Shown piece by piece: positions 1-64,000 of a DNA stretch of 64,000 bases. The DNA lies in the sequence record PQ015378.1. One strand, written 5' to 3'. Made by a program: the position numbers and the translations under genes. Positions within the stretch are counted from its first letter, which is position 1; each line of letters opens with the position of its first letter. The notes beneath the pieces are model-generated. The model was given only the letters and a program-made list of their open reading frames with translations. It had not been told where the DNA came from and ran no database searches.

Positions 1-336
1 ATGGAACTGCAAAAACGCAACTTCAATATCGACCCGTCGGAAATGATCTACCATAAGGACCGTTTCCTGACGGAAGGTAAGTGTGAGATGGTTCGCTTCG
101 TCGGAGCGTTCCATGGCGAGTACATCCTTACCAACGAGATCGAAGTTGTTTGCCGTGGAAACGAACTGGGCAAGATCGCTCGGTTCGTAGTCCGTAGCGG
201 TGATCAGGAAGTCGATCTCGTGATGGATCTGGAAACCTGCCGCTACGAGGCAGAGGGCAACATCAAAACCAAACTCAACGATGTGGTTCTCGTGTTCGAG
301 GCCCAGTACAAAGCTGAAGAGGTGGTACCAGCATGA
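1..336 (+). CDS. hypothetical protein (start may lie upstream of the window)
   Basis: ORF from base 1 with phage-like codon usage; its stop overlaps the next ATG (ATGA). Confidence 0.7.
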   Translation: MELQKRNFNIDPSEMIYHKDRFLTEGKCEMVRFVGAFHGEYILTNEIEVVCRGNELGKIARFVVRSGDQEVDLVMDLETCRYEAEGNIKTKLNDVVLVFEAQYKAEEVVPA

Positions 337-1283
337 TCTATATCCGTGAGAGTTACTTTGGTGGTGCGCAGTCGCGCATCGCCGAGATGGTAAAGATGCC
401 GGGTGGTGAACTCCACCCGCAACTCGGTGAACTCGATGGTGATTCGTACACCCTCATCGCAGACACCCGCAGTTCCGAAGACCTGTTCGCCATCCTGGTA
501 ACCCACAACGCGATCAAGCGAAACTGCCCCGGTGCAGTAATCGATCTGCGGATCGGCTATGTCCCATACGCTCGTCAAGACCGTGTGGCCAATGAGGGAG
601 AAGCTCTGTCCATCGAGGCAATGGCAGACTTCCTGAACATGATGAACTTCCGTAAGGTCGAAATCAGTGACCCACACAGTGACGTCACCCCGGCCCTGAT
701 CAAGAACGTCAAAGTTCGCACCCAGGTCGAGATCCTGCGCAAGTGGCTGGTGCACGTTGATCAAGGTGGTGAGTCTGGTTACCAGTCGTTCAAGATCAAC
801 CCGACAGAATGGGTCCTGGTTGCACCCGACGCTGGTGCCATCAAGAAGACCGACAAGATCGCCAAAGAACTCGGGTTCTCCGGCATCGTCTACATGGACA
901 AAGAGCGTGACACCCAAACCGGGAAGATCACTCGTACGTTCCCCCGCCTGTACGTCGAAAACGGCAAGCACACCCCGGTGAGTGAAATCGCCGGGAAGAA
1001 ACTGCTGGTCGTCGACGACATCTGTGACGGTGGCTACACCTTCATCCAGCTGGCCGATGCGCTGAAAGAGTTCGCTCCTGAAAAGCTGGATCTGTTCGTC
1101 ACCCACGGGATCTTCTCGAAGGGTACGGATTGCCTGCTCGAAGCTGGCTACAACCGCATCCTCACCACCAACGCCTACCGCCTGGACAGCTGGAACGTCG
1201 ATCAGTTCCTGGGTAGTAGCAAAGACGTCGAGGAAGTTGAAGCTTCCCGTGTCATCCGTTTCCGCGACATTCAATCCATCTAA
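333..1283 (+). CDS. prs: ribose-phosphate pyrophosphokinase-family protein (likely NARP1 Adps, ADPR-PP synthase)
   Basis: PRS motifs YVPYARQDR, DPHSDV, LVAPDAGA, LLVVDDICDGGYTF, VTHGIFS; directly upstream of a NAMPT-family gene. Confidence 0.9.
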   Translation: MIYIRESYFGGAQSRIAEMVKMPGGELHPQLGELDGDSYTLIADTRSSEDLFAILVTHNAIKRNCPGAVIDLRIGYVPYARQDRVANEGEALSIEAMADFLNMMNFRKVEISDPHSDVTPALIKNVKVRTQVEILRKWLVHVDQGGESGYQSFKINPTEWVLVAPDAGAIKKTDKIAKELGFSGIVYMDKERDTQTGKITRTFPRLYVENGKHTPVSEIAGKKLLVVDDICDGGYTFIQLADALKEFAPEKLDLFVTHGIFSKGTDCLLEAGYNRILTTNAYRLDSWNVDQFLGSSKDVEEVEASRVIRFRDIQSI

Positions 1284-1297
1284 AAGGAAAAGACATC

Positions 1298-3124
1298 ATG
1301 GCAATGTGGCTCCAAGCTGTAACCGGTACTGACTTCTATAAGCCAGGTCACGGTCCTCTGTACCCAGCCGGTACTACACGCAAGTACTCTAACTTCACCC
1401 CGCGTTCCGCCAAGAACTTCCTGCGCTCGAAGTCGGCATCGTCGTACTACGACAACAAGGTCGTGAACTTCGGTATCTACGGTACCTGGCAAGAACTGGT
1501 CGAGCTGTGGGATCGTACCTTCTTCAAGGTCGACAAAGAAAAAGCAGTCAAGTTCGCCAAGCGTCGCTTCGACAATGCCTGCGGTATGGGAGTGATCAAG
1601 ACTGAACAGATCGCCAAGCTCCATGATGTCGGCTACCTGCCTGTCACTGTCCTGGCCATCGAAGAAGGCAAGCGCGTCAACATCGGTATTCCTCTGTGGG
1701 TCCTCTACAACGAGGAAGAACACAAGGAACACTACTGGTTGGTGAACTACCTGGAAACCATCCTGTCGTCGTACAACTGGCAGCAGATCACCAACGCCAC
1801 CATCGCCTTCGAATACCGACGTGTGATGGAACGCTGGGCGGCCAAGACCTGTGACGATCGCAACCACATCCTGTTCCAGGGTCACGACTTCTCGTTCCGT
1901 GGCATGCCTGGTCCAGAAGCAGCTGGTCGCTCCAACTCCGGTCACCTCGCGTGCTTCGCCGGTACCGACACCATTCCGGCTATCGACTACCTGGAGTTCC
2001 TGTACCACGCTGACTCCGACAAGGAGCTGGTAGGTGCATCGGTAACTGCAACCGAACACGCCGTGGCCACTGCCAACATCCTCTCCCGCCTGGAAGAAGC
2101 ACTCGGCGCAATCGACCAGAAAGAACTATCGGAAATGCCGCATGAGAAATACGTGGCACTGATCGACATGCTCAAGCTGGAATGCGAGCGTGAGTTCATC
2201 CTGGAAATCATCTCGCAGAAAGTGAACGAAGGCATCGTCTCGCTGGTCTGCGACTCGTTCGACTTCTGGGGCGTGATCCGTCTGCTTCCTTCTCTCCGCA
2301 AAGAGATCGAAGCGCGACTGCGCAACTCACTGGGTATGGCCAAGGTCGTCATCCGTCCTGACTCAGGTGATCCTGTCAAGGTCATCACTGGTTTCAAACT
2401 GGCGGGCGAGTATGGTTCGGTTGAAGCCATGCAAGAAGCTATCGACAACTACGGCTGGGAAGCGATCAACGGTGAAGCAGTCAAGATCGGTGATCGTTAC
2501 TACGAACTGATCGATAACACCGTGGGTGCCGGTCTTGCTGAAGAACATATCGGTCGCGAGATGACCCGTGAGGAAACAATCGGCGCAATCGAAGCGCTGT
2601 GGGAAGGCTTCGGTGGCCACGTAAACACCAAGGGCTACAAAGTCCTGAATGAATACGTCGGCCTGATCTACGGTGACTCGATCACTGTAGAACGCACCGA
2701 GCAGATCTTCCAGCGCCTGGCTGACAAAGGCTTCGCTTCGTCGAACGTTGTTCTGGGCATCGGTTCCTACACCTACCAGTACAACACTCGTGATACCTTC
2801 GGCATGGCGATGAAAGCCACTGCGTGTGAAGTGAAAGACCGTCTGATCGAGCTGTACAAAGATCCAAAGACTGCTGCTTCGAAGAAATCGGCCCGTGGCT
2901 TCCTGCAAGTCGAGGAAACCGAGCACTTCGACTTCAAGCTGATCCAGTCGGCTGATCTGAGCTGGGGTGACCTGGCTAACGGTTCGGGTGAGCTGCGTCC
3001 TCTGTGGATGCGCGGTCAGTTCGTGGACGGCACCACGCTGAACGCTATCCGCGAGAACATCGAAGAAGCAATCGCTCTCGACATGGCCAACTTCGATCCT
3101 GAAGAGCTGTCGGTAGCCAACTGA
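1298..3124 (+). CDS. nadV: nicotinamide phosphoribosyltransferase-family protein (likely NARP1 Namat)
   Basis: TDFYKPGH, HDFSFRG, GTDT, ATEH, VSLVCDSFD, IRPDSGDP, IYGDSIT, GIGSYTYQYNTRDTFG, KDPKT motifs. Confidence 0.92.
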   Translation: MAMWLQAVTGTDFYKPGHGPLYPAGTTRKYSNFTPRSAKNFLRSKSASSYYDNKVVNFGIYGTWQELVELWDRTFFKVDKEKAVKFAKRRFDNACGMGVIKTEQIAKLHDVGYLPVTVLAIEEGKRVNIGIPLWVLYNEEEHKEHYWLVNYLETILSSYNWQQITNATIAFEYRRVMERWAAKTCDDRNHILFQGHDFSFRGMPGPEAAGRSNSGHLACFAGTDTIPAIDYLEFLYHADSDKELVGASVTATEHAVATANILSRLEEALGAIDQKELSEMPHEKYVALIDMLKLECEREFILEIISQKVNEGIVSLVCDSFDFWGVIRLLPSLRKEIEARLRNSLGMAKVVIRPDSGDPVKVITGFKLAGEYGSVEAMQEAIDNYGWEAINGEAVKIGDRYYELIDNTVGAGLAEEHIGREMTREETIGAIEALWEGFGGHVNTKGYKVLNEYVGLIYGDSITVERTEQIFQRLADKGFASSNVVLGIGSYTYQYNTRDTFGMAMKATACEVKDRLIELYKDPKTAASKKSARGFLQVEETEHFDFKLIQSADLSWGDLANGSGELRPLWMRGQFVDGTTLNAIRENIEEAIALDMANFDPEELSVAN

Positions 3125-3130
3125 TAGGAA

Positions 3131-3165
3131 GGGGGACTTCGGTCCCCAACCTACTTTTTCTTTTT
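3131..3165 (+). terminator. intrinsic terminator
   Basis: GGGGAC-TTCG-GTCCCC followed by a T-rich tract. Confidence 0.8.
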
Positions 3166-3183
3166 ATGCCGTTGGAGGTCTAT

Positions 3184-3783
3184 ATGTCCTGCTGCAATGA
3201 ATGTAAAGAACAAGCCAAGGCAGAAGGGTTTGTGGTTATCAACTTCGGTGATCAGGATAAAGTCCATCCCGAATTGGTCGGTAGTTGCTTTACCACCACA
3301 GGTTGGAGCTTCTATACCAGTCGTGGTGAACTGATCCGTGACGACTACATTATTCGTGTCAGTAACATGGGTAAGTCTTACCTGGTCTCGATCTACGTCA
3401 AGGAGCTTCCATTCGACCAGTTGGTCGCCACCCTGCAGTTCAACCCAACCACCGGCGAGACGCTGACTCGTACTTACCGTCAACTCGACTGGTGTGATTT
3501 CCATTGGTCGTTCGCCTACGTCCCTGTCAAGTCGGCTAACTGGAAACGGATCGGCCCTGGGATGTTCCGCATCCGTAACCGTATTGGAGTCCAAGAAGTT
3601 TTGGATCAATACGACGCGCGCAACACACCTCCAGGTCGGAAGATCCAGATGTACGCTGATGGCAGCATGCACGCCGATCGCTGGCCAATGTTCCTGTTGC
3701 TGGAAGGACAAAAGGAATACAGTGTACGGATGGCAGATGTGGTTGAGATCCCCAATTGGAAAGATGACGCAGCATGGAAATGA
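3184..3783 (+). CDS. hypothetical protein (N-terminal CCxxC)
   Basis: GGAGG RBS before ATG 3184. Confidence 0.75.
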   Translation: MSCCNECKEQAKAEGFVVINFGDQDKVHPELVGSCFTTTGWSFYTSRGELIRDDYIIRVSNMGKSYLVSIYVKELPFDQLVATLQFNPTTGETLTRTYRQLDWCDFHWSFAYVPVKSANWKRIGPGMFRIRNRIGVQEVLDQYDARNTPPGRKIQMYADGSMHADRWPMFLLLEGQKEYSVRMADVVEIPNWKDDAAWK

Positions 3784-3807
3784 TGTGTAATCAATAGGAG
3801 GTCTGCA

Positions 3808-5232
3808 ATGCAGCAACATCAAGACTATCTCCAGGAGATCCTGGATAGCGGCATCATGAAAGGTGACCGCACGGGTACGGGTACCCAATCTCGTTTCGGT
3901 ACGTTCTATCGTTACGACATCAGCAATGAACAACTGCTGGCGATCGGTACCAAGAAACTGCACCTGAAGACAGGCTTCGTGGAAGAAGACTGGATGTTCT
4001 CCGGTGATACCAACATCAAGTTCTTGAAAGAGAACAACTGCAACATCTGGGACGAGTGGGTCAAAGAAGGTACCGGTGTCTATCGTGAGGCAACCGTGAC
4101 CGAAATGCGTCGGTCATGGACTCGCGATAACTGGGACTGGGCGGCATTCGAGTTTGTTCCATACACCGACGGAAGCCGGTTTAAGTGGGAAGACTTCGAG
4201 GTACGCAACGATCGGTTTGCACTGGTGAGTGATCGCCAAGGATCCATGCATGGTGCCAACTCGCTCAAGCTGTATTACAAAGTCTTCTACAAAGGAGAAC
4301 TGGGCTTCTTCCCAGAAGGTGAACCCGATCATCCGAATTGGATCGAGATCTATCGGTTGGCCGGGGTGAACGACATGACCGTGGTCGAAGGTGAACTCGG
4401 CGCTGTATACGGGCAGATGTTCCGTAATATCGAAGACACCCGACTGCTGGATGACTCGGTCGATATGAACCCATACCTCAAACGTGGGTTCTCTTACGTT
4501 GGTCCAGTGACGGGTACCAAGAAGTACGTGGTGACTCGTCAGATCGATCAGCTGTCAGATCTGATCAAAGGGCTGCGTGAGAACCGGGATTCCCGTCGGC
4601 ACATCCTGTGCCCATGGAACCCAGCGTACGTTGACGAACAAGCACTGCCGCCGTGCCACTCGTTCATCCAGTTCTGGACACGTGAACTCTCCTGTGAGGA
4701 ACGAGCAACCATTTCCATGATCCGTTATGACCGGGACTACAAAGAGTTCCGTGAGAACGTTCGTAAGGGTAAAGCTCGCCCACATGAATTCAAGTTGTCG
4801 CCGCCATTATCGTCTAACGATTTCGTTCGACAGGGCGAACACCAGATGTCCATCGACTGGGCTGATTACGCGCGGTATCTGGACGAGCTGGGAATTCCAC
4901 GTGTTGCACTCAGCTGCATGGTCTACATGCGGTCGAATGATGCGTTCCTGGGTTCTCCGTACAACCTGACGTTCTACTCGTCGATGACCCACAAGCTGGC
5001 TCACGAACTCGGTTACTGGGGTGAAGAGCTCATCCACGTTGTGGGTGATGCCCACATCTACAACAACCATCGCAGTCAAGTTAATCTGCAGTTGAGCCGT
5101 CCGGTAAAAGCTGCTCCACGTCTGAAGATCAACAAACCTGTTGGCACTCGTCTGGTCGACATGACATGGCGTGACCTCGATGTGATCGGTTACGATCCTG
5201 CACCACACATCCCGGCACCTGTGGCCAAATGA
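3808..5232 (+). CDS. thyA: thymidylate synthase with large insertions
   Basis: DRTGTGT, IWDEW, LGAVYG, DSRRHIL, LPPCH (catalytic Cys), RSND, GSPYN, GDAHIY, YDPAPHIPAPVA motifs. Confidence 0.95.
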   Translation: MQQHQDYLQEILDSGIMKGDRTGTGTQSRFGTFYRYDISNEQLLAIGTKKLHLKTGFVEEDWMFSGDTNIKFLKENNCNIWDEWVKEGTGVYREATVTEMRRSWTRDNWDWAAFEFVPYTDGSRFKWEDFEVRNDRFALVSDRQGSMHGANSLKLYYKVFYKGELGFFPEGEPDHPNWIEIYRLAGVNDMTVVEGELGAVYGQMFRNIEDTRLLDDSVDMNPYLKRGFSYVGPVTGTKKYVVTRQIDQLSDLIKGLRENRDSRRHILCPWNPAYVDEQALPPCHSFIQFWTRELSCEERATISMIRYDRDYKEFRENVRKGKARPHEFKLSPPLSSNDFVRQGEHQMSIDWADYARYLDELGIPRVALSCMVYMRSNDAFLGSPYNLTFYSSMTHKLAHELGYWGEELIHVVGDAHIYNNHRSQVNLQLSRPVKAAPRLKINKPVGTRLVDMTWRDLDVIGYDPAPHIPAPVAK

Positions 5233-5262
5233 CATAAAAGCCTCCCCGAAGGGAGGCTTTAT
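5233..5262 (+). terminator. hairpin terminator
   Basis: AAAGCCTCCC-CGAA-GGGAGGCTTT. Confidence 0.8.
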
Positions 5263-5274
5263 TCCGGAGGCAAT

Positions 5275-5526
5275 GTGAAGAAGATCATCGCTGTAACAGA
5301 ATACCCCGTCGTTGATTTGGATAGCGTACGTTTCCTCCGAGAAGTCATCCATGTCAACGGTTCCTACAAACTGCATCTTACCCGTGACCCTCAAAGGGCA
5401 CAAAAGTTCGGTGCCGAAATTCATGCGGTGGCCCAATGGCTAACCAATCGACAAGACGCGGGAGCTATCGTGCGTGCGCGCGATTTTTCTTCCATCTATT
5501 CATTCAACGTTGTGGACTCAAAATGA
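5275..5526 (+). CDS. hypothetical protein
   Basis: GGAGG RBS, GTG start. Confidence 0.65.
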   Translation: MKKIIAVTEYPVVDLDSVRFLREVIHVNGSYKLHLTRDPQRAQKFGAEIHAVAQWLTNRQDAGAIVRARDFSSIYSFNVVDSK

Positions 5527-6026
5527 CTCGTGAACTTTCCATCGAAGAACGCATGAACCTGATGACTGTCGCTCTCGGTGTACAGCATCGTTACACTTAC
5601 GAGAAGATCTCACACCACAAGCGTGACGCTACCGTGGCCGAGTTACATGACTACCTCGATCATCGGTTCATCCCACGCTACACCGACTGTCCTTATCCAC
5701 TGTCGATCCTGGAAGAGCATCTGACTGAAGGCAAGCGTCTGGATGGCGCCCGTGTCAGTGAAGATGGCGCACTGAAAATGTCCTCGGACGAAATGCAGCG
5801 ACGCATGTTTGTGTATGCACTCGACGGCAAGTTGCGCCGTAGTGAGCCGAAGGGTGATCTTTACCGCATGCTGTACACACTGCAGGAAGAAGCCAGTGGC
5901 AAAGCTGTCGAGTGTGAGAAGGGTGACTTCTTCATCTATATCCCACAAGACAAGAAGATTCACGCTTTCACTGTGTGCCCTAAAGCACGCGCCAAAGCCA
6001 ATGCCCAATCGGAAGGTGCCGTATGA
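5523..6026 (+). CDS. hypothetical protein
   Basis: ATGA overlap with the upstream ORF. Confidence 0.7.
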   Translation: MTRELSIEERMNLMTVALGVQHRYTYEKISHHKRDATVAELHDYLDHRFIPRYTDCPYPLSILEEHLTEGKRLDGARVSEDGALKMSSDEMQRRMFVYALDGKLRRSEPKGDLYRMLYTLQEEASGKAVECEKGDFFIYIPQDKKIHAFTVCPKARAKANAQSEGAV

Positions 6027-6442
6027 CTCAAATGAAAATCGATCTGGGTGGCAAGACCACCCACTTCGTCAAGGCTCTCGAAAAACTGATCGAGAAGAAC
6101 AAGGTAAACGGAATCTTCTGTGAACTCGCTTACCCTGACCTGAGCCCTTACAAGGACGCCTCGCGCAAGATCTGGCGCGTAGGGCAGACGAACCCCACTC
6201 TGATCGGAGCGGTGCTCAAACACGTTGCTACGACCGATAAGGAGGTATTGTTCGATGTATTCCCTTCCGGTCCTCGTCGCGACTTCTTCCAGATGGAACG
6301 TGCCCGTGGTTTGGAATACGGGATCGGTATCCGTCAAGTCGTGAACGCATCCGGTAAGGTGCTTTCGATCGGTAGCCTGGACATGGTTGCACTCGACCAG
6401 TTCGGTGAAGTTGAACCTCTGGTTGTGGAGAAGCTGGTATAA
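6023..6442 (+). CDS. hypothetical protein
   Basis: coupled ORF (ATGA overlap). Confidence 0.75.
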   Translation: MTQMKIDLGGKTTHFVKALEKLIEKNKVNGIFCELAYPDLSPYKDASRKIWRVGQTNPTLIGAVLKHVATTDKEVLFDVFPSGPRRDFFQMERARGLEYGIGIRQVVNASGKVLSIGSLDMVALDQFGEVEPLVVEKLV

Positions 6443-6835
6443 ATGCGTAAGATCATCGAACTATTTCAAAGCGGGCGGCAGTATATCAAGAAGCATAAGC
6501 CAGATGATGTTTGGCTTATCTCCTGGCTCGTTGAGCTGGGTGTTTTGATAACGCTCGATTTGATAGTGTGGCTGTGGTGGCTCGTACGGACCCCATTCGG
6601 CAGATGGGAATCCAAAGCGACTACCGTCGGGGAACTGGATAAGATCCCCGATGTGCCATTGCCGGTAAGGCTGGTGATCAAAGAGTTGATGGTTCGTCAT
6701 CCGGAACACTACCGGGTTCATTACACAGTGCATCCGTACTGGCAACGTTATCGCGACAAGTGGACGTTCCGAACCGATAGCACTGACGTGATGTTGGTGT
6801 GTATTCGGGAACGAATTACTGACCTCGATAATTAG
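6443..6835 (+). CDS. hypothetical membrane-anchored protein
   Basis: hydrophobic segment WLISWLVELGVLITLDLIVWLWWLV. Confidence 0.65.
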   Translation: MRKIIELFQSGRQYIKKHKPDDVWLISWLVELGVLITLDLIVWLWWLVRTPFGRWESKATTVGELDKIPDVPLPVRLVIKELMVRHPEHYRVHYTVHPYWQRYRDKWTFRTDSTDVMLVCIRERITDLDN

Positions 6836-6876
6836 TTGTAGCTAACGCTTGTAATCAACCCAATAGGAATCCTGCA

Positions 6877-8322
6877 ATGACCGAACAAGCTGCTGTAGTT
6901 GTAGAAGACAAGCCAATCCGTGAAGGTCACGGTGTGGTTGAGAAAGACCGCAAGCTGGCCAAGATCGTCATCATCGACGATGTTGTGACCCACCCGAACG
7001 CAGACAAGCTGGAACTCGCCGTGATCGGTGGCTGGCAACTGTGTGTGAAGAAAGGTGAGTACACTAAAGGTCAGCGTGCGATCTACTGTGAGATCGATTC
7101 GCTCCTACCTCTGTCGAACGTTGAACTGTTCGGCTTCCTGGAAGAACGTCGTTCGGACAACCGTCGTGTCAACGGTGAGAACTACCACCGCCTGAAAACC
7201 ATCAAGCTGCGGAAAGAACTTTCGCAAGGCCTGTTGGTTCCTGTCCCAGAAGCGTTCAAAGACTACGAAGTCGATACCAACGTTACCCTGGAACTCGGCA
7301 TCCTGAAGTACGAGCCGAAGCCGGTTCGTGAACGTGACGGCGATGGTGGTGTTGCCAAGTCGGACTGGTATGGTCGTCTGGTCCGTCGCATCCTGCGTGG
7401 CCTGGATGGTTCGCTGATGCCATGGCCTGGTCAACTGACCAAGTCGGATCAAGATCGGGTTCAGAACAAGTCGGTTGCTTTCACGATCGCTAAACAAGAC
7501 CAGACCTCGTTCGAGATCACCTGGAAACTGGATGGCTCGTCGATGACCGTGTTCTGCATCGATGACTCGGGTGTTCGTACCGGTGTCTGCTCGCGTAACT
7601 ACGAGCTGTCCCTGGGTGACCAAGAGAACTGGTCGCTGTGGGATCAGATCCGTTACTACGCTGGTTCGTTCCTGGCACGTAACCGTAAGATCCTGCGCTT
7701 CGCCAAGAAGCTGCTGCCGAACGGTGACTTCCGTACCACCATTAAGTGGAACGGCATCCACTTCCCTGAATGGCGCACTGGTCCGCTGGTTACCGAGAAC
7801 AACTTCACCCGCTACGTGAAAGAACACGAAGTGGTTCAGAAGCTGCGGAAGTACCAACAGGAAACCGGTGAGTTCATCACTGTTCAGGGTGAACTGGTCG
7901 GTCCGGACATCCAGTCCAACTTCGAAGGCGTCGAGAAGCACGAGTACTACGTGTTCTCGGTTTACCGCAACGGTAACGAAGAAGTCCTGCCTGACGAAGC
8001 ACGCGAGATCGTAGCCAAGCTGGGTCTGTCCTACGTTCCTGTTCTGGATGCGAATTTCGTCATTCCAGAAGACATGGAACTGAAAGACATCGTCGCCATG
8101 GCCGAAGGTCCTCGTGGCCTGCATCCGACCAAACAGACCTTCCGTGAAGGCCTGGTGTTCAAGGCACGTCACAAGATCCTGTCCTGGAAAACCATCTCGG
8201 CGAAGTACCTGCTGAAGAAGGAAGAGGAAGAAGAGCGCAACGCTCGTGCTGAAGAAGCAGCCGCTAAAGCTGCAGCAGAAGCCGAGACCGCTGAAACTTC
8301 GACCGAAGCCAAAGCCGAGTAA
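6877..8322 (+). CDS. ATP-dependent RNA ligase, DRB0094-like family, with N-terminal OB/tRNA-binding-type module
   Basis: HPNADKL N-terminal motif; nucleotidyltransferase motifs KLDG, SRN, QGEL, YVFSV, EGLVFK, WKTIS. Confidence 0.9.
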   Translation: MTEQAAVVVEDKPIREGHGVVEKDRKLAKIVIIDDVVTHPNADKLELAVIGGWQLCVKKGEYTKGQRAIYCEIDSLLPLSNVELFGFLEERRSDNRRVNGENYHRLKTIKLRKELSQGLLVPVPEAFKDYEVDTNVTLELGILKYEPKPVRERDGDGGVAKSDWYGRLVRRILRGLDGSLMPWPGQLTKSDQDRVQNKSVAFTIAKQDQTSFEITWKLDGSSMTVFCIDDSGVRTGVCSRNYELSLGDQENWSLWDQIRYYAGSFLARNRKILRFAKKLLPNGDFRTTIKWNGIHFPEWRTGPLVTENNFTRYVKEHEVVQKLRKYQQETGEFITVQGELVGPDIQSNFEGVEKHEYYVFSVYRNGNEEVLPDEAREIVAKLGLSYVPVLDANFVIPEDMELKDIVAMAEGPRGLHPTKQTFREGLVFKARHKILSWKTISAKYLLKKEEEEERNARAEEAAAKAAAEAETAETSTEAKAE

Positions 8323-8327
8323 ACAAT

Positions 8328-8351
8328 GCGGGACCTTCGGGTCCCGCTTTT
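8328..8351 (+). terminator. intrinsic terminator
   Basis: GCGGGACC-TTCG-GGTCCCGC-TTTT. Confidence 0.85.
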
Positions 8352-8365
8352 GTCGTAGGAGCATC

Positions 8366-8608
8366 ATGAAAGTTTACATCGAAGGCCCACAAGAAGCTGT
8401 TGTGAGTGCCATGGATTCACACAAGAACTATTGGGTTGACCTTGAGTCAGCAATGCATACCGTGCGCAAGACGCATCACTGCAACTACGTTGTTCGGATG
8501 CATCGTTATAAGAAGTTCTGGTTGTTCGGCCCAAGCATCGAAGTTATCACTGTGAAGACCAACAACGATAACGATGTTCTCTATGCTGGTAAAAGGAGAA
8601 CGTATTGA
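8366..8608 (+). CDS. hypothetical protein (paralog of the next ORF)
   Basis: AGGAG RBS; begins MKVYIEG. Confidence 0.7.
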   Translation: MKVYIEGPQEAVVSAMDSHKNYWVDLESAMHTVRKTHHCNYVVRMHRYKKFWLFGPSIEVITVKTNNDNDVLYAGKRRTY

Positions 8609-8955
8609 AAATGTATTTCGAAGGTGGCTCAGTAACCGTGCTGAGAGCCTTAGCGCAACACGTGGGTCCTGAGTGGGTTAACAGCGAGGAACTTCGCCGA
8701 CACATCTCCAGGTATCCACGCAACGGCTATCGTATTTGGTTGAAGCAGCGGAAACGTTGGTTCTCTAAGACGATGGTCCAAACCATCACAGTACGCGACG
8801 TTACGGGTGAGGTTGATTATTACTCGAAAGTTGTCGTACCCATAAAGGAACAGCCTGATGTGGTACAAGAATCCGTGGACACTCCTTTTGTCCGCTGTAA
8901 TTGCAACAGTCATGGTGCTGGGAACTGCACTATCGTTGAACACCGTCGTGGTTAA
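8605..8955 (+). CDS. hypothetical protein (paralog of the previous ORF)
   Basis: TTG start overlapping the upstream stop; begins MKMYFEG. Confidence 0.65.
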   Translation: MKMYFEGGSVTVLRALAQHVGPEWVNSEELRRHISRYPRNGYRIWLKQRKRWFSKTMVQTITVRDVTGEVDYYSKVVVPIKEQPDVVQESVDTPFVRCNCNSHGAGNCTIVEHRRG

Positions 8956-8979
8956 CCGTCATCACCTGGAACAGCAAAA

Positions 8980-9279
8980 ATGAAACGATACCTCGTGCCT
9001 TTATTTCTTGCACTAACCTTGTCTGCCTGTGAGCCAGAAGGCGCGCCTGATGTAATGGCACAAGGTAAGGTCACAGGACAAACCTGTGAGATGATTAACG
9101 CTGGTCGATTCGGTGGATTGCAGGAAGGTAACTGCATCGCTGTAATCGACATTGGCGAAAAGAAACCGATGGTCTACCGCACCACCCGAAAGTACTCTGA
9201 GTACCTAGGGAAAGAGGTAATCGTTGTACGCGCCAGCAAACATACTTTCCGACTCGTCCCTGTGGAGACTGCACCATGA
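8980..9279 (+). CDS. putative lipoprotein
   Basis: signal peptide with lipobox LTLSA-C. Confidence 0.75.
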   Translation: MKRYLVPLFLALTLSACEPEGAPDVMAQGKVTGQTCEMINAGRFGGLQEGNCIAVIDIGEKKPMVYRTTRKYSEYLGKEVIVVRASKHTFRLVPVETAP

Positions 9280-9605
9280 TCGCTATCCTGAAAACCCTGC
9301 TGGAAAAATGGGGCTTCATCAAAGTTCAACGTCACTTCATCCTGCGTGACAAAATCAACCCGGAGTTCGAAGTACGTCGGGCTTACATGTGGGATGGTCG
9401 TGACGAATCCCGTGCGGAACTGAAGAAGTTCCTTGGTGCAGTACCAGTCAAGTTCTACAGCGGTGACGGTTCGGTAACTGTCGCTGGTTACCAGCAGATC
9501 TACCTGCAGCCAAACATGCTGATCTGGGAAGACTCGGACGGCTACGACGTGGGTTCGATGTACCACGTAGAACGCAACTTCATCGTGGAGGCTTGCACGT
9601 CGTGA
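9276..9605 (+). CDS. hypothetical protein
   Basis: ATGA-coupled ORF. Confidence 0.75.
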   Translation: MIAILKTLLEKWGFIKVQRHFILRDKINPEFEVRRAYMWDGRDESRAELKKFLGAVPVKFYSGDGSVTVAGYQQIYLQPNMLIWEDSDGYDVGSMYHVERNFIVEACTS

Positions 9606-9943
9606 GTGGAAAGCTTCGTTACAAAGGTTGTGTACTGAGCAACGTGAAAGTGGGTAATGAGAAAGTTGCTCAATATCACGTACCGCCATGCGTCGTAATG
9701 CCGAACACCACGGCATATGAACTCATGACCACCAAGACCGACCAACAGAAGAAGCCCGGTGGCATCAAGATGATCGACGAACATATGTTCGAGATGGATG
9801 TCAAGTGGCGGAAGATGGAAGGTCGCAAACCATATGACCAACTGTCCGAACGTGAGAAAATGCTGGAAGGCGGAATCCGTTGGGACCCCATCCGTTTGAA
9901 GGAGTTGACCGATGCAGAAAGAGCTGGACTGGGACCTGTTTGA
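9602..9943 (+). CDS. hypothetical protein (start uncertain)
   Basis: GTGA overlap with the upstream stop. Confidence 0.55.
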   Translation: MSGKLRYKGCVLSNVKVGNEKVAQYHVPPCVVMPNTTAYELMTTKTDQQKKPGGIKMIDEHMFEMDVKWRKMEGRKPYDQLSEREKMLEGGIRWDPIRLKELTDAERAGLGPV

Positions 9944-9961
9944 AGAATACGAGGGCCTGTG

Positions 9962-10072
9962 ATGCGCGAGATCGATTTGGGCTTCATGCTCACCAAAGAG
10001 TGGTCCGATGAGCGACCAGACATTATCACCGATGAGCACGACGATCTCATCTCGGAAGAGGACTGGATCTGA
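9962..10072 (+). CDS. 36-aa acidic micro-protein
   Basis: read manually: MREIDLGFMLTKEWSDERPDIITDEHDDLISEEDWI; GAGGG upstream. Confidence 0.45.
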   Translation: MREIDLGFMLTKEWSDERPDIITDEHDDLISEEDWI

Positions 10073-10176
10073 TGAGCGGTGATGCTTCCGATGTTCGTCC
10101 TGACATCTAAGGGGATGTAAATGCCGACCTACAACCAACTCCACCCTGGCTTTAATAACGTAAGCCTGTGGAGGCA

Positions 10177-10362
10177 ATGTACCAAATGGCAAAGTCCTAT
10201 CGCACCTGCTACCGCCGTGACTGGAAAGAGTTCTGGACCCCACGTCCCCTGACCTTCTTCTCGTCCAATAAAGAACACAAAGCGCTGTGCCATCGGGTGG
10301 AGCGTCGTGTGATCAAGAAGGCAGCGATCGCTGCTGCTGTGGCGGAGCATTACGCCGAATAA
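10177..10362 (+). CDS. small basic hypothetical protein
   Basis: GGAGG RBS; followed by a terminator. Confidence 0.65.
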   Translation: MYQMAKSYRTCYRRDWKEFWTPRPLTFFSSNKEHKALCHRVERRVIKKAAIAAAVAEHYAE

Positions 10363-10400
10363 CATAAAGGGAGCCTTCGGGCTCCCTTTATGTCGTTTTT
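10363..10400 (+). terminator. hairpin terminator
   Basis: CATAAAGGGAGCC-TTCG-GGCTCCCTTTATG. Confidence 0.85.
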
Positions 10401-10404
10401 CTTT

Positions 10405-10434
10405 TATTTAAACCGTTTAAAAGCCTATATTACT
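10405..10434 (+). promoter_or_regulatory. phiKZ-type early (virion RNAP) promoter
   Basis: TATTTAAACCGTTTAAAAGCCTATATTACT, identical 30-mer at 23692-23721; contains the TATTAC early consensus. Confidence 0.8.
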
Positions 10435-10472
10435 TTCTTGAATCTAAGCCCTAAATCTAAAGGAATATACCC

Positions 10473-11090
10473 ATGAACGTACAATTCACTTCCACCATCT
10501 ACAGCATCAACGAACTGCTGGCTGCCGGTTACAAACTGGAACTGATGCCAGAGTGGCGTACCAACGAAGGTTGGACCATCAACTACACCGAACACGATGT
10601 TCCTGGTAAAGTTGGTCTGATCATCACTCGTGATTGGGCTTATGCCCTGATCGTTGGTAACGTTGTCGATGGTGTATTCGTCAACGTAGAAGAAGAAGCT
10701 TCCGGTGAATACGAGCTGGAGTACTTCTACAAGCAATTCGAAAACTACCGCACTCGTGTGGTAACCATGGTAACTCCCCATGGTGATGAAACCGAGATAA
10801 CTCGGGATCGTCGTAAGGCTATTGATAATAGCATTCTCACCAACGCTTGGCAAACCCTGCCGAACAACGTAACTCACGAAGAGAAGATGTACTTCGAAGG
10901 TGCGCGTGTTGTTTGTGATATTCGTCGCAAGCATGGTGGTAATGGCGTAGTATCGGTGAAGTGCCAATCGGGCAAGTACTTCTACGTGCAGTTCGAGAAG
11001 AACGAAGTTCGGGCATTCAACACCAAAGGCTATACCCGTGAAACCATTCTTCAACAAATCGGCGGTATCCTCGATACCGTTCTTCGCTAA
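10473..11090 (+). CDS. hypothetical early protein
   Basis: AAGGA RBS; first ORF after the early promoter. Confidence 0.75.
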   Translation: MNVQFTSTIYSINELLAAGYKLELMPEWRTNEGWTINYTEHDVPGKVGLIITRDWAYALIVGNVVDGVFVNVEEEASGEYELEYFYKQFENYRTRVVTMVTPHGDETEITRDRRKAIDNSILTNAWQTLPNNVTHEEKMYFEGARVVCDIRRKHGGNGVVSVKCQSGKYFYVQFEKNEVRAFNTKGYTRETILQQIGGILDTVLR

Positions 11091-11099
11091 GGAGCTATC

Positions 11100-11357
11100 A
11101 TGGCCGGAGCAAGCGCTGTAGCTGTAGCATTCATGTCTGTAATGATCGGACACAACGTCACGGCGCGCCCAGCGCCAGTGCCTGACCACAAGGTCACTAT
11201 TATCGAAGGAGCTTCGGCGATGGCAGTATGCCGTCGTCTGGAAGCGAACTTCCATATCGGCCCGACCACGACCTACGGCGACATGAAAGTGTCGTCGTCG
11301 AAGCTCGATGATGCTACCGTTCGTCGAGAAACGAGCTGCGTGCAATTCTCGCAATAA
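11100..11357 (+). CDS. hypothetical exported/membrane protein
   Basis: AAGGAG RBS; hydrophobic N-terminus. Confidence 0.65.
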   Translation: MAGASAVAVAFMSVMIGHNVTARPAPVPDHKVTIIEGASAMAVCRRLEANFHIGPTTTYGDMKVSSSKLDDATVRRETSCVQFSQ

Positions 11358-11364
11358 AAAAGTA

Positions 11365-11393
11365 TTGACACCGATGTGAGCCCGGTACATAAT
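11365..11393 (+). promoter_or_regulatory. host sigma70-type promoter
   Basis: TTGACA-17 bp-CATAAT preceded by an A-tract. Confidence 0.7.
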
Positions 11394-11422
11394 AGGCTCA
11401 CCAACAACGAAGGAGATACACC

Positions 11423-11623
11423 ATGAAATACCAAGATATGCTGGCTAAGGCTTCCGACGTAAAAGCTGCCTACTACGTCGATATCCTCAACGCGGTGGTT
11501 TACGAATCCCGCCTCGCCGCAGACCAGCGTCGTGCAGCCCGGTCGGTACTCAGCAACTGGCGCCTGACCACGGTAGAAGAAGACGCTATCTTCAACGAAG
11601 CTTGCCGGATCATGCAGGCTTAA
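11423..11623 (+). CDS. 66-aa helical hypothetical protein
   Basis: strong RBS AAGGAGATACACC-ATG; lies between the sigma70 promoter and a hairpin. Confidence 0.8.
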   Translation: MKYQDMLAKASDVKAAYYVDILNAVVYESRLAADQRRAARSVLSNWRLTTVEEDAIFNEACRIMQA

Positions 11624-11634
11624 CATCAACAACA

Positions 11635-11654
11635 GAGGCTCCGAAAGGGGCCTC
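11635..11654 (+). terminator. hairpin (GAAA loop)
   Basis: GAGGCTCC-GAAA-GGGGCCTC. Confidence 0.6.
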
Positions 11655-11676
11655 ACCTCATTTAAGGATAATCAAA

Positions 11677-12588
11677 ATGGCTAAGGTCAAACATACAAGG
11701 CTGTACCGGATCGAGAGCATCTATGGGGATGGGCTCTACTGCAGCAACAAACAAATCGGTTCTCGCATGGGCCTGGAAGTCATCCGTGACGTCGACCTCT
11801 ATAACTGTGGTCGGTTAAAGAACATCCGCTATCGTACCCATGGTGGGGAAGAACGCTGTCATAACACCATGACGGGTATGATCGGGCGGATGCCCTCACT
11901 GATGTCTATCTACGGTGAGTTACCTGAAACAGTAAAGCAGCTCTCCTTGGACCTGGATACCGTACCACCCAGTCTGATGGATCCGGGTCCATTTGCAAAC
12001 TACATGCGTTCAGTTCTGAACGTAGACCCAATTTTTCAAGCCGAGTTCCCACACCCAGAACCCATTGAAGTGCTGGGGGGTGGTCGTGAAGAACGTCGGA
12101 TGATCCGTTATCCCAACGGAGATGAAGTCTATATCACTCCCTGGGAACAACTGAAGCTTGACATTCGGCACGAAGACAAGATCGTGTCTACCAAGCTGTA
12201 CAAGCAAGGTAACATGACCATCGCCGATCTGATCGAAATGGAACACTACAAGGAAACTTGCGCGTATCGTTTCGCGGATGCAGACGACAATCGTCCGATG
12301 CCAAACCGAGATGGGATCGAAGTACCACAGCACAAGATCTCCGGGGACTACCTGTTCGCGTTCTCTTCCCTGGAACGCATGTCGGAATGGTTGGACGGGG
12401 CTTTCCCGAAAGACATTCTGAATGTGGGTGCGGTGATCAAGATCATCGATGTTCGTGAAGCCCACATTGGTAAGTGCCAAGCGATCTATCGCCCTCGGGA
12501 TGTCATGAAGTCATTCACTGTTTGCCACACGGGTCAGTACAACCTGCGCGGTAAACCAAAGGCACGCGATGCTGCTTATCGCTACTAA
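11677..12588 (+). CDS. hypothetical protein
   Basis: AAGGA RBS, 303 aa. Confidence 0.75.
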   Translation: MAKVKHTRLYRIESIYGDGLYCSNKQIGSRMGLEVIRDVDLYNCGRLKNIRYRTHGGEERCHNTMTGMIGRMPSLMSIYGELPETVKQLSLDLDTVPPSLMDPGPFANYMRSVLNVDPIFQAEFPHPEPIEVLGGGREERRMIRYPNGDEVYITPWEQLKLDIRHEDKIVSTKLYKQGNMTIADLIEMEHYKETCAYRFADADDNRPMPNRDGIEVPQHKISGDYLFAFSSLERMSEWLDGAFPKDILNVGAVIKIIDVREAHIGKCQAIYRPRDVMKSFTVCHTGQYNLRGKPKARDAAYRY

Positions 12589-12597
12589 GGAGTAGTC

Positions 12598-13242
12598 ATG
12601 CAATATACTGGTGTTCAAATCGATATCCGTCTTTCCCGGACGTTGCCGCAACAGGTAGCTCACTGGTTGTCACTGCACAGCCAAGGGAAAGGGAACTTCA
12701 AACCAATCAACGATTTCATGATGGTTGGTTCTCCAGAGTTCCGTAACTGGGAAGGTGGTCACTTCCGGTTGATTGAAGACCACCCGGAGTATGGTACTCA
12801 TTGGCATCTGAAGACGGCAGGTAGTTGTCAGGACCTGTCGATGGAACATCTCAGTTTCTTCTTGCATGAGATCCAACCTTGGAGTATCATGAAAGAAAAC
12901 GAGGTGATCTGTCGGGTGGTTGGTGAAGACCAGACATCGTACGAAAAGATCTGGTATCACGATCGGGCCGACACCCTGGTTGTAATGCAGAACGGAAACC
13001 GGTATCCACTCGATGCATCCCACCCACGAAACTGGGAAGTCTGGGATCTGTTGAAAGGACTCGGTTTCAAAGATGACTATCCCGACAACGGCGGTTGGCG
13101 TAAGTGGTACTACCCAACCAACGCTGTGGTTAGTCCGAAGCAAGAAGAGAAAAGGATCTTGGCTCGGGTTCACAACGAAAACCGCGAAGCTGAGAAACTC
13201 GCAGAAATTCAAAAGCAAATCGATGCCTTGGAGGGCAAATAA
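12598..13242 (+). CDS. hypothetical protein
   Basis: AAGGAG RBS. Confidence 0.75.
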   Translation: MQYTGVQIDIRLSRTLPQQVAHWLSLHSQGKGNFKPINDFMMVGSPEFRNWEGGHFRLIEDHPEYGTHWHLKTAGSCQDLSMEHLSFFLHEIQPWSIMKENEVICRVVGEDQTSYEKIWYHDRADTLVVMQNGNRYPLDASHPRNWEVWDLLKGLGFKDDYPDNGGWRKWYYPTNAVVSPKQEEKRILARVHNENREAEKLAEIQKQIDALEGK

Positions 13243-13243
13243 C

Positions 13244-13654
13244 ATGGAATTCAAATCTCGTCGTGACGCCCGTTTCGTTCTGATCAAAGACCAACTGCAT
13301 GGTATCGCCCAGCGGTTGGGCTACCTGCGTGAAGCCGAACTGAACCAAGTCGGTGAGATCAGCATCGACGATGGCTTCGTCGTGGACATCCGTGCTTCGG
13401 GTGGTATCGGCATGAAGATCCAGCACACCATGCTGGTCGAAGTGTCTCACCCAGACTGGGACAAAGCACTCAAGTTCACAATTGATGTACTGGGTAAGAA
13501 TCAGTGCAAGAACTGCTACTTCCCAGACTTCGGCAACTTCGGTAAAGACGTCGATTCCCTCGACGACGAAACCTGGGAAGATATGCTGTTGTTACCAGAG
13601 CTCTTCGCTGATGCAGTGGAAGAGCTGATCTTCGAACGTTACAAGGCGAAGTAA
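13244..13654 (+). CDS. hypothetical protein
   Basis: GGAGG RBS within the upstream ORF end. Confidence 0.75.
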   Translation: MEFKSRRDARFVLIKDQLHGIAQRLGYLREAELNQVGEISIDDGFVVDIRASGGIGMKIQHTMLVEVSHPDWDKALKFTIDVLGKNQCKNCYFPDFGNFGKDVDSLDDETWEDMLLLPELFADAVEELIFERYKAK

Positions 13655-13693
13655 TTCGCCCTCTACCCTCAATCTCGCAATAAGGAATTCACA

Positions 13694-14179
13694 ATGACTC
13701 ACACTACCTCTTCCCGTCGTATGGGCAACGCAATGGCTGAAGTCCTCATCGAGGATTTCAAGAAGTCCGGCTATATCTCCATGTTCTCGGAAGAAAAGAA
13801 ATCGGTCCGCGTCGGTAAGAACGGCGATATGCTCACCATCCGTTGCTGGAACGAGGCAGGGTATACTCACCTGGAGTTCATCGTCTCTGACAAATCCCAG
13901 CGGGTCGAAACACTTCATCATCGGTTCACCACCCGCAACACCGGTTGGACCAAGGTGATGCGCAACATCTCGGCCCAGTGGGAACTCGATATGCTGTGGG
14001 TCTGCAATAAACTGGCAATCCTGCTGGATCTGCTTTACGAGAACTTCACCATCAATGGCGAACGTAAAGAACTCCATCAGGGTGGTACCGGTTTCTCCAG
14101 CATCGCCAAGGAATCCGTGGCGGCTGAGTGGGACAGCTTCCGCCACTCCGGTTCTCTGGCCGGGGGTAACGAGGGATGA
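13694..14179 (+). CDS. hypothetical protein
   Basis: AAGGA RBS. Confidence 0.75.
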   Translation: MTHTTSSRRMGNAMAEVLIEDFKKSGYISMFSEEKKSVRVGKNGDMLTIRCWNEAGYTHLEFIVSDKSQRVETLHHRFTTRNTGWTKVMRNISAQWELDMLWVCNKLAILLDLLYENFTINGERKELHQGGTGFSSIAKESVAAEWDSFRHSGSLAGGNEG

Positions 14180-14427
14180 ACCTGACCCAAGCATGCATGC
14201 TGATCAGTTTCCTGTCGTTGATCTGGGCCTGGGGCGACACCTGGGCTCAGCGCGTTAAGGTCACTGACATGGCCTGGATGTACAAGCCGAGTGTCCATGG
14301 CGATGATTACAAAGCCAAATGCCTGGAACTCTTCCGTGACTACAAAGTGAAGTTCTGGATGTCGACAGCGGTATCGTTGATCTACATCGGCTTCGCCTGG
14401 TACTACTTCGATAAGGGGGCTCTGTGA
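14176..14427 (+). CDS. hypothetical two-TM membrane protein
   Basis: two hydrophobic segments; ATGA overlap. Confidence 0.7.
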   Translation: MNLTQACMLISFLSLIWAWGDTWAQRVKVTDMAWMYKPSVHGDDYKAKCLELFRDYKVKFWMSTAVSLIYIGFAWYYFDKGAL

Positions 14428-14849
14428 ACCTTCAGAAAGGCGAGTACGACCTCGCATTCGTAAAGTGTATGGCTGAGGTTACGCAGGTAACTAACGAGGC
14501 CACGCGAAAAGCATTTATGCGCTGGTCCCACATCGTGGAACGGTGGTTCGATACGCAACCACCAAGACGTACTCAGGTGGAACTCAGTCCGCTTTACACC
14601 TACAAAATGGAAAACTTGTTCATCAACAAGAAACTCCATCGTTGCCTGGTGATTACCCATGAGCACAATGGGCAACAGCTGTTCCTGGCTGTCGATTGGG
14701 ACAAGAGCTTCGATGTGAAGCCATTCTTCCAAGGGCGTATTCCACGTGAGCGTCAGCTGGACTGCTGTACGTTCCACATCTCGGGCCAACCTGCGTGGTT
14801 GTTCGATCCAAAAGAACTCTTCCTGGAGGCCGGACGTGAAGGTGTTTAA
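14424..14849 (+). CDS. hypothetical protein
   Basis: GTGA overlap. Confidence 0.7.
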   Translation: MNLQKGEYDLAFVKCMAEVTQVTNEATRKAFMRWSHIVERWFDTQPPRRTQVELSPLYTYKMENLFINKKLHRCLVITHEHNGQQLFLAVDWDKSFDVKPFFQGRIPRERQLDCCTFHISGQPAWLFDPKELFLEAGREGV

Positions 14850-15204
14850 AACCATCATGGCTCTGGCAATGACACTCGGGATGGTTACATGCCATCCCGT
14901 AGCTGTTACGGCCAAAGAGCAGCGTATCGGTCAGATCTCCATGGGCGTGTGCAACATGGCTGACCACTACATCGATACCACCTACCACATGGCCAAACAA
15001 GGTCGGGGTAACTACGAGATCATGGCGTATCTCGACAGCATCACCGATGAGGATGACCGCGAGTACGTGGCCATCCTGATGACCAAGGTAAATGTGGCGA
15101 GTGTGCAGAACGCTGTGCGCAAAGCATACTCGGCTAAAGAAGTAAAAGAACGTCACAAAGAGATCTGCATCAAGCAAATCGGTGACAACGTAAACCGCTA
15201 TTAA
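14836..15204 (+). CDS. hypothetical exported protein
   Basis: GGAGG RBS; signal-peptide-like N-terminus. Confidence 0.65.
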   Translation: MKVFKTIMALAMTLGMVTCHPVAVTAKEQRIGQISMGVCNMADHYIDTTYHMAKQGRGNYEIMAYLDSITDEDDREYVAILMTKVNVASVQNAVRKAYSAKEVKERHKEICIKQIGDNVNRY

Positions 15205-15216
15205 AGGAGTATACCC

Positions 15217-15663
15217 ATGAACCTCGAAATGATCAAGTGGCTGAAGGAACACTTTGGCGACCGTTACGTCTCTGCGGACGCTCTGTTCCGTAAGTCGTTG
15301 AACGAAGTTGCCGTACCAGCAATGGGTCACAAGAAAGCGACCCTCTGGATCATCGTCGACAACTGCCGTGGGGAAGACATCGCTCGTCGTCACTACGAAA
15401 CGATGTTGCAATGTGACAAGGAACTCACCGGGGAAGAACAACTGATCGACCCTTATGGTGGTCCTCGTGAAATGACCAACCGCCTGCGTGCGCAAGGCTT
15501 CGACATCAAGATGACCGCTTACCCGAAAGGGTTTGACAAAATGGTCGACCATGCTAAACTGTACGCAGCCAAGTTTGCAATGGAGCAACTGGATGTACAG
15601 ATGGTCTGCTACAACCTCGAAGACCGCGTAATGCCAACTGAAGAAATGGAGAAACAAGCATGA
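15217..15663 (+). CDS. hypothetical protein
   Basis: AAGGAG RBS. Confidence 0.75.
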   Translation: MNLEMIKWLKEHFGDRYVSADALFRKSLNEVAVPAMGHKKATLWIIVDNCRGEDIARRHYETMLQCDKELTGEEQLIDPYGGPREMTNRLRAQGFDIKMTAYPKGFDKMVDHAKLYAAKFAMEQLDVQMVCYNLEDRVMPTEEMEKQA

Positions 15664-16124
15664 AACCTTACCACCTGTTCCTGAGCTTAATCGTTGCTGT
15701 CCTGGCCACCATCGGTACCTGTTCCAACGCTCACGCCGAATGGGTCATCGAAGGCGGGAAGTTCGAAGAAGTCACCATCAACGAGGCTGTCTGCGGTTAC
15801 TACTCGGGTGGCTATGCTGCCCTGACTGATCGCCACATGAACTACGGCGAAACTGCAAAGCAACTGCAAGACGGTGCAACTCGTGGCGCTGTTCGCACCA
15901 TGACCAACACCGACCAGTACGCTTCGTTCTCACTGCTGTGGACTGACGCACCATCGATCCCTGAGATTGCTTCCAATCCGAACATCCGCAAGCTGGCGCA
16001 GATGCGTACCCAAACCATCGCTGACGTACTTCAGCAGTTCTCCCGTGAGGAGTGCATGAAGCGTCTGGGTGAAGTGATAGAAGTTCCAAAACGCGTGTGG
16101 CGCAAGCCTGGTGTACAGATGTAA
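15660..16124 (+). CDS. hypothetical exported protein
   Basis: signal peptide ending NAHA. Confidence 0.7.
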   Translation: MKPYHLFLSLIVAVLATIGTCSNAHAEWVIEGGKFEEVTINEAVCGYYSGGYAALTDRHMNYGETAKQLQDGATRGAVRTMTNTDQYASFSLLWTDAPSIPEIASNPNIRKLAQMRTQTIADVLQQFSREECMKRLGEVIEVPKRVWRKPGVQM

Positions 16125-16130
16125 GTGATA

Positions 16131-16164
16131 GCCGCCCTTCGGGGCGGCATCCCTTTCTTTTTTT
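16131..16164 (+). terminator. intrinsic terminator
   Basis: GCCGCCC-TTCG-GGGCGGC plus T-tract. Confidence 0.85.
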
Positions 16165-16173
16165 GTTGCAAAA

Positions 16174-16192
16174 AATCTCAGATCTATATTAC
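16174..16192 (+). promoter_or_regulatory. phiKZ-type early promoter
   Basis: AATCTCAGATCTATATTAC, identical at 40045-40063. Confidence 0.8.
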
Positions 16193-16222
16193 TGTAGTGC
16201 AATCTAGATATAGGAGCAAACA

Positions 16223-16792
16223 ATGGCACTTTACAAAGTAGCTGTTGTTAGGGGAGAATGGCAACTTGATCCTGATCAGGTAGTCAGGCTCTACGTGCGC
16301 CCGTCCATAATCCTTATCGACCCTGGAGGCACGCATCATGTACCATCACTCGCAGAACCAGACGGACGAGGAAGTGACCCACAAGGCCTTCCGTCGGGTC
16401 TTGTCTTTCAGGCCACCTCCCACATTCGTGGAACGCCTGGGATGCAATATTGGCAAACCACGCTTCCAGAAGACGGATTCCGGTTGGAACCGGAGGCCGA
16501 TCTAACAGCAACGGTTTTCGGCATCTATACCGAGAACTGTAGTCCGTTCGTGGCCGTGCTAGTTACCCCGTGTTCGATCCGCTGGGATGTCTCCGAGATG
16601 GACACCCTTGCTATACCGGTGAAAGACGTTGTGTCGATTAACCAGTACGATCAGCATTTCATACAACCCCTCAAAAGGCTACGAGTCAATGAGTGTAGAA
16701 CTGGTATTATCCCAGATCCCGTCGAAGGACGAACTGGTGAAAGCGGGACTGGCGCATCAGGTCCAGCAGATCCTGGAACTGTTCCGGGATGA
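16223..16792 (+). CDS. hypothetical early protein
   Basis: AGGAG RBS; 3' end overlaps the next ORF by ~100 nt. Confidence 0.6.
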   Translation: MALYKVAVVRGEWQLDPDQVVRLYVRPSIILIDPGGTHHVPSLAEPDGRGSDPQGLPSGLVFQATSHIRGTPGMQYWQTTLPEDGFRLEPEADLTATVFGIYTENCSPFVAVLVTPCSIRWDVSEMDTLAIPVKDVVSINQYDQHFIQPLKRLRVNECRTGIIPDPVEGRTGESGTGASGPADPGTVPG

Positions 16793-17018
16793 GTTCCCTG
16801 CTAATGATATCATGGCGAAGGCTGTGGATCGTGGGACCTACTGGCAATGGTTCGCCGAAGTACCTTTCGAAGTTCCTCCGATTCTGGAGCACGCTTTGAA
16901 AGATGCCTTGGCCGACAAGTGGTTCGATCGAATCACCGTCAACCCGTATCACGAAGGCTACACCCGTGTGTCCATCACCGTCATGAAAGGAGAGACCGAT
17001 GAGTCTCATGAAGGTTGA
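16689..17018 (+). CDS. hypothetical protein
   Basis: begins MSVELVLSQ; coupled to the next ORF. Confidence 0.65.
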   Translation: MSVELVLSQIPSKDELVKAGLAHQVQQILELFRDEFPANDIMAKAVDRGTYWQWFAEVPFEVPPILEHALKDALADKWFDRITVNPYHEGYTRVSITVMKGETDESHEG

Positions 17019-17349
17019 AATCCGTAACAAGCTGTTGCATGAATCTGAAACCATGGCCGATGGCTTGGTAGAGATCATCACGACGGCACACAAAAACGAC
17101 GCCGAGATGGTCGAATCCATCCACAAGGGTGAAGACGGCACTGACCGCTTTACCTACCGGATGCCACTGACTGTTTACATCTCCGAACAGTCCCACACGC
17201 TCAAGCGTCTGGCTGCAGGGTTGGAAGATCTCGGTTTCTCTAACGTCAACATTCGAGGTGTCGGCGATCTTCCACGTGAAGATTGTGAAGTCCGCGCCTG
17301 GTTGTTCTACGATCTGGTCTTACCGGACGAGGAAGCACCAAGTGTTTGA
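16999..17349 (+). CDS. hypothetical protein
   Basis: AAGGAG RBS. Confidence 0.75.
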   Translation: MSLMKVEIRNKLLHESETMADGLVEIITTAHKNDAEMVESIHKGEDGTDRFTYRMPLTVYISEQSHTLKRLAAGLEDLGFSNVNIRGVGDLPREDCEVRAWLFYDLVLPDEEAPSV

Positions 17350-17635
17350 CCTTTCCAAAGCCGATCTGTTCCGTGACTCGGACATCATCATCACCGTAAA
17401 AACCGAACACTGTGACGAACGTCTGAAGGTGTACCTGGATAAGTTCAAGGAACTGGGTATGGAAGTCCATGCTTATTCCGATCGCGGTTGTCACCGACAG
17501 TACATGTTGGTACCTGATCGCGAGGCGCTCCAGGAACAACTGCATGCAAGCTGTCGCAACTCGGCAGGAGGTATCTTCCCAGATGAATTCGCCAAAGGAC
17601 TCATCTCTGCCGTTTCCGGAGAACAAGTCGTTTGA
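17342..17635 (+). CDS. hypothetical protein
   Basis: GTG start with GAGGA RBS. Confidence 0.65.
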   Translation: MFDLSKADLFRDSDIIITVKTEHCDERLKVYLDKFKELGMEVHAYSDRGCHRQYMLVPDREALQEQLHASCRNSAGGIFPDEFAKGLISAVSGEQVV

Positions 17636-17843
17636 GGAAATCCTCACCGACATCGGGGGCGGAGTTCTGTTGAATCCCACTCCTGAACCACATCGTCACG
17701 TCGATACATCCATGACGCCAGACGAAGCCTGTGCTGCATCTTTCGGGGCGCGGTACATGTTACTACGCATGCGGAAGCTTCACGATCCAGAGGACGTTGT
17801 GCGAGCTGCTCTGCCTTTAATGGAGAAGCCTCATGACAAATGA
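17583..17843 (+). CDS. hypothetical protein (start uncertain)
   Basis: fills the gap between flanking ORFs. Confidence 0.45.
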   Translation: MNSPKDSSLPFPENKSFEEILTDIGGGVLLNPTPEPHRHVDTSMTPDEACAASFGARYMLLRMRKLHDPEDVVRAALPLMEKPHDK

Positions 17844-18213
17844 AGAACGCTGGAACGAAGCCGTGGCTAAGGTTGCCGAGTCTGCCCGTGATAAGAGCAT
17901 CAATGATCGTTGGAAGGCTGCTATCAAAGCAACTCCAATGGACATCGCTGCTGACCGTATCGCGGATGAGCTGGTGGAAATGAACTCCACCGTTGTGGAA
18001 GAGATCTACACAGGTTTCGCTACTACCACAACCGACCAACTTGCGGTCATTACCGAAGCGGTACACCTCACAACGAACATGACGTTGAACGTACTTGACG
18101 ACCATGCTCAGATCTTCCCCCACGGTCTGGACCTCGGTGACAATCCCTGGTTCGACTACGGCGAGTTGCAAGACCGATTCAATCGCAACTACGCCGACGC
18201 CATCAACACATAA
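17833..18213 (+). CDS. acidic protein with C-terminal YADAINT motif
   Basis: GGAG RBS; shared C-terminal motif (see findings). Confidence 0.8.
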   Translation: MTNEERWNEAVAKVAESARDKSINDRWKAAIKATPMDIAADRIADELVEMNSTVVEEIYTGFATTTTDQLAVITEAVHLTTNMTLNVLDDHAQIFPHGLDLGDNPWFDYGELQDRFNRNYADAINT

Positions 18214-18222
18214 GGAGTCCAC

Positions 18223-18483
18223 ATGGACGACGCAGCAGTAGAAAACGCAGTAGCCTCCGTTGGTGAAGCGAACGACAACAAACAACGTGAAGTCCTCGAC
18301 AGCCTGATCGGCATCCGTATCGAAGCGGAAGCCATGCCTGATCGCACCAAGGCTGTGGACCACGCCATCTCTGAAACTGCCCGTGTGTACGAAGATGCTT
18401 TCGTACTGGAAGTCAGTGCCGAAGGTTGCGCAACCGAGTTCATGGGCGCGGCTGACCGCTACCTGGAACAAGTCAACTCGTAA
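18223..18483 (+). CDS. acidic protein with C-terminal YLEQVNS motif
   Basis: AAGGAG RBS. Confidence 0.8.
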   Translation: MDDAAVENAVASVGEANDNKQREVLDSLIGIRIEAEAMPDRTKAVDHAISETARVYEDAFVLEVSAEGCATEFMGAADRYLEQVNS

Positions 18484-18508
18484 CAAAAGTACTGGGTGGG
18501 GTAATAAC

Positions 18509-18844
18509 ATGAGTCACTCCGCCTTCGAGCGAAACAAAATCCGAAACTTCATCGCCAGCTCAGCTCTGGACGGTGTACACTTCTCTGAACAGGAAATACT
18601 CGCAATGACCGAACAAACCAAAATCGTCGAAGCCAACGTCGAATCCCGTGCCGAACTGATCGCCGCTGTCAACGCTGTCCGTACCGATGCCAAAGCTGAA
18701 GCCACTGTCTCCGCCGCTGTCGACGTCGCCATCACCGGTACTGTCCTGGCCGTAGAAGCCGCTGTCCTGACCGGCGGTATGGGTTCCGTGGTCGAGCTCA
18801 ACCAAGAGCTGGGCAAGTCCTGGGCCGAGACCGTCAACTCGTAA
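18509..18844 (+). CDS. Ala/Val-rich protein with C-terminal WAETVNS motif
   Basis: ORF with strongly phage-typical codons. Confidence 0.75.
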   Translation: MSHSAFERNKIRNFIASSALDGVHFSEQEILAMTEQTKIVEANVESRAELIAAVNAVRTDAKAEATVSAAVDVAITGTVLAVEAAVLTGGMGSVVELNQELGKSWAETVNS

Positions 18845-18903
18845 TCGGTCGTGGGGTCGTAATTCTATGTGAGCCAATTCCGGCTAATGACACAGAGGTT
18901 ACC

Positions 18904-19221
18904 ATGACTCCACTTCCAGAACCACACAACGATGTGAACCTGTTCAACGATACGCTCGAAGCAGCGCTCGTAGGCGCGTTCCTGTACGAGATCGATACCT
19001 TCTCTCGCCAAGCTGAGCAAGCACGTTACTACGTGTTCGCCAACGAAGCAGACGGCACTTCGTTCTCGTACAACATCGGTAACTACACCGACGCTTCCCC
19101 AGTCTTCATCCGCCTGAAGGCTAGCCTCGAAGGTCGCGGCTACGCCAACGTTCGGATGGAAGGTACGCAAGTGGTGTTCAAAGCTACTCGCAAACCAGTG
19201 GAAGAAGTCGCTCCTGAATAA
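18904..19221 (+). CDS. hypothetical protein
   Basis: GAGG RBS. Confidence 0.75.
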   Translation: MTPLPEPHNDVNLFNDTLEAALVGAFLYEIDTFSRQAEQARYYVFANEADGTSFSYNIGNYTDASPVFIRLKASLEGRGYANVRMEGTQVVFKATRKPVEEVAPE

Positions 19222-19231
19222 GGGCTTCTGA

Positions 19232-19564
19232 ATGATTCCGTTTTACTGGCAAGGTAGTGTGATCGGCTCGATCCTGGGCTGTATCATCATCCTGGTTGCA
19301 GGTTGGTTCTTCGTCCGTGCGAAGCTGGACTTCGTCTCCAAGAAAGCGCGCTTCTGGATCTCCAGTGCGATCCTCGCTCTCTGGATGGCATCGTTCATCA
19401 ACGTCGGACACACGCAGAACTCCCTCGGTCGACAGTCGTTCGATTCGGTTGGAAAGATGGGACTGGAAAACGTTGAACGCGTTTCCAAGCCTGGTCTGAC
19501 TCCAGCCGACGTGCGGCAGAAAGCCGAGGAAACGTCGCGCGAAATTCGCGCTAACGCCCAGTAA
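19232..19564 (+). CDS. two-TM membrane protein, partner of the SPFH gene
   Basis: two hydrophobic helices followed by a soluble tail. Confidence 0.7.
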   Translation: MIPFYWQGSVIGSILGCIIILVAGWFFVRAKLDFVSKKARFWISSAILALWMASFINVGHTQNSLGRQSFDSVGKMGLENVERVSKPGLTPADVRQKAEETSREIRANAQ

Positions 19565-19628
19565 CAAAAGCTGTCTCAGGTAGGGTCATCCGGCCCTACC
19601 TATCTGTCCCTCCAATAGGAAATCCGCA

Positions 19629-20492
19629 ATGAAATTCTTCTATGCAATCAAAGCTGCTGCACTCGCTCTCGTCGCCACCGTTGCCCTGACCGGCTGCTCG
19701 TTCGAAACCATTCCTCCTGCCTACAAAGGCAAGATCCTGACCACCACCGGTTACAACCCGGAGATCCTGGAACCAGGCAAGCTGACTACCTGGGGTCGAG
19801 ACAAGCTGATCCTGCTGGAAACCGGTACTCGCACCGTGACCGAAACCATCACCGTCAAGATGCAGGACAAGCTGGACCTGACCTTCGACGTCCGCATGCG
19901 TACCCGCATCGGTGGTTCGGACAAGGCCCTGAACGGCATGTTCAACGACATCCAAGTGAAAGACTCCATCGTATCCCTGCCACAGATCTACTCGGTCTAC
20001 GGCCTAGACGTGGTGCAGTCCACTGCTCGCTCCATCGTGGGCAAGTACAACACTGAAGACGTCGCTGCGAACTTCGACAAGATCACCAGTGAGCTGCAAG
20101 AGCGTCTCGTGAAGAACATGGCGAACTCCCCTCTGGAAGTATCGAACGTCACCCTGGGTAACCTCCAGTACCCGAAAGTGATCACCGATGCAATCGAGAA
20201 GCAGTCCGAGCGTAAGCTGGCGATCGAAACTGAAACCAACCAGCAAGCAATCGAAGCCGTGAAACGTGAGAACCAACTGAAGCTGGCTCAGATGGACCAG
20301 GATATCGAGCTGACCAAAGCCCGTACCCTGCGTGATGCCAACCAGATCACTGCCAACGGCCTGACCCCAATGCTGCTGTCCTATCGCGCTCTGGAAGTAC
20401 AAGAGAAAATGGCCGAGAACAACAACGCCATCTTCGTACCGTACGAAGCCATGGGCACTTCCGGTCTGAGCAACCGCATCTTCGCCAAGTAA
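19629..20492 (+). CDS. SPFH/band-7 (prohibitin-like) lipoprotein
   Basis: lipobox ALTG-C; band-7 core (ITVKMQDKLDLTFDV, VSNVTLGNLQYPKVITDAIE) and C-terminal coiled coil. Confidence 0.85.
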   Translation: MKFFYAIKAAALALVATVALTGCSFETIPPAYKGKILTTTGYNPEILEPGKLTTWGRDKLILLETGTRTVTETITVKMQDKLDLTFDVRMRTRIGGSDKALNGMFNDIQVKDSIVSLPQIYSVYGLDVVQSTARSIVGKYNTEDVAANFDKITSELQERLVKNMANSPLEVSNVTLGNLQYPKVITDAIEKQSERKLAIETETNQQAIEAVKRENQLKLAQMDQDIELTKARTLRDANQITANGLTPMLLSYRALEVQEKMAENNNAIFVPYEAMGTSGLSNRIFAK

Positions 20493-20499
20493 ACCGATC

Positions 20500-20537
20500 G
20501 CCGCCCTTCGGGGCGGCTTTCTGCCCCTTTCTTTTTT
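20500..20537 (+). terminator. intrinsic terminator
   Basis: GCCGCCC-TTCG-GGGCGGC, same hairpin as at 16131. Confidence 0.85.
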
Positions 20538-20548
20538 GTGAGGTTCAG

Positions 20549-20830
20549 ATGTCATTTGAATCTTTGTTCCACGACATGGTTATTGAATCCCAGAGTGATT
20601 CGTATACCCATCGTTCTGGCTTGAGTGACCCCATCAGTTCTGCGTATGACAATGGATTACGACACGGCATTCTCCACGGGATAACCCTAGGGTTCCGCAC
20701 CATGGCTGAGTCTGGTCATATTTCCGAGAAGATATACGAGGACTGGCATGAGTTCGTCTATTCCGACGCCATGTCCGATCCTCAGGAATTCCGAAAACGC
20801 ATCATGAAGAAACGGAGTGAAGGGGAATAA
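20549..20830 (+). CDS. hypothetical protein
   Basis: GAGG RBS. Confidence 0.65.
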   Translation: MSFESLFHDMVIESQSDSYTHRSGLSDPISSAYDNGLRHGILHGITLGFRTMAESGHISEKIYEDWHEFVYSDAMSDPQEFRKRIMKKRSEGE

Positions 20831-21428
20831 ATACGCAGGGCGTCAAGGTATGTATACAAACGCACCGGTGCCCTTCAATGAAACAAAAGATCCTCGCTTT
20901 CTTCTACGAGTACAGAGCCGTCATTGGTTTTGGTCTCGTCGTCGCAGCATACATCACAACCGTCAAACTGGCAGGCCTATCATGACTCTTCCAATCGTAC
21001 TCACTCATCCCGTTACTCTCGCCGTAATCGTAGTTGTCCTTCTGGTCATCTACTACTCGCTACAGTATTCGTCGCATGGATCTGTACGGGAATGGGCGGA
21101 TAAAGACTTCCCAGAAATCAAACACACTCCGAAACCTACGTGGCTGACGGGCTTCCGTTTCAAGCGTCATGGCATCGAAACCACTGCTCTCCTGGAAACG
21201 CCGATCTATCTCGAATACGAGACAGAGGGCAGACTGGGTATGTTCGGGGTTGCCGATAACCATGCCTGGAATGTGAAAGACAAAGAACAAACTTCCTACG
21301 ACTTCGGTGTCGATCTGGATCTGCTCGCTGGCGGTCAAGTGGCTGTTACCGAGAAGTTCAAGAAGATCAGCATCACGGAAATCGAACCAATCATCGAGGA
21401 CAATGCTGATGCTGGCGCCGAAGGTTAG
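20817..21428 (+). CDS. hypothetical membrane-anchored protein (true start may be 20982)
   Basis: TM segment LAVIVVVLLVIYY. Confidence 0.65.
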   Translation: MKGNKYAGRQGMYTNAPVPFNETKDPRFLLRVQSRHWFWSRRRSIHHNRQTGRPIMTLPIVLTHPVTLAVIVVVLLVIYYSLQYSSHGSVREWADKDFPEIKHTPKPTWLTGFRFKRHGIETTALLETPIYLEYETEGRLGMFGVADNHAWNVKDKEQTSYDFGVDLDLLAGGQVAVTEKFKKISITEIEPIIEDNADAGAEG

Positions 21429-21756
21429 TAGCAAACAACTGGAAGAAGCGTACGCCAAGACCAATGAGCTGGAAAAGGCATTGGTCCAATCTTCCGTAGA
21501 GCAGCGTATGCTGTTCTTCTGTGAAGTGCAAGGCGAGATGAACGACTTCAACGTGCCGAAGTTTGAGCGTGGTGCTACCATGTCTCAAGCTTTCCGCATG
21601 GGTATGGATTACGGCGTAGAGGCTACACTCAATGCCATCGAGAAACGCGGTCTCATGATCATCAACGACGAAACCCCAATCAACGTCGTTATGACTGATG
21701 AAGGCGCAGACCTCGGTAACATTGCTGACCTCTGGGCTAACTACATCAACTCGTGA
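21403..21756 (+). CDS. protein with C-terminal WANYINS motif
   Basis: GAGGA RBS. Confidence 0.7.
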   Translation: MLMLAPKVSSKQLEEAYAKTNELEKALVQSSVEQRMLFFCEVQGEMNDFNVPKFERGATMSQAFRMGMDYGVEATLNAIEKRGLMIINDETPINVVMTDEGADLGNIADLWANYINS

Positions 21757-21760
21757 GGTA

Positions 21761-22060
21761 ATGATGTCTCAATCCGGTCCTCCTTTTAGCGAAGCGGATA
21801 TCGCTATCGCTTCGACTCACATGGGTCGACAAGTATTCATGGATCAACTGGCGGATGACATGATCGGTATCCGCGCAGTGGCAACAGCGGATCAAATGAA
21901 AGCAGTCCATGCTGGTGTTCGTTTGGTCTTTGACTGTATTGATAACTACGGTTACCAGATCGTGGGTGAAGAAGGGGACTCCCTGAATCCACCACACGAG
22001 TCCGTGGACTTCGGTATGGCAAAGCTTTGGGACAACTATGTCGAAAGGGTTAACTCCTGA
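21761..22060 (+). CDS. acidic protein with C-terminal YVERVNS motif
   Basis: GAGG RBS. Confidence 0.75.
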   Translation: MMSQSGPPFSEADIAIASTHMGRQVFMDQLADDMIGIRAVATADQMKAVHAGVRLVFDCIDNYGYQIVGEEGDSLNPPHESVDFGMAKLWDNYVERVNS

Positions 22061-22106
22061 TTATATGTATCAACTGTCGATACTGTGATCACAAAGGAGC
22101 CATCCC

Positions 22107-22664
22107 ATGGCAGTTCTGAAGTTGCAAGAAGCTGTTGACGCTCGCGTAGCGCTCGACATCACTCCGGTCGAAGAGCGTATCAACGACCACCTGAAAACCC
22201 AGCGCGTTGTTGACTATGTCACCAACCCAGAAATCGCCAACCCGAATCTGCAAGTCAACGCCGATGGCGTACAACTGACCAAAGCTGCGCAAGAAGCTCT
22301 GAAGGCCTCGATTGAAGCCGCCGAGTGGAAGTCGGTCGAAGTCAAGCAGAACGCGAAGGGTGTCATCGTCACCTTCTCGAAGAACGAAAAGACCGTCCCT
22401 GGCGGCCCTGATGTCTACGTCGCTACCCCGACCAAGACCCAGGAAGATCTGAAAGTCGGCGACAAAGCCACCATCGGTCTGACCGTTACCAAGAATGGTC
22501 AGCCGTACACTGGTACCCCGACCTTCAGGTCGAACAAGACCAACATCGCTACCGTAAGCGCCACTGGCGAAATCGAAGCGATCGCGATCGGCTCGGCCGT
22601 CATCACCATCTCGGAAGGCGAGTTCTACTCGGTAACCGTGAACGTGACTGTCACCGCTGCCTAA
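22107..22664 (+). CDS. Ig-like (Big_2-type) domain protein
   Basis: C-terminal LKVGDKATIGLTV...FRSNKTNIATVSATGEIEAIAIGSAVITI pattern. Confidence 0.8.
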   Translation: MAVLKLQEAVDARVALDITPVEERINDHLKTQRVVDYVTNPEIANPNLQVNADGVQLTKAAQEALKASIEAAEWKSVEVKQNAKGVIVTFSKNEKTVPGGPDVYVATPTKTQEDLKVGDKATIGLTVTKNGQPYTGTPTFRSNKTNIATVSATGEIEAIAIGSAVITISEGEFYSVTVNVTVTAA

Positions 22665-22676
22665 GGCGACATAATT

Positions 22677-22704
22677 GGCTTCCCTTCGGGGAAGCCTTTA
22701 TGCC
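22677..22704. terminator. hairpin terminator between convergent genes
   Basis: GGCTTCCC-TTCG-GGGAAGCC-TTTATGCC. Confidence 0.8.
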
Positions 22705-22713
22705 ATCTTTTTT

Positions 22714-23658
22714 TTATTGCTGTAAGCGATAGATACCGGAGTGAGCTAATCCACCACCACCGTATCCTTCTACACAGTAGATGTCATCACCATTAACCAA
22801 CAGTGATTGGAAAGCGATACCAGCAAGGAAGTTCTTACACTTGGTCCAGGTATTGGTTGAGATCGTGTACAACCAGCAATCAGCAACAACCTGACCATCG
22901 GCAATACGACCACCCATCAGATACAATGAGTCGTCGGTATATCGGCGCATCACTACAGAACGACCTGCTGGCGCAACCGATGGGCGAGGTAACTTAGTCC
23001 ACTTAGCGGCAACTGGATCATACTCGCGAATGTCTTGATCACGTCCACCGGCGTAATAGTTTTCACCACCGTAATAGTAAAGCTTACCGTCCTGGATCCA
23101 CGATCCCGAACTGTGAACACCCATGGTCGCATCGTGGTAAGTCAGCTGTTCCCACGTCTTTGTTGTGAGGTTAAGCCGATAGAACTGTCTTGGTAAGTTC
23201 TCTTCAACCTGGTTAACGAGACCACCATAGACGTAGAGATAACCATCGAGTATGTCTGAACAGCCTCCGAGAGAGGCGAATGGCATGGTAACCAGTTCCT
23301 CGTATACATCGAGTGCGGGATCATACGTGTAAACCTTACGGCTCTCCTGCCCGTTGACCAGATTGAAACATCCACCGACGATGTAGATCAGATTCCCGTC
23401 ACTCGCTACGGAAGGAAGAATCAATGTAGTGGGCAAAGCACGCAATGCAACAAGGCTTGTCTTGTTGAATCGGTATGCCGTTGATCGACCAGACCCGGAC
23501 AACCCCTGTCGTCCGCCGAAGATGAAGAACTCGTCATTGTGCGTAATTGATCCAGCTTGGAGCGACACTTGTGTGCTGCCCGTACTCTGTATCACCCAGT
23601 TCCTTAGTTCGATTGGCGGAGTCTTATACTCACCAACCCCCAATAAAATTTCGTTCAT
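22714..23658 (-). CDS. Kelch-repeat beta-propeller protein with MNEILL N-terminus
   Basis: repeated Kelch motifs FIFGG, YIVGG, YVYGG, YYYGG, YLMGG with Y-D-P...W; lone - strand gene in the + strand block. Confidence 0.88.
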   Translation of the reverse strand: MNEILLGVGEYKTPPIELRNWVIQSTGSTQVSLQAGSITHNDEFFIFGGRQGLSGSGRSTAYRFNKTSLVALRALPTTLILPSVASDGNLIYIVGGCFNLVNGQESRKVYTYDPALDVYEELVTMPFASLGGCSDILDGYLYVYGGLVNQVEENLPRQFYRLNLTTKTWEQLTYHDATMGVHSSGSWIQDGKLYYYGGENYYAGGRDQDIREYDPVAAKWTKLPRPSVAPAGRSVVMRRYTDDSLYLMGGRIADGQVVADCWLYTISTNTWTKCKNFLAGIAFQSLLVNGDDIYCVEGYGGGGLAHSGIYRLQQ

Positions 23659-23691
23659 GTGCAAGCCCTCTAATAAACATAGCATTGTCAA

Positions 23692-23721
23692 TATTTAAAC
23701 CGTTTAAAAGCCTATATTACT
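23692..23721 (+). promoter_or_regulatory. phiKZ-type early promoter
   Basis: identical 30-mer to 10405-10434. Confidence 0.8.
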
Positions 23722-23750
23722 ACAGTGCATATTCTAATAGGAGGTTCCCC

Positions 23751-24173
23751 ATGCCAGTACAAATCAGTCAGTTACTCATCGGCTCCGGTCTCATGTTGGC
23801 AGCTATCTTGACCCTCTTCGGTCTCGGGCTTTCGATCTACCGACTGTGTCACTGGAAAGCGCATCGTGTGTTCAAGGATGGACAGTTGATCATCCGTATT
23901 CGTCAAACCGTCATCAGTGACAATGGTGAGCCGCGCATCCGTACGGGTTACCTCACTGCCGGTGGGCAGCCAGAGACGTTCCCTAACCTGTCTGCGATAC
24001 AAGCACACGCACAGTGCTGGGGTACGCTGGGCCGGGCGACTATCGAACTGGAAAAGTTCCAACGCGGCACTTCAGTGTTCGGTGAACCCACCCACATCAT
24101 CGAGGTGCTGGAGAAAACCACGTGGCCTCTCTTTGGCGAGGTCTGGAATCCAATCCGCAAAAAGGTAATCTGA
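23751..24173 (+). CDS. hypothetical membrane-anchored early protein
   Basis: AGGAGG RBS; N-terminal TM. Confidence 0.75.
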   Translation: MPVQISQLLIGSGLMLAAILTLFGLGLSIYRLCHWKAHRVFKDGQLIIRIRQTVISDNGEPRIRTGYLTAGGQPETFPNLSAIQAHAQCWGTLGRATIELEKFQRGTSVFGEPTHIIEVLEKTTWPLFGEVWNPIRKKVI

Positions 24174-24517
24174 TGGATAACTTTATCTTTGAAATCGTGA
24201 AGGGCGATCAGCACCTATATATCGTCCAAGGTGATCCAATCAAGAAGCCCGGTCCACTGGGGCCTCTGATGCCGAACTACACCCTGAAGCTGGATCCGAA
24301 ACCACGCAATGCGTTGCGGATATCGGGGTTCAAACAAGCCAAGGGTTTCCTTGACTCGGCAATTGCCTTGTCACCGAAAGCATTCCGTAAACTGGCACGT
24401 GTTGAAGAAGACTGGGATCGTCCCATTGCTGTCAACATGCGTCGCTGCAGTGAATCCAAAGGCCTCGTAGATTGCGTGGCCGCACAACGTCTGTATGTTT
24501 TTAAGGAGCAAGCATAA
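24173..24517 (+). CDS. hypothetical protein
   Basis: TGATG coupling. Confidence 0.7.
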   Translation: MDNFIFEIVKGDQHLYIVQGDPIKKPGPLGPLMPNYTLKLDPKPRNALRISGFKQAKGFLDSAIALSPKAFRKLARVEEDWDRPIAVNMRRCSESKGLVDCVAAQRLYVFKEQA

Positions 24518-25176
24518 TGCGTTTCGAACTTCATGCCCAACATACCGGTGTAGTCCATCCCTACATCTCTTTCCACAACCCAACCACCGCGATGCAGCAG
24601 ATCTGCAAACACACCGTAGAGAAAACCACCGTCGGTGTTCACGCTGGTGCTAAGTATGTGTTCGCAACTGGCGCCCACGGTTGCGGGATGCGTATCGACA
24701 TCACCACTGGTATCTACACTGGATTCCTGAACGAACTCAAGCGTAACCTGTCGTTGCTGTGTCCAGAAGGCAAGCCGCGTGATCTGGTTGTACACTACGG
24801 CCGTAGCTCCAATGCTCAGGCTACCTGTGAAGACATCACCACGTATCTCGAAGGTCACTATCGTCATGATCGTGAAACCCGTGAGATCACTTTCTTCCCG
24901 AAAGACGGTGACGATGCGCTCTACGTGATGGAGCTCGTTAGCCAGCACAAAGACCTGATGTGCCTCCGTCGCAAGGAAGCACGTATCGATCCAATCTCGG
25001 TAAAAGAACATGCCGCTACTGGTGTGTTCATCGACCTTGAGCGTTTCACGGGTGTGTCCTGTGTGACTGACGAAGATGGTGGTGTGCGCTTCCTGGCACG
25101 CAGCCATGATCAGTGGGAAGCCATCAGCTCTGCTCTGATGTCCTACAAGATCGCCTACGTCATGGACAAGTGGTAA
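24517..25176 (+). CDS. hypothetical protein
   Basis: AAGGAG RBS; TAATG coupling. Confidence 0.75.
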   Translation: MRFELHAQHTGVVHPYISFHNPTTAMQQICKHTVEKTTVGVHAGAKYVFATGAHGCGMRIDITTGIYTGFLNELKRNLSLLCPEGKPRDLVVHYGRSSNAQATCEDITTYLEGHYRHDRETREITFFPKDGDDALYVMELVSQHKDLMCLRRKEARIDPISVKEHAATGVFIDLERFTGVSCVTDEDGGVRFLARSHDQWEAISSALMSYKIAYVMDKW

Positions 25177-25529
25177 TGGACGCCTGGTATCTGCTGAAGC
25201 AGCTCTGCGAAGAACATCGGGATAAACCCTCGTTGCATTGGGAACTCGAATGGGTTCGTGAGCACACCGAACGTTACGAGGGTCACTGGCACCAGCTTGC
25301 CGTATGCCGCAACATCGTAACTCGGTACTTCAAAAACAAGCTTGTAAAGCAGGATGTGTTCTACAAGCCACGCCCTGAGAAAATATACAAGTTCCTTGGG
25401 GTGTCTCATGGGGCTGGTTGGTGTCAGGGTGAACGCAAATACGTTTACTGGGATCCGATCCATGGACAACTCTTCCACCGAGAACCCGCAGACTACCGAG
25501 ATCGGATGTCTGATGTGGGAACTCGCTGA
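25176..25529 (+). CDS. hypothetical protein
   Basis: TAATG coupling. Confidence 0.7.
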   Translation: MDAWYLLKQLCEEHRDKPSLHWELEWVREHTERYEGHWHQLAVCRNIVTRYFKNKLVKQDVFYKPRPEKIYKFLGVSHGAGWCQGERKYVYWDPIHGQLFHREPADYRDRMSDVGTR

Positions 25530-25743
25530 TGGTGAATACGATACGTGCCCGAAGTTTGGGCCGTACGTTTACATGCCGTACCGCCGGGTCAGTGTTAAGG
25601 ATAATGTCGTAAGGCTTATCCACCCTGACCCATCATTCGAAAGAGATACGCCCGAGTGGTTGAAGAACAAGACTTGGGCATTCACCGTCAATGACTTCTT
25701 TAAAGTCAACGTCATCTACAAACCTCAACAGGAATCAGTCTAA
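25513..25743 (+). CDS. hypothetical protein (start uncertain)
   Basis: fills a gap in the coupled operon. Confidence 0.55.
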   Translation: MWELADGEYDTCPKFGPYVYMPYRRVSVKDNVVRLIHPDPSFERDTPEWLKNKTWAFTVNDFFKVNVIYKPQQESV

Positions 25744-26441
25744 TGCAACTCGTCGCTTACATCGAAATCCCTACCGGTCGCGACATGGCCCCTCAGCGCT
25801 GGTACTTCCAGGAAGCTGAATCGTTTGGCATGTCGCAACCGTACTACGAACACTCGGAACACCAAGCGCCGCTGTGTGCTCTGGATTCCCGTGTGCGCAT
25901 CTTCACCAAGCCTAAGCAGATCCTGGATCTGTTCCAAGCTTTCCGTGGTACCGACCCGAACCATCGTACCAGCACCTTCGGCTATCATGGTATCACCGAA
26001 GCCGGTAACGCCTGCAAGCCATTCGCCACCGTACACAAGGGCGAAGATCGTCAGGAGTTGTTCGCCAAGATCGGCAAGCAGATGTCTGAAGGCGCTGCCT
26101 GGGCAAAGGCGATGGGCGAGCTCGGCATTCCTATGCCGTGGGTATTCTCCCCAGTAGCTGTCGGCCGTAAGGACACCGAACTGGACAAGTTCGAAGTCAT
26201 CGGCCTGTGCCAATCCCACATCATGAACCAGATGCCGGAAGATGAAGAAGCAATCCTCACCGGCCTGGCGGTGGTGTCGGATGCTGGCTGGCGCTTCACC
26301 ACTGTAGAGATCCATGGTCCGTGCGCATTCGTGCACATGTCCCGTGTGGTTAAAGGCAAAGACCAACATGCCTCTGCTGTAATCACCGCGTTCAACCTGA
26401 TGGACGCCACTGACATCGCTCAGATGAAGGAAGACATGTAA
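25743..26441 (+). CDS. hypothetical protein
   Basis: TAATG coupling; phage-typical codons. Confidence 0.8.
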   Translation: MQLVAYIEIPTGRDMAPQRWYFQEAESFGMSQPYYEHSEHQAPLCALDSRVRIFTKPKQILDLFQAFRGTDPNHRTSTFGYHGITEAGNACKPFATVHKGEDRQELFAKIGKQMSEGAAWAKAMGELGIPMPWVFSPVAVGRKDTELDKFEVIGLCQSHIMNQMPEDEEAILTGLAVVSDAGWRFTTVEIHGPCAFVHMSRVVKGKDQHASAVITAFNLMDATDIAQMKEDM

Positions 26442-26911
26442 TGATCGGTCTCGATAAAGTAGAAGTAGCCCCATCGGTAGCAGAGCGTTCCGACCCGGTA
26501 GTAATGATGAAGGGCTTCGGTTTCATCGTTCCTCCGGAAAAGGTACAGGCAATCCACGAAAAGTGGGATGCCCGCGATACCCTGCGGATGTACATGCGCA
26601 TGCGTGCGTGGCTCGGTTACACCCGTGAAGAAATCAACCAGAAGCTGGGTGAAGCCGTAGAAGGTAAGCAGCTCCTGGTTGAAGTCCATGATCTGGATGA
26701 GACCCATGCAGCCGTGGAAGCTGTGGAGTCTCGCCGTCATCTGCTGTCCAACGTCGTGGAAGATCTCAGCAACATCTACGCGTTCTCGCTGGAACTGGAA
26801 CTGGTCTACAACCCTGACCGTAAGCCGGAACTGTATCACCAACCACTGCAGCAACAAACTACGGCCATGGCTGATCTTCTTCGCGAAGCCATGGCAAAGC
26901 AAACGGAGTAA
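26441..26911 (+). CDS. hypothetical protein
   Basis: TAATG coupling. Confidence 0.75.
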   Translation: MIGLDKVEVAPSVAERSDPVVMMKGFGFIVPPEKVQAIHEKWDARDTLRMYMRMRAWLGYTREEINQKLGEAVEGKQLLVEVHDLDETHAAVEAVESRRHLLSNVVEDLSNIYAFSLELELVYNPDRKPELYHQPLQQQTTAMADLLREAMAKQTE

Positions 26912-26916
26912 TCGTA

Positions 26917-27195
26917 ATGGGCGTCAAGTTGACTAAACGCGGTAACGAGTGGACTGTGGAATTCCTTGGCAAAGAACGTCACGTGAAGCTCGAATCGGAG
27001 CTGGTCACTTGGCGCTCTCTCGGAATCCTTCCACACTCGGCAATCGAGTTCAATCTGGATCTGGATGGTGCGATCGAATCAATCGTCGAGCTGTCTACCC
27101 AGACCGAGTTAACCGAACTCGACATTCCAAAGAACCATTCCGTGGCTGGGATGGTTCGACCTACAAAGCCATACACGGGAGGAACCCATGCTTAG
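26917..27195 (+). CDS. hypothetical protein
   Basis: GGAG RBS. Confidence 0.7.
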   Translation: MGVKLTKRGNEWTVEFLGKERHVKLESELVTWRSLGILPHSAIEFNLDLDGAIESIVELSTQTELTELDIPKNHSVAGMVRPTKPYTGGTHA

Positions 27196-27595
27196 CAATA
27201 TCTTCATCGTCATCATGATCTTCGCATTCTTCTGGCTTGCCTGGAAGATCTCTGTGCGGATCATGGTTCCAGTCAACACCATCCAAATCACCGGAGCACA
27301 GCAAGAGTTCCGGGAAGGCTTCGTCCGCCGCATCGAGCGAATCGAACTGAAGACCGACAAAGGCCATCCGCTCTACGCTGGTAACAATGACTTCTACGTT
27401 ACCATCCAGAAGGGCAAGGTCAAGTACCACTCCCGTTACGTTCTCGACACCATCACCCCAATCATACGTGACGCTGAAGACATCCTGTTCTTCCGTATTC
27501 AAGTAAAGACGGTGAATGGTAAGGTGGTGAAGTTCAACCAAACCAACCTGTCGCAACCCAACGTAACTCTCCAGTGGAGAACCAAGGAGGGATAA
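27188..27595 (+). CDS. hypothetical membrane-anchored protein
   Basis: GGAGG RBS; N-terminal TM. Confidence 0.75.
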   Translation: MLSNIFIVIMIFAFFWLAWKISVRIMVPVNTIQITGAQQEFREGFVRRIERIELKTDKGHPLYAGNNDFYVTIQKGKVKYHSRYVLDTITPIIRDAEDILFFRIQVKTVNGKVVKFNQTNLSQPNVTLQWRTKEG

Positions 27596-27598
27596 GCC

Positions 27599-27781
27599 AT
27601 GTGTGGCGATATTCCATTCTTAGTAGGTGTCGTCTTGACACTGGGAGTGGTGGTCATTACAATTTTAGTGAGGTCTCGTTATGATCGAGAAGCTGAATCC
27701 GGGTCAGTTCCCGGTGCTCCAACGTCCAAGCAGCGTTGCACATTTTGTGCAGCACTCACAGTCGATGCCACAACGGGTTGA
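27599..27781 (+). CDS. small membrane protein (uncertain)
   Basis: GGAGG RBS and a TM segment, but overlaps the next ORF. Confidence 0.4.
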   Translation: MCGDIPFLVGVVLTLGVVVITILVRSRYDREAESGSVPGAPTSKQRCTFCAALTVDATTG

Positions 27782-28142
27782 AATCCCTGGTGGTGATCTG
27801 GCTGAAACTGGTTTCGTGAAAGTCACTGGCGAGAAGTCGGTTGACCTGTATGCCCTCTGTCAGAACGATGGTCGGGCCAAAACGCTGTCGGTCAAAGCGA
27901 TCGCTTACGTGGATGAAGGTGATAACCTCCGTATCCATGAACTGACCAACCGTGCACCGACTGATCTCCGTGATCCTGCCCATACCCGCAACGGTAAGGC
28001 ACGTGTGGAAATCGGTCACGTGACCAAGCTCTGCAATCTGCGCTGGGGTTTCAACCTGGTGATCGATCCGCTGACTGGTTACACCACCATCGAAGTCGAC
28101 CGGGAGTCCCCGATCGTTGGCTTGAAACTGCAGTTCGATTGA
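27681..28142 (+). CDS. hypothetical protein
   Basis: GAGG RBS. Confidence 0.7.
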   Translation: MIEKLNPGQFPVLQRPSSVAHFVQHSQSMPQRVEIPGGDLAETGFVKVTGEKSVDLYALCQNDGRAKTLSVKAIAYVDEGDNLRIHELTNRAPTDLRDPAHTRNGKARVEIGHVTKLCNLRWGFNLVIDPLTGYTTIEVDRESPIVGLKLQFD

Positions 28143-28147
28143 ATATC

Positions 28148-28173
28148 GGAGTCCCTTCGGGGACTCCTTTATG
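28148..28173 (+). terminator. hairpin terminator
   Basis: GGAGTCCC-TTCG-GGGACTCC-TTTATG. Confidence 0.8.
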
Positions 28174-28274
28174 TTCTAACTTTCTAAAGCCCTATATAAC
28201 AATCGAGCTGTTAATGTCTAAACCTGCAATCAATTCGATCCTAGATCAATCGTGGCGCAATACTCGTAAGGTAA

Positions 28275-28562
28275 ATGTTTATGATCAGCAATCTCTTCAG
28301 CCTGGCAATTCGCGGAATCGCAGCAGCGAAGGTCGAGCCGGAAATGGTATTGACTGCCGCCCGAGACATCTTCATCACGATCATCGACCGTGATGGAACC
28401 AGCCATGACATCCTCTATGCAAATGAGGGTGATCAAATCAAAGTTGAATCGGGAGATCCCCGAGACAGCGATTCGTTCATCTGCACCAACGTCGACAACC
28501 ATGATGAGATCGGTAGCGTAAGTTGCAACGATCTCGAAGATACCTTGAAGGAGTACACCTGA
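28275..28562 (+). CDS. hypothetical acidic protein
   Basis: AAGG RBS. Confidence 0.65.
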   Translation: MFMISNLFSLAIRGIAAAKVEPEMVLTAARDIFITIIDRDGTSHDILYANEGDQIKVESGDPRDSDSFICTNVDNHDEIGSVSCNDLEDTLKEYT

Positions 28563-28888
28563 TGGCCCTGCAATTCGATAACATCGTTGACTATATCTGG
28601 CAAATCTACAGCGTCGGCATTCCAGTCGAGTACGCCGAGAAGAACGCCAAGCCCCTCACCTACTACAAGCTGGTTCGGGTTCTGCAAAAGCTGAACATCG
28701 ATCCGACAGATCTGAACTCGGTACAACTGTTCTCCGAAGCAGTGCGCCTGGAAAAAGGTTCTCACTTCGACCCGCGTGCGAACCTGATGTTCCAACTGGC
28801 GGATCTGCATGAAGAGTGCGAGATCCTGATTCGTGGGTCCGGTGTCCTGGATAAAGGTGACGCATATGTCGACAGCATTAACAGCTAA
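28562..28888 (+). CDS. protein with C-terminal YVDSINS motif
   Basis: AAGGAG RBS; TGATG coupling. Confidence 0.75.
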   Translation: MALQFDNIVDYIWQIYSVGIPVEYAEKNAKPLTYYKLVRVLQKLNIDPTDLNSVQLFSEAVRLEKGSHFDPRANLMFQLADLHEECEILIRGSGVLDKGDAYVDSINS

Positions 28889-29051
28889 AGAAGACATCCG
28901 TATCTCGTTCGGCGAAATGACGGGTGGGATGATCATCGCCAAAGCCGGTGAAACGCTGACGTTAGTAGAAGACAACGGTGATACTATCGTTGTCAAGTCC
29001 GCTGATGACATCGAGGTAACCATTGGTCGGGACAAAGTACAGTTCTCCTAA
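28866..29051 (+). CDS. small beta-rich hypothetical protein
   Basis: AAGG RBS. Confidence 0.6.
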   Translation: MSTALTAKEDIRISFGEMTGGMIIAKAGETLTLVEDNGDTIVVKSADDIEVTIGRDKVQFS

Positions 29052-29076
29052 ATCAAATGTGATATAGGAGCGCACC

Positions 29077-29445
29077 ATGTACGAAATCCCACCAATTACC
29101 AAACATGTCTGGTCTTCCACTCACCGCATCTTGAAGAACGGTGACATGGTACCAAACAACGGCGAACGTTCGACGTTAGTAACGCAGGGTGTTTACGTCA
29201 TCGACCACATTCCTACTGGAAAGTTCATCATCGGACAATCCCGTACGGTTAGTGCCGAAGTCGACAAGCACATCGCTCTGTTGAAAACCGGGCGACATCC
29301 GAACAAGATCTTACAGCGTCAGTACTCCGGTTACAACATGGACCTGCGCATGATCGAGATCCCTGCGTCTAACTCCAAAGAAGCCAAAAAGATCGAGGCC
29401 CAGATCCGTGCGTCAAACACCACGGACTACTGCCTCCTTAACTGA
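29077..29445 (+). CDS. GIY-YIG-like nuclease domain protein
   Basis: GVYVIDHIPTGKFIIGQS...H...L..G.HPN..LQ..Y pattern. Confidence 0.7.
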   Translation: MYEIPPITKHVWSSTHRILKNGDMVPNNGERSTLVTQGVYVIDHIPTGKFIIGQSRTVSAEVDKHIALLKTGRHPNKILQRQYSGYNMDLRMIEIPASNSKEAKKIEAQIRASNTTDYCLLN

Positions 29446-29454
29446 GGTGTAAAT

Positions 29455-30090
29455 ATGTTAGCGTACGACAGCTGCCACTCCCCCGAATGTATCGAAGACC
29501 TGAAGGTAAACGTGGTTGAAACCATTCGTGAAGGACTGAAGGGTGTCAACTACCAGTTCATCCGTACCAACACCGTTGCCGAGATCGACTCGATGTCGAC
29601 CGTAGGTTTCGCTTCCATCGGTATGCCGGACATTGTGTTCGGTTTGCCGTTCACTGAAGACTCTCTGGAATTCTGGAAGGAAGCTGTAGACAAGCTCCAG
29701 AAGTACATGATCATCTACGGTGTACCGGAAGTGGGTGATGTCATCGATCCAATTCAGTTCGCCAACTTCGACGCTGACGAAACGAAAGCACCAATCACCT
29801 GCGTAAGTCAGCTGGGTGTGGGTGACCGTGAGATCCGCATCGTTCGCCTGGCTACCGATCGTTGGTTCGCTGGTGATGGGTGGCAGCATGCGTTGCACTA
29901 CAACGAACAGGAACGCAAAGATGCTGTGTTCCTGCAGTGGATCCTCCCGGATGAAGAGAATCGCTACCCAACCGATGTGGGCTACAATGGCCCTTACCAA
30001 CATCAGTTCGAAACGCTGCCTTTCGGTCAGCGTTGGGTAGAGAACAAACCAACTCCAGAGCGTGCCGCTCGTAACCGCTACATGCACTGA
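29455..30090 (+). CDS. DUF4262-like protein
   Basis: TVGFASIGMPDIVFGL and LQWILPDEENRYP resemble DUF4262 motifs. Confidence 0.55.
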   Translation: MLAYDSCHSPECIEDLKVNVVETIREGLKGVNYQFIRTNTVAEIDSMSTVGFASIGMPDIVFGLPFTEDSLEFWKEAVDKLQKYMIIYGVPEVGDVIDPIQFANFDADETKAPITCVSQLGVGDREIRIVRLATDRWFAGDGWQHALHYNEQERKDAVFLQWILPDEENRYPTDVGYNGPYQHQFETLPFGQRWVENKPTPERAARNRYMH

Positions 30091-30097
30091 GGTAAAC

Positions 30098-30400
30098 ATG
30101 TTGACACCAGAAGCAATCGCAGCAATCGCCACCCGCAAGTTCTTCACCAAACAAATGGTGTGGGCAGCAGAAGACATCATGGCTGTTAAACCTGGTTTGG
30201 GCATGCATGTGTACGCCCGTAAGGGTGATCCATTGCACGTGATGTCCTTCGACCCTAACGCAGATGCCCCACACGGCGTGCGCCTCGCTCTGCGCAATAC
30301 AGACGGCTCTGCAGTGGAGTCGTATCGCAACGTATCCGTCAAGGATGCACAACTCAGCGCCAGCCCGATCATCGTCGATGCCGAGTCCGTGGGACTATAG
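30098..30400 (+). CDS. hypothetical protein
   Basis: GAGG RBS. Confidence 0.7.
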   Translation: MLTPEAIAAIATRKFFTKQMVWAAEDIMAVKPGLGMHVYARKGDPLHVMSFDPNADAPHGVRLALRNTDGSAVESYRNVSVKDAQLSASPIIVDAESVGL

Positions 30401-30833
30401 GTCCGACCAACGTCAGGGGGTAGTATGGGAACGCGGATACTACCTCCTGTTGGCAGAAGAGGAAACTCGGAAACCCCTGTACATCTTCTCGCAAATGAAG
30501 GGGAAGATATACAGCCGTAACAAGAACACCAGCAAGTCATACTGGGAAGATGTTACGAAGGAACATGATCGTGTGAGGTTCCATTCGTATGAGCGTGCTA
30601 AGTACGCCATGATCGAGATCGGAAGAGCTCACGCTAGTAATGTACCAATCGGTCGTTACGTCATCCTGGTAATGCAAACGTTCGACAACGAAATCGTTGC
30701 CACCCTTCCATTCGAAGTAAAGAGGACAATTCCAAATGAGCAACTTGCCACCTGCGGCGGAAGCACGAATTTTGAACACCCGGCTGTTCAACCAGTCGAC
30801 GCATCACTACAAACTCGTAGTCAGCAAGACTGA
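30264..30833 (+). CDS. hypothetical protein (true start probably downstream of 30400)
   Basis: only frame covering 30400-30740. Confidence 0.5.
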   Translation: MPHTACASLCAIQTALQWSRIATYPSRMHNSAPARSSSMPSPWDYRSDQRQGVVWERGYYLLLAEEETRKPLYIFSQMKGKIYSRNKNTSKSYWEDVTKEHDRVRFHSYERAKYAMIEIGRAHASNVPIGRYVILVMQTFDNEIVATLPFEVKRTIPNEQLATCGGSTNFEHPAVQPVDASLQTRSQQD

Positions 30834-31155
30834 CTTCGCCCTGACTTCCAACGAGGAATCCCAGGAGTTCAACGAGTGGTTCGTGACTCCCGACGACACC
30901 CTGTTCGAGGGCAAGATCGTTCGCCAAGTGTTCTGCCTGGGTAACCAACATGCACCGGCAACTGTTCGTGATCTGATCAAGATCCTGCGCAGCGGTCGTG
31001 CGATCGATGAGCAGACCCTGAAAGAGTACTCGATGTTCACCATCGGTGACCACGTACTCCTGACTGCCGATGAAGTGATCGTAGCCGTCAACGGCGACAT
31101 CACACGTCACGATCGCAACGGCGAAACCTTCACCCTGGAAATCGGGAAAGCCTGA
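30736..31155 (+). CDS. hypothetical protein
   Basis: GAGGA RBS. Confidence 0.7.
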   Translation: MSNLPPAAEARILNTRLFNQSTHHYKLVVSKTDFALTSNEESQEFNEWFVTPDDTLFEGKIVRQVFCLGNQHAPATVRDLIKILRSGRAIDEQTLKEYSMFTIGDHVLLTADEVIVAVNGDITRHDRNGETFTLEIGKA

Positions 31156-31448
31156 TGCACGTTATTCGAGTAGCAACAGATCGCCTGGGTTCGAATCCTA
31201 TCGGACAAGTCTGTGAAGGTTCCAAATCCAAGATCCTGCTGTGGTGTCCGAAAGGTACCAGCAACACGATCGCGGACACGGCCGACTATCACGTGGCTAT
31301 GACCATCGCGATGGGTTTTGTCAATGAACCAGAGAAACTCCGTAAGTTCCTCCACAAGCTGAAACAGCCGCCGGGTGAATACTACGTGTTGATCTGGAAC
31401 GTCAACCGCGGTAACTCTGACGCTGTATTCGAGTTTGACCACGAGTGA
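31155..31448 (+). CDS. hypothetical protein
   Basis: TGATG coupling. Confidence 0.7.
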   Translation: MHVIRVATDRLGSNPIGQVCEGSKSKILLWCPKGTSNTIADTADYHVAMTIAMGFVNEPEKLRKFLHKLKQPPGEYYVLIWNVNRGNSDAVFEFDHE

Positions 31449-31470
31449 GCCTTCGGGCTCACTTTATGCC
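31445..31470 (+). terminator. hairpin terminator
   Basis: GTGAGCC-TTCG-GGCTCAC-TTTATGCC. Confidence 0.8.
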
Positions 31471-31483
31471 TTCTTAGGAGAAT

Positions 31484-32089
31484 GTGATGAAAAAGATTAG
31501 CCAGGACGTAATGTACTGGGTGATGCTATTCGGCTTCGTATTCGGTGAATTCTTCGGGTTCTGGTTAATCCAGCAAATCTTCGAACCTGGCTTCGACCGC
31601 ATCGTCCCCAACTCGATCTTCTTCTTCGGGTGGCTGTTCTGCTACCCGCTGGCATGTATTGCCATCTGGCAGAGCAACTACCGTAATGAGTCGGTACGGT
31701 TGTTCACGCTGCGTGGCGTGAAACTCAGTCAGTTCTCTGGCCTGGGTAATTACACCGAGGTGTTCGATTTCGAAACCCAGCAGTGGTATATCCCACACGG
31801 CACCAAAGAGTTCTACATTGACCTCGAAGATACTGGTAAAGTCTGGAATACCATAACGGGCTGTGAAACTGAATGCAGTCCGATACTACGCTGGTCGATG
31901 AAGGACCGTAACGTCTTCAGTGAGATGGATGTGATTCGTTTCCGTTTGCTCGAAGATGGCACTGTACTCGTCAGCTACCTGGGTAACGACGAACACCAAC
32001 TGACCTGTACCTGGGATCTGTCGGAACCATTTACTCCGGAACCCAATGTTGTACGTAAACCGTCCGAAGAGGATCTCCCCAATGACTGA
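31484..32089 (+). CDS. hypothetical two-TM membrane protein
   Basis: AGGAG RBS; two N-terminal TMs. Confidence 0.75.
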   Translation: MMKKISQDVMYWVMLFGFVFGEFFGFWLIQQIFEPGFDRIVPNSIFFFGWLFCYPLACIAIWQSNYRNESVRLFTLRGVKLSQFSGLGNYTEVFDFETQQWYIPHGTKEFYIDLEDTGKVWNTITGCETECSPILRWSMKDRNVFSEMDVIRFRLLEDGTVLVSYLGNDEHQLTCTWDLSEPFTPEPNVVRKPSEEDLPND

Positions 32090-32408
32090 AGCTGTACGCA
32101 CGCAAGAACAACTCCACGAAGACTTTCTGATGGTCGAGTGGCCTCGTTTCATCGAACTTTTCCCAGGTTCGCCGAAGTTTGAAGGCGAAGGCGTCTTTGA
32201 ACAGAAAGCCGTTCAGATGGTCGAACTGGCTCTGGCTGCTGGTTGTGGTATGACAGGGGCGAAGTTGTCGGAAGATGAACTGGCTCTGGCTGCCCGACGT
32301 CCGGCGAAGGATTTCCTGATCCACGTACGCTCGACCTACAACCGCAACAACCTGTTATCACAGTATCGCACTACTCGCGATCTGTACCTGCTGGACAAAG
32401 AAGACTGA
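32082..32408 (+). CDS. hypothetical protein
   Basis: GAGGA RBS. Confidence 0.7.
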   Translation: MTEAVRTQEQLHEDFLMVEWPRFIELFPGSPKFEGEGVFEQKAVQMVELALAAGCGMTGAKLSEDELALAARRPAKDFLIHVRSTYNRNNLLSQYRTTRDLYLLDKED

Positions 32409-32410
32409 GT

Positions 32411-32431
32411 GCAGGCCTTCGGGCCTGCCTT
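32411..32431 (+). terminator. hairpin
   Basis: GCAGGCC-TTCG-GGCCTGC. Confidence 0.7.
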
Positions 32432-32462
32432 ATTCCCCAATCTCGTAAAAAAGGAAATCTAT

Positions 32463-32945
32463 ATGAACTCGTCGTACGTCCACCTGATCTGCTCCGCCTT
32501 CCCAACATGGCAGTCGTACCTGCCGACTGGCCGCAACTATATCGAAGAGATCCCGATGGCTGCGCGGATCGAATTGATCGCTAGCCAAGCCAAGATCCTC
32601 GTGTCGGCTGCACAACTGGCCGAATGTCACCATACCGGCAACAAGACCAAGAAGCCTGTGCCAAATCACCTGGCCATGCTGTCACGTCTGATCCAGGAAG
32701 GGTGCAACCGCAACGACAAGAAAGCCTGGAAAGAAGCAGCCAAGGCAGATGGTCTGTGGTCCGGTACCCCCGAGTGGTCTAATGGCGAGAAGTCGGATGC
32801 CATCAAGGACAAGCGCAAGTGGATCGATTTCCGTGAAGCGCTGTCGGTTTACCTGAAAGCAGAACATGCAAAGATTCGTAAGGCACAGGAGCAAGCAGAA
32901 CATGATGCGCGTGACGAAACCCAAGCGATTCCTTCCCTGGTATAA
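32463..32945 (+). CDS. hypothetical protein
   Basis: AAGGA RBS. Confidence 0.75.
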   Translation: MNSSYVHLICSAFPTWQSYLPTGRNYIEEIPMAARIELIASQAKILVSAAQLAECHHTGNKTKKPVPNHLAMLSRLIQEGCNRNDKKAWKEAAKADGLWSGTPEWSNGEKSDAIKDKRKWIDFREALSVYLKAEHAKIRKAQEQAEHDARDETQAIPSLV

Positions 32946-33285
32946 GCTGTCGAAGAACCAACCCATCGGTACTAAGGTATTCGGTGACATCGATCGGAAA
33001 GGCAATGCCTACCAGTTGACTGTTCACGAATCCCTCAACAAAGATGGTGAGCTAGTACAAGACGTCATCCGGGTGGAACACTTCGGCAACCTGTGGGATG
33101 AAGACAAACGGGCGATCGCTCTGATGGTCCTTGTTAGTGCCCACGATATCTGGTGGCCTCGCTGTATCGAATCTGGCGATATTCGCCAGTGCATGATCTA
33201 CCTGGAACACCGCATGGCTATCGGCCCTGTGGGTCACCTGGTACACCGTCTCTATAACGACTTGAAGGAACGTTGCAATGCGTGA
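32902..33285 (+). CDS. hypothetical protein
   Basis: AGGAG RBS. Confidence 0.65.
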   Translation: MMRVTKPKRFLPWYKLSKNQPIGTKVFGDIDRKGNAYQLTVHESLNKDGELVQDVIRVEHFGNLWDEDKRAIALMVLVSAHDIWWPRCIESGDIRQCMIYLEHRMAIGPVGHLVHRLYNDLKERCNA

Positions 33286-33757
33286 AGATGCCAAAGACTA
33301 TTTCCACCGCATGTCGGGTAACCCGCACTGGGAATACTACATGAAGCAGATCTTCCCAACGATGATCTCGTACACCCCAGGTGGTCTCAACTACGACATG
33401 ACCAAGTCCATCGAAGAACGTGTCGATGCCTGGGTTGAGCAGCAAGAGATCTGCATCACCTGGTGCATGCGTCTGGACATCCGCACCGACGGTTACAAAG
33501 GTGGGTTCCTGACTCCTGACCACGCAGTACCGAACGCACTGCATTACAGTGTGTCGTCTCGCCTGCGTAAGTGCCGTCGTCAGTGGAAGCGTACCATGGA
33601 TATCGTCGGCTGGAACTACGACGATGCTCTGTGGCGTCGTGTCGATGGTCGTGATCAAGATGTATGGGCTCAGGAATGGCGGATCTTCCGTCAGACCATG
33701 CACAACCGCTACGGTGACCAGCAGCGGGAGCTGAACGTCGAGATGTGCTGCGACTAA
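33278..33757 (+). CDS. hypothetical protein
   Basis: AAGGA RBS. Confidence 0.75.
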   Translation: MREDAKDYFHRMSGNPHWEYYMKQIFPTMISYTPGGLNYDMTKSIEERVDAWVEQQEICITWCMRLDIRTDGYKGGFLTPDHAVPNALHYSVSSRLRKCRRQWKRTMDIVGWNYDDALWRRVDGRDQDVWAQEWRIFRQTMHNRYGDQQRELNVEMCCD

Positions 33758-33806
33758 TTACCGGGGTTCTAAATCCTATACACAAACCTCCAACAGGAAC
33801 ACTGCA

Positions 33807-34025
33807 ATGCCGCTGATCAAAGACCAATACGTTACCCTCAAGCAGGAGATCAAAGTGAAAGCGCTGAAAGGTCGCTCTTACTACTCGCTGGGTACCGCTG
33901 GTATGAAGTTCAAGGTCGTACGTCCCCACGAAACTCTGGCGGGCTACTTCTACATGAACCAGCTGGAGAACACCAACGCGTATCCTCCACAGTCGGTTCT
34001 GCACTTCACCGAAGTCAACATCTAA
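33807..34025 (+). CDS. small hypothetical protein
   Basis: AGGA RBS; highly biased codons. Confidence 0.7.
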   Translation: MPLIKDQYVTLKQEIKVKALKGRSYYSLGTAGMKFKVVRPHETLAGYFYMNQLENTNAYPPQSVLHFTEVNI

Positions 34026-34031
34026 TCCCTC

Positions 34032-34056
34032 GGGGCCTTCGGGCCCCACTTTATTT
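34032..34056 (+). terminator. hairpin terminator
   Basis: GGGGCC-TTCG-GGCCCC followed by a T-rich tail. Confidence 0.75.
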
Positions 34057-34073
34057 CGTCTTAGGAGTTAATC

Positions 34074-34574
34074 ATGTCTAAAGCTATCGACCAACTGTTC
34101 ACTGATCGCCAGAAGCAAATGATCCTCTGGGTCCTCATCGTCATCTGTGTGTTCCTGCTCGGCCTCACTGCGCTCGCCTGGAAGTGGAGCAGCGAATCCC
34201 AACAACGTTGGGCCAATGCATCTCAACCAGAAAAACCCGTGATGCGCTACATCTCGCAAGCTGAACGCGATCTCCAGATCGAGAAGTGTCGTCTGGAACG
34301 TAGTGTGGAGTTCTACGACGTTGTCGATGGTAAGTTGGCCCCTCGTCAGCTGTCTGCCAAAGACCTCATCGCGTGCATCGACTTCGCATATGCCCTGAAT
34401 GGCAACGATAACGATAAGAACCTCATTGATCTGGCTTCCGAAGCATCGCATGCTCGTCGTGACCTGTACTTCACCCATTTCCGCAACTGCACCAAAGGCG
34501 ACACCAGTCAAGCGGTGGAACTGGTGTGTGCAAAGGTAGCCCACGACATCACGTACGACTACCTACTGAAATAA
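34074..34574 (+). CDS. hypothetical membrane-anchored protein
   Basis: AGGAG RBS; N-terminal TM. Confidence 0.75.
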   Translation: MSKAIDQLFTDRQKQMILWVLIVICVFLLGLTALAWKWSSESQQRWANASQPEKPVMRYISQAERDLQIEKCRLERSVEFYDVVDGKLAPRQLSAKDLIACIDFAYALNGNDNDKNLIDLASEASHARRDLYFTHFRNCTKGDTSQAVELVCAKVAHDITYDYLLK

Positions 34575-34580
34575 ACCGAA

Positions 34581-34596
34581 CTCAGATCTACATTAC
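34581..34596 (+). promoter_or_regulatory. early-promoter variant
   Basis: CTCAGATCTACATTAC, one change from the 16174/40045 motif. Confidence 0.6.
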
Positions 34597-34623
34597 CTAA
34601 GTAACTTAACAAGGAAACCAAGC

Positions 34624-34965
34624 ATGAAAACCAAACTGTTTGCTCTCGTTGTAATCGCTGCTACCCTGGTTGGTTGCAACCAACCGGTAACACCAGCTCC
34701 CAAGGTTGAGAAACCCAAAGAGCGTAACGAAGTCATTGCTCGTCGGGCAGCCCTGGAAGTAAAACTGACTGATGATCGTTCGCAGTGGGCAAACGACTGC
34801 ATGAAGAAGAAAGAGGTGGAGATGATGTTCGAATCCGATCGTGCAGCTCGCTGCCTTATGTTTTCCAAGGAAATCTACCCAGACAACATCACCCAGAAAT
34901 TGCTGGCCGAGTTCGGTGGTGATCTGGTAGTGCACCTGCCGGAAGAGGTGAAACATGGGGAGTGA
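34624..34965 (+). CDS. putative lipoprotein
   Basis: lipobox TLVG-C. Confidence 0.75.
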   Translation: MKTKLFALVVIAATLVGCNQPVTPAPKVEKPKERNEVIARRAALEVKLTDDRSQWANDCMKKKEVEMMFESDRAARCLMFSKEIYPDNITQKLLAEFGGDLVVHLPEEVKHGE

Positions 34966-35209
34966 TTCGGATTTCCTGTGGAAGCTGGGGCTGGCCATTG
35001 CAGTCGTGGCGTTCCTCGGTTGTTTGATCAACGGCGCCATGTTGAAGGCCCATGCTTTTGCTGATCGTCGTAACTTCGTTGATGGGTGCATCAAGGACAC
35101 GTCGACAGAAGACATCGAAGCATATACCCTCAAAATCAAAGGCTGCAGCGAGGCCGCCAAAATCAAGTTCCCTCTTCCGGATTTCCTGGAAGACAAGAAA
35201 GGAGAATAA
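34955..35209 (+). CDS. small membrane protein
   Basis: GAGG RBS; TM segment. Confidence 0.65.
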   Translation: MGSDSDFLWKLGLAIAVVAFLGCLINGAMLKAHAFADRRNFVDGCIKDTSTEDIEAYTLKIKGCSEAAKIKFPLPDFLEDKKGE

Positions 35210-35212
35210 GCA

Positions 35213-35875
35213 ATGCAAGTTAAGACCAATTACGAAATCGCCCGTGGTATCGTCCGCCGTTACATGGCGGAGTACACTGGTCAGCAAACCCCACCAAAGT
35301 CGATCAAAGGTGGCTTCTTCGCCATCATCATGAAAGATACCGGTGAAGTATGGTTGTCGGAAAGCACTTCGTTCGCTACCACACTGACTCGCTTCCGTGC
35401 AAAGTCACAGTCCCATGCCAACTGTGTCATGGAGGCCCTAAAGCGCGGTTCTGAGCTCGAACTGTGGTTGCTGACCCAACCAGCTCGCTTCTCGGCTCAA
35501 GCCCTGGAAAACGAGCTGTACGAGGCTGACCTGCTGGCCATGCGCAAGAAGCCGGTGAAAGATGGAGAAGGTGATCTGTACGTGATCCGTCACCGTATTA
35601 CCCAGGATTATTTCGTGGTGACCAACCGTCAGGCTATCGCTGAATCCACGATCCTGTCGAACTTCCTGACCCGTCTGGTGAACATGGGTGGGAACTCCCG
35701 TAACAAGTTGCTGCATGACTTCGTTACCGACCAGGCTGATGACATTCTGGCACAACGTAACTTCGACATAACCCACATCGCCAAGTTCCTGAATAAGGAA
35801 GACGAGTGGTTGGAGCGCCAAGTTTACATCGACCGCGCAATCGGTCGTAACCTCAACTTCCTGTCAGTCGACTAA
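35213..35875 (+). CDS. protein with two degenerate GIY-YIG-like modules
   Basis: GGFFAIIMKDTGEVWLSES and GDLYVIRHRITQDYFVVTN. Confidence 0.5.
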   Translation: MQVKTNYEIARGIVRRYMAEYTGQQTPPKSIKGGFFAIIMKDTGEVWLSESTSFATTLTRFRAKSQSHANCVMEALKRGSELELWLLTQPARFSAQALENELYEADLLAMRKKPVKDGEGDLYVIRHRITQDYFVVTNRQAIAESTILSNFLTRLVNMGGNSRNKLLHDFVTDQADDILAQRNFDITHIAKFLNKEDEWLERQVYIDRAIGRNLNFLSVD

Positions 35876-35947
35876 ATCTACTGACGTTTATTATTTGGTG
35901 AGTAAAACTCATGACTTCTATCAAAATGCACAAAAGGTTCAACCACA

Positions 35948-36598
35948 ATGTCAGCTCACATCGTCGAGGTCCCTGATGTAATCAGAATCCTCCTAAAACG
36001 CATTGAAAATTATACCTTGAATAAAGGCTACGGTGAAGGGAACGTTCCTCATCTGTGCATCAAGGTCAAACACAACAACGGCTTCGCCTGGTTCGGTGTC
36101 CACATTCTGGAAGCTCAAGCTACCCAGTGGACACCGGAAGAGCGTGATCGTATCGAATTCGAGATCCGTGATGGACTCGACAAGATCTGCGACATCCAGG
36201 AACTGGTTACCGACATGCCTCGTCTGATGGATTCCATCTCGGACGTGGTATCGCAACGTAAACGCCCAACCATCTTCGGTGGTCTGGGTAACGACTTCAT
36301 TCAACTGCATGCAAACTCCAATATCCAACTCGATGTGTACCGTGATTTCCGCAACCCGGAGACCCTGTCTTACGGTGGCTTTGAAGTCGAGGTCATGGTA
36401 AACGGTCGCTGGTACGCTGGCTTCCTCTATCATCGTGGTGTGATCCTGTACAACTACATCGATGCCGAAGCGGCACAAAAGTTGGTAACCCTGGCACTGT
36501 CTCGGCAGTTTCCAGAGTTGTTCGACGTCGATGACGGCGAGTACGTTGAAGTTGATCGTGTAGTTGACCGCACCCGGAACAAACGTCGGGAGGGGTAA
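35948..36598 (+). CDS. hypothetical protein
   Basis: 216-aa ORF. Confidence 0.75.
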   Translation: MSAHIVEVPDVIRILLKRIENYTLNKGYGEGNVPHLCIKVKHNNGFAWFGVHILEAQATQWTPEERDRIEFEIRDGLDKICDIQELVTDMPRLMDSISDVVSQRKRPTIFGGLGNDFIQLHANSNIQLDVYRDFRNPETLSYGGFEVEVMVNGRWYAGFLYHRGVILYNYIDAEAAQKLVTLALSRQFPELFDVDDGEYVEVDRVVDRTRNKRREG

Positions 36599-37029
36599 TG
36601 TCCCAGATAGTGATCATCGAAGCAGGTTTCTCAGATAGGCAACTGAGCTTCGAGACACTTACCGGTGAATCGAGGACTTGTCTAGCGTCCTACGCAGACC
36701 GTGAGCATGGTCCTGTGAAACTGCGACAATTTGAGTACCATCCAGAGTTCGGGGCCACCCTTTATGAATTCATAGTGGACTGGGGAGATACGAGATCGAA
36801 CCAACCACGTCCAGCTGAGCTGGGTGAAATCCTAGAGCGGTCGCCTATCGATCTGGCTATCACGGAGTTGCGAAAGCAATACGAGGCCGTAACTGAAACC
36901 ACTTGTTTCCTGGTGCGCCACGAGGGTCGGGTTACGCGGTGTTCTTTCAAACCGAAAGGTGAATATCGTGATCCCCCAGTGAACCTTGACTGGATTGACG
37001 TACCGCCTCCACCGTCGGAACTCATTTAA
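36598..37029 (+). CDS. hypothetical protein
   Basis: GGAGG RBS; TAATG coupling. Confidence 0.65.
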   Translation: MSQIVIIEAGFSDRQLSFETLTGESRTCLASYADREHGPVKLRQFEYHPEFGATLYEFIVDWGDTRSNQPRPAELGEILERSPIDLAITELRKQYEAVTETTCFLVRHEGRVTRCSFKPKGEYRDPPVNLDWIDVPPPPSELI

Positions 37030-37049
37030 CAAGAGTTAGTGTACAACTA

Positions 37050-37234
37050 TATATGTGGAGAAATTCGCATGTGTTGCTTTCCTTTCTCTTGATCACGCTC
37101 TTTAACAATTTATCGCTGAACAACTAGCAGTGGTTGGATTCCCTGCACCTTGGCTTTCATACAACGTATGAAAGCAGACCCTAGGTTACTAGGTCAAAAA
37201 AGAAACGGGCTACCTTCGGGTAGCCCTTATGTCC
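37050..37234 (+). ncRNA. candidate structured RNA or leader (three hairpins plus terminator)
   Basis: ORF-poor interval with GCTTTCATAC-AAC-GTATGAAAGC, GACC(C)TAG-GTTA-CTAGGTC and GGGCTACC-TTCG-GGTAGCCC. Confidence 0.4.
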
Positions 37235-37256
37235 CCAACTACCAATCCCAAAACGA

Positions 37257-37718
37257 GTGAGTATCATGAAAGTCTATGAATTTCAACACAGCGATCTACC
37301 CTTCCAACTTTCCACCGGCTTGCGTTTCATCTGCAAGTCGGCTGTGGCCCGTCGTCAGTATGCCCAAGGCGAGCGAGTGGAGTTCTCAGACAAGACCATC
37401 GTCAAGATCATCGTACCGTCTGACGACAGCATCCTGCCGTATCTCTCCTGCACCTGCCCAGTCTCTGGCAGTACTCTGCGGATCAACATCCAGATCCAAC
37501 CAGAGCGCGCCCTGCTCGAATTCAACGACGCCAAGGCCTACCTCCGTCGTATCCTGTGCATCGAAGCTGTATCCGTCAGCCAGCGTGATCTCGCCAACGT
37601 CCTGCGTCACGGTCCGCGCCAGCACTACACTGAGGATTTCTTCCGTGACCAGATCGAGAAATACCAATACCGAGCTGACACTTTCCACACCTACGAACTG
37701 GGTCCCCAGTATGACTGA
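37257..37718 (+). CDS. hypothetical protein
   Basis: 153-aa ORF. Confidence 0.7.
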   Translation: MSIMKVYEFQHSDLPFQLSTGLRFICKSAVARRQYAQGERVEFSDKTIVKIIVPSDDSILPYLSCTCPVSGSTLRINIQIQPERALLEFNDAKAYLRRILCIEAVSVSQRDLANVLRHGPRQHYTEDFFRDQIEKYQYRADTFHTYELGPQYD

Positions 37719-37959
37719 GCAAAAGGCCACCCGCTGGAAAGATGAACTGAAGCTGTTGGGTGCAGCTATCCTGGGTATCCTGTGCGCTATGGGTACACTC
37801 TACTTCGCCATCGGTTCTCTGGCTCTGTTGGGTCAGGGTAATGTCATGGCACTGTTCGTCTTCCTGACGGTACCAATGGCCGTTGTATGTGCACGAGCGT
37901 CGTACCTGTCGTCAAAGTATGCCTCCAAAAACTGGAACGTGAGGGCGCGTAAATGGTAA
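37711..37959 (+). CDS. two-TM membrane protein
   Basis: begins MTEQKAT; two hydrophobic helices. Confidence 0.65.
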   Translation: MTEQKATRWKDELKLLGAAILGILCAMGTLYFAIGSLALLGQGNVMALFVFLTVPMAVVCARASYLSSKYASKNWNVRARKW

Positions 37960-38291
37960 TCGACATCCCAACCAATGCGGAACGCATCGCTCACAAATAT
38001 GAGCGCGAACTCGAAGTCGTCAGTGGTGGCTTGAACAACGCCATTAAGAACGATACCCTGCAGTCCAACTACAAAGATCACCGCTGGGTATCGTTTTATC
38101 TGCATGGGGATAACCGTCAACTGGACATCAGCGATGAGTTCTTTGACCATATCTCCAAGCTGTACCTCAAAGCAGGTTGGTTCCTGGAACGGCGTTATGG
38201 CGAAGAGACCACCGAAGATGAAGGTAAGCTCATTGCTATCGATTGCTTCGTTGCAAGTAAAAGCTCGGTCGATGCGGCCAACGCAGAATAA
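37953..38291 (+). CDS. hypothetical protein
   Basis: GAGGG RBS. Confidence 0.7.
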   Translation: MVIDIPTNAERIAHKYERELEVVSGGLNNAIKNDTLQSNYKDHRWVSFYLHGDNRQLDISDEFFDHISKLYLKAGWFLERRYGEETTEDEGKLIAIDCFVASKSSVDAANAE

Positions 38292-38312
38292 TACTCACCG
38301 TGCAATAGTATG
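38287..38312 (+). promoter_or_regulatory. middle-type promoter overlapping a stop codon
   Basis: AATAATACT-N8-AATAGTATG matches six - strand copies. Confidence 0.7.
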
Positions 38313-38314
38313 TA

Positions 38315-38428
38315 AAACGAACCGGAGTGCAGCGGAACATCTCCCAGCTTAAGCTTACCCGTCAGCCAGCTGGTGCCGGGTGCACTCCACCTATTTATAG
38401 AGCCAGACTTCGAGTCTGGTTTTATGCC
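38315..38428 (+). ncRNA. stand-alone ~100-nt structured sRNA
   Basis: no ORF between promoter and terminator; GGAGTGCA/TGCACTCC outer helix and CCAGCT/AGCTGG inner helix; ends in CCAGAC-TTCG-A-GTCTGG-TTTT. Confidence 0.6.
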
Positions 38429-38445
38429 GTCTTAAGGAGACAGCT

Positions 38446-38679
38446 ATGACTACCGAAACCAAAAAGCCGTCGTACTGGGCCAAAGTATTCAAAGAGATCG
38501 GCATGGTCTGTTTGGTGGTGCTGGGCTATCACTTGTTCAGCTGGGGTATCGAGATCCGCTACGGTCTGGAGGTGAAAGAGCCACAGACTTGGGGCTCGAT
38601 CATCGGCACGTTTTTCACCCTGATGGGTTTCTATATCCTGGGTAACGTCATGGTTGAGAAGTTCAAGGGGGACAAATGA
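38446..38679 (+). CDS. two-TM membrane protein
   Basis: AAGGAG RBS. Confidence 0.75.
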   Translation: MTTETKKPSYWAKVFKEIGMVCLVVLGYHLFSWGIEIRYGLEVKEPQTWGSIIGTFFTLMGFYILGNVMVEKFKGDK

Positions 38680-39416
38680 CTTACATTGTCAACGATGGAA
38701 AGACCATGATCGCCGACTGTTTGGTGGTCGAACGAAATACCGGCACCCGTACACTGGGTCGTCTCCCAACCCTAGAGAACGGTTACCTGGATCTGCACGG
38801 ACAGGCCAAGGGTGTAGACGTCTACTATAACGACTGCCACAAGATCATCTTCCATCCAACTGCCACCCATGAAGGCAAGCGGATCAAAACGATGGCCTTT
38901 GCTGGTTCTGTTGGTAACGTCTGGGACCTGCTGAATGCCCTGGACGCAGGGGTTGACCTGGCCGACTGGTTCAAGGTCGAAGTTAACATCCAGCCTGTCG
39001 AAGAACGTCGGTTGTTCAACGGTGAGACGTCGATGATGTTTACCTTGGAGGATGGCGAGATTTTCATCGCTCGTCTCCGTGGTAAGTCCATCGACCTCAG
39101 TAACATGCGCTGGGCTCACCTGGGCAGTGGCATTGATGCAGTTAACAGTGCGAACGAGTTCATCCCCAATCGCTTCAAAGGGGAAAACACTGAACTGACT
39201 GCGTTGGAAGCTTTCGCTATTGCGTGCGCTCACACCAACAACGTCAGTCGTAAGTTCGACTACTTCATCCATGCTACGGGTGAATACAAGCAGAACCAGG
39301 AACTATCCACCAAACAACTCAAGTGGATCCTGGCCCGTGTACAGAAGCGTATGGATCTTACCCGGATCTATAAAGACATCCAATACGCCAATAACATCTG
39401 GGGTGTAAAGAAATGA
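38676..39416 (+). CDS. hypothetical protein
   Basis: ATGA coupling; 246 aa. Confidence 0.75.
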   Translation: MTYIVNDGKTMIADCLVVERNTGTRTLGRLPTLENGYLDLHGQAKGVDVYYNDCHKIIFHPTATHEGKRIKTMAFAGSVGNVWDLLNALDAGVDLADWFKVEVNIQPVEERRLFNGETSMMFTLEDGEIFIARLRGKSIDLSNMRWAHLGSGIDAVNSANEFIPNRFKGENTELTALEAFAIACAHTNNVSRKFDYFIHATGEYKQNQELSTKQLKWILARVQKRMDLTRIYKDIQYANNIWGVKK

Positions 39417-39574
39417 CACTCTTCGGTGTGGGTCTGTTGGTCCTCCTGATCGGGATGGCCGCTTCTTCTCTTTGTCTCGCTATTGGTGGTTACCTGGCAG
39501 ACTACAAACAAGCATGGCGCTGGAACTTCACCATTATGGGTGTTGGGGCCATGCTCATGATCGTGGGGCACTAA
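39413..39574 (+). CDS. 53-aa membrane protein
   Basis: read manually: MTLFGVGLLVLLIGMA...; ATGA coupling. Confidence 0.6.
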   Translation: MTLFGVGLLVLLIGMAASSLCLAIGGYLADYKQAWRWNFTIMGVGAMLMIVGH

Positions 39575-39718
39575 ATGGACAATCCCTTACAGGAGCGAAT
39601 GTTTCGTCGTCAGAAAGCTCGTCGGCTCGACACCGCTCAACGTTTTGTCATGAAGGCGTTCATTACCTTCGTGGTTCTCTTTTCTCTCTACGAATTAGGG
39701 GTAGCTTTAAGTGGCTGA
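39575..39718 (+). CDS. 47-aa membrane protein
   Basis: read manually: MDNPLQERMF...LSG. Confidence 0.5.
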   Translation: MDNPLQERMFRRQKARRLDTAQRFVMKAFITFVVLFSLYELGVALSG

Positions 39719-40037
39719 ATATATCGTCATCGGTTTCATAGCAGAGGTTGTCATTCTCTGGCTCGGCATGCACGCTTGGCGTTGGCGTATCTCGAAGACC
39801 TATGTCAAGAGCGAAGCTGTAATTGCTGAACTGATCTGCGATCAGCCGAACTGGGCAAAACCACTGCTTCGCCAATCGCTGGAAGCCAAAGACTGGCAGA
39901 AGCATTACAACACAATGACCATCCACCACAAGCGCGCTTGGCCGATCATTGTGACAGCATCGATTATCTTCCTGGTCAGTATACTGGCTATGATCGGTGC
40001 CATCATCGGTGATGTCATGGGTTGGATCACGCTGTAA
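39711..40037 (+). CDS. two-TM membrane protein
   Basis: GTG start; two TMs. Confidence 0.65.
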   Translation: MAEYIVIGFIAEVVILWLGMHAWRWRISKTYVKSEAVIAELICDQPNWAKPLLRQSLEAKDWQKHYNTMTIHHKRAWPIIVTASIIFLVSILAMIGAIIGDVMGWITL

Positions 40038-40044
40038 CGCATCC

Positions 40045-40063
40045 AATCTCAGATCTATATTAC
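40045..40063 (+). promoter_or_regulatory. phiKZ-type early promoter
   Basis: AATCTCAGATCTATATTAC, identical to 16174-16192. Confidence 0.8.
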
Positions 40064-40104
40064 GTTAGTGCAATAACCCCCAATCCCACAAAAGGAATCC
40101 TGCA

Positions 40105-40278
40105 ATGCAACTTGAATCCACCCGCATGTACACCCTGGAAATCAAAGACCTGAACGGCAACGAAGTCACCACCGTTACCCAACAGGGCATGGAAATCAAC
40201 GCGATGTATCCTGGCCTGGTCGTCGGTCAAACTGTCCGCGACTACAAGATGTTCATCGTCGTTCCGTTCGGAGCCTAA
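40105..40278 (+). CDS. 57-aa early protein
   Basis: AAGGA RBS; read manually, MQLESTRMYTLEIK... Confidence 0.65.
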   Translation: MQLESTRMYTLEIKDLNGNEVTTVTQQGMEINAMYPGLVVGQTVRDYKMFIVVPFGA

Positions 40279-40280
40279 GT

Positions 40281-40796
40281 ATGGCACGCTTGAAAGAGCT
40301 GGCCGCTGTCTACGCGGATGAAGACAAATGCATCCCTCTCGAATATTTCACCCCAACAGGTGAAATCATCCGTGGTGTGGTGCAGCGTGTACTGGATAAC
40401 GATGTGTGTCTTGTCGTCACTCAGTATGTTGACCAAGCAATGACTGTGAAAGTTGAGACTCATGACTTCGCTGGTCCGGCTCGCCCAGGTACGTGGTGTT
40501 TGTCACGCACTGCAAATGCGATGCACGCTTCTCTGGGGGATCCTAAGTTCAGTGAGATCACGGCAAAAAGCCAGCAGATCGTTGAGCTGACCTGGGGTGT
40601 GATGAACCAGTTCTTCACTCCGAAGCTTGCAACGTTCAAGTCGTGGGATGGCCATGATCTTCTGAATGTTGCTGGTTTCATCCAGTTGTCGGAAGGTACC
40701 GTTGATCGTTCTGGGTTCATCATTCGAACCGATGGCACGCCACCAGAGTTCGTGAAGTTCCTGTCGAAAACCGCGGTACTGACTTACTTCAAGTAA
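40281..40796 (+). CDS. hypothetical protein
   Basis: GGAG RBS. Confidence 0.7.
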   Translation: MARLKELAAVYADEDKCIPLEYFTPTGEIIRGVVQRVLDNDVCLVVTQYVDQAMTVKVETHDFAGPARPGTWCLSRTANAMHASLGDPKFSEITAKSQQIVELTWGVMNQFFTPKLATFKSWDGHDLLNVAGFIQLSEGTVDRSGFIIRTDGTPPEFVKFLSKTAVLTYFK

Positions 40797-40800
40797 GACG

Positions 40801-40847
40801 GCATAAAGCCTCCACCTTCGGGTGGAGGCAATATGTTATTTTTTTTG
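40801..40847. terminator. terminator at the strand-switch point
   Basis: GCCTCCACC-TTCG-GGTGGAGGC plus T-tract; convergent gene blocks. Confidence 0.85.
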
Positions 40848-42713
40848 TTACAGGATTTCCATCCGCTTCGCCCACTGAGCAACGTCTTCGCGTTCGGTTG
40901 CCAGTTTACGAATCACTCGCACGAACAGCTTCTCGTGCTGTGGATGTTTGCGGAAGACCATGCCGCCAGGGCCGGTCAGTGTCAGGTAACCCGACAGAGG
41001 GATGGCGATTGGGAAATCGTCACCTGGCTCTTTCAGTATCGGGTCGAGGTAAGCCAGAGCTTCTGGATAGTTCAGGCGAGTCCACGCTTGCTCCAGGAGA
41101 TCCCACAGAGCGTGCGGCACTTGACCCTGATCGAGTTCCATGAAGTTCAGCTCGTCGAGCTTCGCACGAACGACCTTGGTCTTGTCACCGAAACGCTTGA
41201 TGAATGCTTCGTTGTTGTCGTAGACATTCGACGACACGTGACCTGGGAAGTCGATGTTCTCGTCCAACAGTTTCATCAGCTCGTTACGGAATGGTACGTA
41301 ACCATTATCGATTGGAGCAACACACCAGCTGGCTGACGGGTACACCTTCGTGCAGAACTCTTCGTCAGTGACGTCGATGAACTGAATGGAGTACTGACCA
41401 TCGGCATGACGGATCAGGTGAGCCCCGTTCAGGTCTTCCTGATTGTTCAGCGAACGCTTTTGTTGCACCGGCATGGTCAGGGAGGTGGTCAAAGCGCTTT
41501 TGACATCAGCCAGGATTTCCTCACCGTTTTCCAGGCCTTCGGGCAGTAACTCAGGAGTGATCGTACGCTCGACGATCTCAGCCACGCCGTCTTTGATCCG
41601 TACTTCAGTAGTCCAGGACTTGCCTTCAGCTGGATCTACTGCCAGAGGGAAAGCTTTCTTGGCAGCTTCGGTGATGATCGACTGGATAGCTGCCACGGTT
41701 GCTTCCGGATCAGGATCTTTCGGATCCAGTGTCAGGATGAGCTGCTTGCGTGGTTGGTGGTGTGCATGGAAGGCATCGGTCACGTAATGATCGAGTTCCA
41801 TACGAACGTTGATGTCCGCTTTCGGGAACTGATCTTCGATGTGCTGCACTGTCAGGATCGGATTCGAATCCACGTTGGACAGAATCAGATCGATCTTGGT
41901 ACGACCGTCACGCCATGGGCGACCGGAACCTTCTACGTCGTGGCAGTCACCAGGGCAGCATGGGTCCTCACCTGGATCACCGAGGTCTTCACCTTCAGCG
42001 AAGTCTTCGCCACCTTCACCAAATTCCGGCTCATCGGCGTCGTCACCGTAATCACAGCACATGCCGCAATTACAGAGCTCGGCTTCATCGATCTCTTCAA
42101 TCGGTTCTTCAGCTGGGATTTCGTCAGGAGCAACAGGACGACCGGCAGCGTACGCTTCGACGATCTGTTCGGCTACAGCATCTACCTCAGCAGCACCGAC
42201 ACGATCGGTATGCCAGCGGGATTCCACACCGGTTACAACGAACAGTGCGTTCTTCTCTGGTTCTTTCGGAGAGCGCTCATGTGGCAACAGGGTGGTGTCA
42301 GCGATGTTCAGCTTGGCACGGTAGCCCTGGAGCTTCAACAGCTCCGCCAGCGCCTTGGCGGTGGCTTCCGCGCCGGAGTTTTCTTTGAAGCCGGTGATGG
42401 TCACGTAGATCGAGTTCTCGTCTACTTCGGAAACCTCTTGTACGGTTTCCTTCAGAACGTTGGTACGCAGCTTTTGCGCGGTACCGCAGATCTTGGCATC
42501 AGGGTTGTTGATGATGTCTTGGTATTCTTTCCAACCAGTGACATCGATCGAGAAGAGATGTTGGAACAGATGCGCAGCAGCGACATTAGCGTCGTGATGC
42601 GAAATGTCCAGGCGGTCCATCAGTGGGACAGCGATGTTGCAGAACCAGGACCAAGCCCACGGCTGATCTTCAGCCAGGCCATTGCGGAATTTGTCGAATA
42701 CAGTTTCACCCAT
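40848..42713 (-). CDS. large acidic multi-module hypothetical protein
   Basis: 621 aa with GAGG RBS; acidic Cys-rich linker. Confidence 0.8.
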   Translation of the reverse strand: MGETVFDKFRNGLAEDQPWAWSWFCNIAVPLMDRLDISHHDANVAAAHLFQHLFSIDVTGWKEYQDIINNPDAKICGTAQKLRTNVLKETVQEVSEVDENSIYVTITGFKENSGAEATAKALAELLKLQGYRAKLNIADTTLLPHERSPKEPEKNALFVVTGVESRWHTDRVGAAEVDAVAEQIVEAYAAGRPVAPDEIPAEEPIEEIDEAELCNCGMCCDYGDDADEPEFGEGGEDFAEGEDLGDPGEDPCCPGDCHDVEGSGRPWRDGRTKIDLILSNVDSNPILTVQHIEDQFPKADINVRMELDHYVTDAFHAHHQPRKQLILTLDPKDPDPEATVAAIQSIITEAAKKAFPLAVDPAEGKSWTTEVRIKDGVAEIVERTITPELLPEGLENGEEILADVKSALTTSLTMPVQQKRSLNNQEDLNGAHLIRHADGQYSIQFIDVTDEEFCTKVYPSASWCVAPIDNGYVPFRNELMKLLDENIDFPGHVSSNVYDNNEAFIKRFGDKTKVVRAKLDELNFMELDQGQVPHALWDLLEQAWTRLNYPEALAYLDPILKEPGDDFPIAIPLSGYLTLTGPGGMVFRKHPQHEKLFVRVIRKLATEREDVAQWAKRMEIL

Positions 42714-42721
42714 GGTGCACC

Positions 42722-43129
42722 TCAGATTGCTTGCCAGAAGCCATTGGAAAGTTTGACGACACCCATGGTCTCGCCCTGTTGAATTACTTGCTCGGTCTGC
42801 TTGGTAACCATGACCTTCTCGCCGTCACGCAGGCGAGCCATCACAGTGCAGTTGTAGATCTTGTTTCCGGAGGCACCGTAAGCAGCGCCACCCAGACCAC
42901 CGGCGATAGCACCGATGGACTTACCCGATTTCCCGAACAACGAACCGACCAGCGCACCACCGGCAGTGCCCAAGGCGCCCCCGACGAGACCACCGACCAT
43001 GGATTCGTTTTGACCCACTTGTACACAGTTCGCACCTTCAACGTACGCCGACTGTTGGTCGACGATTTGGTTGGCATGCGCAGCCGTTGCCACCAGAAAG
43101 GCGAGAGCGAAAGCGAGACTCTTTTTCAT
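42722..43129 (-). CDS. exported glycine-zipper 2TM protein
   Basis: signal peptide plus GGLVGGALGTAGGALVG / GAIAGGLGGAAYG. Confidence 0.8.
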   Translation of the reverse strand: MKKSLAFALAFLVATAAHANQIVDQQSAYVEGANCVQVGQNESMVGGLVGGALGTAGGALVGSLFGKSGKSIGAIAGGLGGAAYGASGNKIYNCTVMARLRDGEKVMVTKQTEQVIQQGETMGVVKLSNGFWQAI

Positions 43130-43138
43130 TGCGGTTTC

Positions 43139-44098
43139 CTATTTACGTTTTGCGACGAGAGATACGGTGATGTTGCGACCGAGTTCGATCACAGCGACGT
43201 TCACCGATTTGATTGGGAGGTAGTACGATACCGAGACAGAGAACTTCAGATCATTCAGCTCCTGAGTTAATTTCTTCTCGATCTCGTATTGGATCGCGTA
43301 CAGGGCAGCTTCGTCTGGAAGACGATCTTCGATAGCCAGGTAGGTATCCACCAGCGCTGTGGTAGCAATCGTGGTCATCTTTGTATAGATCCGATTGCGC
43401 TCTGGATCTTGCCCATCTTCTTCGGTACCGATGACAACTTCCGCCGGTAGCTCCGCGACTGGGTCCTCGATTATCTTCTCCATATACTCAAGTGTAACTT
43501 GGTATCCTTCGCTAACGTCCTCTACGGACGCCGTGTAGGCGATATCGCGACCATGACTGATCGTGAGTGACACTTCGAACGAATCGCGCTGGAATCGATT
43601 CTGAAGAGCTTCCAGCATACGTTCCTCCCACAGCTCGATGAACTCCGACGAATTGATCGCAGGATCACCAGCCAGGAGATTAAAGTGATGGTCACCGAAC
43701 TCGTAGACCGCATCTTCGAAAGCGAAGCGCGGCCAGCTCGATTGCTCTACCAGTTTCCAGGTATCCACTGGCGGAGTCATGTTGTCATGGATCTCGCCAC
43801 GAGTGCAACGAACACGGACACAGTGCACATGCATGATCTCGTTGATCATGAACGACACGGCGTATTCGTAGGTAGTGGTCATCCACTCGTGTACGTCACG
43901 ACGAATGTAAGCCTCGACGTTCAGCTGGCCTTCCGGCAATACCTCACGGATGGTAGAAGCCATGCGCCCCTCCATGTAAATGAGGGACTGGTGCTCACCC
44001 AGGTAAACGGCTTTGGCAACGTTGGACAGGATATCCACCGCGTTGTCATTGATACACTCTACAACTTGTCTCAGCTGAGACTTGCGAACGGTCGACAT
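43139..44098 (-). CDS. hypothetical protein
   Basis: AGGAG RBS; 319 aa. Confidence 0.75.
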   Translation of the reverse strand: MSTVRKSQLRQVVECINDNAVDILSNVAKAVYLGEHQSLIYMEGRMASTIREVLPEGQLNVEAYIRRDVHEWMTTTYEYAVSFMINEIMHVHCVRVRCTRGEIHDNMTPPVDTWKLVEQSSWPRFAFEDAVYEFGDHHFNLLAGDPAINSSEFIELWEERMLEALQNRFQRDSFEVSLTISHGRDIAYTASVEDVSEGYQVTLEYMEKIIEDPVAELPAEVVIGTEEDGQDPERNRIYTKMTTIATTALVDTYLAIEDRLPDEAALYAIQYEIEKKLTQELNDLKFSVSVSYYLPIKSVNVAVIELGRNITVSLVAKRK

Positions 44099-44580
44099 TT
44101 GTCTTCTCCTGTGTCCATGTGCATTTCGGATGGGATGAGGTCCAGTGCGATGACTTCCCGGCAGACGCGGTCAGCGTGTCGACCGTAACCATCGGTGAAC
44201 GTACGGGCCCCAGGGATGAACATACGTCCTTCCTCTAGTGCATCTCGAACGACTTCTCCGTAAGGGCCATATGGGATCAGTTGGAAAACGATCTTGTCAG
44301 CGTGGATCACTGGCTCGACCAGGCGGGCGCAAACACGTTCTTCGTCAATAGTGCGGAACCGACGCAAGCTTTCTTCCTCGTGCACGGTGTGGTGACGCGT
44401 CAGGGTTACAGCCACCCCGTCTTCGAGGCAACTGAGTACACGGCGGAACATCTTGGTTGCATCGTTCGGATGACCGAACTCGCAATAGATGCCATGTTTT
44501 TCGTGCTTCTTCCAGAACTCTTGGAAGCGCTCGGAGAAATCTCGCTGGCGCTTGGTCAGATCGATTGTCGTGTAGTACAT
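44071..44580 (-). CDS. hypothetical protein
   Basis: immediately downstream of rtcB. Confidence 0.75.
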   Translation of the reverse strand: MYYTTIDLTKRQRDFSERFQEFWKKHEKHGIYCEFGHPNDATKMFRRVLSCLEDGVAVTLTRHHTVHEEESLRRFRTIDEERVCARLVEPVIHADKIVFQLIPYGPYGEVVRDALEEGRMFIPGARTFTDGYGRHADRVCREVIALDLIPSEMHMDTGEDKCRPFASLS

Positions 44581-44582
44581 GG

Positions 44583-45848
44583 TTATCCCTTCACGCAGAG
44601 GACTTGTTTGAGAGTGTGGACGATGTCGACCAGTTCAGCCTGAGCTGCCATCACGTCATCGATGTTCTTGTAGGCCTTTGGAGTTTCGTCCAGTACGCCT
44701 TCATCCTTACGGCACTCGATACCTGCAGTGTCACGGATATGATCTTCCAGAGTGAAGGTACGCTCTGCCGCCTTACGGGACATGATACGACCTGCGCCGT
44801 GGGAGCACGAGCAGAAGGACTCACGGTTACCCTTACCACGCACGATGAACGACTTGGCACCCATCGACCCAGGGATGATCCCCAACGTACCTTCATGAGC
44901 CGCTACGGCGCCCTTACGGGTAACCAGTACGTTCTCACCGAAGTGACGTTCTTCGGACACGTAGTTGTGGTGACAGTTGATCGCTTCCATGTCGGTATCG
45001 ATCGGGAGACCCAGAGTGCGGTGGATGGCATCCAGGGTAGCATGCATCATCACGGTACGGTTCAGCGCTGCGAAGCGTTGGGCCCAGGTTACTGCTTCCA
45101 GGTAATCGTTGTAGTACTTCGATCCCTGAGGTAGATAAGCCAGGTCTTGGTCAGGCAGGTTGATAAAGAAGCGACGCATCTCTTCTTTAGCCATGTTGAT
45201 GAAATAAGTCCCGATAGCGTTACCGATACCACGTGAACCAGAGTGGAGCATTACCCACACACGTTGTTCTTCGTCCAGACAGAGTTCAACGAAGTGGTTG
45301 CCTGTCCCAAGAGTACCGATGTGATTCCAGGCACGGTTTGCGGCTTTGCCGAGTTTCGGGTGGCGAGCAACGATCTGGTCCAGATGCACGCGGAGCTTGG
45401 TAGCTTCATCACGAACTGCTTTGACTGGATGATCGAAGACTTTCACCGAACCCCATGCACCGCGGTCCATTGGACCACCGTTATCCGTACGACCATGCGG
45501 TACGGCCGCTTCGATAGCTGCGCGTACGTGCCCCAGGGAATCCGGCAGGTCTTCTGCGCGGGCGTTCAGACGATACGCAGCCATACCACAACCCAGATCA
45601 ACACCTACGGCGGCTGGGATGATCGCACCGACAGTGGAGATCACCGAACCGATGGTTGCACCTTTACCGACGTGAACGTCAGGCATTACTGCCAGGTGGG
45701 ACTTGATGAATGGCAGGGCAGCCAGGTTCTTCAGCTGTTTGATTGCGTCTGGTTCGACTGGTACGCCGACGGTCCAGGCTTTGATCGGCTTGGAACCTTG
45801 TTCTGGTTCACCACCGAGAATTTCGAAAGTGCGTTTCACTTGTTTCAT
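44583..45848 (-). CDS. rtcB: RtcB RNA ligase (3'-phosphate/2',3'-cyclic phosphate to 5'-OH)
   Basis: MPDVH, GVDLGCG, GTLGTGNHF, HSGSRG, HHNY, RKGA, PGSMG, SHGAGR, DETPKAYK motifs. Confidence 0.96.
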   Translation of the reverse strand: MKQVKRTFEILGGEPEQGSKPIKAWTVGVPVEPDAIKQLKNLAALPFIKSHLAVMPDVHVGKGATIGSVISTVGAIIPAAVGVDLGCGMAAYRLNARAEDLPDSLGHVRAAIEAAVPHGRTDNGGPMDRGAWGSVKVFDHPVKAVRDEATKLRVHLDQIVARHPKLGKAANRAWNHIGTLGTGNHFVELCLDEEQRVWVMLHSGSRGIGNAIGTYFINMAKEEMRRFFINLPDQDLAYLPQGSKYYNDYLEAVTWAQRFAALNRTVMMHATLDAIHRTLGLPIDTDMEAINCHHNYVSEERHFGENVLVTRKGAVAAHEGTLGIIPGSMGAKSFIVRGKGNRESFCSCSHGAGRIMSRKAAERTFTLEDHIRDTAGIECRKDEGVLDETPKAYKNIDDVMAAQAELVDIVHTLKQVLCVKG

Positions 45849-45875
45849 ACAAACCTCACACGGATGGAATTGAGA

Positions 45876-46217
45876 TTAAGCGCGTTTTACAAAACCGAAA
45901 CTGAGCACGTAACGTGTGCCTTTAGTCACGGTAGTTACACTGTGTGTTGCGATGTCTGGTCGGAACAGAGTAAAGAACCGATTGCTGATGATTACTTCAT
46001 CATGCTCCGGGACACCACCAGCTTTCGCATTCCACAGGTAGATGTTCAGACGGTAGTGTCGATGGTTTGGCGCAGGATCACGATGTCGTGGAATACCTGA
46101 ACCTACGGGATAACGCAGCAGGTACAGATCCCACTTAAACCGACTGAAGAACTTCCAACGATTCAGAAGCTCTAACTTTTCATAGCCGGTACCTTGACGG
46201 CCAGCTTCCCATTTCAT
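45876..46217 (-). CDS. minimal 2OG-Fe(II) oxygenase
   Basis: LLRYPVGSGIPRHRD (HxD), THSV (distal His), TRYVLS (2OG-binding Arg). Confidence 0.8.
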   Translation of the reverse strand: MKWEAGRQGTGYEKLELLNRWKFFSRFKWDLYLLRYPVGSGIPRHRDPAPNHRHYRLNIYLWNAKAGGVPEHDEVIISNRFFTLFRPDIATHSVTTVTKGTRYVLSFGFVKRA

Positions 46218-46229
46218 CGAACACCTCCG

Positions 46230-46595
46230 TTAGTTATTGCGTGGGTGGTACAGATCGTTCAGTACCCAACCCCATTGGCCGATGAATTCCAGTTCTGGAT
46301 ATTTCAGGCTCGGTCGTTGGATAGCCCGACTGTTATTGTGGTTGTGGATAACGTCACGCATTTGAGAACCGTAATGCATCCACGACAGATGTAGACGACC
46401 CATGATGTCTGGATCCGCCTCTATCAGCATGTTCTGGTAGAGCTCGTACTCCACTTCATGCTGTGCCAGAAACTCGACCGTTTGAATATGGCCCATGTGT
46501 ACTGAAGGAGACTTACGAGAAGTCTCGGATTCGAGCATATCGAAATGCCGCTCACGATTGATCAGAAGCAACTTGCGGTCGAAATCAGAAAGCAT
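46230..46595 (-). CDS. hypothetical protein
   Basis: GGAG RBS. Confidence 0.7.
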   Translation of the reverse strand: MLSDFDRKLLLINRERHFDMLESETSRKSPSVHMGHIQTVEFLAQHEVEYELYQNMLIEADPDIMGRLHLSWMHYGSQMRDVIHNHNNSRAIQRPSLKYPELEFIGQWGWVLNDLYHPRNN

Positions 46596-46609
46596 GTGGA
46601 CTCCGTATA

Positions 46610-47125
46610 TCAGTTGGCTGGTACGTCAATTTCTTCACATGGTACCAGGGGAAGGGTTTCTTCCATGTCGTTGATGGCTTTGGTGATCGCCTCGTCAATG
46701 TACAGGAACTGGACAAATCGGTGATACTGGGATACCTTACCGGAGTCAATGTAGTTCATGTAGTGGTGACAGCCTTCGAACATACGCTCGAAGAACAGCT
46801 CCACCGTGCGGTGGAACAAGTCGATGTGTTCGCGTGTCATGTTTGCACCGCGAACGATGACCATCGAGTTATCTTTGTTCAGTTTGTGCTCTTCACGAAT
46901 TTGTGCTTCCGCTTTACGGAATGCATCGTGCAGATCCAGGAAACCTTCTTTACGTTCCTCACCCCAGATGCGATCGAACACCAGTGCGCCGAGGACCACG
47001 TGGTGATCGAGTTCTTCGGTGGTCAGTGTGCTACCGAGCTCCAGGGATTTGGAGCACAGGGGAACCCCGAGTTGATCTTTCAGTTCAGGGGTGAGGAATT
47101 TACCGTACTGCTTGAGATGCTTCAT
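46610..47125 (-). CDS. hypothetical protein
   Basis: AGG RBS. Confidence 0.7.
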   Translation of the reverse strand: MKHLKQYGKFLTPELKDQLGVPLCSKSLELGSTLTTEELDHHVVLGALVFDRIWGEERKEGFLDLHDAFRKAEAQIREEHKLNKDNSMVIVRGANMTREHIDLFHRTVELFFERMFEGCHHYMNYIDSGKVSQYHRFVQFLYIDEAITKAINDMEETLPLVPCEEIDVPAN

Positions 47126-47156
47126 TGTAAGTACCTGTTTGGAGTTGACGAAATAA

Positions 47157-47174
47157 GGGAGGCTTTCGCCTCCC
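47157..47174 (-). terminator. hairpin terminator
   Basis: GGGAGGC-GAAA-GCCTCCC-TTATTT on the - strand. Confidence 0.75.
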
Positions 47175-47179
47175 TTAAA

Positions 47180-47503
47180 TCAGGACCGACCCTTTAACTG
47201 CATGAAACGATGTAGATTCAGTAGAGCTTCAGTATCTACGCTTCCACGATCAACCATCTCCATTAACTGGGTGATGGTGACTTCCTCTGGTTCCCACTGA
47301 TCTTCCAAGCCGTAGCAGGAACAGTGAGATCCATGTACTTCGAAATACTTGCCATCCTTGTAGTACAGCACGTAAGAACTACCGGAGTAGTCCTCGTAAG
47401 TGTAGTCTGCATGGATAACATGAGCTCCGTCGAGATCGTTGGCCGCGTTTCCACGGTAGTTGCTGATTACATCGGACACATCAGAAAAATCGTTGTAAAA
47501 CAT
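47180..47503 (-). CDS. conserved-looking acidic phage protein (GSHCSCYG motif)
   Basis: YEDYSGSSYVLY...GSHCSCYGLEDQWEPEE; own promoter at 47573-47600. Confidence 0.7.
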   Translation of the reverse strand: MFYNDFSDVSDVISNYRGNAANDLDGAHVIHADYTYEDYSGSSYVLYYKDGKYFEVHGSHCSCYGLEDQWEPEEVTITQLMEMVDRGSVDTEALLNLHRFMQLKGRS

Positions 47504-47572
47504 TTTGGTGATTCCATTGACAAGGCGAGATTGCCCGCTGCATTCTCTTTTAATAGTCAATGGTCAGTCCTG

Positions 47573-47600
47573 TATACTGTATCGCCACCAGTATTTTATT
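47573..47600 (-). promoter_or_regulatory. middle-type promoter
   Basis: AATAAAATACT-N8-TACAGTATA. Confidence 0.7.
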
Positions 47601-47602
47601 AC

Positions 47603-47632
47603 GGCATAGAGCCTCCCGAAGGGAGGCTCTAT
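47603..47632 (-). terminator. hairpin terminator closing the ncRNA cassette
   Basis: ATAGAGCCTCCC-TTCG-GGAGGCTCTAT. Confidence 0.8.
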
Positions 47633-47886
47633 TAATAGTGTTATGCATGCCTTTCAAGGTCGGCCAACTACACCCCCAGAAACCAGAGGTCATGTTCAGC
47701 ATGCCGCCGCAGCGCTAATCAATTCAGAATCGTCCCGATGCGAATCCGCACCATCTGGGGACGACCTCAAAAGAAGAGCTAACCACGTTCCGATCGTGCG
47801 CCGAGTCAAGGCTGGCACGAACTGTGGTATAGAGATTGACAGTCTCTGTTATATGTCGCTCTACGAAACCACTAAGCGTAGGCCTT
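47633..47886 (-). ncRNA. stand-alone ~250-nt structured RNA with a tRNA-Asp anticodon-loop mimic
   Basis: own promoter and terminator; no - strand ORF of 60 aa or more; many helices including AGAGA-CTGTCAA-TCTCT. Confidence 0.65.
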
Positions 47887-47887
47887 A

Positions 47888-47917
47888 CATACTATCATGA
47901 TGACAGTAATTTATTTC
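47888..47917 (-). promoter_or_regulatory. middle-type promoter overlapping the radical SAM gene stop
   Basis: GAAATAAATTACT-N8-GATAGTATG. Confidence 0.75.
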
Positions 47918-48804
47918 AGGAACGTTCCACAGCTAGCTTGAACGTCAGTGCCCACGCGTGGGATCACTTTCACCCGAGCGTCGGGCAAACGAGAACGGAT
48001 GTATCCAGCCAGGTATTGGATATGTCCTTCAACCGGTTCTTTCGAGTAATGTCCCACTGGTGGGTTGTAACGAACGATGTTCCAGTTGACATCGACAGCG
48101 TATTCCTTGATCGCATCAACAACACGCTTTACATCACCCAGGGAATCATTCTCCCCGTCAATGAATGCGTAATGGATCTTTGGCTTCTTACCAGTAGCTT
48201 GCTGCCATTCGAACAACTTATCCAAACCAGCTTCCGGGTTCAGGGCTTTAGGGAGCCACCGTTTGCGGAACTTTGGATTCATGCTGTAGATTGAGTAATA
48301 GATCTCTGGGTACACTGCGGGGTTCTTGAAGATCTGGTAGAACTCGATGCCCGTTACCTCATGTGGAATGATCGTCGATATCAGGAACTTGTATTCCAGT
48401 CCGTGTGACATCGCTAGGTCAGCGAGGCGTTCCAGTACTTCGTCTGCGTTGTCCAAGAAGATCTTATTAGCCAGTGGCTCGCCACGGGCCATGAAGTTGA
48501 AGTGAACCATCTTCGCAGGGACGCCACCTTTACGACATTGCTCAGCGTAGTACTGCATGACTTGTCCAGCTTGTTGTAGATATTCGTCAACGGTAACATC
48601 ACGTGCTTTGTTCTGACCTGTGGCAGTCAGCCAACACATCCGGCATGCTTTCTCGCAACCGGTCTGTGAAGACAGGTAAATGATGAAGTAATCGTCAACC
48701 CGGCGAACGAAACGTGCCTCGATCATCCCGTCGTCTACACGACATTCGAAGTTAACTGATTGGTCGAGTTGGGAATGATGCTCTTTGAAGATTAGTTGCG
48801 ACAT
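47911..48804 (-). CDS. RlmN/Cfr-like radical SAM protein
   Basis: SSQTGCEKACRMC (CxxxCxxC), MARGEPL, NIVRYN, GTDVQASCG (counterpart of RlmN GxDIxAACG). Confidence 0.85.
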   Translation of the reverse strand: MSQLIFKEHHSQLDQSVNFECRVDDGMIEARFVRRVDDYFIIYLSSQTGCEKACRMCWLTATGQNKARDVTVDEYLQQAGQVMQYYAEQCRKGGVPAKMVHFNFMARGEPLANKIFLDNADEVLERLADLAMSHGLEYKFLISTIIPHEVTGIEFYQIFKNPAVYPEIYYSIYSMNPKFRKRWLPKALNPEAGLDKLFEWQQATGKKPKIHYAFIDGENDSLGDVKRVVDAIKEYAVDVNWNIVRYNPPVGHYSKEPVEGHIQYLAGYIRSRLPDARVKVIPRVGTDVQASCGTFLK

Positions 48805-48828
48805 GGTAAACCTCTTTTAGGATTGAAG

Positions 48829-48854
48829 GCATAAAGGTCATCCGAAGATGACCC
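48829..48854 (-). terminator. terminator of tRNA operon 1
   Basis: GGTCATC-TTCG-GATGACC-TTTATGCC. Confidence 0.8.
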
Positions 48855-48864
48855 AATGCATGTA

Positions 48865-48940
48865 TGGTGCCGCCAACAAGGATCGAACTCGTGACCTTCT
48901 CATTACAAGTGAGCTGCTCTACCGACTGAGCTATAGCGGC
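48865..48940 (-). tRNA. tRNA-Thr(TGT)
   Basis: 76-nt cloverleaf, loop CTTGTAA, encoded CCA. Confidence 0.95.
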
Positions 48941-49028
48941 TGGAGCTGAGAGCTGGATTCGAACCAGCGCGTGCGTTTGAGCAAAAGGATTTGCAATCCC
49001 CTACATTCGTCCACTCTGCCATCTCAGC
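48941..49028 (-). tRNA. tRNA-Cys(GCA) with long variable arm
   Basis: 88 nt; loop TTGCAAA, U73 discriminator, CCA; variable hairpin TGC-TCAAAC-GCA. Confidence 0.85.
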
Positions 49029-49036
49029 GAATATAA

Positions 49037-49110
49037 AGGAACAGGATCGTCCAGGGTAGCTACACCCCCAACCCACTTGTGACCGAAACTAACTCGGACA
49101 ACCTGTTCCT
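49037..49110 (-). ncRNA. structured spacer RNA within the tRNA operon
   Basis: AGGAACAGG-TTGTCC ... GGACGA-T-CCTGTTCCT closing helix with internal hairpins. Confidence 0.45.
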
Positions 49111-49115
49111 ATGTT

Positions 49116-49203
<88 letters not shown>

Positions 49204-49209
49204 TGAAAT

Positions 49210-49295
49210 TGGTGGGGATGGAGGGACTCGAACCCACACGGTCTAAGACCGCTGGAACCTAAATCCAGTGCGTCTACCAATTTCGCCACATCCCC
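49210..49295 (-). tRNA. tRNA-Leu(TAG)
   Basis: class II cloverleaf, loop TTTAGGT, CCA. Confidence 0.95.
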
Positions 49296-49299
49296 GTCG

Positions 49300-49328
49300 T
49301 ATATCATTACGCGGGGAGTATTTCTTTA
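49300..49328 (-). promoter_or_regulatory. middle-type promoter of tRNA operon 1
   Basis: TAAAGAAATACT-N8-AATGATATA, beginning at the upstream stop codon. Confidence 0.75.
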
Positions 49329-51308
49329 CGCGTCCCCTAGAAGCTCCAACACTGGGCGCCAGACGTTCATTTGGTTCTGGGTTGCTCGACTCACGATCTG
49401 TAGAGACATCCACTGATCCATGGCACCAGGGAAGATACCATTGTTACCGTTACGCATGACGCATTCTGTTGGACTAACTGCTTCCTGACAGATGATTCGC
49501 TGATACGGCGAACCCCCTCCACGTTCTGGCTGTAACCCTAGCTCTAGCAGTGTGAAGTCGGCAAACTTAAGTCCCATGTCGGTGACCGGGGCCGAGTTCG
49601 TCAGACGATAAATGATCCGGTTAAACTCCGACCTGTCGGCACTTGTTGTTGGGAATTCCTCAGGTACCGGCGTAGTTCCTGGATTGGTACCGGTCATTAG
49701 TCGGACATGGAAGCGCTTGCCAAATTTCTCAACGACCTTTGGTGTTGTTTCATTACCGATCACTCCCAGACCGAACAAGTGGTCGTATGGTAGACCCCAA
49801 CGAATTGGCAGTTTGGGCATGTAGATGATTTTACCGTCCAGAATCACTTTTACCCAATCGGTATTATTATTGATTGTGAAACCACTGGTCTCTGTCTTAA
49901 CAGCGATAGCTAGCTCATCCCCAGTGAAGAACTCATCCGCCGTTAGCGTACCATAGTACCCATCAGTTTCATCGCCAACTATGATGTCTTTCGGGCCTGG
50001 GCCATCGACTGGCGCAGCTTTCTCGAATTCCAAGACCGGACGCCACCCATAGTGGGTAATCACGTTGATTGCTGGAGGGTTGAAGTCAGGATAGTTGAAG
50101 TTCTTAAGTCCCGAGTTAGAGCGAGCCACGCATGAGCCGCTCAATGCCGACGCCGCAAACTTCTCTTTACAGATAGTCATCCGTCCGTTGGCACCAGCCT
50201 GGATACCTAGGTCAGTATCTGTAAACTTCTCAAATTGCCCGCTGGATTCATGTACCTTGTACAACGTTCGGTTGTATTCGGATGCCGCCACGATACCAGG
50301 ATCATTCTGACCATATGCCGCGATCCATTCAGAAGGATTCTTCTCTGCTCCTTCCATCAAGCGAATTCGATAAGTATCCCCATTCGCAATAACCACTTTG
50401 GTTGAACCATCGATAGCACCAGCGTCTTCCAGCATCTGCCATGTGACGTTATAACGGACTGGTTTCTTCGCAACGAGGATAGTTCTTCCTTTAACTACAA
50501 ACTTCAACCACTCGGTAGGTCGAGCAATGTTGTTCCCTTTCGTTAGGCCCAACTGTGCAGCAAGACTGGTTCCCGAGATAACCTCTGCTTCAGAAAGAGT
50601 CCCCAGGTATTCATCACCAGTGATTGGATCGAAGTTCGAAGTATACACTGGTCCCTCATATACTCGAAGGTCTGCAATCTTCCCGACGAATGGTGTGTTG
50701 CCCGTGGGGTTCGGTTGGGCAGAACCATTGAGATACGTTCCCAAGAACCAGTCAATGCTTAGCTGCGCGCGTGAACCAGCGTATTGCGTAGTCCCAACTT
50801 GTCGTCCGTTGATATACTGGATCCACGTTGTGCCAGTTCTCACCCAGGCGACGTGTTGCCACGCGTTGACAGAGTAAACTTGGTTAGATAACAATGCTCC
50901 GTTTTCACTCGCTGCCCCGAAGTGGAATTGACAGGCATTACCCGCTGCGATAGCACACAGTATTCCGCCTTGGAATACTGATTGTTGCCACTGGCCGAAG
51001 ATACTGCGGTTCCCTTGGTTGGTTTCAACCTTAGCCCAATACTCAATCGTGAAGCTTCCTTCGAGTAAGTTCGGCATGCGTCCAAATGGTAACCTTAGGT
51101 ATTTGTATGCACCCCCAGTAAACTGCATGGACTTCATCCCAACTAGAGGTGCATCATCACTAACGGTAACGCCCATATTGGTTACAGGAACAAGGCGTTC
51201 CGATTTGTCTACGATATTTGTACTGCCGACTTGTTCATCTGAAGGATCGAGCCAAAGAACAGGTTTATACACCCTCCGACCCAAGACGTTAAGCAAAAGT
51301 TCATTCAT
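49326..51308 (-). CDS. putative virion protein: MNELLL peptide, LamG/ConA-like domain and two paralogous domains
   Basis: FTIEYW, WQHVAWVRTG...YINGRQV, GKIADLRVY (LamG); repeated W.K...G......K.P.R...VRLM.G...WRPVLE domain. Confidence 0.8.
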   Translation of the reverse strand: MNELLLNVLGRRVYKPVLWLDPSDEQVGSTNIVDKSERLVPVTNMGVTVSDDAPLVGMKSMQFTGGAYKYLRLPFGRMPNLLEGSFTIEYWAKVETNQGNRSIFGQWQQSVFQGGILCAIAAGNACQFHFGAASENGALLSNQVYSVNAWQHVAWVRTGTTWIQYINGRQVGTTQYAGSRAQLSIDWFLGTYLNGSAQPNPTGNTPFVGKIADLRVYEGPVYTSNFDPITGDEYLGTLSEAEVISGTSLAAQLGLTKGNNIARPTEWLKFVVKGRTILVAKKPVRYNVTWQMLEDAGAIDGSTKVVIANGDTYRIRLMEGAEKNPSEWIAAYGQNDPGIVAASEYNRTLYKVHESSGQFEKFTDTDLGIQAGANGRMTICKEKFAASALSGSCVARSNSGLKNFNYPDFNPPAINVITHYGWRPVLEFEKAAPVDGPGPKDIIVGDETDGYYGTLTADEFFTGDELAIAVKTETSGFTINNNTDWVKVILDGKIIYMPKLPIRWGLPYDHLFGLGVIGNETTPKVVEKFGKRFHVRLMTGTNPGTTPVPEEFPTTSADRSEFNRIIYRLTNSAPVTDMGLKFADFTLLELGLQPERGGGSPYQRIICQEAVSPTECVMRNGNNGIFPGAMDQWMSLQIVSRATQNQMNVWRPVLELLGDA

Positions 51309-51339
51309 GATAGTTTCTCCTGTAAACATACCATAACAG

Positions 51340-51363
51340 CATAAAACCCAGCCTAGGCTGGGC
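51340..51363 (-). terminator. terminator of tRNA operon 2
   Basis: CCCAGC-CTAG-GCTGGG-TTTTATGC. Confidence 0.75.
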
Positions 51364-51374
51364 GATATGTTGTT

Positions 51375-51461
51375 TGGTACCGGAAGCGAGATTCGAACTC
51401 GCAATCCTCAAGGGCGGGAGGGCTTAAAGCTCCAGTGTATAGCCAATTCCACCATTCCGGC
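51375..51461 (-). tRNA. tRNA-Leu(TAA)
   Basis: class II cloverleaf resembling leuZ-type; loop TTTAAGC; C31-C39 mismatch; CCA. Confidence 0.85.
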
Positions 51462-51464
51462 AAT

Positions 51465-52310
51465 GTCGGTCCAACTTCCAGGATTGAAGGCCCCAGTCTC
51501 CCGTAGATCATCGTGGGGATAGATCGCGGTTGGATCGCTTTTCATCCTAGTCTGTAGCAACCCCTGACGGCTTTCGCTAGAGGGGAAACCCGGAGACTAG
51601 GTCTATCTATCTAACTCACCTCTAAGCAGCTTCAGGATGCGATGGAGGGTAAGTATTCAGGAATAGGTGCATATCAGGCAACCCCACCGGGTACGCCCAT
51701 ATGCGCGTGGGAAACGCCCTTCCCAATTGGAGCTATGACCACCCGAAGGCTCACTGCTAAGCATGGCCCAGGAGTCCCTTTACGGGGGATGACCTGGGGG
51801 AGCTTCACGTGACGGGACTGTCACCTTCTATGGCGCTGTATTCCAGCAGCTTCACGTAAGCCCAGTGACGGAATCTACTAATCCGTTGTAGCCACCTTAT
51901 CTCGCTTCGGTGGTAATGCGCGTGTCTTAAACCGGGATCATCCAAGACGCTTTAGACAATTGCTCAGGGTACGGGACTCGCCTTCCCATGCTAGTCGCTG
52001 GCTATGATCATTCCAGCAACCGTCGTAGGGTTCGATAGTCTCGTTAGCATGCAGGCTTTGCCCTAGGTAGTTGGGACATCGCTAACGAACTTGCCCACGC
52101 TTTTGATCGCGAGGGACTCTCCACCGCTAGCTGCGATGGGTTTGTAAGAGGTTGATGGAACGATCCTCTACCGTCATCTATTCGGACTCCGGCGACCTTT
52201 TCAGCGCAGTGGGGTGGAGTGCACTTACCCAACACCCTGCCATGGCTCTTACGAACTAGGTTGCCCAAGGCGGGTTAGGCCAGGGGACTTGCAGACCTAA
52301 GTCTGTATGG
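51465..52310 (-). ncRNA. giant (~850 nt) structured non-coding RNA, GOLLD/ROOL-like context
   Basis: no credible ORF; more than 15 helices read by eye; co-transcribed between tRNA-Ser and tRNA-Leu. Confidence 0.75.
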
Positions 52311-52313
52311 AAC

Positions 52314-52403
52314 TGGAGGCAAGACTGGGATTTGAACCCAGGGGGCCTTCGAAGGCCCGTCCCCTTAGCAAGGGGATGTGTTAAACCACTCCACCATCTT
52401 GCC
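52314..52403 (-). tRNA. tRNA-Ser(GCT)
   Basis: class II cloverleaf, loop TTGCTAA, CCA. Confidence 0.93.
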
Positions 52404-52408
52404 GAAAC

Positions 52409-52484
52409 TGGCGGGCTAGACTGGACTCGAACCAATAACACGTGGCTTTGGAGGCCACTGTTCTGCCAATTGAACTACTAACCC
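52409..52484 (-). tRNA. tRNA-Trp(CCA)
   Basis: 76 nt, loop CTCCAAA, G73, CCA. Confidence 0.93.
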
Positions 52485-52503
52485 GATGAGGCGTAACCTC
52501 TCG

Positions 52504-52533
52504 TATACTATTACCCTCGGAGTATTTTATTTC
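52504..52533 (-). promoter_or_regulatory. middle-type promoter of tRNA operon 2
   Basis: GAAATAAAATACT-N8-AATAGTATA immediately after a stop codon. Confidence 0.8.
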
Positions 52534-53274
52534 TCAGAATGGTTCTGGCAGGAAGTTGGTCGCATACTTCAGGTAATTACACATGCGTAGATTACCATAG
52601 AATCGAGGTACGTTGTTTGCATATGCCGTCCACCCTCCGAGATGGAGTGTATTGAGGTTATCCAGGTTGGCAGGTGATTTCACTTGCATGTGGTCAAGAA
52701 CAGGTTGGTTGGTCGATGACGAAAGGTATAGCTGTATATTTTGCTTTACCCCATTAAACCAGTATCTGATCTTTCCATCTTTGGTGCATGTGATTGCATG
52801 GTGCGTTAGTCTTCGCCCATAGTTACTTGCTCTAAGCATGACCCTCCCTTCATTACGGGTAGCATCATTACCGGTGCTCGCTTCGCACAACAGCGGCCAG
52901 CCGCCATAACCAGCGTCACCAATCCGCATCATTACCCCGTAGAGACCATTAGCATTGGAAAGATACAGCATGTTTGTCCAGACGTTTACATCCCCAACGA
53001 TCTCATCCCACCATTCGATGGTCCATGACGTACCACCTAAGTTGATTACCGGGTTTAGGTTCATCAGGAAGTGTGAGTATACACTAGGGCAGCTCAGACT
53101 ACCTTTCCCATTGACGAGATGATCTTTTGTGAACACTGCACCGCCAGATAGCTGGATTGGTCGGTCATTAATGGTTTCCTTCCCTTGGTCCATATCCAGG
53201 AAAAAGATAACATCCCCAGTTTCTGGTGGCTCTGGGTTAACCCACGTGGGTGTCCCTAATAGTAATTCATTCAT
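52534..53274 (-). CDS. MNELLL plus LamG/ConA-like putative virion protein
   Basis: WTIEWW, HHAITC...YWFNGVK, FYGNLRMC. Confidence 0.8.
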   Translation of the reverse strand: MNELLLGTPTWVNPEPPETGDVIFFLDMDQGKETINDRPIQLSGGAVFTKDHLVNGKGSLSCPSVYSHFLMNLNPVINLGGTSWTIEWWDEIVGDVNVWTNMLYLSNANGLYGVMMRIGDAGYGGWPLLCEASTGNDATRNEGRVMLRASNYGRRLTHHAITCTKDGKIRYWFNGVKQNIQLYLSSSTNQPVLDHMQVKSPANLDNLNTLHLGGWTAYANNVPRFYGNLRMCNYLKYATNFLPEPF

Positions 53275-53990
53275 CAGTCAAGTTCCAGTGGTTTGATTGT
53301 GTAGTTTCGCGTATAGCGCGCGCCGAGGCTCAGGCGAATACGCCCACGGTTTCCTAATTGGTTGATCATGCCCGAACCAGAACTATTGATCTGCATATAG
53401 GCTAGAGACGATAGATTCGCACCCACCGGGTAATTCGGTGTGTTGTAAACACCACCAGTTCCGTTTGCCAACATCTGTAGGACACCATTTCTGAATACCG
53501 ATACACGACCATTCTTACAGGACAGTGCCATATTGGTATCAACGTTCAAGGATGCTGCTTTTGAGATAGGTGGGTTCCAGATAGAGTTCACTGCACCCAT
53601 CGACCCACCGACTTGTAATCGATTACCGAAACCAGTATCTCCCCAACGCGATAGGATCCCTTGGCCAGCTACGGCAGAAGGCAATGTCAGTTCCGTAGCA
53701 TATGCCGTTCCAGCAGAGACCGTGTTTCGAAAAGACCATTCTAATGTCCAGTCTTTATCCTGCAAGTTGAAAGGTGTTGCAAAAGTGATCTGCATACCAG
53801 ACACGTTGGTGCCCAATTTCAAAGTCTTATGTCCATTGATTTCCAAATCGTCGGGTGTTACCGTACCGTATTTGGTGTATGTATGGACTACACCCATCAG
53901 GTCAGACTCTGTCTCTGGGTCATAGAGAAAGATAGTCGTTCCTTCGTCTTCCTGGAACTCTTCTCCAGTTGCTAAAAGTAATTCATTCAT
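53274..53990 (-). CDS. MNELLL plus LamG/ConA-like putative virion protein (paralog of the previous)
   Basis: WTLEWS, RWGDTGFGNRL vs RIGDAGYGGWP, ALSCKNG..SVFRNGV, ARYTRNY. Confidence 0.8.
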   Translation of the reverse strand: MNELLLATGEEFQEDEGTTIFLYDPETESDLMGVVHTYTKYGTVTPDDLEINGHKTLKLGTNVSGMQITFATPFNLQDKDWTLEWSFRNTVSAGTAYATELTLPSAVAGQGILSRWGDTGFGNRLQVGGSMGAVNSIWNPPISKAASLNVDTNMALSCKNGRVSVFRNGVLQMLANGTGGVYNTPNYPVGANLSSLAYMQINSSGSGMINQLGNRGRIRLSLGARYTRNYTIKPLELD

Positions 53991-54024
53991 GGTCGTCACC
54001 ATTTACCTGTATACAAAGGATAAC

Positions 54025-54047
54025 GGCATAAAGGAGCCGAAGCTCCT
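54025..54047 (-). terminator. hairpin terminator
   Basis: GGAGC-TTCG-GCTCC-TTTATGCC. Confidence 0.75.
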
Positions 54048-54243
54048 AAGGGTTTCGAATACCGTAGTCAATCACCCGGTTGAGTTGTTCTTGTGTTGGG
54101 ATACGTTGACGATGTCGTTCAGCACATTCCATATCGAACTCCGCCACACGCTTACGAGATTCTTCAATCCGTTGTGCTCTTTCCTCAGGGGTCTGATTAG
54201 GTAACATGTTGTTAGCCAGGTCGATCAAAGCTTTCAGACTCAT
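54046..54243 (-). CDS. small helical paralog 4
   Basis: C-terminus RQRIPTQEQLNRVIDY; ATGA coupling. Confidence 0.7.
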   Translation of the reverse strand: MSLKALIDLANNMLPNQTPEERAQRIEESRKRVAEFDMECAERHRQRIPTQEQLNRVIDYGIRNP

Positions 54244-54407
54244 AGCGAAATCACCCGCTCTAATAGTTCTCGGGAAACTTCCTGGGCTTTGAATTCACGG
54301 CCCAGACGTTCATTGGTTTGACGCATTCGATCTTGTGCAGCTTGCAAACTGGAAGCATGGGTTCCATTACGGGTACGTGCTTCCTCTATCAGTTTCTCTA
54401 GGGTCAT
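54240..54407 (-). CDS. small helical paralog 3 (55 aa, not in the ORF track)
   Basis: read manually: MTLEKLIEEARTRNGTHASSLQAAQDRMRQTNERLGREFKAQEVSRELLERVISL. Confidence 0.7.
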   Translation of the reverse strand: MTLEKLIEEARTRNGTHASSLQAAQDRMRQTNERLGREFKAQEVSRELLERVISL

Positions 54408-54414
54408 GATTCAC

Positions 54415-54594
54415 CTAACAACGTTCGTCCCAGTTCTTCTGGACATCGGATGGAATGGGAATACCATGTCGGTCTTGATCTTCCCAGGCTTGGAACATAG
54501 CGACCTTAGCCTCGTATCGCTCACGATCTTTACGATCCTCTTCCTGACGCCATTTGTGGAAGTCGAATGAGGGCGGTTCGATTAGAGGGTACAT
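54415..54594 (-). CDS. 59-aa charged protein (not in the ORF track)
   Basis: read manually: MYPLIEPPSFDFHKWRQEEDRKDRERYEAK...DERC. Confidence 0.55.
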   Translation of the reverse strand: MYPLIEPPSFDFHKWRQEEDRKDRERYEAKVAMFQAWEDQDRHGIPIPSDVQKNWDERC

Positions 54595-54755
54595 GTTTTG
54601 GCCAACAGTTCTGGAGTTACTCGTTGGGCTTCGAAATCAGCTTCGGCTTTACGATTGAACTCGATGGATCTTTCACGGGCGGCCTTTAGTCTAATAGCTT
54701 TGGTGGCACCCATTCGTTTACGAGCAGCGTTACAGAGTTCCTCCAGTCCACTCAT
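54582..54755 (-). CDS. small helical paralog 2
   Basis: MSGLEELCNAARKR...AQRVTPELLAKTCTL. Confidence 0.7.
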   Translation of the reverse strand: MSGLEELCNAARKRMGATKAIRLKAARERSIEFNRKAEADFEAQRVTPELLAKTCTL

Positions 54756-54937
54756 AACGTACACCGTTTCTCTAAGACCTCGGGGGTCATGCGCTGTGCT
54801 TTCATTTGCGCTTCGAGTTGTCCGTTCAGTGCGACCATGCGCCCACGCCCATATGAACGGAATTGTTCTTCAGTCATACCACGTTGTTTCGCTGCTCTAC
54901 CACGTAAGCGGTCTATCAATCCAGCTGAAAGAGCCAT
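54752..54937 (-). CDS. small helical paralog 1
   Basis: GAGGA RBS; ...AQRMTPEVLEKRCTL. Confidence 0.7.
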   Translation of the reverse strand: MALSAGLIDRLRGRAAKQRGMTEEQFRSYGRGRMVALNGQLEAQMKAQRMTPEVLEKRCTL

Positions 54938-54988
54938 GTTAGTTCCTCACGGTATTTGTACTATAAATCTAAGTACCCAGTAATATCC

Positions 54989-55015
54989 GGCATAAAGGGG
55001 GAACCCCCTTATGTC
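54989..55015. terminator. hairpin terminator
   Basis: CATAAAGGGGG-AA-CCCCCTTATG. Confidence 0.65.
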
Positions 55016-55733
55016 AATCAGGAACGTATTCCAATACTGGTTTCCAACCTCGGTTGAAGTCTGCCCCTGTCAATGGATGACGATAGAGACCTTTGTATGC
55101 TCCACTAGCATTACCCCGCACCAATCCGTCAGTGCCGGAAGCGATCTCTTGGATGATAGGGCTAGAACCACCAGTACTGTTTACGCCAGTCAAACCGAGT
55201 GCTGTTGGACTCATGTTAGCCAATGCAGGACCCTCAAGGTCAGTACCTGCCGAATCTGCCATCAGGCCATACATGATCTTGTTCCACTCAGTGCCGACTG
55301 TTTGTGGTCCACCAGCTGCGTTGTTACTTCCGGTATATGGATTAACATTACAGCCATTCATCAACCGAACTCGGAACTTGTATCCTTGGATCTCGATGAT
55401 TTTGTTCTGTGCTGCAGTGACGACCCCAATGCCGTTGAGTAGGTTCCATGACACCGTATTGCGCACAGACGATTTAGGGATATATAGTACGTTCTCTTTG
55501 TATGCCACTTTCACCCAACCCAGACCTGTGGCAGCTATAGCGGCGGCGGTAGGCTTAGTACCGAATGTCATACCCACAGCGGTAACTAGATCATCGTACT
55601 TGATGAGTGCGCTCTCGGCCATTTCACCAAAGAAACCTAATTGTGCGTCACCCTTCAGGATAACGTCTGGACCGGGCAACCCTTTCGGATAATCCCCTTT
55701 GTCTTTCATAACGTTTAGCAGTTGTTCGTTCAT
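55014..55733 (-). CDS. MNEQLL putative virion protein (single copy of the domain repeated in 49326-51308)
   Basis: GPDVILKGD..LGFFGE, WVKVAYKENVLYIPK, FRVRLMNG, EWNKIMY, GWKPVLE. Confidence 0.8.
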   Translation of the reverse strand: MNEQLLNVMKDKGDYPKGLPGPDVILKGDAQLGFFGEMAESALIKYDDLVTAVGMTFGTKPTAAAIAATGLGWVKVAYKENVLYIPKSSVRNTVSWNLLNGIGVVTAAQNKIIEIQGYKFRVRLMNGCNVNPYTGSNNAAGGPQTVGTEWNKIMYGLMADSAGTDLEGPALANMSPTALGLTGVNSTGGSSPIIQEIASGTDGLVRGNASGAYKGLYRHPLTGADFNRGWKPVLEYVPD

Positions 55734-55761
55734 GGTAAATTCCCCTCTAACATACCATAAC

Positions 55762-55790
55762 GACATAAGAGCATCCCGGAGGATGCTCTC
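55762..55790 (-). terminator. terminator of tRNA operon 3
   Basis: GAGCATCC-TCCG-GGATGCTC-TTATGTC. Confidence 0.75.
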
Positions 55791-55796
55791 ATTAAT

Positions 55797-55872
55797 TGGC
55801 TCCGAGACCAGGGTTCGAACCTGGGACCAACGGATTAACAGTCCGCTGCTCTACCGACTGAGCTATCTCGAA
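55797..55872 (-). tRNA. tRNA-Asn(GTT)
   Basis: 76 nt, loop CTGTTAA, G73, CCA. Confidence 0.95.
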
Positions 55873-55917
55873 TTGAAACTGTGGTGGTCGTATACTATTG
55901 TACACAACTCACCGAAA

Positions 55918-55993
55918 TGGTCGGAGTGGCAGGACTCGAACCTACGACCTCCTGGTCCCAAACCAGGCGCCCTACCAACTAGGCTACACTCCG
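55918..55993 (-). tRNA. tRNA-Pro(TGG)
   Basis: 76 nt, C1-G72, loop TTTGGGA, CCA. Confidence 0.95.
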
Positions 55994-56000
55994 ATGAAAC

Positions 56001-56077
56001 TGGCGGTTCCTACGGGGCTCGAACCCGTGACCTCTCGCGTGACAGGCGAGCGCTCTAACCGACTGAGCTAAGGAACC
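56001..56077 (-). tRNA. tRNA-Asp(GTC)
   Basis: 77 nt, loop CTGTCAC, G73, CCA. Confidence 0.95.
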
Positions 56078-56079
56078 TT

Positions 56080-56241
56080 TTAAGCGTGACGCTTGCGGCT
56101 AAGTGCGTAGTCCGCATCATTAACCGCTTCTTTGAGAGCTTGACGATCAAGCTTGAGATCTTTCCAACTGAGTCTGCTGCAGCAGCGACAATCAGCTGGG
56201 CCCATGTCCTTAAGAGGACGCTGATGAATCTTCACTTTCAT
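56080..56241 (-). CDS. 53-aa basic CxCC protein inside the tRNA operon
   Basis: GGAGAG RBS; MKVKIHQRPLKDMGPADCRCCSRL... Confidence 0.55.
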   Translation of the reverse strand: MKVKIHQRPLKDMGPADCRCCSRLSWKDLKLDRQALKEAVNDADYALSRKRHA

Positions 56242-56257
56242 GACAAGCTCTCCGAAA

Positions 56258-56344
56258 TGGTGGATCAAGGCTGGAATTGAACCGCTAGCCGGGGGCGGGG
56301 TGGTTACAGCACCCTGTCAGTAGCCATCTGACTCTACAAGATCC
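56258..56344 (-). tRNA. atypical tRNA-Tyr(GTA)-like gene
   Basis: GGGTG-CTGTAAC-CACCC anticodon arm, A73-CCA, TTCAATT T-loop; irregular acceptor, D and T stems. Confidence 0.65.
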
Positions 56345-56350
56345 GGAATG

Positions 56351-56442
56351 CATTGATAGCGCTCTAACCAGTAAGCTAACAGCCCTGTTCGATAGGCGGG
56401 CCTTCCGAGTCAAGGGAATTGAACCCAAGTTCTCTATCAATG
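56351..56442 (-). ncRNA. circularly permuted tRNA-like RNA (YrlA-type topology)
   Basis: order CATTGATAG - T arm - closed acceptor-like hairpin - D arm - CTATCAATG. Confidence 0.7.
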
Positions 56443-56477
56443 TCAAGATTAGTCATCGCAAGCGACAACTGCTCTCG

Positions 56478-56507
56478 TATACTATTACACACAAAGTATT
56501 TTATTTC
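56478..56507 (-). promoter_or_regulatory. middle-type promoter of tRNA operon 3
   Basis: GAAATAAAATACT-N8-AATAGTATA(CGAG). Confidence 0.8.
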
Positions 56508-56584
56508 TACGAGAGGGAACAACTGTGACTGGATCGCACTATCGCACTGATCCAATCACATATAGTTGTATACAAAACAACAAC

Positions 56585-57454
56585 TTACCCAATGAACACC
56601 ACTCTGGTATTCACGCGACCCAGTCGTGCCAACACACGGTACAGCTTGTTGATGTTGAAGTCGTCACTGTGGAAGCGACGATAAGCGTTAGTGATCACGA
56701 TGGTGTGGAAGTTCTTGTGGAACTGAGGGAAGTGTTCCAGCAGGTAGTCGTATGCCCACTTGGACTCCCAGAACCACTTACGGTGGGTAGTCATTACCTG
56801 AGCGCCATCACCCGGTTGAGACATGTCGATCGAGATCTCTTCATCCGGTTCAGCCGATACGAATGCAAGTGCCTTACGGACATCGGTCGTGTTGATCAGT
56901 TGTTGTTCCACGATGTTCTTGTGGAGGGTATCCATCTCCATCAGCTTGTACAGCACGGAGTAGCTGGAACGGTCGGTACGAGAATGCATGTCATCTACAT
57001 CGATGTGCACGTAGCCGTCGCCCAGGTTTTCCAGGAATACTTTCTGGAATTGCTTGAGGTCACCCAATGCTGGGCCGACCAGGAAAGAGGTATTGTCACG
57101 GACTTGTTTCCAGTCCGGCACCTGATCATAAGTCAGATGGGCAAACGAAGGCTTGTAGGTGATACTCGCCAGATGCATGGCGGCTACTTGGTCCGGTTGA
57201 TCGTAGACCAGTTCTTCACTATCACGTTCCGGTTCAGAGAACCAATAATGCAATGCATCGTAACGCACGTAAGTGCTCTGACCAATCAGTTGATCGACTA
57301 AACGCTTGGATGATGGCATCAGGTGGTAGAGGCCGGTGTACGAATTATCAGCACTGCAGACCGCGTAAGTGGTCAGTGGCATGAACTCGATTGGTTTTCC
57401 GTCATCCTCTAGAGCGACACGGCATTCTTGCATTGTGGAGCGGAGGCTTTTCAT
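56585..57454 (-). CDS. hypothetical protein
   Basis: AAGGA RBS; 289 aa. Confidence 0.75.
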   Translation of the reverse strand: MKSLRSTMQECRVALEDDGKPIEFMPLTTYAVCSADNSYTGLYHLMPSSKRLVDQLIGQSTYVRYDALHYWFSEPERDSEELVYDQPDQVAAMHLASITYKPSFAHLTYDQVPDWKQVRDNTSFLVGPALGDLKQFQKVFLENLGDGYVHIDVDDMHSRTDRSSYSVLYKLMEMDTLHKNIVEQQLINTTDVRKALAFVSAEPDEEISIDMSQPGDGAQVMTTHRKWFWESKWAYDYLLEHFPQFHKNFHTIVITNAYRRFHSDDFNINKLYRVLARLGRVNTRVVFIG

Positions 57455-57534
57455 TTCTGTATCCTTTCCCCTTACTGGGGTGTGGTGTCAGTATAAGTAG
57501 CGGTATTGCTACACAGCATAACTTCCCGAGTATT

Positions 57535-57939
57535 TTAACTCGGGAAGGTACCAGTGTAGATGTCGTAGAAGGCTGTACCGTAACGATCATTAGGCCAGCG
57601 CTTCTTGAATGCTTCGCGTGCTTCTTGCATTTGTTCTGGAGTCAGGATGATTTCATTGTAATCGAAATCATGCCAACCTAGGGTAACGAACCGTCCGGTC
57701 TTCGGATGGTAATAGAGATACTCGCCGCTATCGACAGGCATGAACAGAGTGTTCGCCTTCTCGTCCAGTTCTTTACGACGCTCGCGCTCAGCAGACAACC
57801 GCGACTCCCTTTCCAGCCAAGTCTCTTTCGGCTGCATCGATGGATACTCCACGATGTGCAGAATCGTCGGACGACGAATGTACGGGGTAGGTGCACAGAG
57901 CATGCGCATCTGTTCTTCTGTAACCAGGTATCCACTCAT
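57535..57939 (-). CDS. hypothetical protein
   Basis: ATGA coupling. Confidence 0.7.
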   Translation of the reverse strand: MSGYLVTEEQMRMLCAPTPYIRRPTILHIVEYPSMQPKETWLERESRLSAERERRKELDEKANTLFMPVDSGEYLYYHPKTGRFVTLGWHDFDYNEIILTPEQMQEAREAFKKRWPNDRYGTAFYDIYTGTFPS

Positions 57940-58112
57940 TTGCTTTTCACCGTTACGCGGTAAGCTTTGCTCCAGAGGTCTACTCGGGCAAAGGGACGGA
58001 ATTTATGGCGCCCTGCACCAACACGAATCATTTCACCGCCAGCTTCAAGTTCGATGGGTGTGACTTCGAGTTGGGAGAACAGTTTGTACACGGGGTTGAC
58101 GAGGTATTCCAT
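57936..58112 (-). CDS. small hypothetical protein
   Basis: GGAG RBS; begins MEYLVNP. Confidence 0.65.
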   Translation of the reverse strand: MEYLVNPVYKLFSQLEVTPIELEAGGEMIRVGAGRHKFRPFARVDLWSKAYRVTVKSK

Positions 58113-58132
58113 TGCTATCTCCAAATGAGCCG

Positions 58133-58160
58133 GACATAAGGCTGCCCGCAGGCAGCCCTA
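58133..58160 (-). terminator. hairpin terminator closing an sRNA cassette
   Basis: AGGGCTGCC-TGCG-GGCAGCCTT-ATGTC. Confidence 0.75.
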
Positions 58161-58250
58161 AGAGGTGAAGCCACAGAAGGATTACTTCTAGAAGCGCTCC
58201 GAGGATGCTCCGGCGAGTGACTGGTGGTGTCGAAGCATGCAGATCTTCAA
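58160..58250 (-). ncRNA. stand-alone ~100-nt sRNA candidate
   Basis: lies between a consensus promoter and a terminator; only a 16-codon ORF without a good RBS; short hairpins. Confidence 0.5.
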
Positions 58251-58251
58251 C

Positions 58252-58281
58252 TATACTATCACCCGCTGAGTATTTTATTTC
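58252..58281 (-). promoter_or_regulatory. middle-type promoter overlapping a stop codon
   Basis: GAAATAAAATACT-N8-GATAGTATA. Confidence 0.8.
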
Positions 58282-60032
58282 ACGGAACGTTCGATCAATT
58301 GGAAGCGTGCCATCAAGTGCGCCTTGATGCCATGAAGTTCCCCGCCCATCCGTGCATCATCTGTCAGCTTCTCCACCAGGTTACCGTAGTTCTCAAGGAA
58401 CTTGTAGGCTCCTTCATAACCGGCTTCCTTCATTTCATCCATGGCACTCTTATATGACTGACCTTCGACGTATTTCCAGTTACGGTACCAATCCTTACCA
58501 TTCCCTTTGACGAAACCGGTAATCTCAGAAAGCATCTTCGTATCTGCTTTGAATGTATCAAAAATTTCCACCAAGCGTTTGGCCAGTTGGTTTACTTCCA
58601 GTTCACTCAGTGCGTCAGTGGTACCCTCACGCGGCTTAGTGGTATCCGGCTCGTATTTGGAGATCTTGTAAGTGCGGACTGAGTTGAGCTTAGTATTTAG
58701 CTCTTTCATCTTGGACGCATCTTTACAGGCACCGTTGTCCATTGCACTCACTATCTCTTCCAACACTTTCGCGACGGGAGCTAGTACTTCACGTTTCTCT
58801 TTCCGACGTGCTTCTGTTTTGACCAGGTAGTCGGCGATGGTTTTGTCACCTTCTTTACCGAGTAGGTTCAGCCCATTGATGGATACGGTACCTTCGTTAA
58901 CGCCGCGACGTTTCACCCAACCAGGGTTGGCATACTTCTCACGGAGCTCTTTCTCGATGTCATATAGGAACCCTTTACCAACGGTGTCGTAAATCTTACC
59001 GTCTTTGTCTGCGTCGAACAGTTTACGAACGGAGTCAACAATGCCTTCGTTGGATGCTACTTCGTCACCAGCCACGCCTTTACCACCTTTGAATGAACGT
59101 TCCATATAGACCACTGCTGCTACGCACGACGCTTCGAACTGGCGGAATGCTGCCATCATTTCCGGAACGTTGTCGATGTTGATTTTGCGGAAGACTCCTT
59201 TGATGAGTTCTTGCCATGCTTCGATGTTGTAGGACTTCGAGTGTCCGTCGTTACGATCGACTTCATTATCTACGTCGAAGAACCCTTCCAAGTCATCGTA
59301 GAGATAGTCCAACCCAGTCTCGATCTTGGAACTATCTTCCTTCATCGAGGTCAGGATGATCGTAGCCAGTTCGAGTGTATCTTCTGGAGACAGTGGGTCT
59401 GCACCTTCTTTGGATGCTTCGCCGGGCAACAGGTTGGTCTTGATACGCGTGGGCTTCTTGATGACCTCACCCACCGATTTGACTTCTTTGAGCATTGCAC
59501 GAGTTTCTTCGTACAGTTCGTCAGTGATATTGTCGACAGACCACTTCGACATAACGGGCATCATCTGTTTCAAGACTTCTTGCTGCGCGGTGTTCAGCGC
59601 GTCTTGGAAAGAAGCGTTGATCGCATAGGTCTCTTTGATGGTACCTGTCAAGTTGGTGAAGTTTAGGCGATCAGCCAGATCACCGACTTTGATCTTGTGG
59701 TCGATTGGTGTTTGCTTGTCGATCCATGCTTTGTTGGCAAAGGTATCACCGAGAGTCTTCAACAGCTTGGCTGCGTTAGCCTGTGCGTTGCCATCCATCT
59801 CGACGAAGTTACGACCGCGGTTGTGCACCTTGAAAAACTTACGAACGGATTCGATGATCGACTCGTTGGATGCAGTGAGGTCTTCCGTCATTTGTGGGTC
59901 AGCAATGACGTGGTCGGGTTTTGGTGTTTCTTGCTCAGGGAGCTGGGGCCGGTGGGACGGATCTTCGCGGGAGTCTTCCTCGTGCAGAGGGGCTTCATCC
60001 GGTTGAGCCGACATCCATTCGTACGTGTTCAT
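58275..60032 (-). CDS. putative internal head protein with two tandem paralogous domains and S-N-E protease sites
   Basis: acidic propeptide then ASNE/SIIESVRKFF; internal ASNE/GIVDSVRKLF; both halves end in MERSFK / IERSVK. Confidence 0.75.
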   Translation of the reverse strand: MNTYEWMSAQPDEAPLHEEDSREDPSHRPQLPEQETPKPDHVIADPQMTEDLTASNESIIESVRKFFKVHNRGRNFVEMDGNAQANAAKLLKTLGDTFANKAWIDKQTPIDHKIKVGDLADRLNFTNLTGTIKETYAINASFQDALNTAQQEVLKQMMPVMSKWSVDNITDELYEETRAMLKEVKSVGEVIKKPTRIKTNLLPGEASKEGADPLSPEDTLELATIILTSMKEDSSKIETGLDYLYDDLEGFFDVDNEVDRNDGHSKSYNIEAWQELIKGVFRKINIDNVPEMMAAFRQFEASCVAAVVYMERSFKGGKGVAGDEVASNEGIVDSVRKLFDADKDGKIYDTVGKGFLYDIEKELREKYANPGWVKRRGVNEGTVSINGLNLLGKEGDKTIADYLVKTEARRKEKREVLAPVAKVLEEIVSAMDNGACKDASKMKELNTKLNSVRTYKISKYEPDTTKPREGTTDALSELEVNQLAKRLVEIFDTFKADTKMLSEITGFVKGNGKDWYRNWKYVEGQSYKSAMDEMKEAGYEGAYKFLENYGNLVEKLTDDARMGGELHGIKAHLMARFQLIERSVK

Positions 60033-60071
60033 GTTCGGTCCTTGGGGGAGTGTGATGTGTATAAGATTGCC

Positions 60072-60098
60072 GACATAAGGCCTCCCGTTGGGGAGGCC
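60072..60098 (-). terminator. hairpin terminator after nrdB
   Basis: GGCCTCCC-CAAC-GGGAGGCC-TTATGTC. Confidence 0.8.
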
Positions 60099-60107
60099 AG
60101 TATGTTG

Positions 60108-61328
60108 TTACGGTGTGCCGATGGCTTCGTTCATTTTGAAGTTCGACATGTCGACACCAGGGATACTGAATGCGAACACATCAGTTTCCGAACGACGGTC
60201 GAGAAGGTTGGTCATGTAGTCACCTTTCTTCTCTTCCTGTGGGGACGACTGGGTACCCGAGATGTTGATGTACTTCGTCATGTACGGCAGCGGGTTGGCT
60301 TCCGGCCATACGAAGTCGAAACCAGCCATCTCAGCGAAGTCTGCATCGAAGCGGAACCAGATGTCATCCTTCACTTCGAAGAACTCAGCAGCTGCTTTGG
60401 CGTTGTACAGTACCCAGTTGATCAGCGACTTGGCAGTAACACCAGTCAGTTCACGACCTTCAGAGAACAGATACATTACCCAGCGGATTTCAGTAGCAAT
60501 GATTTCCCACAGTAGTTTGATGATCAGCTCACGGCACTGCTCGTAGGCTACACGACCACGTTCGGTTGCCAGCTCGTTACGCATCACGAACTGACCGAAC
60601 TGTGCGTGGATCTCGAACTCGTCCACAGCGATCTTCTGGACAGCTTTGGTGATCTGTTGGAACAGGCCGGTACGACCGATAGCGAAGGTCACAGCGAACG
60701 ACGCCATGAACTGGATACGCTCCAGGAAGTACAGAGCGACCAGGAACATGAAGATGTCGTTATAGGTCTCTTGGTTGTTCTCAACCTGGCCCAGACCATA
60801 CTTCAGTGATGTCTCTTGAGCTTTCGCCATTACCGCAGCAACGGTAGCCATACGACCGTGTGCTTCTTCTACTGCCAGGATCTCGTCACGGATTTCATCT
60901 GGGTCATCGAACGAACCACGAACGATTTCCGAGTAGGTCAGTGCGTGTACACATTCGTTTTCGGAGATGCGGTTGTAGCCGGTCCAGATACGACCATCAG
61001 TGATGACGTTACCCAGGATGGTAACGATCGAGCGAGAAGCAACGGAGTCTGCTTCCCATTGCCAGGCCAGCGTCTTGATCATCATGTCGTAGATCGAGCG
61101 ATCGCACGACTTGAAGTCAGCGTTACAGGTGAAGAAGTCGAATTCGAGTTCGTCCCAGTCCAGGTTACGCAAACGCTTGTAGACAGCCCAGGCTTCTGGG
61201 TGGTTGTTGGTGATCGAGTCCAGCAGGCCAGATTCCTGACCCAGGACGATGTTGTACGAGCCGTAGTCTGACTTGTTCAGGTTGAAGATCTTTGGGTTGA
61301 GTACGGATGCAACAGTTTGTTCGGTCAT
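60108..61328 (-). CDS. nrdB: class Ia ribonucleotide reductase beta subunit
   Basis: diiron motifs WEAD, ENECVHALTY (ExxHxxxY), YFLERIQF, VDEFEIH; C-terminal SPQE...DY tail. Confidence 0.93.
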   Translation of the reverse strand: MTEQTVASVLNPKIFNLNKSDYGSYNIVLGQESGLLDSITNNHPEAWAVYKRLRNLDWDELEFDFFTCNADFKSCDRSIYDMMIKTLAWQWEADSVASRSIVTILGNVITDGRIWTGYNRISENECVHALTYSEIVRGSFDDPDEIRDEILAVEEAHGRMATVAAVMAKAQETSLKYGLGQVENNQETYNDIFMFLVALYFLERIQFMASFAVTFAIGRTGLFQQITKAVQKIAVDEFEIHAQFGQFVMRNELATERGRVAYEQCRELIIKLLWEIIATEIRWVMYLFSEGRELTGVTAKSLINWVLYNAKAAAEFFEVKDDIWFRFDADFAEMAGFDFVWPEANPLPYMTKYINISGTQSSPQEEKKGDYMTNLLDRRSETDVFAFSIPGVDMSNFKMNEAIGTP

Positions 61329-61377
61329 GTGGGTATTCCAGATTGGGGGTAGAAGGGTGGCCAGAGCCACCCAGTCT

Positions 61378-63672
61378 TTAGAGAGAGCAAGCGCCGCCAG
61401 CACAGCCGACTTCAGCACCATCAGTGTTGGTACGAGCGATACCGGAGACAACACCGTCCAGGCTCAGACCCGAAGGTAGTTCCACGTTGTGGTAGTACCG
61501 GGTCTTCATACCGACTTCGTTCATGTACAGCCAGTCACCGATCAGTTCATCGGAAGTGATCTTCTCTTTGCCCGGTTCGATCCGGCGGAACAGGTCGGCC
61601 GATACAGCACCGTCTGTAAGAGATTGGATGACAGCGTAGAACATGATCTGGCGTCGAGTTGGGATATCCCATGCCAGCTGGTATTTGTACGCTGGGTTGT
61701 CACCGTAAGGAGCAGCCCACTGGATGGTCACGTTGTTGTCGGTCTTGATGATCGTCAGTGCACGGATAGCGTAAACCGAGTTAGCACCACCCAGAGCTTT
61801 CGAGGAAGCTTCGCCGGGCATGAATGCCGACAGCACGGAGTGAGCCAGACCGCCATTGGCGATGACACGAGCACGCAGACCTTCCCAGTCTTGATAGAAG
61901 ACGAAACCGCCTTCAACGAAGCCCTGGACGTTCTGGTTGGCGGTATCGATTGGCATCCAACCTTGAGGCCACTTGGTTTTATGGATCCATGGAGCCAGGC
62001 CACGTTCTGTCGAGATCTTCAGCGATGCTTCGATCAGGCAGTACATGTGCATTTCGGTAACGCGGTGAACTTCACGCAGACCTTCATCGGACGAGTAGTC
62101 CAGACCCAGTTCAGCCATGTGGGTAGCGAGACCCATGATACCAACACCTGCAGAACGGCGAGCTTGTGCAGTCATCTTCAGGTGAGGGAAGGCGTACTCG
62201 GAGTGATCGATACAGTAATCGATCATCTTCAGGGCGTAGTACATGACCAGAGCGTAACGCGCTTGGGTCTTGATGTTGTTGATCACGCCAGCCGCCAGCG
62301 AGCAGGTAGCAATCTCACCACGACCATGGTCTTCTTCCGAGTGTAGGTCCTGCATCGAATAGTACGGTGCAGTTGGCTGGACGATTTCCAGGCACAGGTT
62401 CGACGAGTAGATCGGATCGAGGAACGGGGTGTGACGGTTGATCTCGGAGATGTTCGCCCAGTACGACGTACCAGTTTCGATACCTTCGTTCAGTGCGGTC
62501 AGGACGATCTTACGTGCATCGACGTAGACCTTCTTGAACTTCGGATCTTTCTCGTAGCGCTGATAGATCTTGATGAAGTCACCGACGTCGCCTTTGTAGA
62601 AGGCTTCGTGTAGATCTGGAGCAGTGAAGACGTTCCAGGTCATCATCGGCAGTCGGTGTGCAACCAGGTATGCCGTGAAGGTGTTGGTCATCATTGCGTA
62701 GTGCAGGTCACGGTTCTTCTTGTCGTCAGTCGACTTCGGGTTACGCAGTCGAGCAATGACTTCTGCTTCTGGATCGTACGCGTTGTAGTACAGGGAGATT
62801 GCACCGCCACGACCGTTCTGGGTGTTTGCACGGACAGCTTTACCCAGTGCTGCGATGTAAGGCAGTTTGCCCTGGTGCTTGATCAGTCCGTTGCGGACTT
62901 GGTCGTGCAGCGAACGAGTAATCAGGTTGACGCCGATACCAGCAGCTTTCTGGGTCATGACGTTGGCGATGTAGTCGCCGATAGCCAGAGACACGCCGTT
63001 ATCGCCTTGAGCGAACAGGCAGCACGAAGCGAAGCCTTTCAGGACGGTACCCAGGTTAACGTAGTTCGGAGTTGGTGCAGACAGTTCACGCTGGGAGAAC
63101 ATCTCGTAGAAGTTACGGACGTGTTCCATGCGAGTCTCACGCGGCTCATGTTCGGACAGAGCCATCGCCATTCGCATGTAGGTGAACTGAGGTGTTTCGT
63201 ATTCTTTCTTGGTTACACGGTTCATCAGGGAATACTTCTGACGAATGTGGTGCAACGCGAAGTGTGGGGAGTCCATGTCCAGATCGTGATTGATCAGACG
63301 CTCCAGTTGGGCATACTCACGAGTGGAGTAGTCCAGTTTGACCATGACGCCATCTTTACGCATGCGGGCATGCAGAGCCTTGATAGAAGGCAGCCCTTCC
63401 AGACCGTAGATGTGTTTACGGACCTTGACTGAGTACAGTCGACCTGCTGCAACGTATGCAGACCAGGTTTCCATGTCCAGCAGTCGATCGATCAGAGCTT
63501 GTTGGAAGTCCTGTGAGTGTACGGTCTCTGGCATCGAAGCCACAGTGTCCATTACTACAGAAGCCCAGTCGATGTTGTAAAGGTTCTTCGAGAACCATTC
63601 GCCCCAGCCATTCACTTTAGCAGCGCTGAAAGGTTCGGAAGTTCCGTCCATTTTGATGATGGTCTTGATCAT
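61378..63672 (-). CDS. nrdA: class Ia ribonucleotide reductase alpha subunit
   Basis: SAPTP, FASCCL, NLCLE (thiyl Cys), MPGEASS, KTRYY, C-terminal CAGGAC; N-terminal ATP-cone-like IIKMDG. Confidence 0.95.
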   Translation of the reverse strand: MIKTIIKMDGTSEPFSAAKVNGWGEWFSKNLYNIDWASVVMDTVASMPETVHSQDFQQALIDRLLDMETWSAYVAAGRLYSVKVRKHIYGLEGLPSIKALHARMRKDGVMVKLDYSTREYAQLERLINHDLDMDSPHFALHHIRQKYSLMNRVTKKEYETPQFTYMRMAMALSEHEPRETRMEHVRNFYEMFSQRELSAPTPNYVNLGTVLKGFASCCLFAQGDNGVSLAIGDYIANVMTQKAAGIGVNLITRSLHDQVRNGLIKHQGKLPYIAALGKAVRANTQNGRGGAISLYYNAYDPEAEVIARLRNPKSTDDKKNRDLHYAMMTNTFTAYLVAHRLPMMTWNVFTAPDLHEAFYKGDVGDFIKIYQRYEKDPKFKKVYVDARKIVLTALNEGIETGTSYWANISEINRHTPFLDPIYSSNLCLEIVQPTAPYYSMQDLHSEEDHGRGEIATCSLAAGVINNIKTQARYALVMYYALKMIDYCIDHSEYAFPHLKMTAQARRSAGVGIMGLATHMAELGLDYSSDEGLREVHRVTEMHMYCLIEASLKISTERGLAPWIHKTKWPQGWMPIDTANQNVQGFVEGGFVFYQDWEGLRARVIANGGLAHSVLSAFMPGEASSKALGGANSVYAIRALTIIKTDNNVTIQWAAPYGDNPAYKYQLAWDIPTRRQIMFYAVIQSLTDGAVSADLFRRIEPGKEKITSDELIGDWLYMNEVGMKTRYYHNVELPSGLSLDGVVSGIARTNTDGAEVGCAGGACSL

Positions 63673-63723
63673 TTGTTACTACCATGTCTGTCGGTGTGAG
63701 GGTTGGGAGATCAGAGATCTAAA

Positions 63724-63751
63724 CATACTCTTAGGGTGATGAGTATTTCCC
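63724..63751 (-). promoter_or_regulatory. middle-type promoter for nrdAB
   Basis: GGGAAATACT-N9-AAGAGTATG. Confidence 0.55.
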
Positions 63752-63770
63752 AATTTGTACTTCAAAGGGA

Positions 63771-63797
63771 AGTTTTACTCCCCGGTCGCATAGTATG
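63771..63797 (+). promoter_or_regulatory. divergent middle-type promoter
   Basis: AGTTTTACT-N9-CATAGTATG. Confidence 0.5.
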
Positions 63798-63971
63798 TGA
63801 GTAAGCCACTAAGAGCAAAGGAGGAAGGCTTTTATTTCGCTTTATAACATCATTAGAGGCTTCTAATGATAGACCTAGGTAAACCCCTAGCCTTCTTCCT
63901 TATTGCTTTATAAACCCCTCCCAGGGGTTTAAATACTCATTGTCTTTTTCATATACACAACAGGAGGTCGC

Positions 63972-64000
63972 ATGGCCATTTACATACCCAAACCAGAACC
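63972..64000 (+). CDS. start of an ORF running off the window
   Basis: AGGAGG RBS then ATGGCCATTTAC... Confidence 0.6.

Follow-up and report, generated by a model that had tools for sequence, protein, structure and literature searches.

Several protein shells sort their cargo by a short terminal peptide that is common to unrelated bodies. The cargo-loading peptides of encapsulins, the encapsulation peptides of microcompartments and the capsid-targeting sequence of T4 are all terminal, are read by one receptor, and often consist of a flexible linker that carries an amphipathic helix. Free C-terminal peptides are also read in the SspB/AAA+ system. Protease tags typically have a C-terminus that is both free and invariant, and in the known layout of SspB a long linker and then a short tail come after the substrate-binding domain. 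Selective trafficking of proteins also occurs in the virus family studied here, where the PicA/Imp pathway imports proteins into the phage nucleus. Its cargo is chosen via patches of surface residues on the folded protein and explicitly not via a terminal signal (2025 review, PMC12908238).

Here we describe a group of small proteins from Pseudomonas phage RVTF4 and its relatives that share a C-terminal tail. As with the shell cargo peptides, the tail is a short terminal peptide on proteins whose bodies mostly look unrelated. It differs from them in its acidity, no cleavage of it is known, and its genes look early rather than morphogenetic. It is also C-terminal, whereas the T4 internal-protein signal is N-terminal. 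RVTF4 does encode a protein with an SspB-like domain, but the match falls short of the Pfam cut-off, and phages that lack the strict tail have such a match as well.

Six genes of RVTF4 end in a common C-terminal tail

The window analysed is bases 1-64000 (64,000 nucleotides) of RVTF4 (PQ015378.1), a 302.5 kb chimallin-encoding jumbo phage. The six plus-strand open reading frames that the initial annotation had listed were all found exactly as claimed, with the same coordinates and tails (Table 1). All six are annotated in GenBank PQ015378.1 with identical stops, and for three of them the GenBank start is later, at 18605 (group C), 21409 (group E) and 21764 (group F). The longer form of the group C gene, starting at 18509, is favoured over the form starting at 18605 because its N-terminal extension is conserved in relatives (P0002, P0003 and P0017). 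The six genes sit in densely packed operons in which gene ends lie near the next start, and tail-bearing genes form tandem arrays (A-B-C(-D), E-F and H).

To estimate how often such an ending arises by chance, the whole 302.5 kb genome was scanned for stop-to-stop ORFs of at least 30 aa. An ending in [VI]N[ST] was present in nine of the 5451 ORFs, namely the six window genes, two spurious minus-strand ORFs and one out-of-register ORF (271281-271703). The resulting background of ~5.5e-4 per ORF corresponds to ~0.06 per 110 genes, with a Poisson P(>=6) of ~1e-10 by our own arithmetic. The 7-residue pattern occurs inside proteins 24 times in 222,611 residues, which gives ~0.04 expected at 393 gene ends. 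The earlier estimate of well under one chance occurrence was thus borne out, with 0.04-0.06 expected and six observed. The full motif, [YW]-x-x-x-[VI]-N-[ST]-stop, is found in the six window genes and in no other gene of the genome.

Table 1. Positions of the tail-bearing genes and associated features in RVTF4
Feature	Position	Strand	Details
Group A member, tail YADAINT	17833..18213	+	126 aa, pI 4.35; tail 18190-18210, stop 18211-18213
Group B member, tail YLEQVNS	18223..18483	+	86 aa, pI 4.16; tail 18460-18480
Group C member, tail WAETVNS	18509..18844	+	111 aa; tail 18821-18841
YhfG-like N-terminal add-on of the 18509 gene	18524..18583	+	about residues 6-25; Pfam PF10832, 18.2 bits
Group E member, tail WANYINS	21403..21756	+	117 aa; tail 21733-21753
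Group F member, tail YVERVNS	21761..22060	+	99 aa; tail 22037-22057
Group G member, tail YVDSINS	28562..28888	+	108 aa; tail 28865-28885
phiKZ-type promoter core, second one upstream of the 17833-22060 members	10426-10433
phiKZ-type promoter core TATATTAC	16185..16192	+	nearest upstream of the 17833-22060 members
phiKZ-type promoter core TATATTAC	23713..23720	+	upstream of the operon holding the 28562 member
SspB-like protein, candidate reader	299708-300424		outside the window; Pfam PF04386, E 2.6e-4

The tail is conserved in relatives and strictly terminal

The tail-bearing phages form a clade of Pseudomonas nucleus-forming jumbo phages, comprising RVTF4, D6, Psa21, PA1C/HPP-Temi, Phabio and a few metagenomic contigs. 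A scan of RVTF4 and its relatives for the terminal motif, proposed with the initial annotation, showed that it recurs in every relative examined; the tail of group A, for example, is kept in the orthologs of D6, Psa21 and the metagenomes. Among 1.84 billion representatives searched there were 20 matches, all from the same family. The members are specific to this lineage. They are small proteins with a median length of 100 aa, acidic (pI 4.05-5.17) and mostly helical, and are encoded in long plus-strand operons of small genes.

In 68 non-redundant members, Asn at -2 and [ST] at -1 are present without exception (68/68 each), [VI] at -3 is present in 67 and an aromatic residue at -7 in 62. The chain stops directly after [ST] in 68 of 69 non-redundant members, drawn from at least 12 groups, and the sole member with an extension past the tail, P0027, has a degenerate tail. 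Of the 7-residue pattern described earlier, the core [VI]-N-[ST]-COOH therefore stood, but positions -7, -6 and -5 are not fixed: -7 may also be Phe or rarely His or Leu, and -6 and -5 are variable. The motif is an invariant [VI]-N-[ST]-COOH core preceded by an aromatic residue at -7 and, further upstream at -11, by a hydrophobic one; the hydrophobic, aromatic and Val/Ile residues at -11, -7 and -3 make an amphipathic C-terminal helix. Within ortholog groups A-H, the key four positions are 0.73-1.00 identical compared to 0.32-0.66 for the bodies. The tail thus has the properties of a short linear C-terminal motif, being strictly terminal, more conserved than its flanks and carried on bodies that are mostly not detectably related.

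All paralogs within a phage clade have shifted jointly at position -6. An aromatic residue is found there in one of 36 copies from RVTF4-like genomes, in 9 of 11 from HPP-Temi/PA1C and in all four from Phabio, and 201phi2-1 has Trp. The shift extends to orthologs of a single group, as the group C protein of HPP-Temi ends in WYEDVNS whereas every other group C member has W-[AVS]. Lineage-specific duplications or gene conversion could partly account for this likeness within clades.

The tail is selected at the protein level

A shared ending could also arise from a signal in the DNA or RNA where genes end, such as a terminator, a coupling site or a promoter, or by coincidence, and the close spacing of the six genes in their operons would suit such an element. 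Codon usage was analysed in the 47 copies for which DNA was available. Ten codons are used at -1, including both serine codon families, and eight at -3. The Asn codons AAC and AAT are used 34:13 in the motif and 363:129 genome-wide, so that usage equals that of the genome, and TAA, TGA and TAG all occur as stops after the tail. Since codons vary freely, Asn usage is genome-like and all three stops occur, the conservation reflects selection on the protein. The codons vary at every motif position and the sequence downstream of the tail-bearing genes is not conserved, which speaks against a nucleotide signal, and the chance counts and the recurrence of the motif in relatives speak against coincidence. 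These observations refute both, and we consider either hardly credible.

Most of the bodies are not detectably related

To compare the bodies, group profiles were aligned with hhalign after removal of the last eight residues. B and C (90%) and E and F (88%), the latter joined by H (50%), were linked, giving two superfamilies only, while groups A, D, G and T1-T4 had no partner above 20% in these shallow alignments (2-18 sequences) of short proteins. The earlier claim that the bodies are mostly dissimilar is upheld to this extent, although undetected homology between helical proteins of 80-120 aa does not prove separate origins. With the tail included, weaker links appeared between A and F (64%) and between C and D (45%), and MAFFT aligned a shared second helix in most groups.

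The AlphaFold2 model of the 18223-18483 protein (mean pLDDT 82.9) has helices at 3-37, 41-60 and 76-85, forming a helical hairpin and a loop followed by the tail in a short third helix (block means 72-78). Since the model places the tail, with moderate confidence, as a third helix after the hairpin, the tail may act within its own protein or in self-association. Helix 1 of groups A-C has a conserved Glu-x-Asn to which the tail could pair, within one protein or in a dimer; P0027, with its degenerate extended tail, has also lost the Asn of this motif. The group G protein (28562-28888) was predicted to be all-helical with low confidence. In this group the tail is preceded by a linker that varies in length and sequence among orthologs; the linker of group T1 also varies in length, and in Phabio the linkers of groups G/T1 are Gly-rich.

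The six window proteins matched nothing in PHROGs (best E 0.016), nothing above the cut-off in Pfam and nothing in NCBIfam. A PDB profile search (E 0.53) and Foldseek against the PDB (best E 1.5) gave no significant match, and in BFVD there was no match beyond the Psa21 ortholog. No paper describing the signal was found as far as searched, in agreement with the statement in the initial annotation that no such signal was known.

The phiKZ gp258 family and the promoters

The gp258 family (group T1) corresponds to PHROG 11061 and includes PhiPA3 gp306, 201phi2-1 gp369, Phabio gp366 and homologs in PA1C and HPP-Temi. Like the window proteins, phiKZ gp258 is a small acidic protein of unknown function, and its gene occupies the corresponding part of chimallivirus genomes. 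The sequence pattern of its body differs from that of the window groups and was judged by eye to be alpha/beta, and the gp258-group profile reached at most 8.7% against groups A-H in hhalign, so that the tail alone is common and the bodies show no detectable relation. In PA1C, HPP-Temi and Phabio, the proteins of this family end in Y-F-x-x-V-N-S after a variable linker, and their genes adjoin other tail-bearing genes. The relatives in phiKZ, PhiPA3 and 201phi2-1 differ in the last two or three residues (VNRG, ISS and VSN), and the exact terminus is therefore not universal. No gp258 ortholog was detected in RVTF4 when seven gp258 relatives were searched against the whole genome by tblastn (E >=0.24).

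Promoter cores of phiKZ type lie upstream of the tail-bearing genes (Table 1), following the consensus for phiKZ and 201phi2-1 (PMC7058600, table 2). Transcription of phiKZ gp258 is seen from 2 min after infection, and in gradients the protein stays in the light fractions; it is listed in the count table of the co-fractionation supplement.

A proposed docking element and its alternatives

Collectively, these results suggest that the tail is a portable docking element for one shared partner, of phage or host origin, an explanation that we favour at slightly under even confidence. We read it as a terminal element with one common partner because it is terminal, selected, borne on bodies that mostly show no detectable relation and changed in concert at -6, and the variable linkers of groups G and T1 are as expected for a tethered peptide. 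A C-terminal amphipathic helix ending in Asn-Ser/Thr and a free carboxylate would dock onto the partner and would tether to it bodies and add-ons of different kinds, among them the Fic-antitoxin-like N-terminus that the 18509 gene encodes. The bodies would supply individual activities, probably in host take-over or counter-defence. For the terminal signal for a common receptor proposed in the initial annotation, the motif, the selection on it, its strict terminal position and the lack of detectable relation between most bodies all stand, and the concerted change within clades fits. Beyond this we infer that the tail has a binding partner, that all members share it, that their genes are expressed early and that the bodies have such roles. 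We tentatively suggest that the tail is an address label by which each genome links 5-9 early proteins, unrelated in other respects, to a single dedicated reader. This reader, perhaps a hub for sorting, scaffolding or timed degradation, would co-evolve with the label from clade to clade. If true, it would represent the first description of terminal-peptide recognition among early proteins of chimalliviruses.

The main alternative, though rather doubtful, is that the members are a single, very diverged family of helical paralogs produced by tandem duplication, in which the tail is a structural helix with no separate receptor. On this account, held with the same doubt, the tail would pack on the hairpin or serve as the contact surface of a homo-oligomer, and a buried Asn would set the register. 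The tandem arrays, the demonstrable homology of B with C and of E with F and H, the links gained when the tail is included, the common size, charge and helix-rich architecture, the second helix that aligns across groups, the modelled third helix and the joint loss of Glu-x-Asn and tail in P0027 are all consistent with it. However, a structural helix leaves unexplained why the stop follows the same residue in all members but one, why in groups G and T1 the linkers ahead of the tail vary in both length and composition, why the alpha/beta body of gp258 type (a by-eye call) bears the same tail, and why -6 shifts simultaneously in all paralogs of one clade. A special case of docking, in which the tail is a degradation signal for the timed clearing of early proteins, appears unlikely, as does its reading by a phage SspB-like adaptor or, directly, by a host AAA+ protease. 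The N-terminal domain of the 299708-300424 protein resembles the substrate-binding domain of SspB (six PDB SspB chains, E 0.001-0.004); after it come a long linker and a short tail at the C-terminus. D6 and Psa21 have orthologs, and PA1C-like phages and Phabio show partial matches. Yet its PF04386 score of 21.5 bits is under the gathering cut-off of 27, and SspB-like proteins are annotated also in 201phi2-1 (gp347, said to be like phiKZ gp232) and Viktualia, where the strict tail is absent, so that the co-distribution is not specific. The tail is acidic with a polar end, and we know of no C-terminal protease tag with these features. We consider still less probable a sorting signal that would take the proteins into the phage nucleus, into the vesicle of early infection or into the capsid. 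Compartments do exist, as RVTF4 encodes a chimallin-type nuclear shell protein, and sorting by a short terminal peptide on unrelated bodies is known from other protein shells. The genes lie behind phiKZ-type promoter motifs among small genes of unknown function rather than head genes, no relative in the examined regions is annotated as a virion protein, and the tail of the RVTF4 shell protein does not resemble the motif. The promoters, together with the timing and light sedimentation of gp258, argue against the capsid packaging suggested earlier, and the nucleus import suggested with it runs counter to the selection by surface residues described in the review (PMC12908238). Neither role of the tail is supported.

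N-terminal add-ons vary between tail-bearing proteins

About 20 residues at the N-terminus of the 18509-18844 protein resemble the PF10832 profile of YhfG-type Fic antitoxins, with a score below the cut-off of 22.6 bits. The N-terminus of Psa21 gp352 scores above it (25.3 bits) and is 74% identical to the RVTF4 add-on over 19 aa. The YhfG-type antitoxin is free-standing, whereas the RVTF4 peptide is fused to a tail-bearing domain. The YhfG-like peptide is carried by group C in RVTF4 and by group F in Psa21, and members in D6 and P0018 have N-terminal extensions of ~115-125 aa. This modularity was counted in favour of a docking tail. With regard to the acidic-Gly inhibitory motif of this antitoxin type, the RVTF4 peptide carries Asp at the position that is Glu in the Psa21 copy.

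Six RVTF4 proteins share a C-terminal tail

The region is 100% identical to the genome of Pseudomonas phage RVTF4 (PQ015378.1, 302,537 bp), which was isolated from pond water, and record coordinates equal window coordinates. The RVTF4 genome encodes a chimallin-type 'nuclear shell protein', split RNA polymerases and many 'internal head proteins', together with other marks of nucleus-forming jumbo phages. By DNA, its nearest cultured relatives are the Pseudomonas phages D6, HPP-Temi and Psa21, with PA1C-like phages further off. Six plus-strand ORFs had been reported to end in a common tail, [YW]-[AVL]-[DEN]-x-[VI]-N-[ST]-stop (positions are counted back from the terminal Ser/Thr, -1). All six were confirmed with their stops and tails. 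All are annotated as hypothetical proteins, and for three of the six the GenBank start lies slightly later.

Coordinates of the tail genes and associated features (L006, distal RVTF4 region; L008, HPP-Temi region)
Feature	Coordinates	Strand	Remark
Tail gene, group A	17833-18213	+	
Tail gene, group B	18223-18483	+	
Tail gene, group C	18509-18844	+	XDJ14569.1
YhfG-like peptide	18524-18583		N-terminal, in group C gene
Tail gene, group E	21403-21756	+	
Tail gene, group F	21761-22060	+	
Tail gene, group G	28562-28888	+	
Putative small membrane protein	19232-19564		beside SPFH gene
SPFH/Band-7 gene	19629-20492		Pfam E 3.9e-15
Putative small membrane protein	20982-21428		beside SPFH gene
Protein with weak Big_2 match	22107-22664		185 aa
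'Acyl CoA binding protein ACBP'	22714-23658	-	GenBank annotation
CTATATTAC	10426-10433	+	
CTATATTAC	16185-16192	+	
CTATATTAC	23713-23720	+	
CTATATTAC	40056-40063	+	16 more copies elsewhere in genome
ORF ending ...DEFAAINS	271281-271703		L006:12281-12703, outside window
SspB-like protein	299708-300424		L006:40708-41424, outside window
HPP-Temi group C ortholog	L008:20076-20315		

The whole RVTF4 genome contains 5451 stop-to-stop ORFs with a length of 30 aa or more, and nine of these have a terminal [VI]N[ST], namely the six tail genes, two spurious minus-strand ORFs and one ORF in the distal region. The background of ~5.5e-4 per ORF predicts ~0.06 such endings in ~110 genes. Away from C-termini, 24 instances of the seven-residue pattern were counted in 222,611 residues, which corresponds to ~0.04 terminal occurrences expected among 393 genes. 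The six observed represent a more than 100-fold enrichment of the ending at the C-terminus. The earlier estimate of well under one by chance therefore holds, and the genome-wide ORF count and the internal pattern frequency rule out a chance origin. The distal ORF encodes a 140 aa protein with no family match, in which the aromatic residue is one position out of register. Its ending may be due to chance (~0.2 expected per genome) or may mark a distant seventh member.

The level at which the tail is constrained was apparent from 47 copies with DNA. Ten codons are used at position -1, including TCN and AGY serine codons and four threonine codons, and eight are used at position -3. The AAC:AAT ratio of the Asn codons was 34:13 in the tail copies compared to 363:129 in the long ORFs of the window. 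All three stop codons, TAA, TGA and TAG, are used after the tail, and no conservation is seen beyond them. The codon diversity and unconserved downstream sequence rule out a DNA- or RNA-level signal and place the constraint on the peptide.

The tail defines a narrow family of small acidic proteins

Tail genes were counted in 24-44 kb around the arrays of the relatives. These syntenic regions hold six in D6, nine in Psa21, six in HPP-Temi, five in PA1C and four in Phabio, and metagenomic contigs of ~315 kb and ~68 kb carry 7-8 per 20 kb. Among 1.84 billion representatives, a profile built from the six window proteins matched 20 proteins, all of the tail-bearing kind, and a scan for the group C locus returned two IMG/VR contigs, one of them already known, indicating that the family is narrow. 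Of the 68 non-redundant members whose tail is terminal, all have Asn at -2 and Ser/Thr at -1 (68/68 each), 67 have Val/Ile at -3, 62 have W, Y or F at -7, and 49 have L, F, M or I at -11. The -11/-7/-3 spacing (i, i+4, i+8) corresponds to a single face of an α-helix. The members are uniformly acidic, with pI values of 4.05-5.17, and their median length is 100 aa. One metagenomic relative, P0027, is the sole member with a degenerate tail, having Cys at -3 followed by seven extra residues; it also lacks the Asn that is conserved in helix 1. This double loss either hints at contact between the two sites or reflects a decaying copy.

Searches for known families and folds in Pfam, PHROGs, NCBIfam and a PDB sequence profile, and with Foldseek against PDB and BFVD, returned orthologs at most, and a word-indexed protein search with 21403-21753 returned the query alone. 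No relevant paper was found in the literature on RVTF4, a chimallivirus C-terminal motif or gp258. These results bear out the initial annotation, which knew of no described signal of this kind. Neither the tail nor its proteins matched a described family, structure or publication in these searches; a terminal peptide common to unrelated proteins is already well known elsewhere.

Most tail-bearing bodies show no detectable relation

Ortholog groups of tail-bearing proteins were defined by BLAST and profile-profile comparison, and the ortholog alignments are shallow. Groups A, B, C, E, F and G are represented in the window, D and H have no RVTF4 member, and T1-T4 belong to the PA1C/Phabio lineage. 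Once the last eight residues had been trimmed off, homology was detectable only for B-C (90%) and for E-F (88%) with H (50%). Including the tail added weaker links, A-F (64%) and C-D (45%), and none for G, T1, T3 or T4. T1 is the phiKZ gp258 family (PHROG 11061), and profile comparison with groups A-H gave at most 9%, so that no relation was detected. Judged by eye, the T1 body has a different, apparently α/β, sequence pattern. Its tail is preceded by a linker of variable length, which is Gly-rich in Phabio. RVTF4 has no T1 ortholog. The second helix lines up in most groups in a multiple alignment, and the description of the bodies as mostly dissimilar, with a few sharing a helix, is a fair one. 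In the AlphaFold2 model of the group B protein (mean pLDDT 82.9), helices 3-37 and 41-60 form a hairpin, and a loop connects it to a short helix at the C-terminus (76-85). The model of the group G protein was all-helical but unreliable (pLDDT 57.6), and Foldseek gave no informative structural match. Comparison of the motif-less neighbours at 18904, 20549, 16999, 17342, 17583, 26917, 28281 and 28833 with the family, as possible decayed members, gave no value of 15% or above.

Position -6 changes in concert across paralogs

In RVTF4-, D6- and Psa21-like genomes the residue at -6 is small or aliphatic; of 36 copies, one has an aromatic there. Among 11 copies from HPP-Temi and PA1C, nine carry Phe or Tyr at this position, as do all four from Phabio, where -3 is always Val. 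The HPP-Temi group C ortholog (61% identity to the RVTF4 protein) ends WYEDVNS; all other group C members end W-[AVS]-[ED]-x-V-N-S. The 201phi2-1 tails are YWNQVSN in the gp258 relative and YWDMVNG in a second gene, and PhiPA3 and phiKZ have YWNLISS and YFIFVNRG, respectively. These clade-specific variants suggest that paralogs with apparently unrelated bodies share the tail dialect of their own phage, as would be expected from co-evolution with one partner or if C-terminal cassettes were exchanged. Part of this pattern could stem from lineage-specific duplication, though the HPP-Temi group C protein could not. The group C gene is absent from PA1C, and among the PA1C-like records of the phage collection tblastn detected it in HPP-Temi alone. 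The gene may have been transferred between phage lineages, with -6 then shifting to the local type.

Possible function of the tail

To our knowledge, the function of most early genes of nucleus-forming jumbo phages is unknown, and we know of no linear sorting or docking signal in these phages. A strictly terminal motif that is carried by bodies mostly without detectable relation and changes in concert across paralogs suggests a single partner. The reading that we lean towards, with somewhat less than an even chance of being correct, is that the tail is a tethered docking helix. The hydrophobic face of this helix, together with the invariant Asn and the free terminal carboxylate, would contact a partner shared by all members, and different activities would come from the bodies and add-ons. 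The main rival, in which the helix packs back onto its own hairpin or mediates self-association, is possible though doubtful. It agrees with the AlphaFold model of the group B protein, with the conserved Glu-x-Asn of helix 1 in groups A-C, and with the joint loss of the helix 1 Asn and the terminal position in P0027; it does not readily account for a stop position fixed across at least 12 groups, linkers of variable length before the tail, the tail on a gp258-type body, or the clade-wide shift at -6.

The proposal of a terminal recognition signal for a common receptor therefore stands in part, being supported by the strictly terminal position, the peptide-level constraint and the concerted change at -6. 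The accompanying suggestion that the tail sorts proteins to the nucleus, vesicle or capsid is disfavoured and we give it very little credence, as it conflicts with the published mode of nuclear import and with the early-type gene context. A role as a turnover tag, with the SspB-like protein of RVTF4 as candidate reader, is improbable; SspB-like genes also occur in phages without the strict tail, which weakens this protein as a specific co-distributed reader. A membrane-targeting amphipathic helix was set aside in view of the acidic character of the tail and proteins, which lack hydrophobic segments, and mimicry of shell protein tails was rejected as the RVTF4 chimallin termini bear no resemblance. 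With such a tail in common, several dozen orphan proteins could be investigated together, and its shortness makes it usable as a search handle both for sequence surveys and for predicting the structures of complexes. Even as a purely structural helix, it would be a simple diagnostic signature of a protein family that is new and narrow in distribution.

Tail-bearing units take different N-terminal add-ons

The N-terminal peptide of the RVTF4 group C protein weakly matches the YhfG Fic-antitoxin profile (18.2 bits, below the cut-off of 22.6). The same peptide is found at the N-terminus of Psa21 gp352 (group F), with 74% identity over 19 aa and 25.3 bits against the Pfam cut-off of 22.6. Group C proteins of D6 and of one metagenomic sequence have ~115-125 extra N-terminal residues. 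Together, the YhfG-like peptide and these extensions show that the tail-bearing unit takes differing N-terminal add-ons. Fused to a tail-bearing unit, the peptide may serve the phage as an inhibitor of a Fic-type toxin, and this fusion hints that the set includes counter-defence factors. The GenBank start of the group C gene, 18605, is probably too late, because the 32 codons upstream of it are conserved as protein in the metagenomic relatives P0002, P0003 and P0017 and a purine-rich stretch just before 18509 reads as a putative ribosome-binding site.

Expression context and neighbouring genes

The CTATATTAC core, which by analogy with phiKZ we take to be the early promoter class, occurs in 20 copies in the RVTF4 genome, all on the plus strand and just upstream of genes. 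The operons holding the six tail genes are preceded by the copies at 10426, 16185 and 23713. The sequence upstream of the core comes in two flavours, 'TTTAAA...CC' and 'AATCTCAGAT', which may represent two temporal classes. The core equals the tabulated phiKZ promoter consensus and also matches 201phi2-1 (PMC7058600). In phiKZ, gp258 transcripts climb from 2 min after infection, and the gp258 protein is found in light gradient fractions (supplement of PMC10914614).

The tail-gene arrays flank a conserved SPFH/Band-7 gene, which lies mid-array in every relative and has homologs in unrelated Pseudomonas, Erwinia and Klebsiella phages. The N-terminus of its product looks like a lipoprotein signal, and we read the two genes beside it as encoding small membrane proteins. 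No sign was found of an interaction of the SPFH or putative membrane-protein genes with the tail family. In the SspB-like protein, a long linker and a short C-terminal tail come after a domain resembling the SspB substrate-binding domain. D6 and Psa21 have orthologs of this protein, and the annotations of 201phi2-1 and Viktualia list SspB-like genes as well. A protease adaptor of their own may be present in chimalliviruses. The sole minus-strand gene of the region, annotated as an acyl-CoA-binding protein, encodes what looks like a Kelch-type β-propeller that matches the mutarotase and NanM families weakly, under the cut-off in both cases. After the E-F pair in all relatives lies the gene for a protein with a weak C-terminal Big_2 Ig-like domain, and the annotation of its D6 ortholog as 'major head protein' looks mistaken.

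Follow-up and report, generated by a model that had tools for sequence, protein, structure and literature searches.

A probable middle-type promoter set heading tRNA operons, structured RNAs and the RtcB operon of the Pseudomonas jumbo phage RVTF4

Phage tRNA islands that contain RNA-repair enzymes are usually read as a means of compensating for codon usage or for the cleavage of tRNAs by host defences. In the known islands the tRNA genes are clustered beside RtcB and an RNA ligase, and this arrangement is recognizable in RVTF4, a nucleus-forming phiKZ-like Pseudomonas jumbo phage, of which bases 1-64000 (the 64,000-nucleotide stretch called here the window) were analysed. The RVTF4 island differs from the known ones in that its tRNAs, tRNA mimics and RtcB operon appear to be under one dedicated promoter, and in that the tRNAs are interleaved with folded RNAs lying outside all Rfam families. 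Two kinds of described RNA are relevant for comparison. The large RNAs GOLLD and ROOL are phage-encoded, lie inside tRNA islands, measure 0.7-0.85 kb and have a many-helix structure with one conserved and one variable part (PMC12286853), and in bacteria RNAs of the YrlA type frequently occur in linkage with RtcB operons (PMC4201824).

The middle promoters of phiKZ have an AAanTTACc box centred near -24, and some of them also carry TATG at +1 (PMC4666361, PMC7598289); they were not transcribed in vitro by the phiKZ non-virion polymerase (PMC4666361). For the related phage 201phi2-1, the reported findings include transcription of a tRNA-Leu from a promoter of the middle class and a small RNA located just upstream of a tRNA (PMC11512511). 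The RVTF4 genome encodes the nuclear shell protein and several pieces of multisubunit RNA polymerase, and its early promoters form a class of their own (TATATTAC, 20 copies).

The pattern RAAWTACT-N12-RTATR has six exact matches in the window, all on the minus strand (copies 2 to 7 below), compared with 0.01 expected by chance. A seventh, plus-strand site at 38288 departs from it by a single mismatch (ATAATACT), and all seven sites of the original prediction were thus recovered. When all 302,537 bp of the genome were scanned, the strict pattern was not found beyond these sites:

38288..38312, plus strand, promoter copy 1: ATAATACT-N8-CAATAGTATG, overlapping the stop codon (TAA) of the gene that ends at 38291; orthologous copy in Psa21
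47573..47597, minus strand, promoter copy 2: the TTG start at 47560 follows after 12 nt, with AGGA in between; layout also found in D6
47888..47912, minus strand, promoter copy 3: overlapping the stop codon (TAA) of the RlmN-like gene
49300..49324, minus strand, promoter copy 4: tRNA-Leu begins 5 nt downstream of its final A
52504..52528, minus strand, promoter copy 5: exact pattern match; orthologues in D6, Psa21, L018, L034, L412 and L417
56478..56502, minus strand, promoter copy 6: exact pattern match
58252..58276, minus strand, promoter copy 7: overlapping the stop codon (TAA) of the gene that ends at 58275

A scan of 13 related phage loci gave 50 unique matches to the pattern, of which about 40 are clear copies of the motif, at orthologous sites, compared with one match in 2.9 Mb of unrelated loci. 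The consensus is roughly gTAAAAWAATACT-N8-GTAATAGTATR. Because some tRNAs begin only 3-5 nt after TATR, the transcription start was placed at this element. It had been proposed that the promoters are planted on upstream stop codons. Five of the seven copies do overlap (38288, 47888, 58252) or abut a stop codon (49300, 1 nt away; 52504, 5 nt away), those at 56478 and 47573 doing neither, but the overlap needs no special explanation, since the A-rich stretch conserved at the upstream end of the promoter has a TAA of its own (consensus ..gTAAaAaAaTACT), which is there also at sites without a gene end.

The motif resembles the middle promoters of phiKZ and 201phi2-1 in the sequence of the box, in how far the box lies from the start and in TATR at the start, and the phage family is the same; the box near -24 agrees with the published motif, as had been predicted, and so does the TATG-like start element. 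The motif is, however, of much greater length and far stronger conservation than the phiKZ motif, which was described as weak; its informative positions, about 35 in number, include GTAATAG linking the two elements and a preference for CGAGAG at the start. The locus L413, which is phage 201phi2-1, has a motif copy about 90 nt 5' of its tRNA-Leu. The strict form is reserved in RVTF4 for stable-RNA units and the RtcB operon. Looser variants, with the spacing increased by 1 nt or the box altered, lie 5' of protein genes at 63724(-), 63774(+), 86120(+) and 91197(+); ribonucleotide reductase is among the protein genes preceded by such weaker variants. The mapped neighbours bear out that six of the seven copies head non-coding RNA, and the idea of one class serving tRNA operons and RNA units holds; but since copy 2 heads the RtcB operon and variants precede protein genes, the class is not exclusive to non-coding RNA.

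Taken together, the seven sites are likely to be middle promoters of the phage itself in a strong and extended version, with the start at or next to the last R, and we infer that they would most likely be read by the phage multisubunit RNA polymerase rather than by the host enzyme. That they are host sigma-70 promoters, from which the tRNAs and other RNAs are made by host RNA polymerase, is scarcely credible: TAGTAT does resemble a -10 hexamer (4 of the 6 positions of TATAAT), but 17 nt upstream there appears to be only an A-rich run instead of a TTGACA-like hexamer, tRNAs starting 3-5 nt past the element would leave no room for the normal distance from -10 to +1, and phiKZ-like phages transcribe their genes independently of the host polymerase (PMC4666361, PMC7598289). 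The motif could also be a regulator binding site, an RNA-processing signal or a recombination or homing repeat. Between tRNA-Pro and tRNA-Asn there is a copy that has no upstream box and forms a strong hairpin, and the RVTF4 transcription start is one predicted from sequence (the contigs obtained by read mapping were metagenomic and evenly covered, as DNA would be, and the tRNA matches came from other organisms). This reading is nevertheless very improbable, taking into account that the motif is every time upstream of and on the same strand as its RNA or gene, often directly after a terminator hairpin, that both published phiKZ elements are matched at the right spacing, and that the 201phi2-1 tRNA-Leu behind such a copy is the one reported to have a middle-class promoter. 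A middle-type promoter set heading tRNA operons, structured RNAs and the RtcB operon is in our judgement the probable overall explanation.

The seven promoters would head three tRNA operons, two short structured leaders ending in terminators, a structured RNA of about 290 nt and a five-gene operon ending in RtcB, with an 852-nt RNA (R850) and a permuted tRNA mimic embedded in the tRNA operons. The RNA features, on the minus strand except for R38, are the following:

38312..38420, plus strand, R38: structured leader or small RNA of about 105 nt, upstream of the gene starting at 38446
47598..47887, minus strand, R250: structured RNA of about 290 nt, between promoter copies 3 and 2
48865..49295, minus strand, tRNA operon Leu(TAG)-Ser(TGA)-87-nt hairpin-Cys(GCA)-Thr(TGT), by ARAGORN
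49029-49115, minus strand, the 87-nt hairpin: fold z -3.8, RVTF4 only
51375..51461, minus strand, tRNA-Leu(TAA): always immediately after the large RNA, then a terminator hairpin
51462..52313, minus strand, R850: large structured RNA of 852 nt, between tRNA-Ser(GCT) and tRNA-Leu(TAA)
51801..51870, minus strand, module inside R850 resembling 23S rRNA helices 19-20 (about E. coli nt 291-343)
52314..52484, minus strand, tRNA-Trp(CCA) and tRNA-Ser(GCT), with a 19-nt leader in front
55797..56077, minus strand, tRNA-Asp(GTC), tRNA-Pro(TGG) and tRNA-Asn(GTT), by ARAGORN
55873-55917, minus strand, promoter remnant or hairpin within the Asp-Pro-Asn group
56258..56344, minus strand, degenerate tRNA-Tyr(GTA)-like gene, by ARAGORN at lowered threshold
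56342..56447, minus strand, permuted tRNA mimic (element A) of about 105 nt, by covariance model R1
58140..58252, minus strand, R58: conserved leader or small RNA of about 110 nt, upstream of the gene starting at 58112

The predicted number of eleven tRNAs, two of them atypical, fits the result. ARAGORN found ten at default settings, of which tRNA-Leu(TAA) is the weakest Rfam tRNA match (39.5 bits); the eleventh is the tRNA-Tyr(GTA)-like gene, matched at lowered threshold only; its acceptor stem contains two U-U mismatches, its T arm is weak, its CCA is encoded, and homologues occur in Psa21 and L034. GUN anticodons are abundant in the set. HNH endonuclease genes adjoin tRNA-Leu in D6 and Psa21. 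As to the other RNAs, the predicted intervals of about 850, 100 and 100 nt exist, whereas those given as about 250 and 75 nt are really about 290 and 87 nt long.

R850 has 10 homologues of 47-86% identity. Of its 131 predicted pairs 90% are canonical, compared with 34-43% in the shift control, and 62 covary compared with 17-28, with 0 of 500 shuffles reaching the observed values; here and below, prediction of the consensus structure and counting of the pairs used the same small alignments (6-10 related sequences), and the shift and shuffle controls correct only partly for this reuse and for common descent. Relatives keep the order Trp(-Ser), large RNA, Leu(UAA). In two members cmscan gave LSU matches at the homologous place (E 3e-4 in the window, 7e-8 in L034), a match absent from the list when R850 was scanned alone. 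The module aligned locally to E. coli 23S rRNA with a score of 35 against a shuffle maximum of 27 (RVTF4 only), and it is recognizable in the majority of members, about 6 of the 10 in alignment A3. Since tRNAs flank R850 on both sides, it is probably cut from its precursor, the likely agents being RNase P and tRNA 3'-end enzymes.

R250 opens with a D-arm-like and an anticodon-arm-like hairpin (loop CUGUCAA); its 3' end is formed by a terminator hairpin at about 47610-47640. With 7 homologues, 54 pairs are 89% canonical, and 32 covary compared with 8-13 in the shift control (0 of 500 shuffles). R38, which ends in a terminator hairpin followed by TTTTATGCCG, has 6 homologues and 40 pairs (95% canonical), with both-side changes in 14 pairs compared with 1-2 when the 3' partner was shifted (0 of 500 shuffles). 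R58 has a hairpin at its 5' end and a terminator hairpin at its 3' end; its 6 homologues give 96% canonical pairs, but covariation is barely present (3 pairs, reached by 61 of 500 shuffles). R250, R38, R58 and the permuted tRNA mimic matched no Rfam family. Most predicted transcripts that do not begin with a tRNA start with a stem-loop, which would stabilise them.

In the mimic an 11-bp closing stem surrounds a T-loop-like, then an acceptor-like, then a D-arm-like hairpin. The predicted mimic is a conserved element: model R1 found a single copy in each genome, across 7 loci (E 1e-30 to 1e-34), with both-side changes in 10 of the 11 closing-stem pairs (0 of 500 shuffles). The interior is invariant, and its helices are predicted ones, the covariation support being confined to the closing stem. 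In L412 the mimic occupies a tRNA-sized slot between tRNAs, and it may therefore be released by the same route as R850. YrlA is built alike, its 5' and 3' ends forming a long stem around T-arm-like, acceptor-like and D-arm-like hairpins in this order, but the mimic does not match the Rfam YrlA model and its stem does not contain the conserved Ro-binding GNCGAA motif.

The neighbouring protein genes, all on the minus strand, are:

44583..45848, minus strand, RtcB RNA ligase: full-length match to Pfam PF01139, E 4.2e-127
45876..47560, minus strand, four small genes of the RtcB operon (126, 171, 121 and 113 aa)
47911..48804, minus strand, RlmN/Cfr-like radical-SAM RNA methyltransferase core: PDB Cfr, E 9e-11

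RtcB, the last recognizable gene of the five-gene operon behind promoter copy 2, is a solid assignment. The RlmN/Cfr-like protein appears to be a distant but consistent match: TIGR00048 was hit with E 2e-16, yet far under that model's cut-off, and the CX3CX2C motif and the C-terminal Cys align, while the N-terminal approximately 70 residues of RlmN and Cfr are missing. The predicted 2OG oxygenase fared less well, the 113-aa product (45876-46217) being only weakly 2OG-Fe(II)-oxygenase-like (22 bits, cut-off 27); Atlas searches gave no function for the four small genes. The proposed tie of RtcB and the RlmN/Cfr-like enzyme to the RNAs is supported by the constant order RlmN/Cfr-like gene, promoter, R250, promoter, RtcB operon, and for RtcB also by the shared promoter.

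It is highly unlikely that the intervals other than tRNAs represent spacers without function, decayed tRNA genes or mobile-element remnants, transcribed solely through their position in the tRNA operons. Such decay would agree with the degenerate tRNA-Tyr-like gene, the HNH genes beside tRNA-Leu and the varying length of the large RNA (about 140 to about 850 nt among relatives), and the 87-nt hairpin, which has no homologue, may indeed be junk of the non-conserved kind that the original prediction had named as the contrary outcome. R850, R250, the mimic, R38 and R58 are conserved, however; compensatory variation is strong in R850, R250, R38 and the mimic closing stem, gene order is strictly kept, no conserved ORF was found in R850, and its blocks are conserved like tRNAs where the flanking genes drop below megablast range. 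That R850 is a very divergent GOLLD or ROOL rather than a separate family is unlikely. It shares with them phage origin, a place in or beside a tRNA island, a size of 0.6-0.85 kb, and an elaborate covarying structure of many helices with conserved and variable parts; but with E allowed up to 10 neither Rfam model matched the window, with E allowed up to 1 neither matched the loci of six relatives (an R850 homologue is present in five of these loci), and R850 occurs in nucleus-forming Pseudomonas jumbo phages, always directly before tRNA-Leu(UAA), with the 23S-like module in most members. R850 was assigned to no Rfam family, whether scanned in the window, alone or in the relatives' loci.

The original prediction saw in these RNAs decoys, scaffolds or repair substrates against tRNA-targeting defences, for which RtcB, the RlmN-like enzyme, the GUN-rich tRNAs and the mimics are circumstantial evidence. 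Several of the non-coding RNAs are conserved and folded and correspond to no RNA family described so far; one of these measures about 850 bases. Our best guess is that the tRNA mimics and the large RNA are protein-binding or scaffold RNAs, and that the locus is a co-expressed module of stable RNAs and RNA maintenance that may support or protect translation during infection.

RVTF4 (PQ015378.1; circular, 302,537 bp, source pond water), whose bases 1-64000 form the window, is taken to be a phiKZ-like, nucleus-forming jumbo phage because its annotation includes a nuclear shell protein, several multisubunit RNA polymerase pieces and many virion proteins; it was not mentioned in the literature searched. 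The minus strand carries genes from about 40.8 to 63.7 kb of the window. Six exact matches to the two-part motif RAAWTACT-N12-RTATR were found, all on the minus strand (47573, 47888, 49300, 52504, 56478 and 58252; chance expectation 0.01), and a seventh site, at 38288 on the plus strand, has one mismatch. These are the seven places at which the original prediction had put the motif, and in the whole 302.5-kb genome, assembled from the record, the strict form is restricted to them. The copies head the following units:

38288, plus strand: structured leader of ~105 nt with a terminal terminator hairpin, then small genes
58252, minus strand: leader of ~110 nt with 5' hairpin and terminator, then small genes
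56478, minus strand: short 5' hairpin, permuted tRNA mimic, tRNA-Tyr-like gene, 53-codon ORF (also in Psa21), tRNA-Asp, Pro and Asn
52504, minus strand: tRNA-Trp, tRNA-Ser, 852-nt RNA, tRNA-Leu(UAA), terminator
49300, minus strand: tRNA-Leu, Ser, 87-nt hairpin, Cys, Thr, hairpin, RlmN-like gene
47888, minus strand: RNA of ~290 nt and its terminator
47573, minus strand: five-gene operon starting 12 nt downstream, with RtcB as the last recognisable member

As had been predicted, six of the seven copies head non-coding RNA, and the seventh (47573) ties RtcB to the same class. The idea of one promoter class driving an RNA network was upheld to this extent, but the class is not exclusive: besides the copy at the RtcB operon, looser forms of the motif precede protein genes, at 63724(-), 63774(+), 86120(+) and 91197(+). 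Loose-pattern variants were no commoner than in shuffled sequence, and it is the strict form alone that stands out statistically. The variants at 63724(-) and 63774(+) lie in the ribonucleotide-reductase intergenic region (63673-63971) and are divergently oriented; the latter reads TTTTACT-N9-CATAGTATG, with a spacing 1 nt longer, and is kept together with the start of its ~170-nt leader in D6 and Psa21, the closest isolates. The close variant AATACC-N8-GTATAGTATA-CGGAGAG, followed by a 5' hairpin, lies outside the window at 91197-91222 (+) (27197 in locus L003); it is intergenic and located just ahead of an early promoter and a gene starting at 91305. Between tRNA-Pro and tRNA-Asn (55873-55917, minus strand) the downstream half of the promoter (GTACAATAGTATACGA) stands without the AATACT box and folds as a strong hairpin (z -5.3); the corresponding position in Psa21 carries an entire promoter.

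The motif is kept at orthologous positions in D6 and Psa21 and in related uncultured jumbo-phage contigs. Across 13 related loci the search pattern gave 50 unique matches, about 40 of them clear copies (consensus ..gTAAaAaAaTACT-N3-tgtGTAATAgTATA-cgagag), and in 2.9 Mb of unrelated loci it gave a single match. In 7/7 RVTF4 copies the box AAAATACT or AAATTACT occupies positions -24 to -17 relative to the R of TATR, which bears out the predicted likeness to the phiKZ middle type. The phiKZ middle promoter has been described as AAanTTACc centred near -24, some examples also having the late TATG with G as +1 (PMC4666361; PMC7598289), and all RVTF4 copies have an AAanTTACc-like box ~24 nt before the start. 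The setting is also alike, in that RVTF4 encodes its own multisubunit RNA polymerases and has a separate early promoter class (...AGATC-TATATTAC), distinct from the motif and present in 20 exact genomic copies, all on the plus strand. In several units (49300 in RVTF4; 18719 and 17630 in D6) a tRNA begins 3-5 nt past the last base of TATR, therefore the transcription start cannot be further downstream. Phage 201phi2-1 has a motif copy about 90 nt upstream of its single tRNA-Leu, and its long-read transcriptome assigned this tRNA-Leu to a middle-class promoter and showed a small RNA immediately before a tRNA (PMC11512511). Because of the orthologous conservation, the match to the phiKZ box and TATG, the tRNA spacing and the 201phi2-1 tRNA-Leu, the reading of the seven sites as the clade's middle promoter in its strong form is well supported at the sequence level. 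A sigma-70 promoter does not fit, a -35-like hexamer being absent and the '-10' leaving no room before the tRNA starts. When purified, the non-virion polymerase of phiKZ failed to transcribe from middle promoters in vitro (PMC4666361). Mapping of reads to RVTF4 was with contigs only, which speak neither for nor against transcription; a wastewater run labelled 'RNA?' gave even, DNA-like cover, and the metatranscriptome yielded a few short contigs, the tRNA region being swamped by tRNAs of other organisms. The early-type class (..CAGATC/AAGCC-TATATTAC-N5-TG) is found in the window at 10426, 16185, 23713 and 40056 (+), with 16 more copies elsewhere in the genome; it is very conserved and similar to the AT-rich promoters of the early class in phiKZ-like phages.

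The promoters had also been described as planted on upstream stop codons. The motif does overlap a stop codon at three sites and abuts one at two, but special 'planting' is not needed, since the conserved A-rich upstream part of the motif contains TAA even where no gene ends. At the other end of the units, terminator hairpins (47610-47640, 48835-48860, 51340-51370, 55770-55800, 58140-58160 and 38400-38425) are followed by TTTATGCC/TTATGTC strings instead of a T run. The TTTATGCC-type strings, like the cores of the hairpins (CCCTTCGGGG), rank among the genome's most over-represented 10-mers. These strings contain the late-promoter TATG, which fits the virion genes that come after them, and the TATG may double as a late start site.

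ARAGORN found 10 tRNAs in the window at default settings. The total of 11 proposed originally was reached with a degenerate tRNA-Tyr(GTA) at 56258-56344, which has two U-U mismatches, was missed by default ARAGORN and by Rfam, and was reported by ARAGORN only at a lowered threshold. In the stretches examined, including 47-57 kb, the annotation of PQ015378.1 contains zero tRNA or other RNA genes.

The largest of the non-tRNA products is the 852-nt RNA (R850; 51462-52313, minus strand). Between RVTF4 and D6 its blocks are up to 93% identical, like the tRNAs, and the neighbouring genes are below megablast range. A profile search of the related loci found homologues in Psa21 and seven further viral contigs (pairwise identity 47-86%), and in every locus with the 3' flank available the 3' end lies about 10-30 nt (in Psa21 about 47 nt) before tRNA-Leu(UAA); the upstream neighbour is usually tRNA-Trp or Trp-Ser. 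Shortened forms also occur: some relatives have a ~140-nt piece, and 201phi2-1 has only ~90 nt between promoter and tRNA. Exact 15-mer scans of metagenome and genome collections gave chance matches only and no new homologue. RNAalifold predicted 131 pairs from ten sequences, of which 90% were canonical, as against 34-43% when the 3' partners were shifted, and both sides changed in 62 pairs versus 17-28 in the shifted controls, values reached by 0/500 column shuffles; these pair counts, like those of the other RNAs, come from small alignments of related sequences, with the structures predicted on the same alignments that were used for counting. The first predicted fold pairs the conserved 5' block with the conserved 3' block in a long-range helix; the second has local helices in its place, with better covariation. 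Several side observations concern this locus. In L034 the full copy is preceded in tandem by another copy of the 5' block, a partial one at 6280-6400. D6 has an apparent 5' fragment of tRNA-Leu just ahead of the real tRNA-Leu(UAA) (L009 15640-15690), and an HNH endonuclease gene follows tRNA-Leu(UAA) directly in D6 (L009 15846-16568) and Psa21 (L010 19428-20150); both features are absent from RVTF4.

Could R850 be a known kind of molecule? A coding role was rejected, as the homologues have their longest ORFs on different strands, in different frames and at different places, and no ORF is conserved. No Rfam family was matched, including GOLLD, ROOL and RNase P; the GOLLD and ROOL covariance models matched neither the window (E limit 10) nor the relatives' loci (E limit 1). 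R850 resembles GOLLD and ROOL in being phage-encoded, near tRNA genes, over 500 nt long and extensively structured with covariation, whereas it differs from them in having no match to their Rfam covariance models. RNase P RNA had been suspected from the strings AGUCC and UAGAUGA and was dropped, no match being obtained even at permissive thresholds. The group II intron domain-1 model matched weakly (E 0.33 and 1.7), which reflects a short recurring GGUGA-AGUCC string rather than membership. Strings of the G(N)GA(N)AGUCC type occur five times in R850 and are the source of these weak matches.

A sub-module present in about six of the ten members of the R850 alignment matches LSU rRNA models at positions ~325-384, in two independent members with E 3e-4 (window) and E 7e-8 (L034); when R850 was scanned alone, the match was not listed. 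In E. coli 23S the RVTF4 sub-module finds its alignment at nt ~291-343 (helices 19-20), and compensating changes occur in a hairpin with a UGGAA loop. Likeness to 23S rRNA at the sequence level is significant for RVTF4 only, and the covariance-model matches in two members are better evidence than the sequence alignment. This part of 23S domain I is where the early-assembly proteins uL4 and uL24 bind.

The ~290-nt RNA (R250; 47598-47887, minus strand) is flanked in seven phages by the RlmN/Cfr-like gene on one side and the RtcB operon's promoter on the other. Of its 54 predicted pairs, 89% are canonical and 32 covary, compared with 8-13 after shifting and with 0/500 shuffles reaching the observed value. 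Its 5' hairpin is D-arm-like, with the loop UAGUGGUUU or UUGCGCGGUU, and a second element combines a 5-bp stem of covarying sequence with a near-invariant 7-nt loop, CUGUCAA, which corresponds to an anticodon loop with GUC and an A at position 37. The RlmN enzyme of E. coli makes m2A37 in tRNA-Asp among others. Because of this activity and the GUC/A37 loop, we infer that R250 might be a substrate, regulator or decoy. The leader at 38312-38420 (+) is well supported, with 14 covarying pairs against 1-2 when shifted; that at 58140-58252 (-) is conserved and hardly covaries, and the 87-nt hairpin in the tRNA operon at 49300 is private to RVTF4.

The permuted tRNA mimic (element A; 56342-56447, minus strand) proved to be conserved: with a covariance model built from six sequences, each genome gave a single copy in seven loci, one of them a duplicate of another, and RVTF4 had no further copy elsewhere. 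Its 11-bp closing stem is proven by covariation, with both-side changes in 10 pairs, which 0/500 shuffles reached. The interior is almost invariant and contains, in this order, a T-loop-like hairpin (GGGUUCAAUUCCC), an acceptor-like hairpin and a D-arm-like hairpin with the D-loop GG; since it is invariant, the evidence for the inner hairpins is their resemblance to T- and D-loops. YrlA RNA has T-like, acceptor-like and D-like hairpins in such an order within a closing stem (PMC4201824), and element A appears to share this layout. It was not matched by the Rfam YrlA model, whose weak matches in the window and in the relatives' loci fell only on true tRNA pairs. The Ro-binding sequence GNCGAA(N)G is absent from the stem in the six sequences, the strands of which differ freely, and no TROVE (Ro60/Rsr) domain was detected in the ten neighbouring genes scanned. 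Element A may be called a YrlA-type mimic by layout, as distinct from a proven member of YrlA.

The original prediction placed three enzymes beside these RNAs. RtcB is certain, matching PF01139 over its full length (E 4.2e-127; residues 38-421 on profile positions 1-426) and belonging to the operon under the motif copy at 47573. The 'RlmN-like enzyme' stood in part. This 297-aa protein aligns to Cfr (9p0p) residues 71-340 and keeps the radical-SAM CX3CX2C cluster motif and the C-terminal cysteine over the catalytic core, but it scores 59.8 bits with TIGR00048, below the cut-off of 290, and begins at about residue 70 of RlmN/Cfr, without the N-terminal domain; it is a distant RlmN/Cfr core. For the 113-aa '2OG-Fe(II) oxygenase' there is a weak Pfam match, but at 22.4 bits it is below the gathering threshold of 27. 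For the four small proteins encoded ahead of RtcB, searches of Pfam, NCBIfam, PHROGs and Atlas suggested no function. PQ015378.1 labels one product, of 126 aa (47180-47560), 'integrase', which comes from a PHROG name only. A second RNA ligase, ATP-dependent and DRB0094-like (TIGR02306 E 9.5e-39, below its cut-off), is encoded at 6877-8322 (+), a long way from the RtcB operon.

With the exception of the private 87-nt hairpin and the weakly supported leader at 58140-58252, the non-tRNA RNAs are conserved, folded and match no Rfam family, which speaks against the alternative that these intervals are non-conserved spacers. Their proposed role as a defensive arsenal is a hypothesis, with function read from context. 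One could imagine that the 0.7-0.85 kb RNA before tRNA-Leu(UAA) belongs to a new class of large ornate RNA carried only by nucleus-forming jumbo phages, that tRNA-processing enzymes would excise it from the tRNA precursor, and that its module resembling 23S helices 19-20 would bind an early-assembly ribosomal protein (presumably uL4 or uL24), or that the RNA would build a higher-order particle. Together with R250, with its tRNA-Asp-like anticodon arm, and the YrlA-like mimic, it could form a layer of host takeover or counter-defence that is built on RNA and expressed, together with RtcB, from a single dedicated promoter. That all these steps hold jointly seems to us rather unlikely.

GOLLD and ROOL, large folded phage RNAs, were recently shown to be RNA-only cages; to our knowledge their biology is still unknown and neither has a convenient genetic system. 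In Pseudomonas jumbo phages that can be cultivated (RVTF4, D6 and Psa21), the region described here adds one more large structured RNA, along with two that are tRNA-like. Judged from sequence, these would have a defined promoter and defined processing signals, and as conserved enzyme partners RtcB and the RlmN/Cfr-like methyltransferase. Several questions therefore become directly testable: the role of large ornate RNAs, whether phage tRNA mimics act as decoys or enzyme substrates, and how phiKZ-like phages, whose middle promoters are still silent in vitro, express stable RNAs. In practical terms, the public record of RVTF4 annotates none of these tRNAs and RNAs in the stretches examined, and the strong, compact promoter is a candidate expression tool for jumbo-phage systems.

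Follow-up and report, generated by a model that had tools for sequence, protein, structure and literature searches.

A previously undescribed structured RNA family beside a radical SAM gene in 201phi2-1-like Pseudomonas jumbo phages

Among the closest described systems are ROOL and GOLLD, phage RNAs of ~580-800 nt or more that are often encoded near tRNA islands, form pseudoknotted multi-helix structures and have no known protein partner or function. GOLLD and the OLE RNA use self-complementary loop sequences for assembly (PMC12286853). YrlA RNAs are encoded with rsr and rtcB and carry a tRNA-like T/D module and a long terminal Ro-binding stem. In purine riboswitch-type aptamers, hairpins lying side by side are joined by a loop-loop kiss. 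Nucleus-forming jumbo phages have been studied intensively; to our knowledge their structured RNAs are almost unknown. Here we analyze an RNA gene in a 64,000-nt stretch of DNA (the window, from record PQ015378.1) of the Pseudomonas jumbo phage RVTF4. The RNA is ~240-285 nt long, with a core of ~240 nt without its terminator, and shares with ROOL and GOLLD its phage origin, its location beside tRNA islands, a pseudoknotted multi-helix fold and the lack of a known protein partner or function. A comparable GGCC-centered element, for which a role in assembly is only predicted, is found in 7 of 10 members. The RNA differs from ROOL and GOLLD in its smaller size and in being confined to one Pseudomonas jumbo-phage lineage. 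Like YrlA, it is a non-coding RNA near an RtcB ligase gene in an RNA-repair context, but it possesses neither the T/D module nor the Ro-binding stem, and no Ro60/TROVE gene is annotated between 42 and 58 kb of RVTF4, the 16 kb around the RNA. The resemblance to riboswitch aptamers, which we treat as a lead only, consists of side-by-side hairpins with invariant complementary loops and a conserved junction. What sets the RNA apart from riboswitches are a promoter and terminator of its own, a further promoter for the downstream gene and an extra domain of ~130 nt; no ligand or regulated gene is evident for it.

Comparison with known RNA models did not assign the RNA to a family. No Rfam family matches it, even at E ≤ 5-10, and the ROOL and GOLLD covariance models give no match on the RNA. 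The same holds for the YrlA (RF02553) and RF00019 models, the weak YrlA matches seen in relatives falling on real tRNA genes. The Rfam tRNA model (RF00005) has no match at E ≤ 10 within positions 47300-48100 nor on the RNA in 8 homologous loci, and ARAGORN, which identifies 10 tRNAs in the window, predicts none at the RNA locus. Resemblances to hammerhead, HDV, group I and RNase P RNAs noted by eye are unsupported, with no Rfam match, and a CsrA/RsmA sponge was ruled out because GGA motifs are not conserved.

The RNA gene is bounded by recurring phage transcription signals. It occupies positions 47602-47888 of the minus strand, on which all features described below are located. Both ends are predicted from motifs: the RNA would begin approximately behind the promoter's TATG and extend through the terminator hairpin. 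The promoter motif, TTACT-N13-TATG (47888-47909), has the family consensus AAATAAAATACT-N8-TAATAGTATAC and lies 3' of the radical SAM stop codon and 5' of the RNA in each of the 10 sequences. It is of a type common to the RNA and tRNA genes: the tRNA clusters at 56499, 52525 and 49321 and the next gene at 47594 are each preceded by the motif A(A/T)TACT-N13-TAT(A/G), which relatives carry too. For a tRNA-Leu of 201phi2-1, transcription starts at a 'middle' promoter (PMC11512511). The terminator (47602-47632) consists of a 12-bp hairpin with a UUCG loop followed by UAUGCCG. It represents a generic phage motif (hairpin plus CUUUAUGCCG) that occurs 10 times in the window and belongs to a class described for 201phi2-1 and phiKZ (PMC11512511), and its stem covaries in homologues. 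No sigma-70 site is found at the RNA locus. An RNA with its own promoter and terminator, as the original prediction proposed, is thus borne out by recurring motifs, both of which are of phage and not of sigma-70 type. A separate promoter motif is located 3' of the RNA terminator in the window and in relatives, which makes the downstream gene independent of read-through. Read-through from the radical SAM gene, producing the RNA as a 3' UTR, could be another source of the RNA.

The gene directly upstream (47911-48804) encodes a 297-aa RlmN/Cfr-like radical SAM protein, while an RtcB RNA ligase gene (44583-45848) is located 1.7 kb downstream of the RNA, as it is in D6 and Psa21. Clusters of tRNA genes are found 0.3-1.5 kb upstream of the RNA in the window and in relatives, and tRNA-Asp and tRNA-Asn are among the phage's own tRNAs. 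The 106-aa gene following the RNA is widespread in unrelated phages and is therefore not a specific partner. Indeed, the radical SAM gene, RtcB and the 106-aa gene are all widely present without the RNA, and the RtcB neighborhoods of Viktualia, RP12, PA1C and RAY contain neither a gap nor a match to the RNA model.

The RNA family is previously undescribed and occurs only in a single group of 201phi2-1-like Pseudomonas jumbo phages. We identified 10 distinct homologues, all in related jumbo-phage contigs; isolated phages carrying the RNA include RVTF4, D6 and Psa21. Eight were reached via a neighboring protein, independent of the RNA motif, and two solely by motif scans. A covariance model (R1) recovers all 10 RNAs; related loci (291 kb), unrelated viral contigs (881 kb) and chance pattern matches (208 kb) yield nothing further. 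A blastn 'distant' search with the RNA against 50,697 phage records returned RVTF4 itself only, and the RNA is absent from cellular genomes. Scanning IMG/VR with a loose DNA pattern, one that RVTF4 itself does not fit, yielded chance matches only, and none of the 100 of these loci that were scanned (L015-L114) fits the covariance model. Downstream of distant radical SAM homologues no RNA is found, and the one gap seen there (348 nt, L183) looks coding and contains no tRNA or Rfam match. All 10 RNAs are located just downstream of an RlmN/Cfr-like radical SAM gene, with a 229-aa ORF in between in one homologue, L144, the nearest relative. The predicted adjacency to the enzyme gene consequently stands, while the tRNA-like acceptor and D elements that had been part of the same proposal are contradicted by covariation. 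Co-occurrence runs in one direction: the RNA always accompanies the enzyme gene, but the enzyme gene frequently lacks the RNA beside it, as in 201phi2-1, Phabio, Viktualia, several IMG/VR contigs and Caulobacter/Brevundimonas phages, and the RNA is absent in 19 of 27 IMG/VR loci carrying the enzyme. RNA-bearing and RNA-free members are intermixed in the enzyme tree, where presence of the RNA does not correspond to one clade and resolution is too poor to distinguish one gain from several losses.

Comparative analysis strongly supports a predicted fold with helices P1, P2 and P3 and a pseudoknot formed by the P1 loop and the strand following P2. That a discrete structured RNA is present at this locus is confirmed by a fold z-score of -4.08 and by the lack of any conserved ORF across the 10 homologues. 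MAFFT alignments leave P1 and P3 unaligned; the model was built from three homologues of equal length and the remaining sequences were aligned to it. In the MAFFT alignment, P2 pairs in 100% of cases, the pseudoknot pair is C-G in 7 and U-A in 3 sequences, and 0 of 500 shuffles attain the score. In the model-guided alignment, 91.2% of the cells of 23 pairs are paired as opposed to 62.2% in shuffled and 32-42% in slid controls, with double changes in 17 of the 23 pairs, the shuffle statistics being inflated because the 10 sequences are related and derive from a single phage lineage. Permutation tests for P1, P2 and P3 likewise support the fold. P1 (47861-47881) is a hairpin of CTACG (47877-47881) and CGTAG (47861-47865), for which 49 of 50 cells pair compared with 23 in permutations and all 6 pairs show double changes in the model-guided alignment. 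Its 11-nt loop L1, CTTAGTGGTTT (47866-47876), contains the 5' strand of the pseudoknot, GUGGU (47868-47872), which pairs with ACCAC (47824-47828) directly after P2. The CC of the latter strand is invariant, and the Y:R pair of the pseudoknot is U-A in 3 and C-G in 7 sequences with no mismatches. The P3 arm (47794-47820), TCGTGC-CA-GCC paired with GGC-GCACGA, carries loop L3, UUGACUC (47803-47809), and its distal stem covaries.

The pairings that covary in relatives are P1, P2, P3 and a pseudoknot different from the one originally proposed, while the proposed terminal helix, D-arm and outer arm are not upheld. The terminal helix CTACGC/GTGTAG fails in L144, where CTACG is replaced by ACATG and its local partner CGTAG by CATGT, with GGTGTAGTTGGCC, the proposed 3' partner, unchanged; CTACG and CGTAG change together and therefore form hairpin P1. 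The D-arm-like GCTT...GAGC is not conserved, its AGTGG being located in the P1 loop and engaged in the pseudoknot. Of the long arm capped by TTGACTC, the inner part is retained as P3, while L144 lacks the outer pairings ACCAC/GTGGT and GTTC/GAAC. Also absent there are GAGGTC/GACCTC and CCCCAGA/TCTGGGG, suggested to form a pseudoknot, and covarying local hairpins, Px and P4, are found instead.

The loop of hairpin P2 resembles an anticodon but is complementary to the loop of P3. P2 (47831-47847), AGAGA/TCTCT, is the 'anticodon stem-loop' of the original prediction and is corroborated as a hairpin, with exactly 5 bp and a 7-nt loop in all 10 homologues, pairing in 50 of 50 cells and double changes at all five pairs. 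The loop L2, CUGUCAA (47836-47842), reads C-N-GUCAA throughout, C32, G34, U35, C36, A37 and A38 being invariant. The predicted U33 is not conserved (U in 7, C in 2 and A in 1, the last being Psa21), with Y-G-U displayed in 9 of 10 sequences. The likeness to a tRNA-Asp anticodon arm extends to the 5-bp stem, the 7-nt loop, C32, GUC, A37 and the C/A combination at positions 32 and 38, and a single position, A38 instead of C38, separates L2 from CUGUCAC, the tRNA-Asp loop of the phage itself. In contrast to a tRNA, the RNA has no acceptor, D or T arms, its position 33 varies and its loop is probably paired with L3. The UGAC of L3 is invariant and complementary to the GUCA of L2 over 4-6 nt in all 10 sequences (GUCAA:UUGAC in RVTF4), at a spacing from P2 of 22-25 nt, and this complementarity explains the conservation of GUCA without mimicry. 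L2 more probably serves as a structural contact inside the RNA than as a mimic of tRNA: it would kiss the invariant UGAC of the P3 loop and not be displayed as a free anticodon. P2 and the pseudoknot helix together are about as long as P3, so that the two loops can meet, and their kiss would give a compact core. Covariation is uninformative on the kiss because GUCA and UGAC are both invariant, and we estimate the chance complementarity of two conserved loop 4-mers at ~2-3%, which is not negligible.

Overall, a conserved 5' domain (P1, pseudoknot, P2 and P3) is followed by a more variable 3' domain in which P5 encloses P4 and Py encloses Px. P5 is tentative in RVTF4, with a 5' strand CGUGGU (47782-47787) and a 3' strand GCUGCG (47708-47713) that is part of a conserved GYGGYG motif; the paired strands of the other groups, GUCGU and GCGGC, covary (AUCGU:GCGGU; GUCAU:GUGGC). 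P4 (47729-47765) is a variable arm formed by GUCGUCCC and GGGACGAU with a small apical hairpin inside. Its local equivalent in L144 is GUCCU/AGGAC and its details vary by group. Py (47645-47704) pairs GCAUGC (47699-47704) with GCAUGC (47645-47650) and closes a domain containing the Px hairpin, CCUCUG (47684-47689) and UGGGGG (47673-47678). Px is CCTCTG/TGGGGG in RVTF4 and CCACTG/CGGTGG in L144, and both Py and Px covary between these two RNAs and also within group C. The 3' domain is not uniform across groups, that of group B homologues being of a different kind. The domain closed by Py also holds a suggestive self-complementary segment centered on GGCC, UUGGCCGA (47660-47667).

The explanation we favor, at roughly even chances of being right, is that the locus is a stand-alone gene whose product, a structured RNA belonging to a new family, folds into a core with the L2:L3 kiss and works in trans, as scaffold or partner, within a tRNA/RNA-repair island. 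The RNA would be transcribed from the tRNA-cluster promoter motif and end at the generic phage terminator. Once folded, it would serve a protein of the surrounding tRNA/RNA-modification/RNA-repair island, which is the weakest step of the proposal; its candidate role is most plausibly that of a folded scaffold or partner RNA. The RNA is compact, shows good covariation, has a pseudoknot and a probable kiss and lacks Rfam or cellular relatives. It is found under a tRNA-type promoter motif, and its neighbors are a tRNA island and the genes for an unusual RlmN/Cfr-like radical SAM enzyme and for RtcB ligase. Its narrow distribution limits the claim. The size of the RNA suits chemical probing and cryo-EM, and a partner, if found, could show how such phages manage tRNA/RNA modification and repair.

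Several other readings of the locus have to be weighed against this one. That the feature is not an RNA, but codes for a small protein or is bound by a protein at the DNA level, is extremely improbable. Sense-strand stop-free stretches of 44-70 codons exist and GTCAA and TTGAC form an inverted DNA repeat, but homologues do not share the frame, position or length of these open stretches, four helices are preserved by compensatory changes, and G-U pairs, which would be A-C mismatches on the opposite strand, occur solely on the minus strand, as fits an RNA. Self-assembly into a homodimer or higher oligomer like those of ROOL and GOLLD, via the GGCC segment, an intermolecular L2:L3 kiss or both, is compatible with the favored fold, though unlikely. 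The GGCC-centered stretch is found at the same place with differing flanks in 7 of 10 sequences (variants UUGGCCGA, AGCUGGCCAGCU, AGGCCGGCCU, UGGCCGGCCA and GGCCGGCC), and a loopless palindrome is unable to pair inside one chain, an argument also made for OLE and GOLLD (PMC12286853). ROOL and GOLLD, like the RVTF4 RNA, are often found near tRNA islands. However, palindromes of at least 8 nt with G-U allowed occur ~7 times per shuffled sequence by chance, so that their count is not significant, and the element is absent in three group B homologues and overlaps Py at its 3' edge; in addition, the RNA is far smaller than ROOL or GOLLD. A self-assembling RVTF4 RNA would resemble the ROOL and GOLLD cages in kind, on a smaller scale. 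A cis-acting element, be it a structured 3' UTR that stabilizes the mRNA of the radical SAM gene or a leader or riboswitch that controls read-through into the genes downstream, would agree with the lack of a terminator between the radical SAM stop codon and the RNA and with an aptamer-plus-platform-like order of conserved 5' domain, variable 3' part and terminator. We consider it quite unlikely given the tRNA-type promoter motif preceding the RNA in every homologue, the second promoter after the terminator, the generic terminator for which no alternative pairing with the RNA body is seen, and the ORF separating enzyme gene and RNA in L144. Very unlikely, too, is a decoy or sensor for a host anticodon nuclease cutting GUN-anticodon tRNAs, with RtcB repairing the damage. 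The proximity of RtcB in RVTF4, D6 and Psa21, the phage's own tRNA-Asp and tRNA-Asn and the Y-G-U displayed by nearly all loops speak for such a role, but RtcB is encoded in many jumbo phages without such an RNA nearby, a lone stem-loop hidden inside a fold of 240 nt, with its loop probably engaged by L3, would make a poor decoy, and position 33 is A in Psa21. Moreover, we know of no anticodon nuclease in the hosts of these phages.

The neighboring enzyme suggests a further reading, in which P2 and L2 mimic the tRNA-Asp anticodon arm and the RNA is a dedicated substrate or partner of the RlmN/Cfr-like protein, methylated or captured at the A37-like adenine. This is unlikely overall, even though the RNA directly follows the enzyme gene in all 10 homologues, P2 and L2 have constant dimensions with C32, GUC, A37 and A38 invariant, and L2 is one position away from the phage tRNA-Asp loop. 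A further point in its favor is that the enzyme family has lost the resolving cysteine of RlmN, C118 being replaced by an invariant Tyr43. Against the substrate reading, position 33 can be U, C or A, the acceptor-like and D-like elements fail covariation, the ARAGORN, Rfam tRNA and YrlA models have no match on the RNA, and the GUCA of L2 has an internal partner; the enzyme including Tyr43 also occurs without the RNA in sister and other phages. E. coli RlmN reads the whole L-shape of tRNA and does not accept an isolated anticodon stem-loop, and a U38A change abolishes methylation of tRNA-Gln (PMC5130265), whereas A38 is present in all 10 RNAs. The RNA thus offers neither the pyrimidine 38 nor the full tRNA body on which RlmN depends, a criterion that derives from E. 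coli and may not hold for a divergent phage enzyme. A more specific and highly improbable version makes the RNA the dedicated target of an RlmN/Cfr-like enzyme that naturally lacks the resolving cysteine and, after radical addition to the A37-like adenine, could fail to release it, yielding a natural covalent RNA-protein particle. The phage enzyme retains the methyl-carrier Cys292 alongside Tyr43, and the C118A exchange traps RlmN covalently on its RNA (PMC5130265). If this version were true, a covalent RNA-protein particle would be the natural state here, whereas in RlmN such a state represents a trapped mutant intermediate only.

The minus strand of the window encodes a structured non-coding RNA (47602-47888) that sits inside a 350-nt gap without annotation. 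The window matches Pseudomonas phage RVTF4 (PQ015378.1; genome of 302.5 kb) with full identity and shares its coordinates. RVTF4 is related to the jumbo phage 201phi2-1, and transcription runs leftward across this whole region. Upstream of the RNA are a radical SAM gene encoding 297 amino acids (47911-48804, - strand) and, just upstream of that gene, a tRNA cluster (Leu, Ser, Cys, Thr; 48865-49295). Downstream are a small gene (47180-47560, - strand) and, at a distance of 1.7 kb, an RtcB RNA ligase gene (44583-45848). The RNA possesses its own promoter and terminator, as originally predicted, both present as phage-type motifs. It is preceded not by a sigma-70-like promoter but by the phage-specific motif AAATAAAATACT-N8-TAATAGTATAC (47909, - strand), which recurs on the same strand before tRNA clusters (56499, 52525, 49321) and before the next gene (47594) and on the + strand at 38291 and 63775. 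The tRNA clusters lie behind the best matches to this motif in the window. In phage D6, the motif is found in front of a tRNA-Ser/Cys/Thr cluster, and a 'middle' promoter drives a tRNA-Leu in 201phi2-1 (PMC11512511). The terminator is generic, consisting of a hairpin followed by CUUUAUGCCG, and occurs in 10 copies in the window.

Homologues of the RNA are found in jumbo phages, always next to the radical SAM gene. Because a blastn search of 50,697 phage records identified no similar DNA, we searched through the neighboring radical SAM protein, relatives of which are encoded in 30 phage records and in IMG/VR contigs. A 320-390-nt gap with recognizably related sequence follows the radical SAM gene in several IMG/VR contigs as well as in D6 and Psa21; others, including 201phi2-1, Phabio and Viktualia, have a gene directly abutting the radical SAM gene and no such gap. 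A strict pattern built on motifs common to the homologues returned eight stretches from IMG/VR, every one from jumbo-phage contigs, and four true stretches representing three different RNAs from a metagenome collection, together with 17 chance matches lacking P2 complementarity. None of its 16 matches in 185,579 bacterial and archaeal genomes fit the RNA model. The distinct RNAs total ten. The search by protein also led to eight of these, which are consequently unbiased for the motifs; those of contigs L143 and L144 were found via the pattern alone. The radical SAM gene precedes the RNA in all ten, with a 229-aa ORF between them in L144. By sequence, the RNAs fall into groups A (RVTF4, L144), B (D6, L132, L143) and C (Psa21, L003, L134, L002, L008).

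The RNA adopts a conserved, covarying fold. As MAFFT was unable to align the covarying stems, we took three homologues of equal length, assigned their structure by eye and derived from them a covariance model for the 5' domain. It recovers 10 of 10 RNAs (E 1e-29 to 0.03) and has no other match in 291 kb of related loci, 881 kb of unrelated viral contigs and 208 kb of chance pattern matches. In the model-guided alignment, which is fitted to the structure scored on it, four helices comprising 23 pairs are 91.2% paired compared with 62.2% in shuffles and 32-42% with slid partners, and 17 of the 23 pairs show both-sided changes. The counts for P2 and the pseudoknot also hold with a plain MAFFT alignment, and permutation tests concur. 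In RVTF4, P1 (CTACG/CGTAG) carries an 11-nt loop whose GUGGU forms a pseudoknot with the ACCAC immediately 3' of P2 (middle pair C-G in seven sequences, U-A in three), P2 (AGAGA/TCTCT) presents loop L2, CUGUCAA, and P3 is an arm capped by loop L3, UUGACUC. P5, tentative in RVTF4 (GUCGU:GCGGC in the other groups; covariants AUCGU:GCGGU and GUCAU:GUGGC), surrounds the variable arm P4, and helix Py encloses hairpin Px and a GGCC-centered self-complementary stretch. Group B possesses a 3' domain of another kind with its own covarying hairpin. Folding that beats shuffles (z = -4.08), ten homologues and covarying helices confirm that a discrete RNA is present, and the 5-bp/7-nt hairpin of the original prediction is real and corresponds to P2. 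Its long arm holds in the inner part, P3. Partners proposed for the outer part of that arm, for a terminal helix, for a D-arm and for a GAGGTC/CCCCAGA pseudoknot fail to change together in L144, the closest relative, whereas the local helices P1, Px and P4 covary.

ARAGORN detects 10 tRNAs in the window and none at the RNA, and Rfam at gathering thresholds identifies only tRNAs in the window. A permissive Rfam scan matched the terminator hairpin alone, at chance level, within 47300-48100 and nothing on the RNA in eight homologous loci. Weak YrlA matches in homologous loci coincide with genuine tRNA genes. No open reading frame in the RNA is conserved across homologues. The RNA is a real feature that belongs to no known family, and is new as a family and moderately interesting. 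It most likely represents a trans-acting, compactly folded non-coding RNA expressed like phage tRNAs. Closest in kind are ROOL and GOLLD, pseudoknotted phage RNAs of unknown function near tRNA islands that assemble by means of kissing loops together with loops of palindromic sequence (PMC12286853). The GGCC-centered element is found in seven of the ten RNAs, with differing flanks, and is absent from group B; such palindromes are frequent by chance, and the element hints at possible self-association.

The original prediction interpreted L2 as a tRNA-Asp anticodon mimic and the RNA as a possible substrate or partner of the RlmN-like enzyme or a possible decoy. A 7-nt loop of the form Y-U-NNN-R-N always resembles some anticodon loop. 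L2 reads C-N-GUCAA in all ten RNAs, N being U in seven, C in two and A in one, and U33 is thus not conserved. Position 38 is A in every homologue, in contrast to the CUGUCAC loop of the phage's own tRNA-Asp. For E. coli RlmN, tRNA-Gln methylation is lost with U38A, and an isolated 17-nt anticodon stem-loop is not a substrate, the whole tRNA shape being read (PMC5130265). UGAC, the complement of GUCA in L2, is present in the P3 loop of every RNA, with 4-6 nt of L2-L3 Watson-Crick complementarity in 10 of 10, and its distance from P2 is constant (22-25 nt) despite freely varying P3 sequence. P2 (5 bp) and the pseudoknot helix (4-6 bp) would together roughly equal P3 in length, potentially allowing the loops to meet side by side. 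Given this complementarity, constant spacing and matching helix lengths, GUCA likely pairs with UGAC in a tertiary kiss, which is not provable by covariation because both elements are invariant.

The radical SAM protein matches RlmN and Cfr models over its full length, far under their cut-offs (TIGR00048: E 2e-16, 59.8 bits, cut-off 290), has matches among solved structures of Cfr and RlmN as well, and lacks ca. 75 N-terminal residues of RlmN. While the RNA always adjoins the enzyme gene, the coupling is one-way: of 27 IMG/VR loci with the enzyme, 19 lack the RNA, as do 201phi2-1, Phabio, Viktualia and the phages of Caulobacter and Brevundimonas. The pattern scan of IMG/VR, a collection that includes 201phi2-1 and Phabio, detected no RNA at any other site in either genome. 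RNA-bearing and RNA-free members are intermixed in the poorly resolved enzyme tree, and RtcB is common among jumbo phages without the RNA. With the enzyme often lacking the RNA, U33 variable, A at position 38 and an internal partner for GUCA, a tRNA mimic or RlmN partner finds no computational support; the P2 loop as substrate, partner or decoy is possible but disfavored. As the enzyme, RtcB and the gene following the RNA all occur without it, the RNA is a lineage-specific addition to a tRNA/modification/repair island and the obligate partner of no single neighbor.

In the phage enzyme family, an invariant Tyr43 replaces the second catalytic ('resolving') cysteine (RlmN C118), and the CX3CX2C iron-sulfur cysteines (C50/C54/C57) and the methyl-carrier Cys292 are kept. 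Tyr43 is invariant in Pseudomonas, Caulobacter and Brevundimonas phage homologues (including loci L010-L014, L165, L166 and L167); the distant homologue Tunturi_5 keeps a cysteine at the C118-equivalent. RlmN C118A is trapped as a covalent adduct with its RNA (PMC5130265), and the phage family may thus use altered chemistry. Because Tyr43 is also found in phages without the RNA, it is no specific argument for an enzyme-RNA pair. It does leave room for a natural covalent RNA-protein particle, a reading of very low probability.

The gene at 47180-47560 (- strand), annotated 'integrase', encodes a ca. 106-aa protein (starting MFYNDFSD, with motif HGSHCSCYG) from a family of unknown function found in 131 records and widespread among unrelated phages; the label is probably wrong. 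Its 5' UTR (ca. 47505-47555, - strand) contains CCATTGAC...GTCAATGG, a long-range hairpin that stops immediately short of the start codon and is found at the same place in D6, L132 and L144, with TTCAAGC...GCTTGAA at that position in the group C relatives L002, L003 and L008. Its GTCAA/TTGAC words echo L2 and L3, possibly by coincidence. A 113-aa ORF adjoining RtcB (45876-46217, - strand) weakly matches the 2OG-Fe(II) oxygenase superfamily (PF13640, E 2.5e-4, below cut-off), and an AlkB-like RNA/DNA repair role would fit the neighborhood. The 88-nt tRNA-Cys(GCA) (48941-49028, - strand) carries a long variable arm as in Ser/Leu tRNAs and discriminator U73, and D6 encodes a similar one of 84 nt; such a class-II shape is unusual for tRNA-Cys. 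Between tRNA-Leu(UAA) and tRNA-Ser(GCU) in the tRNA island lies an 851-nt gap (51462-52313, - strand) without annotation or any ORF above 74 aa, in which the window itself gave only a chance-level group II intron match. Within it, 51765-51893 is ca. 72% identical to L003:1831-1960, which matches positions 330-384 of the Rfam bacterial 23S rRNA model (40 bits, E 9e-9), and the gap may harbor a second non-coding RNA.
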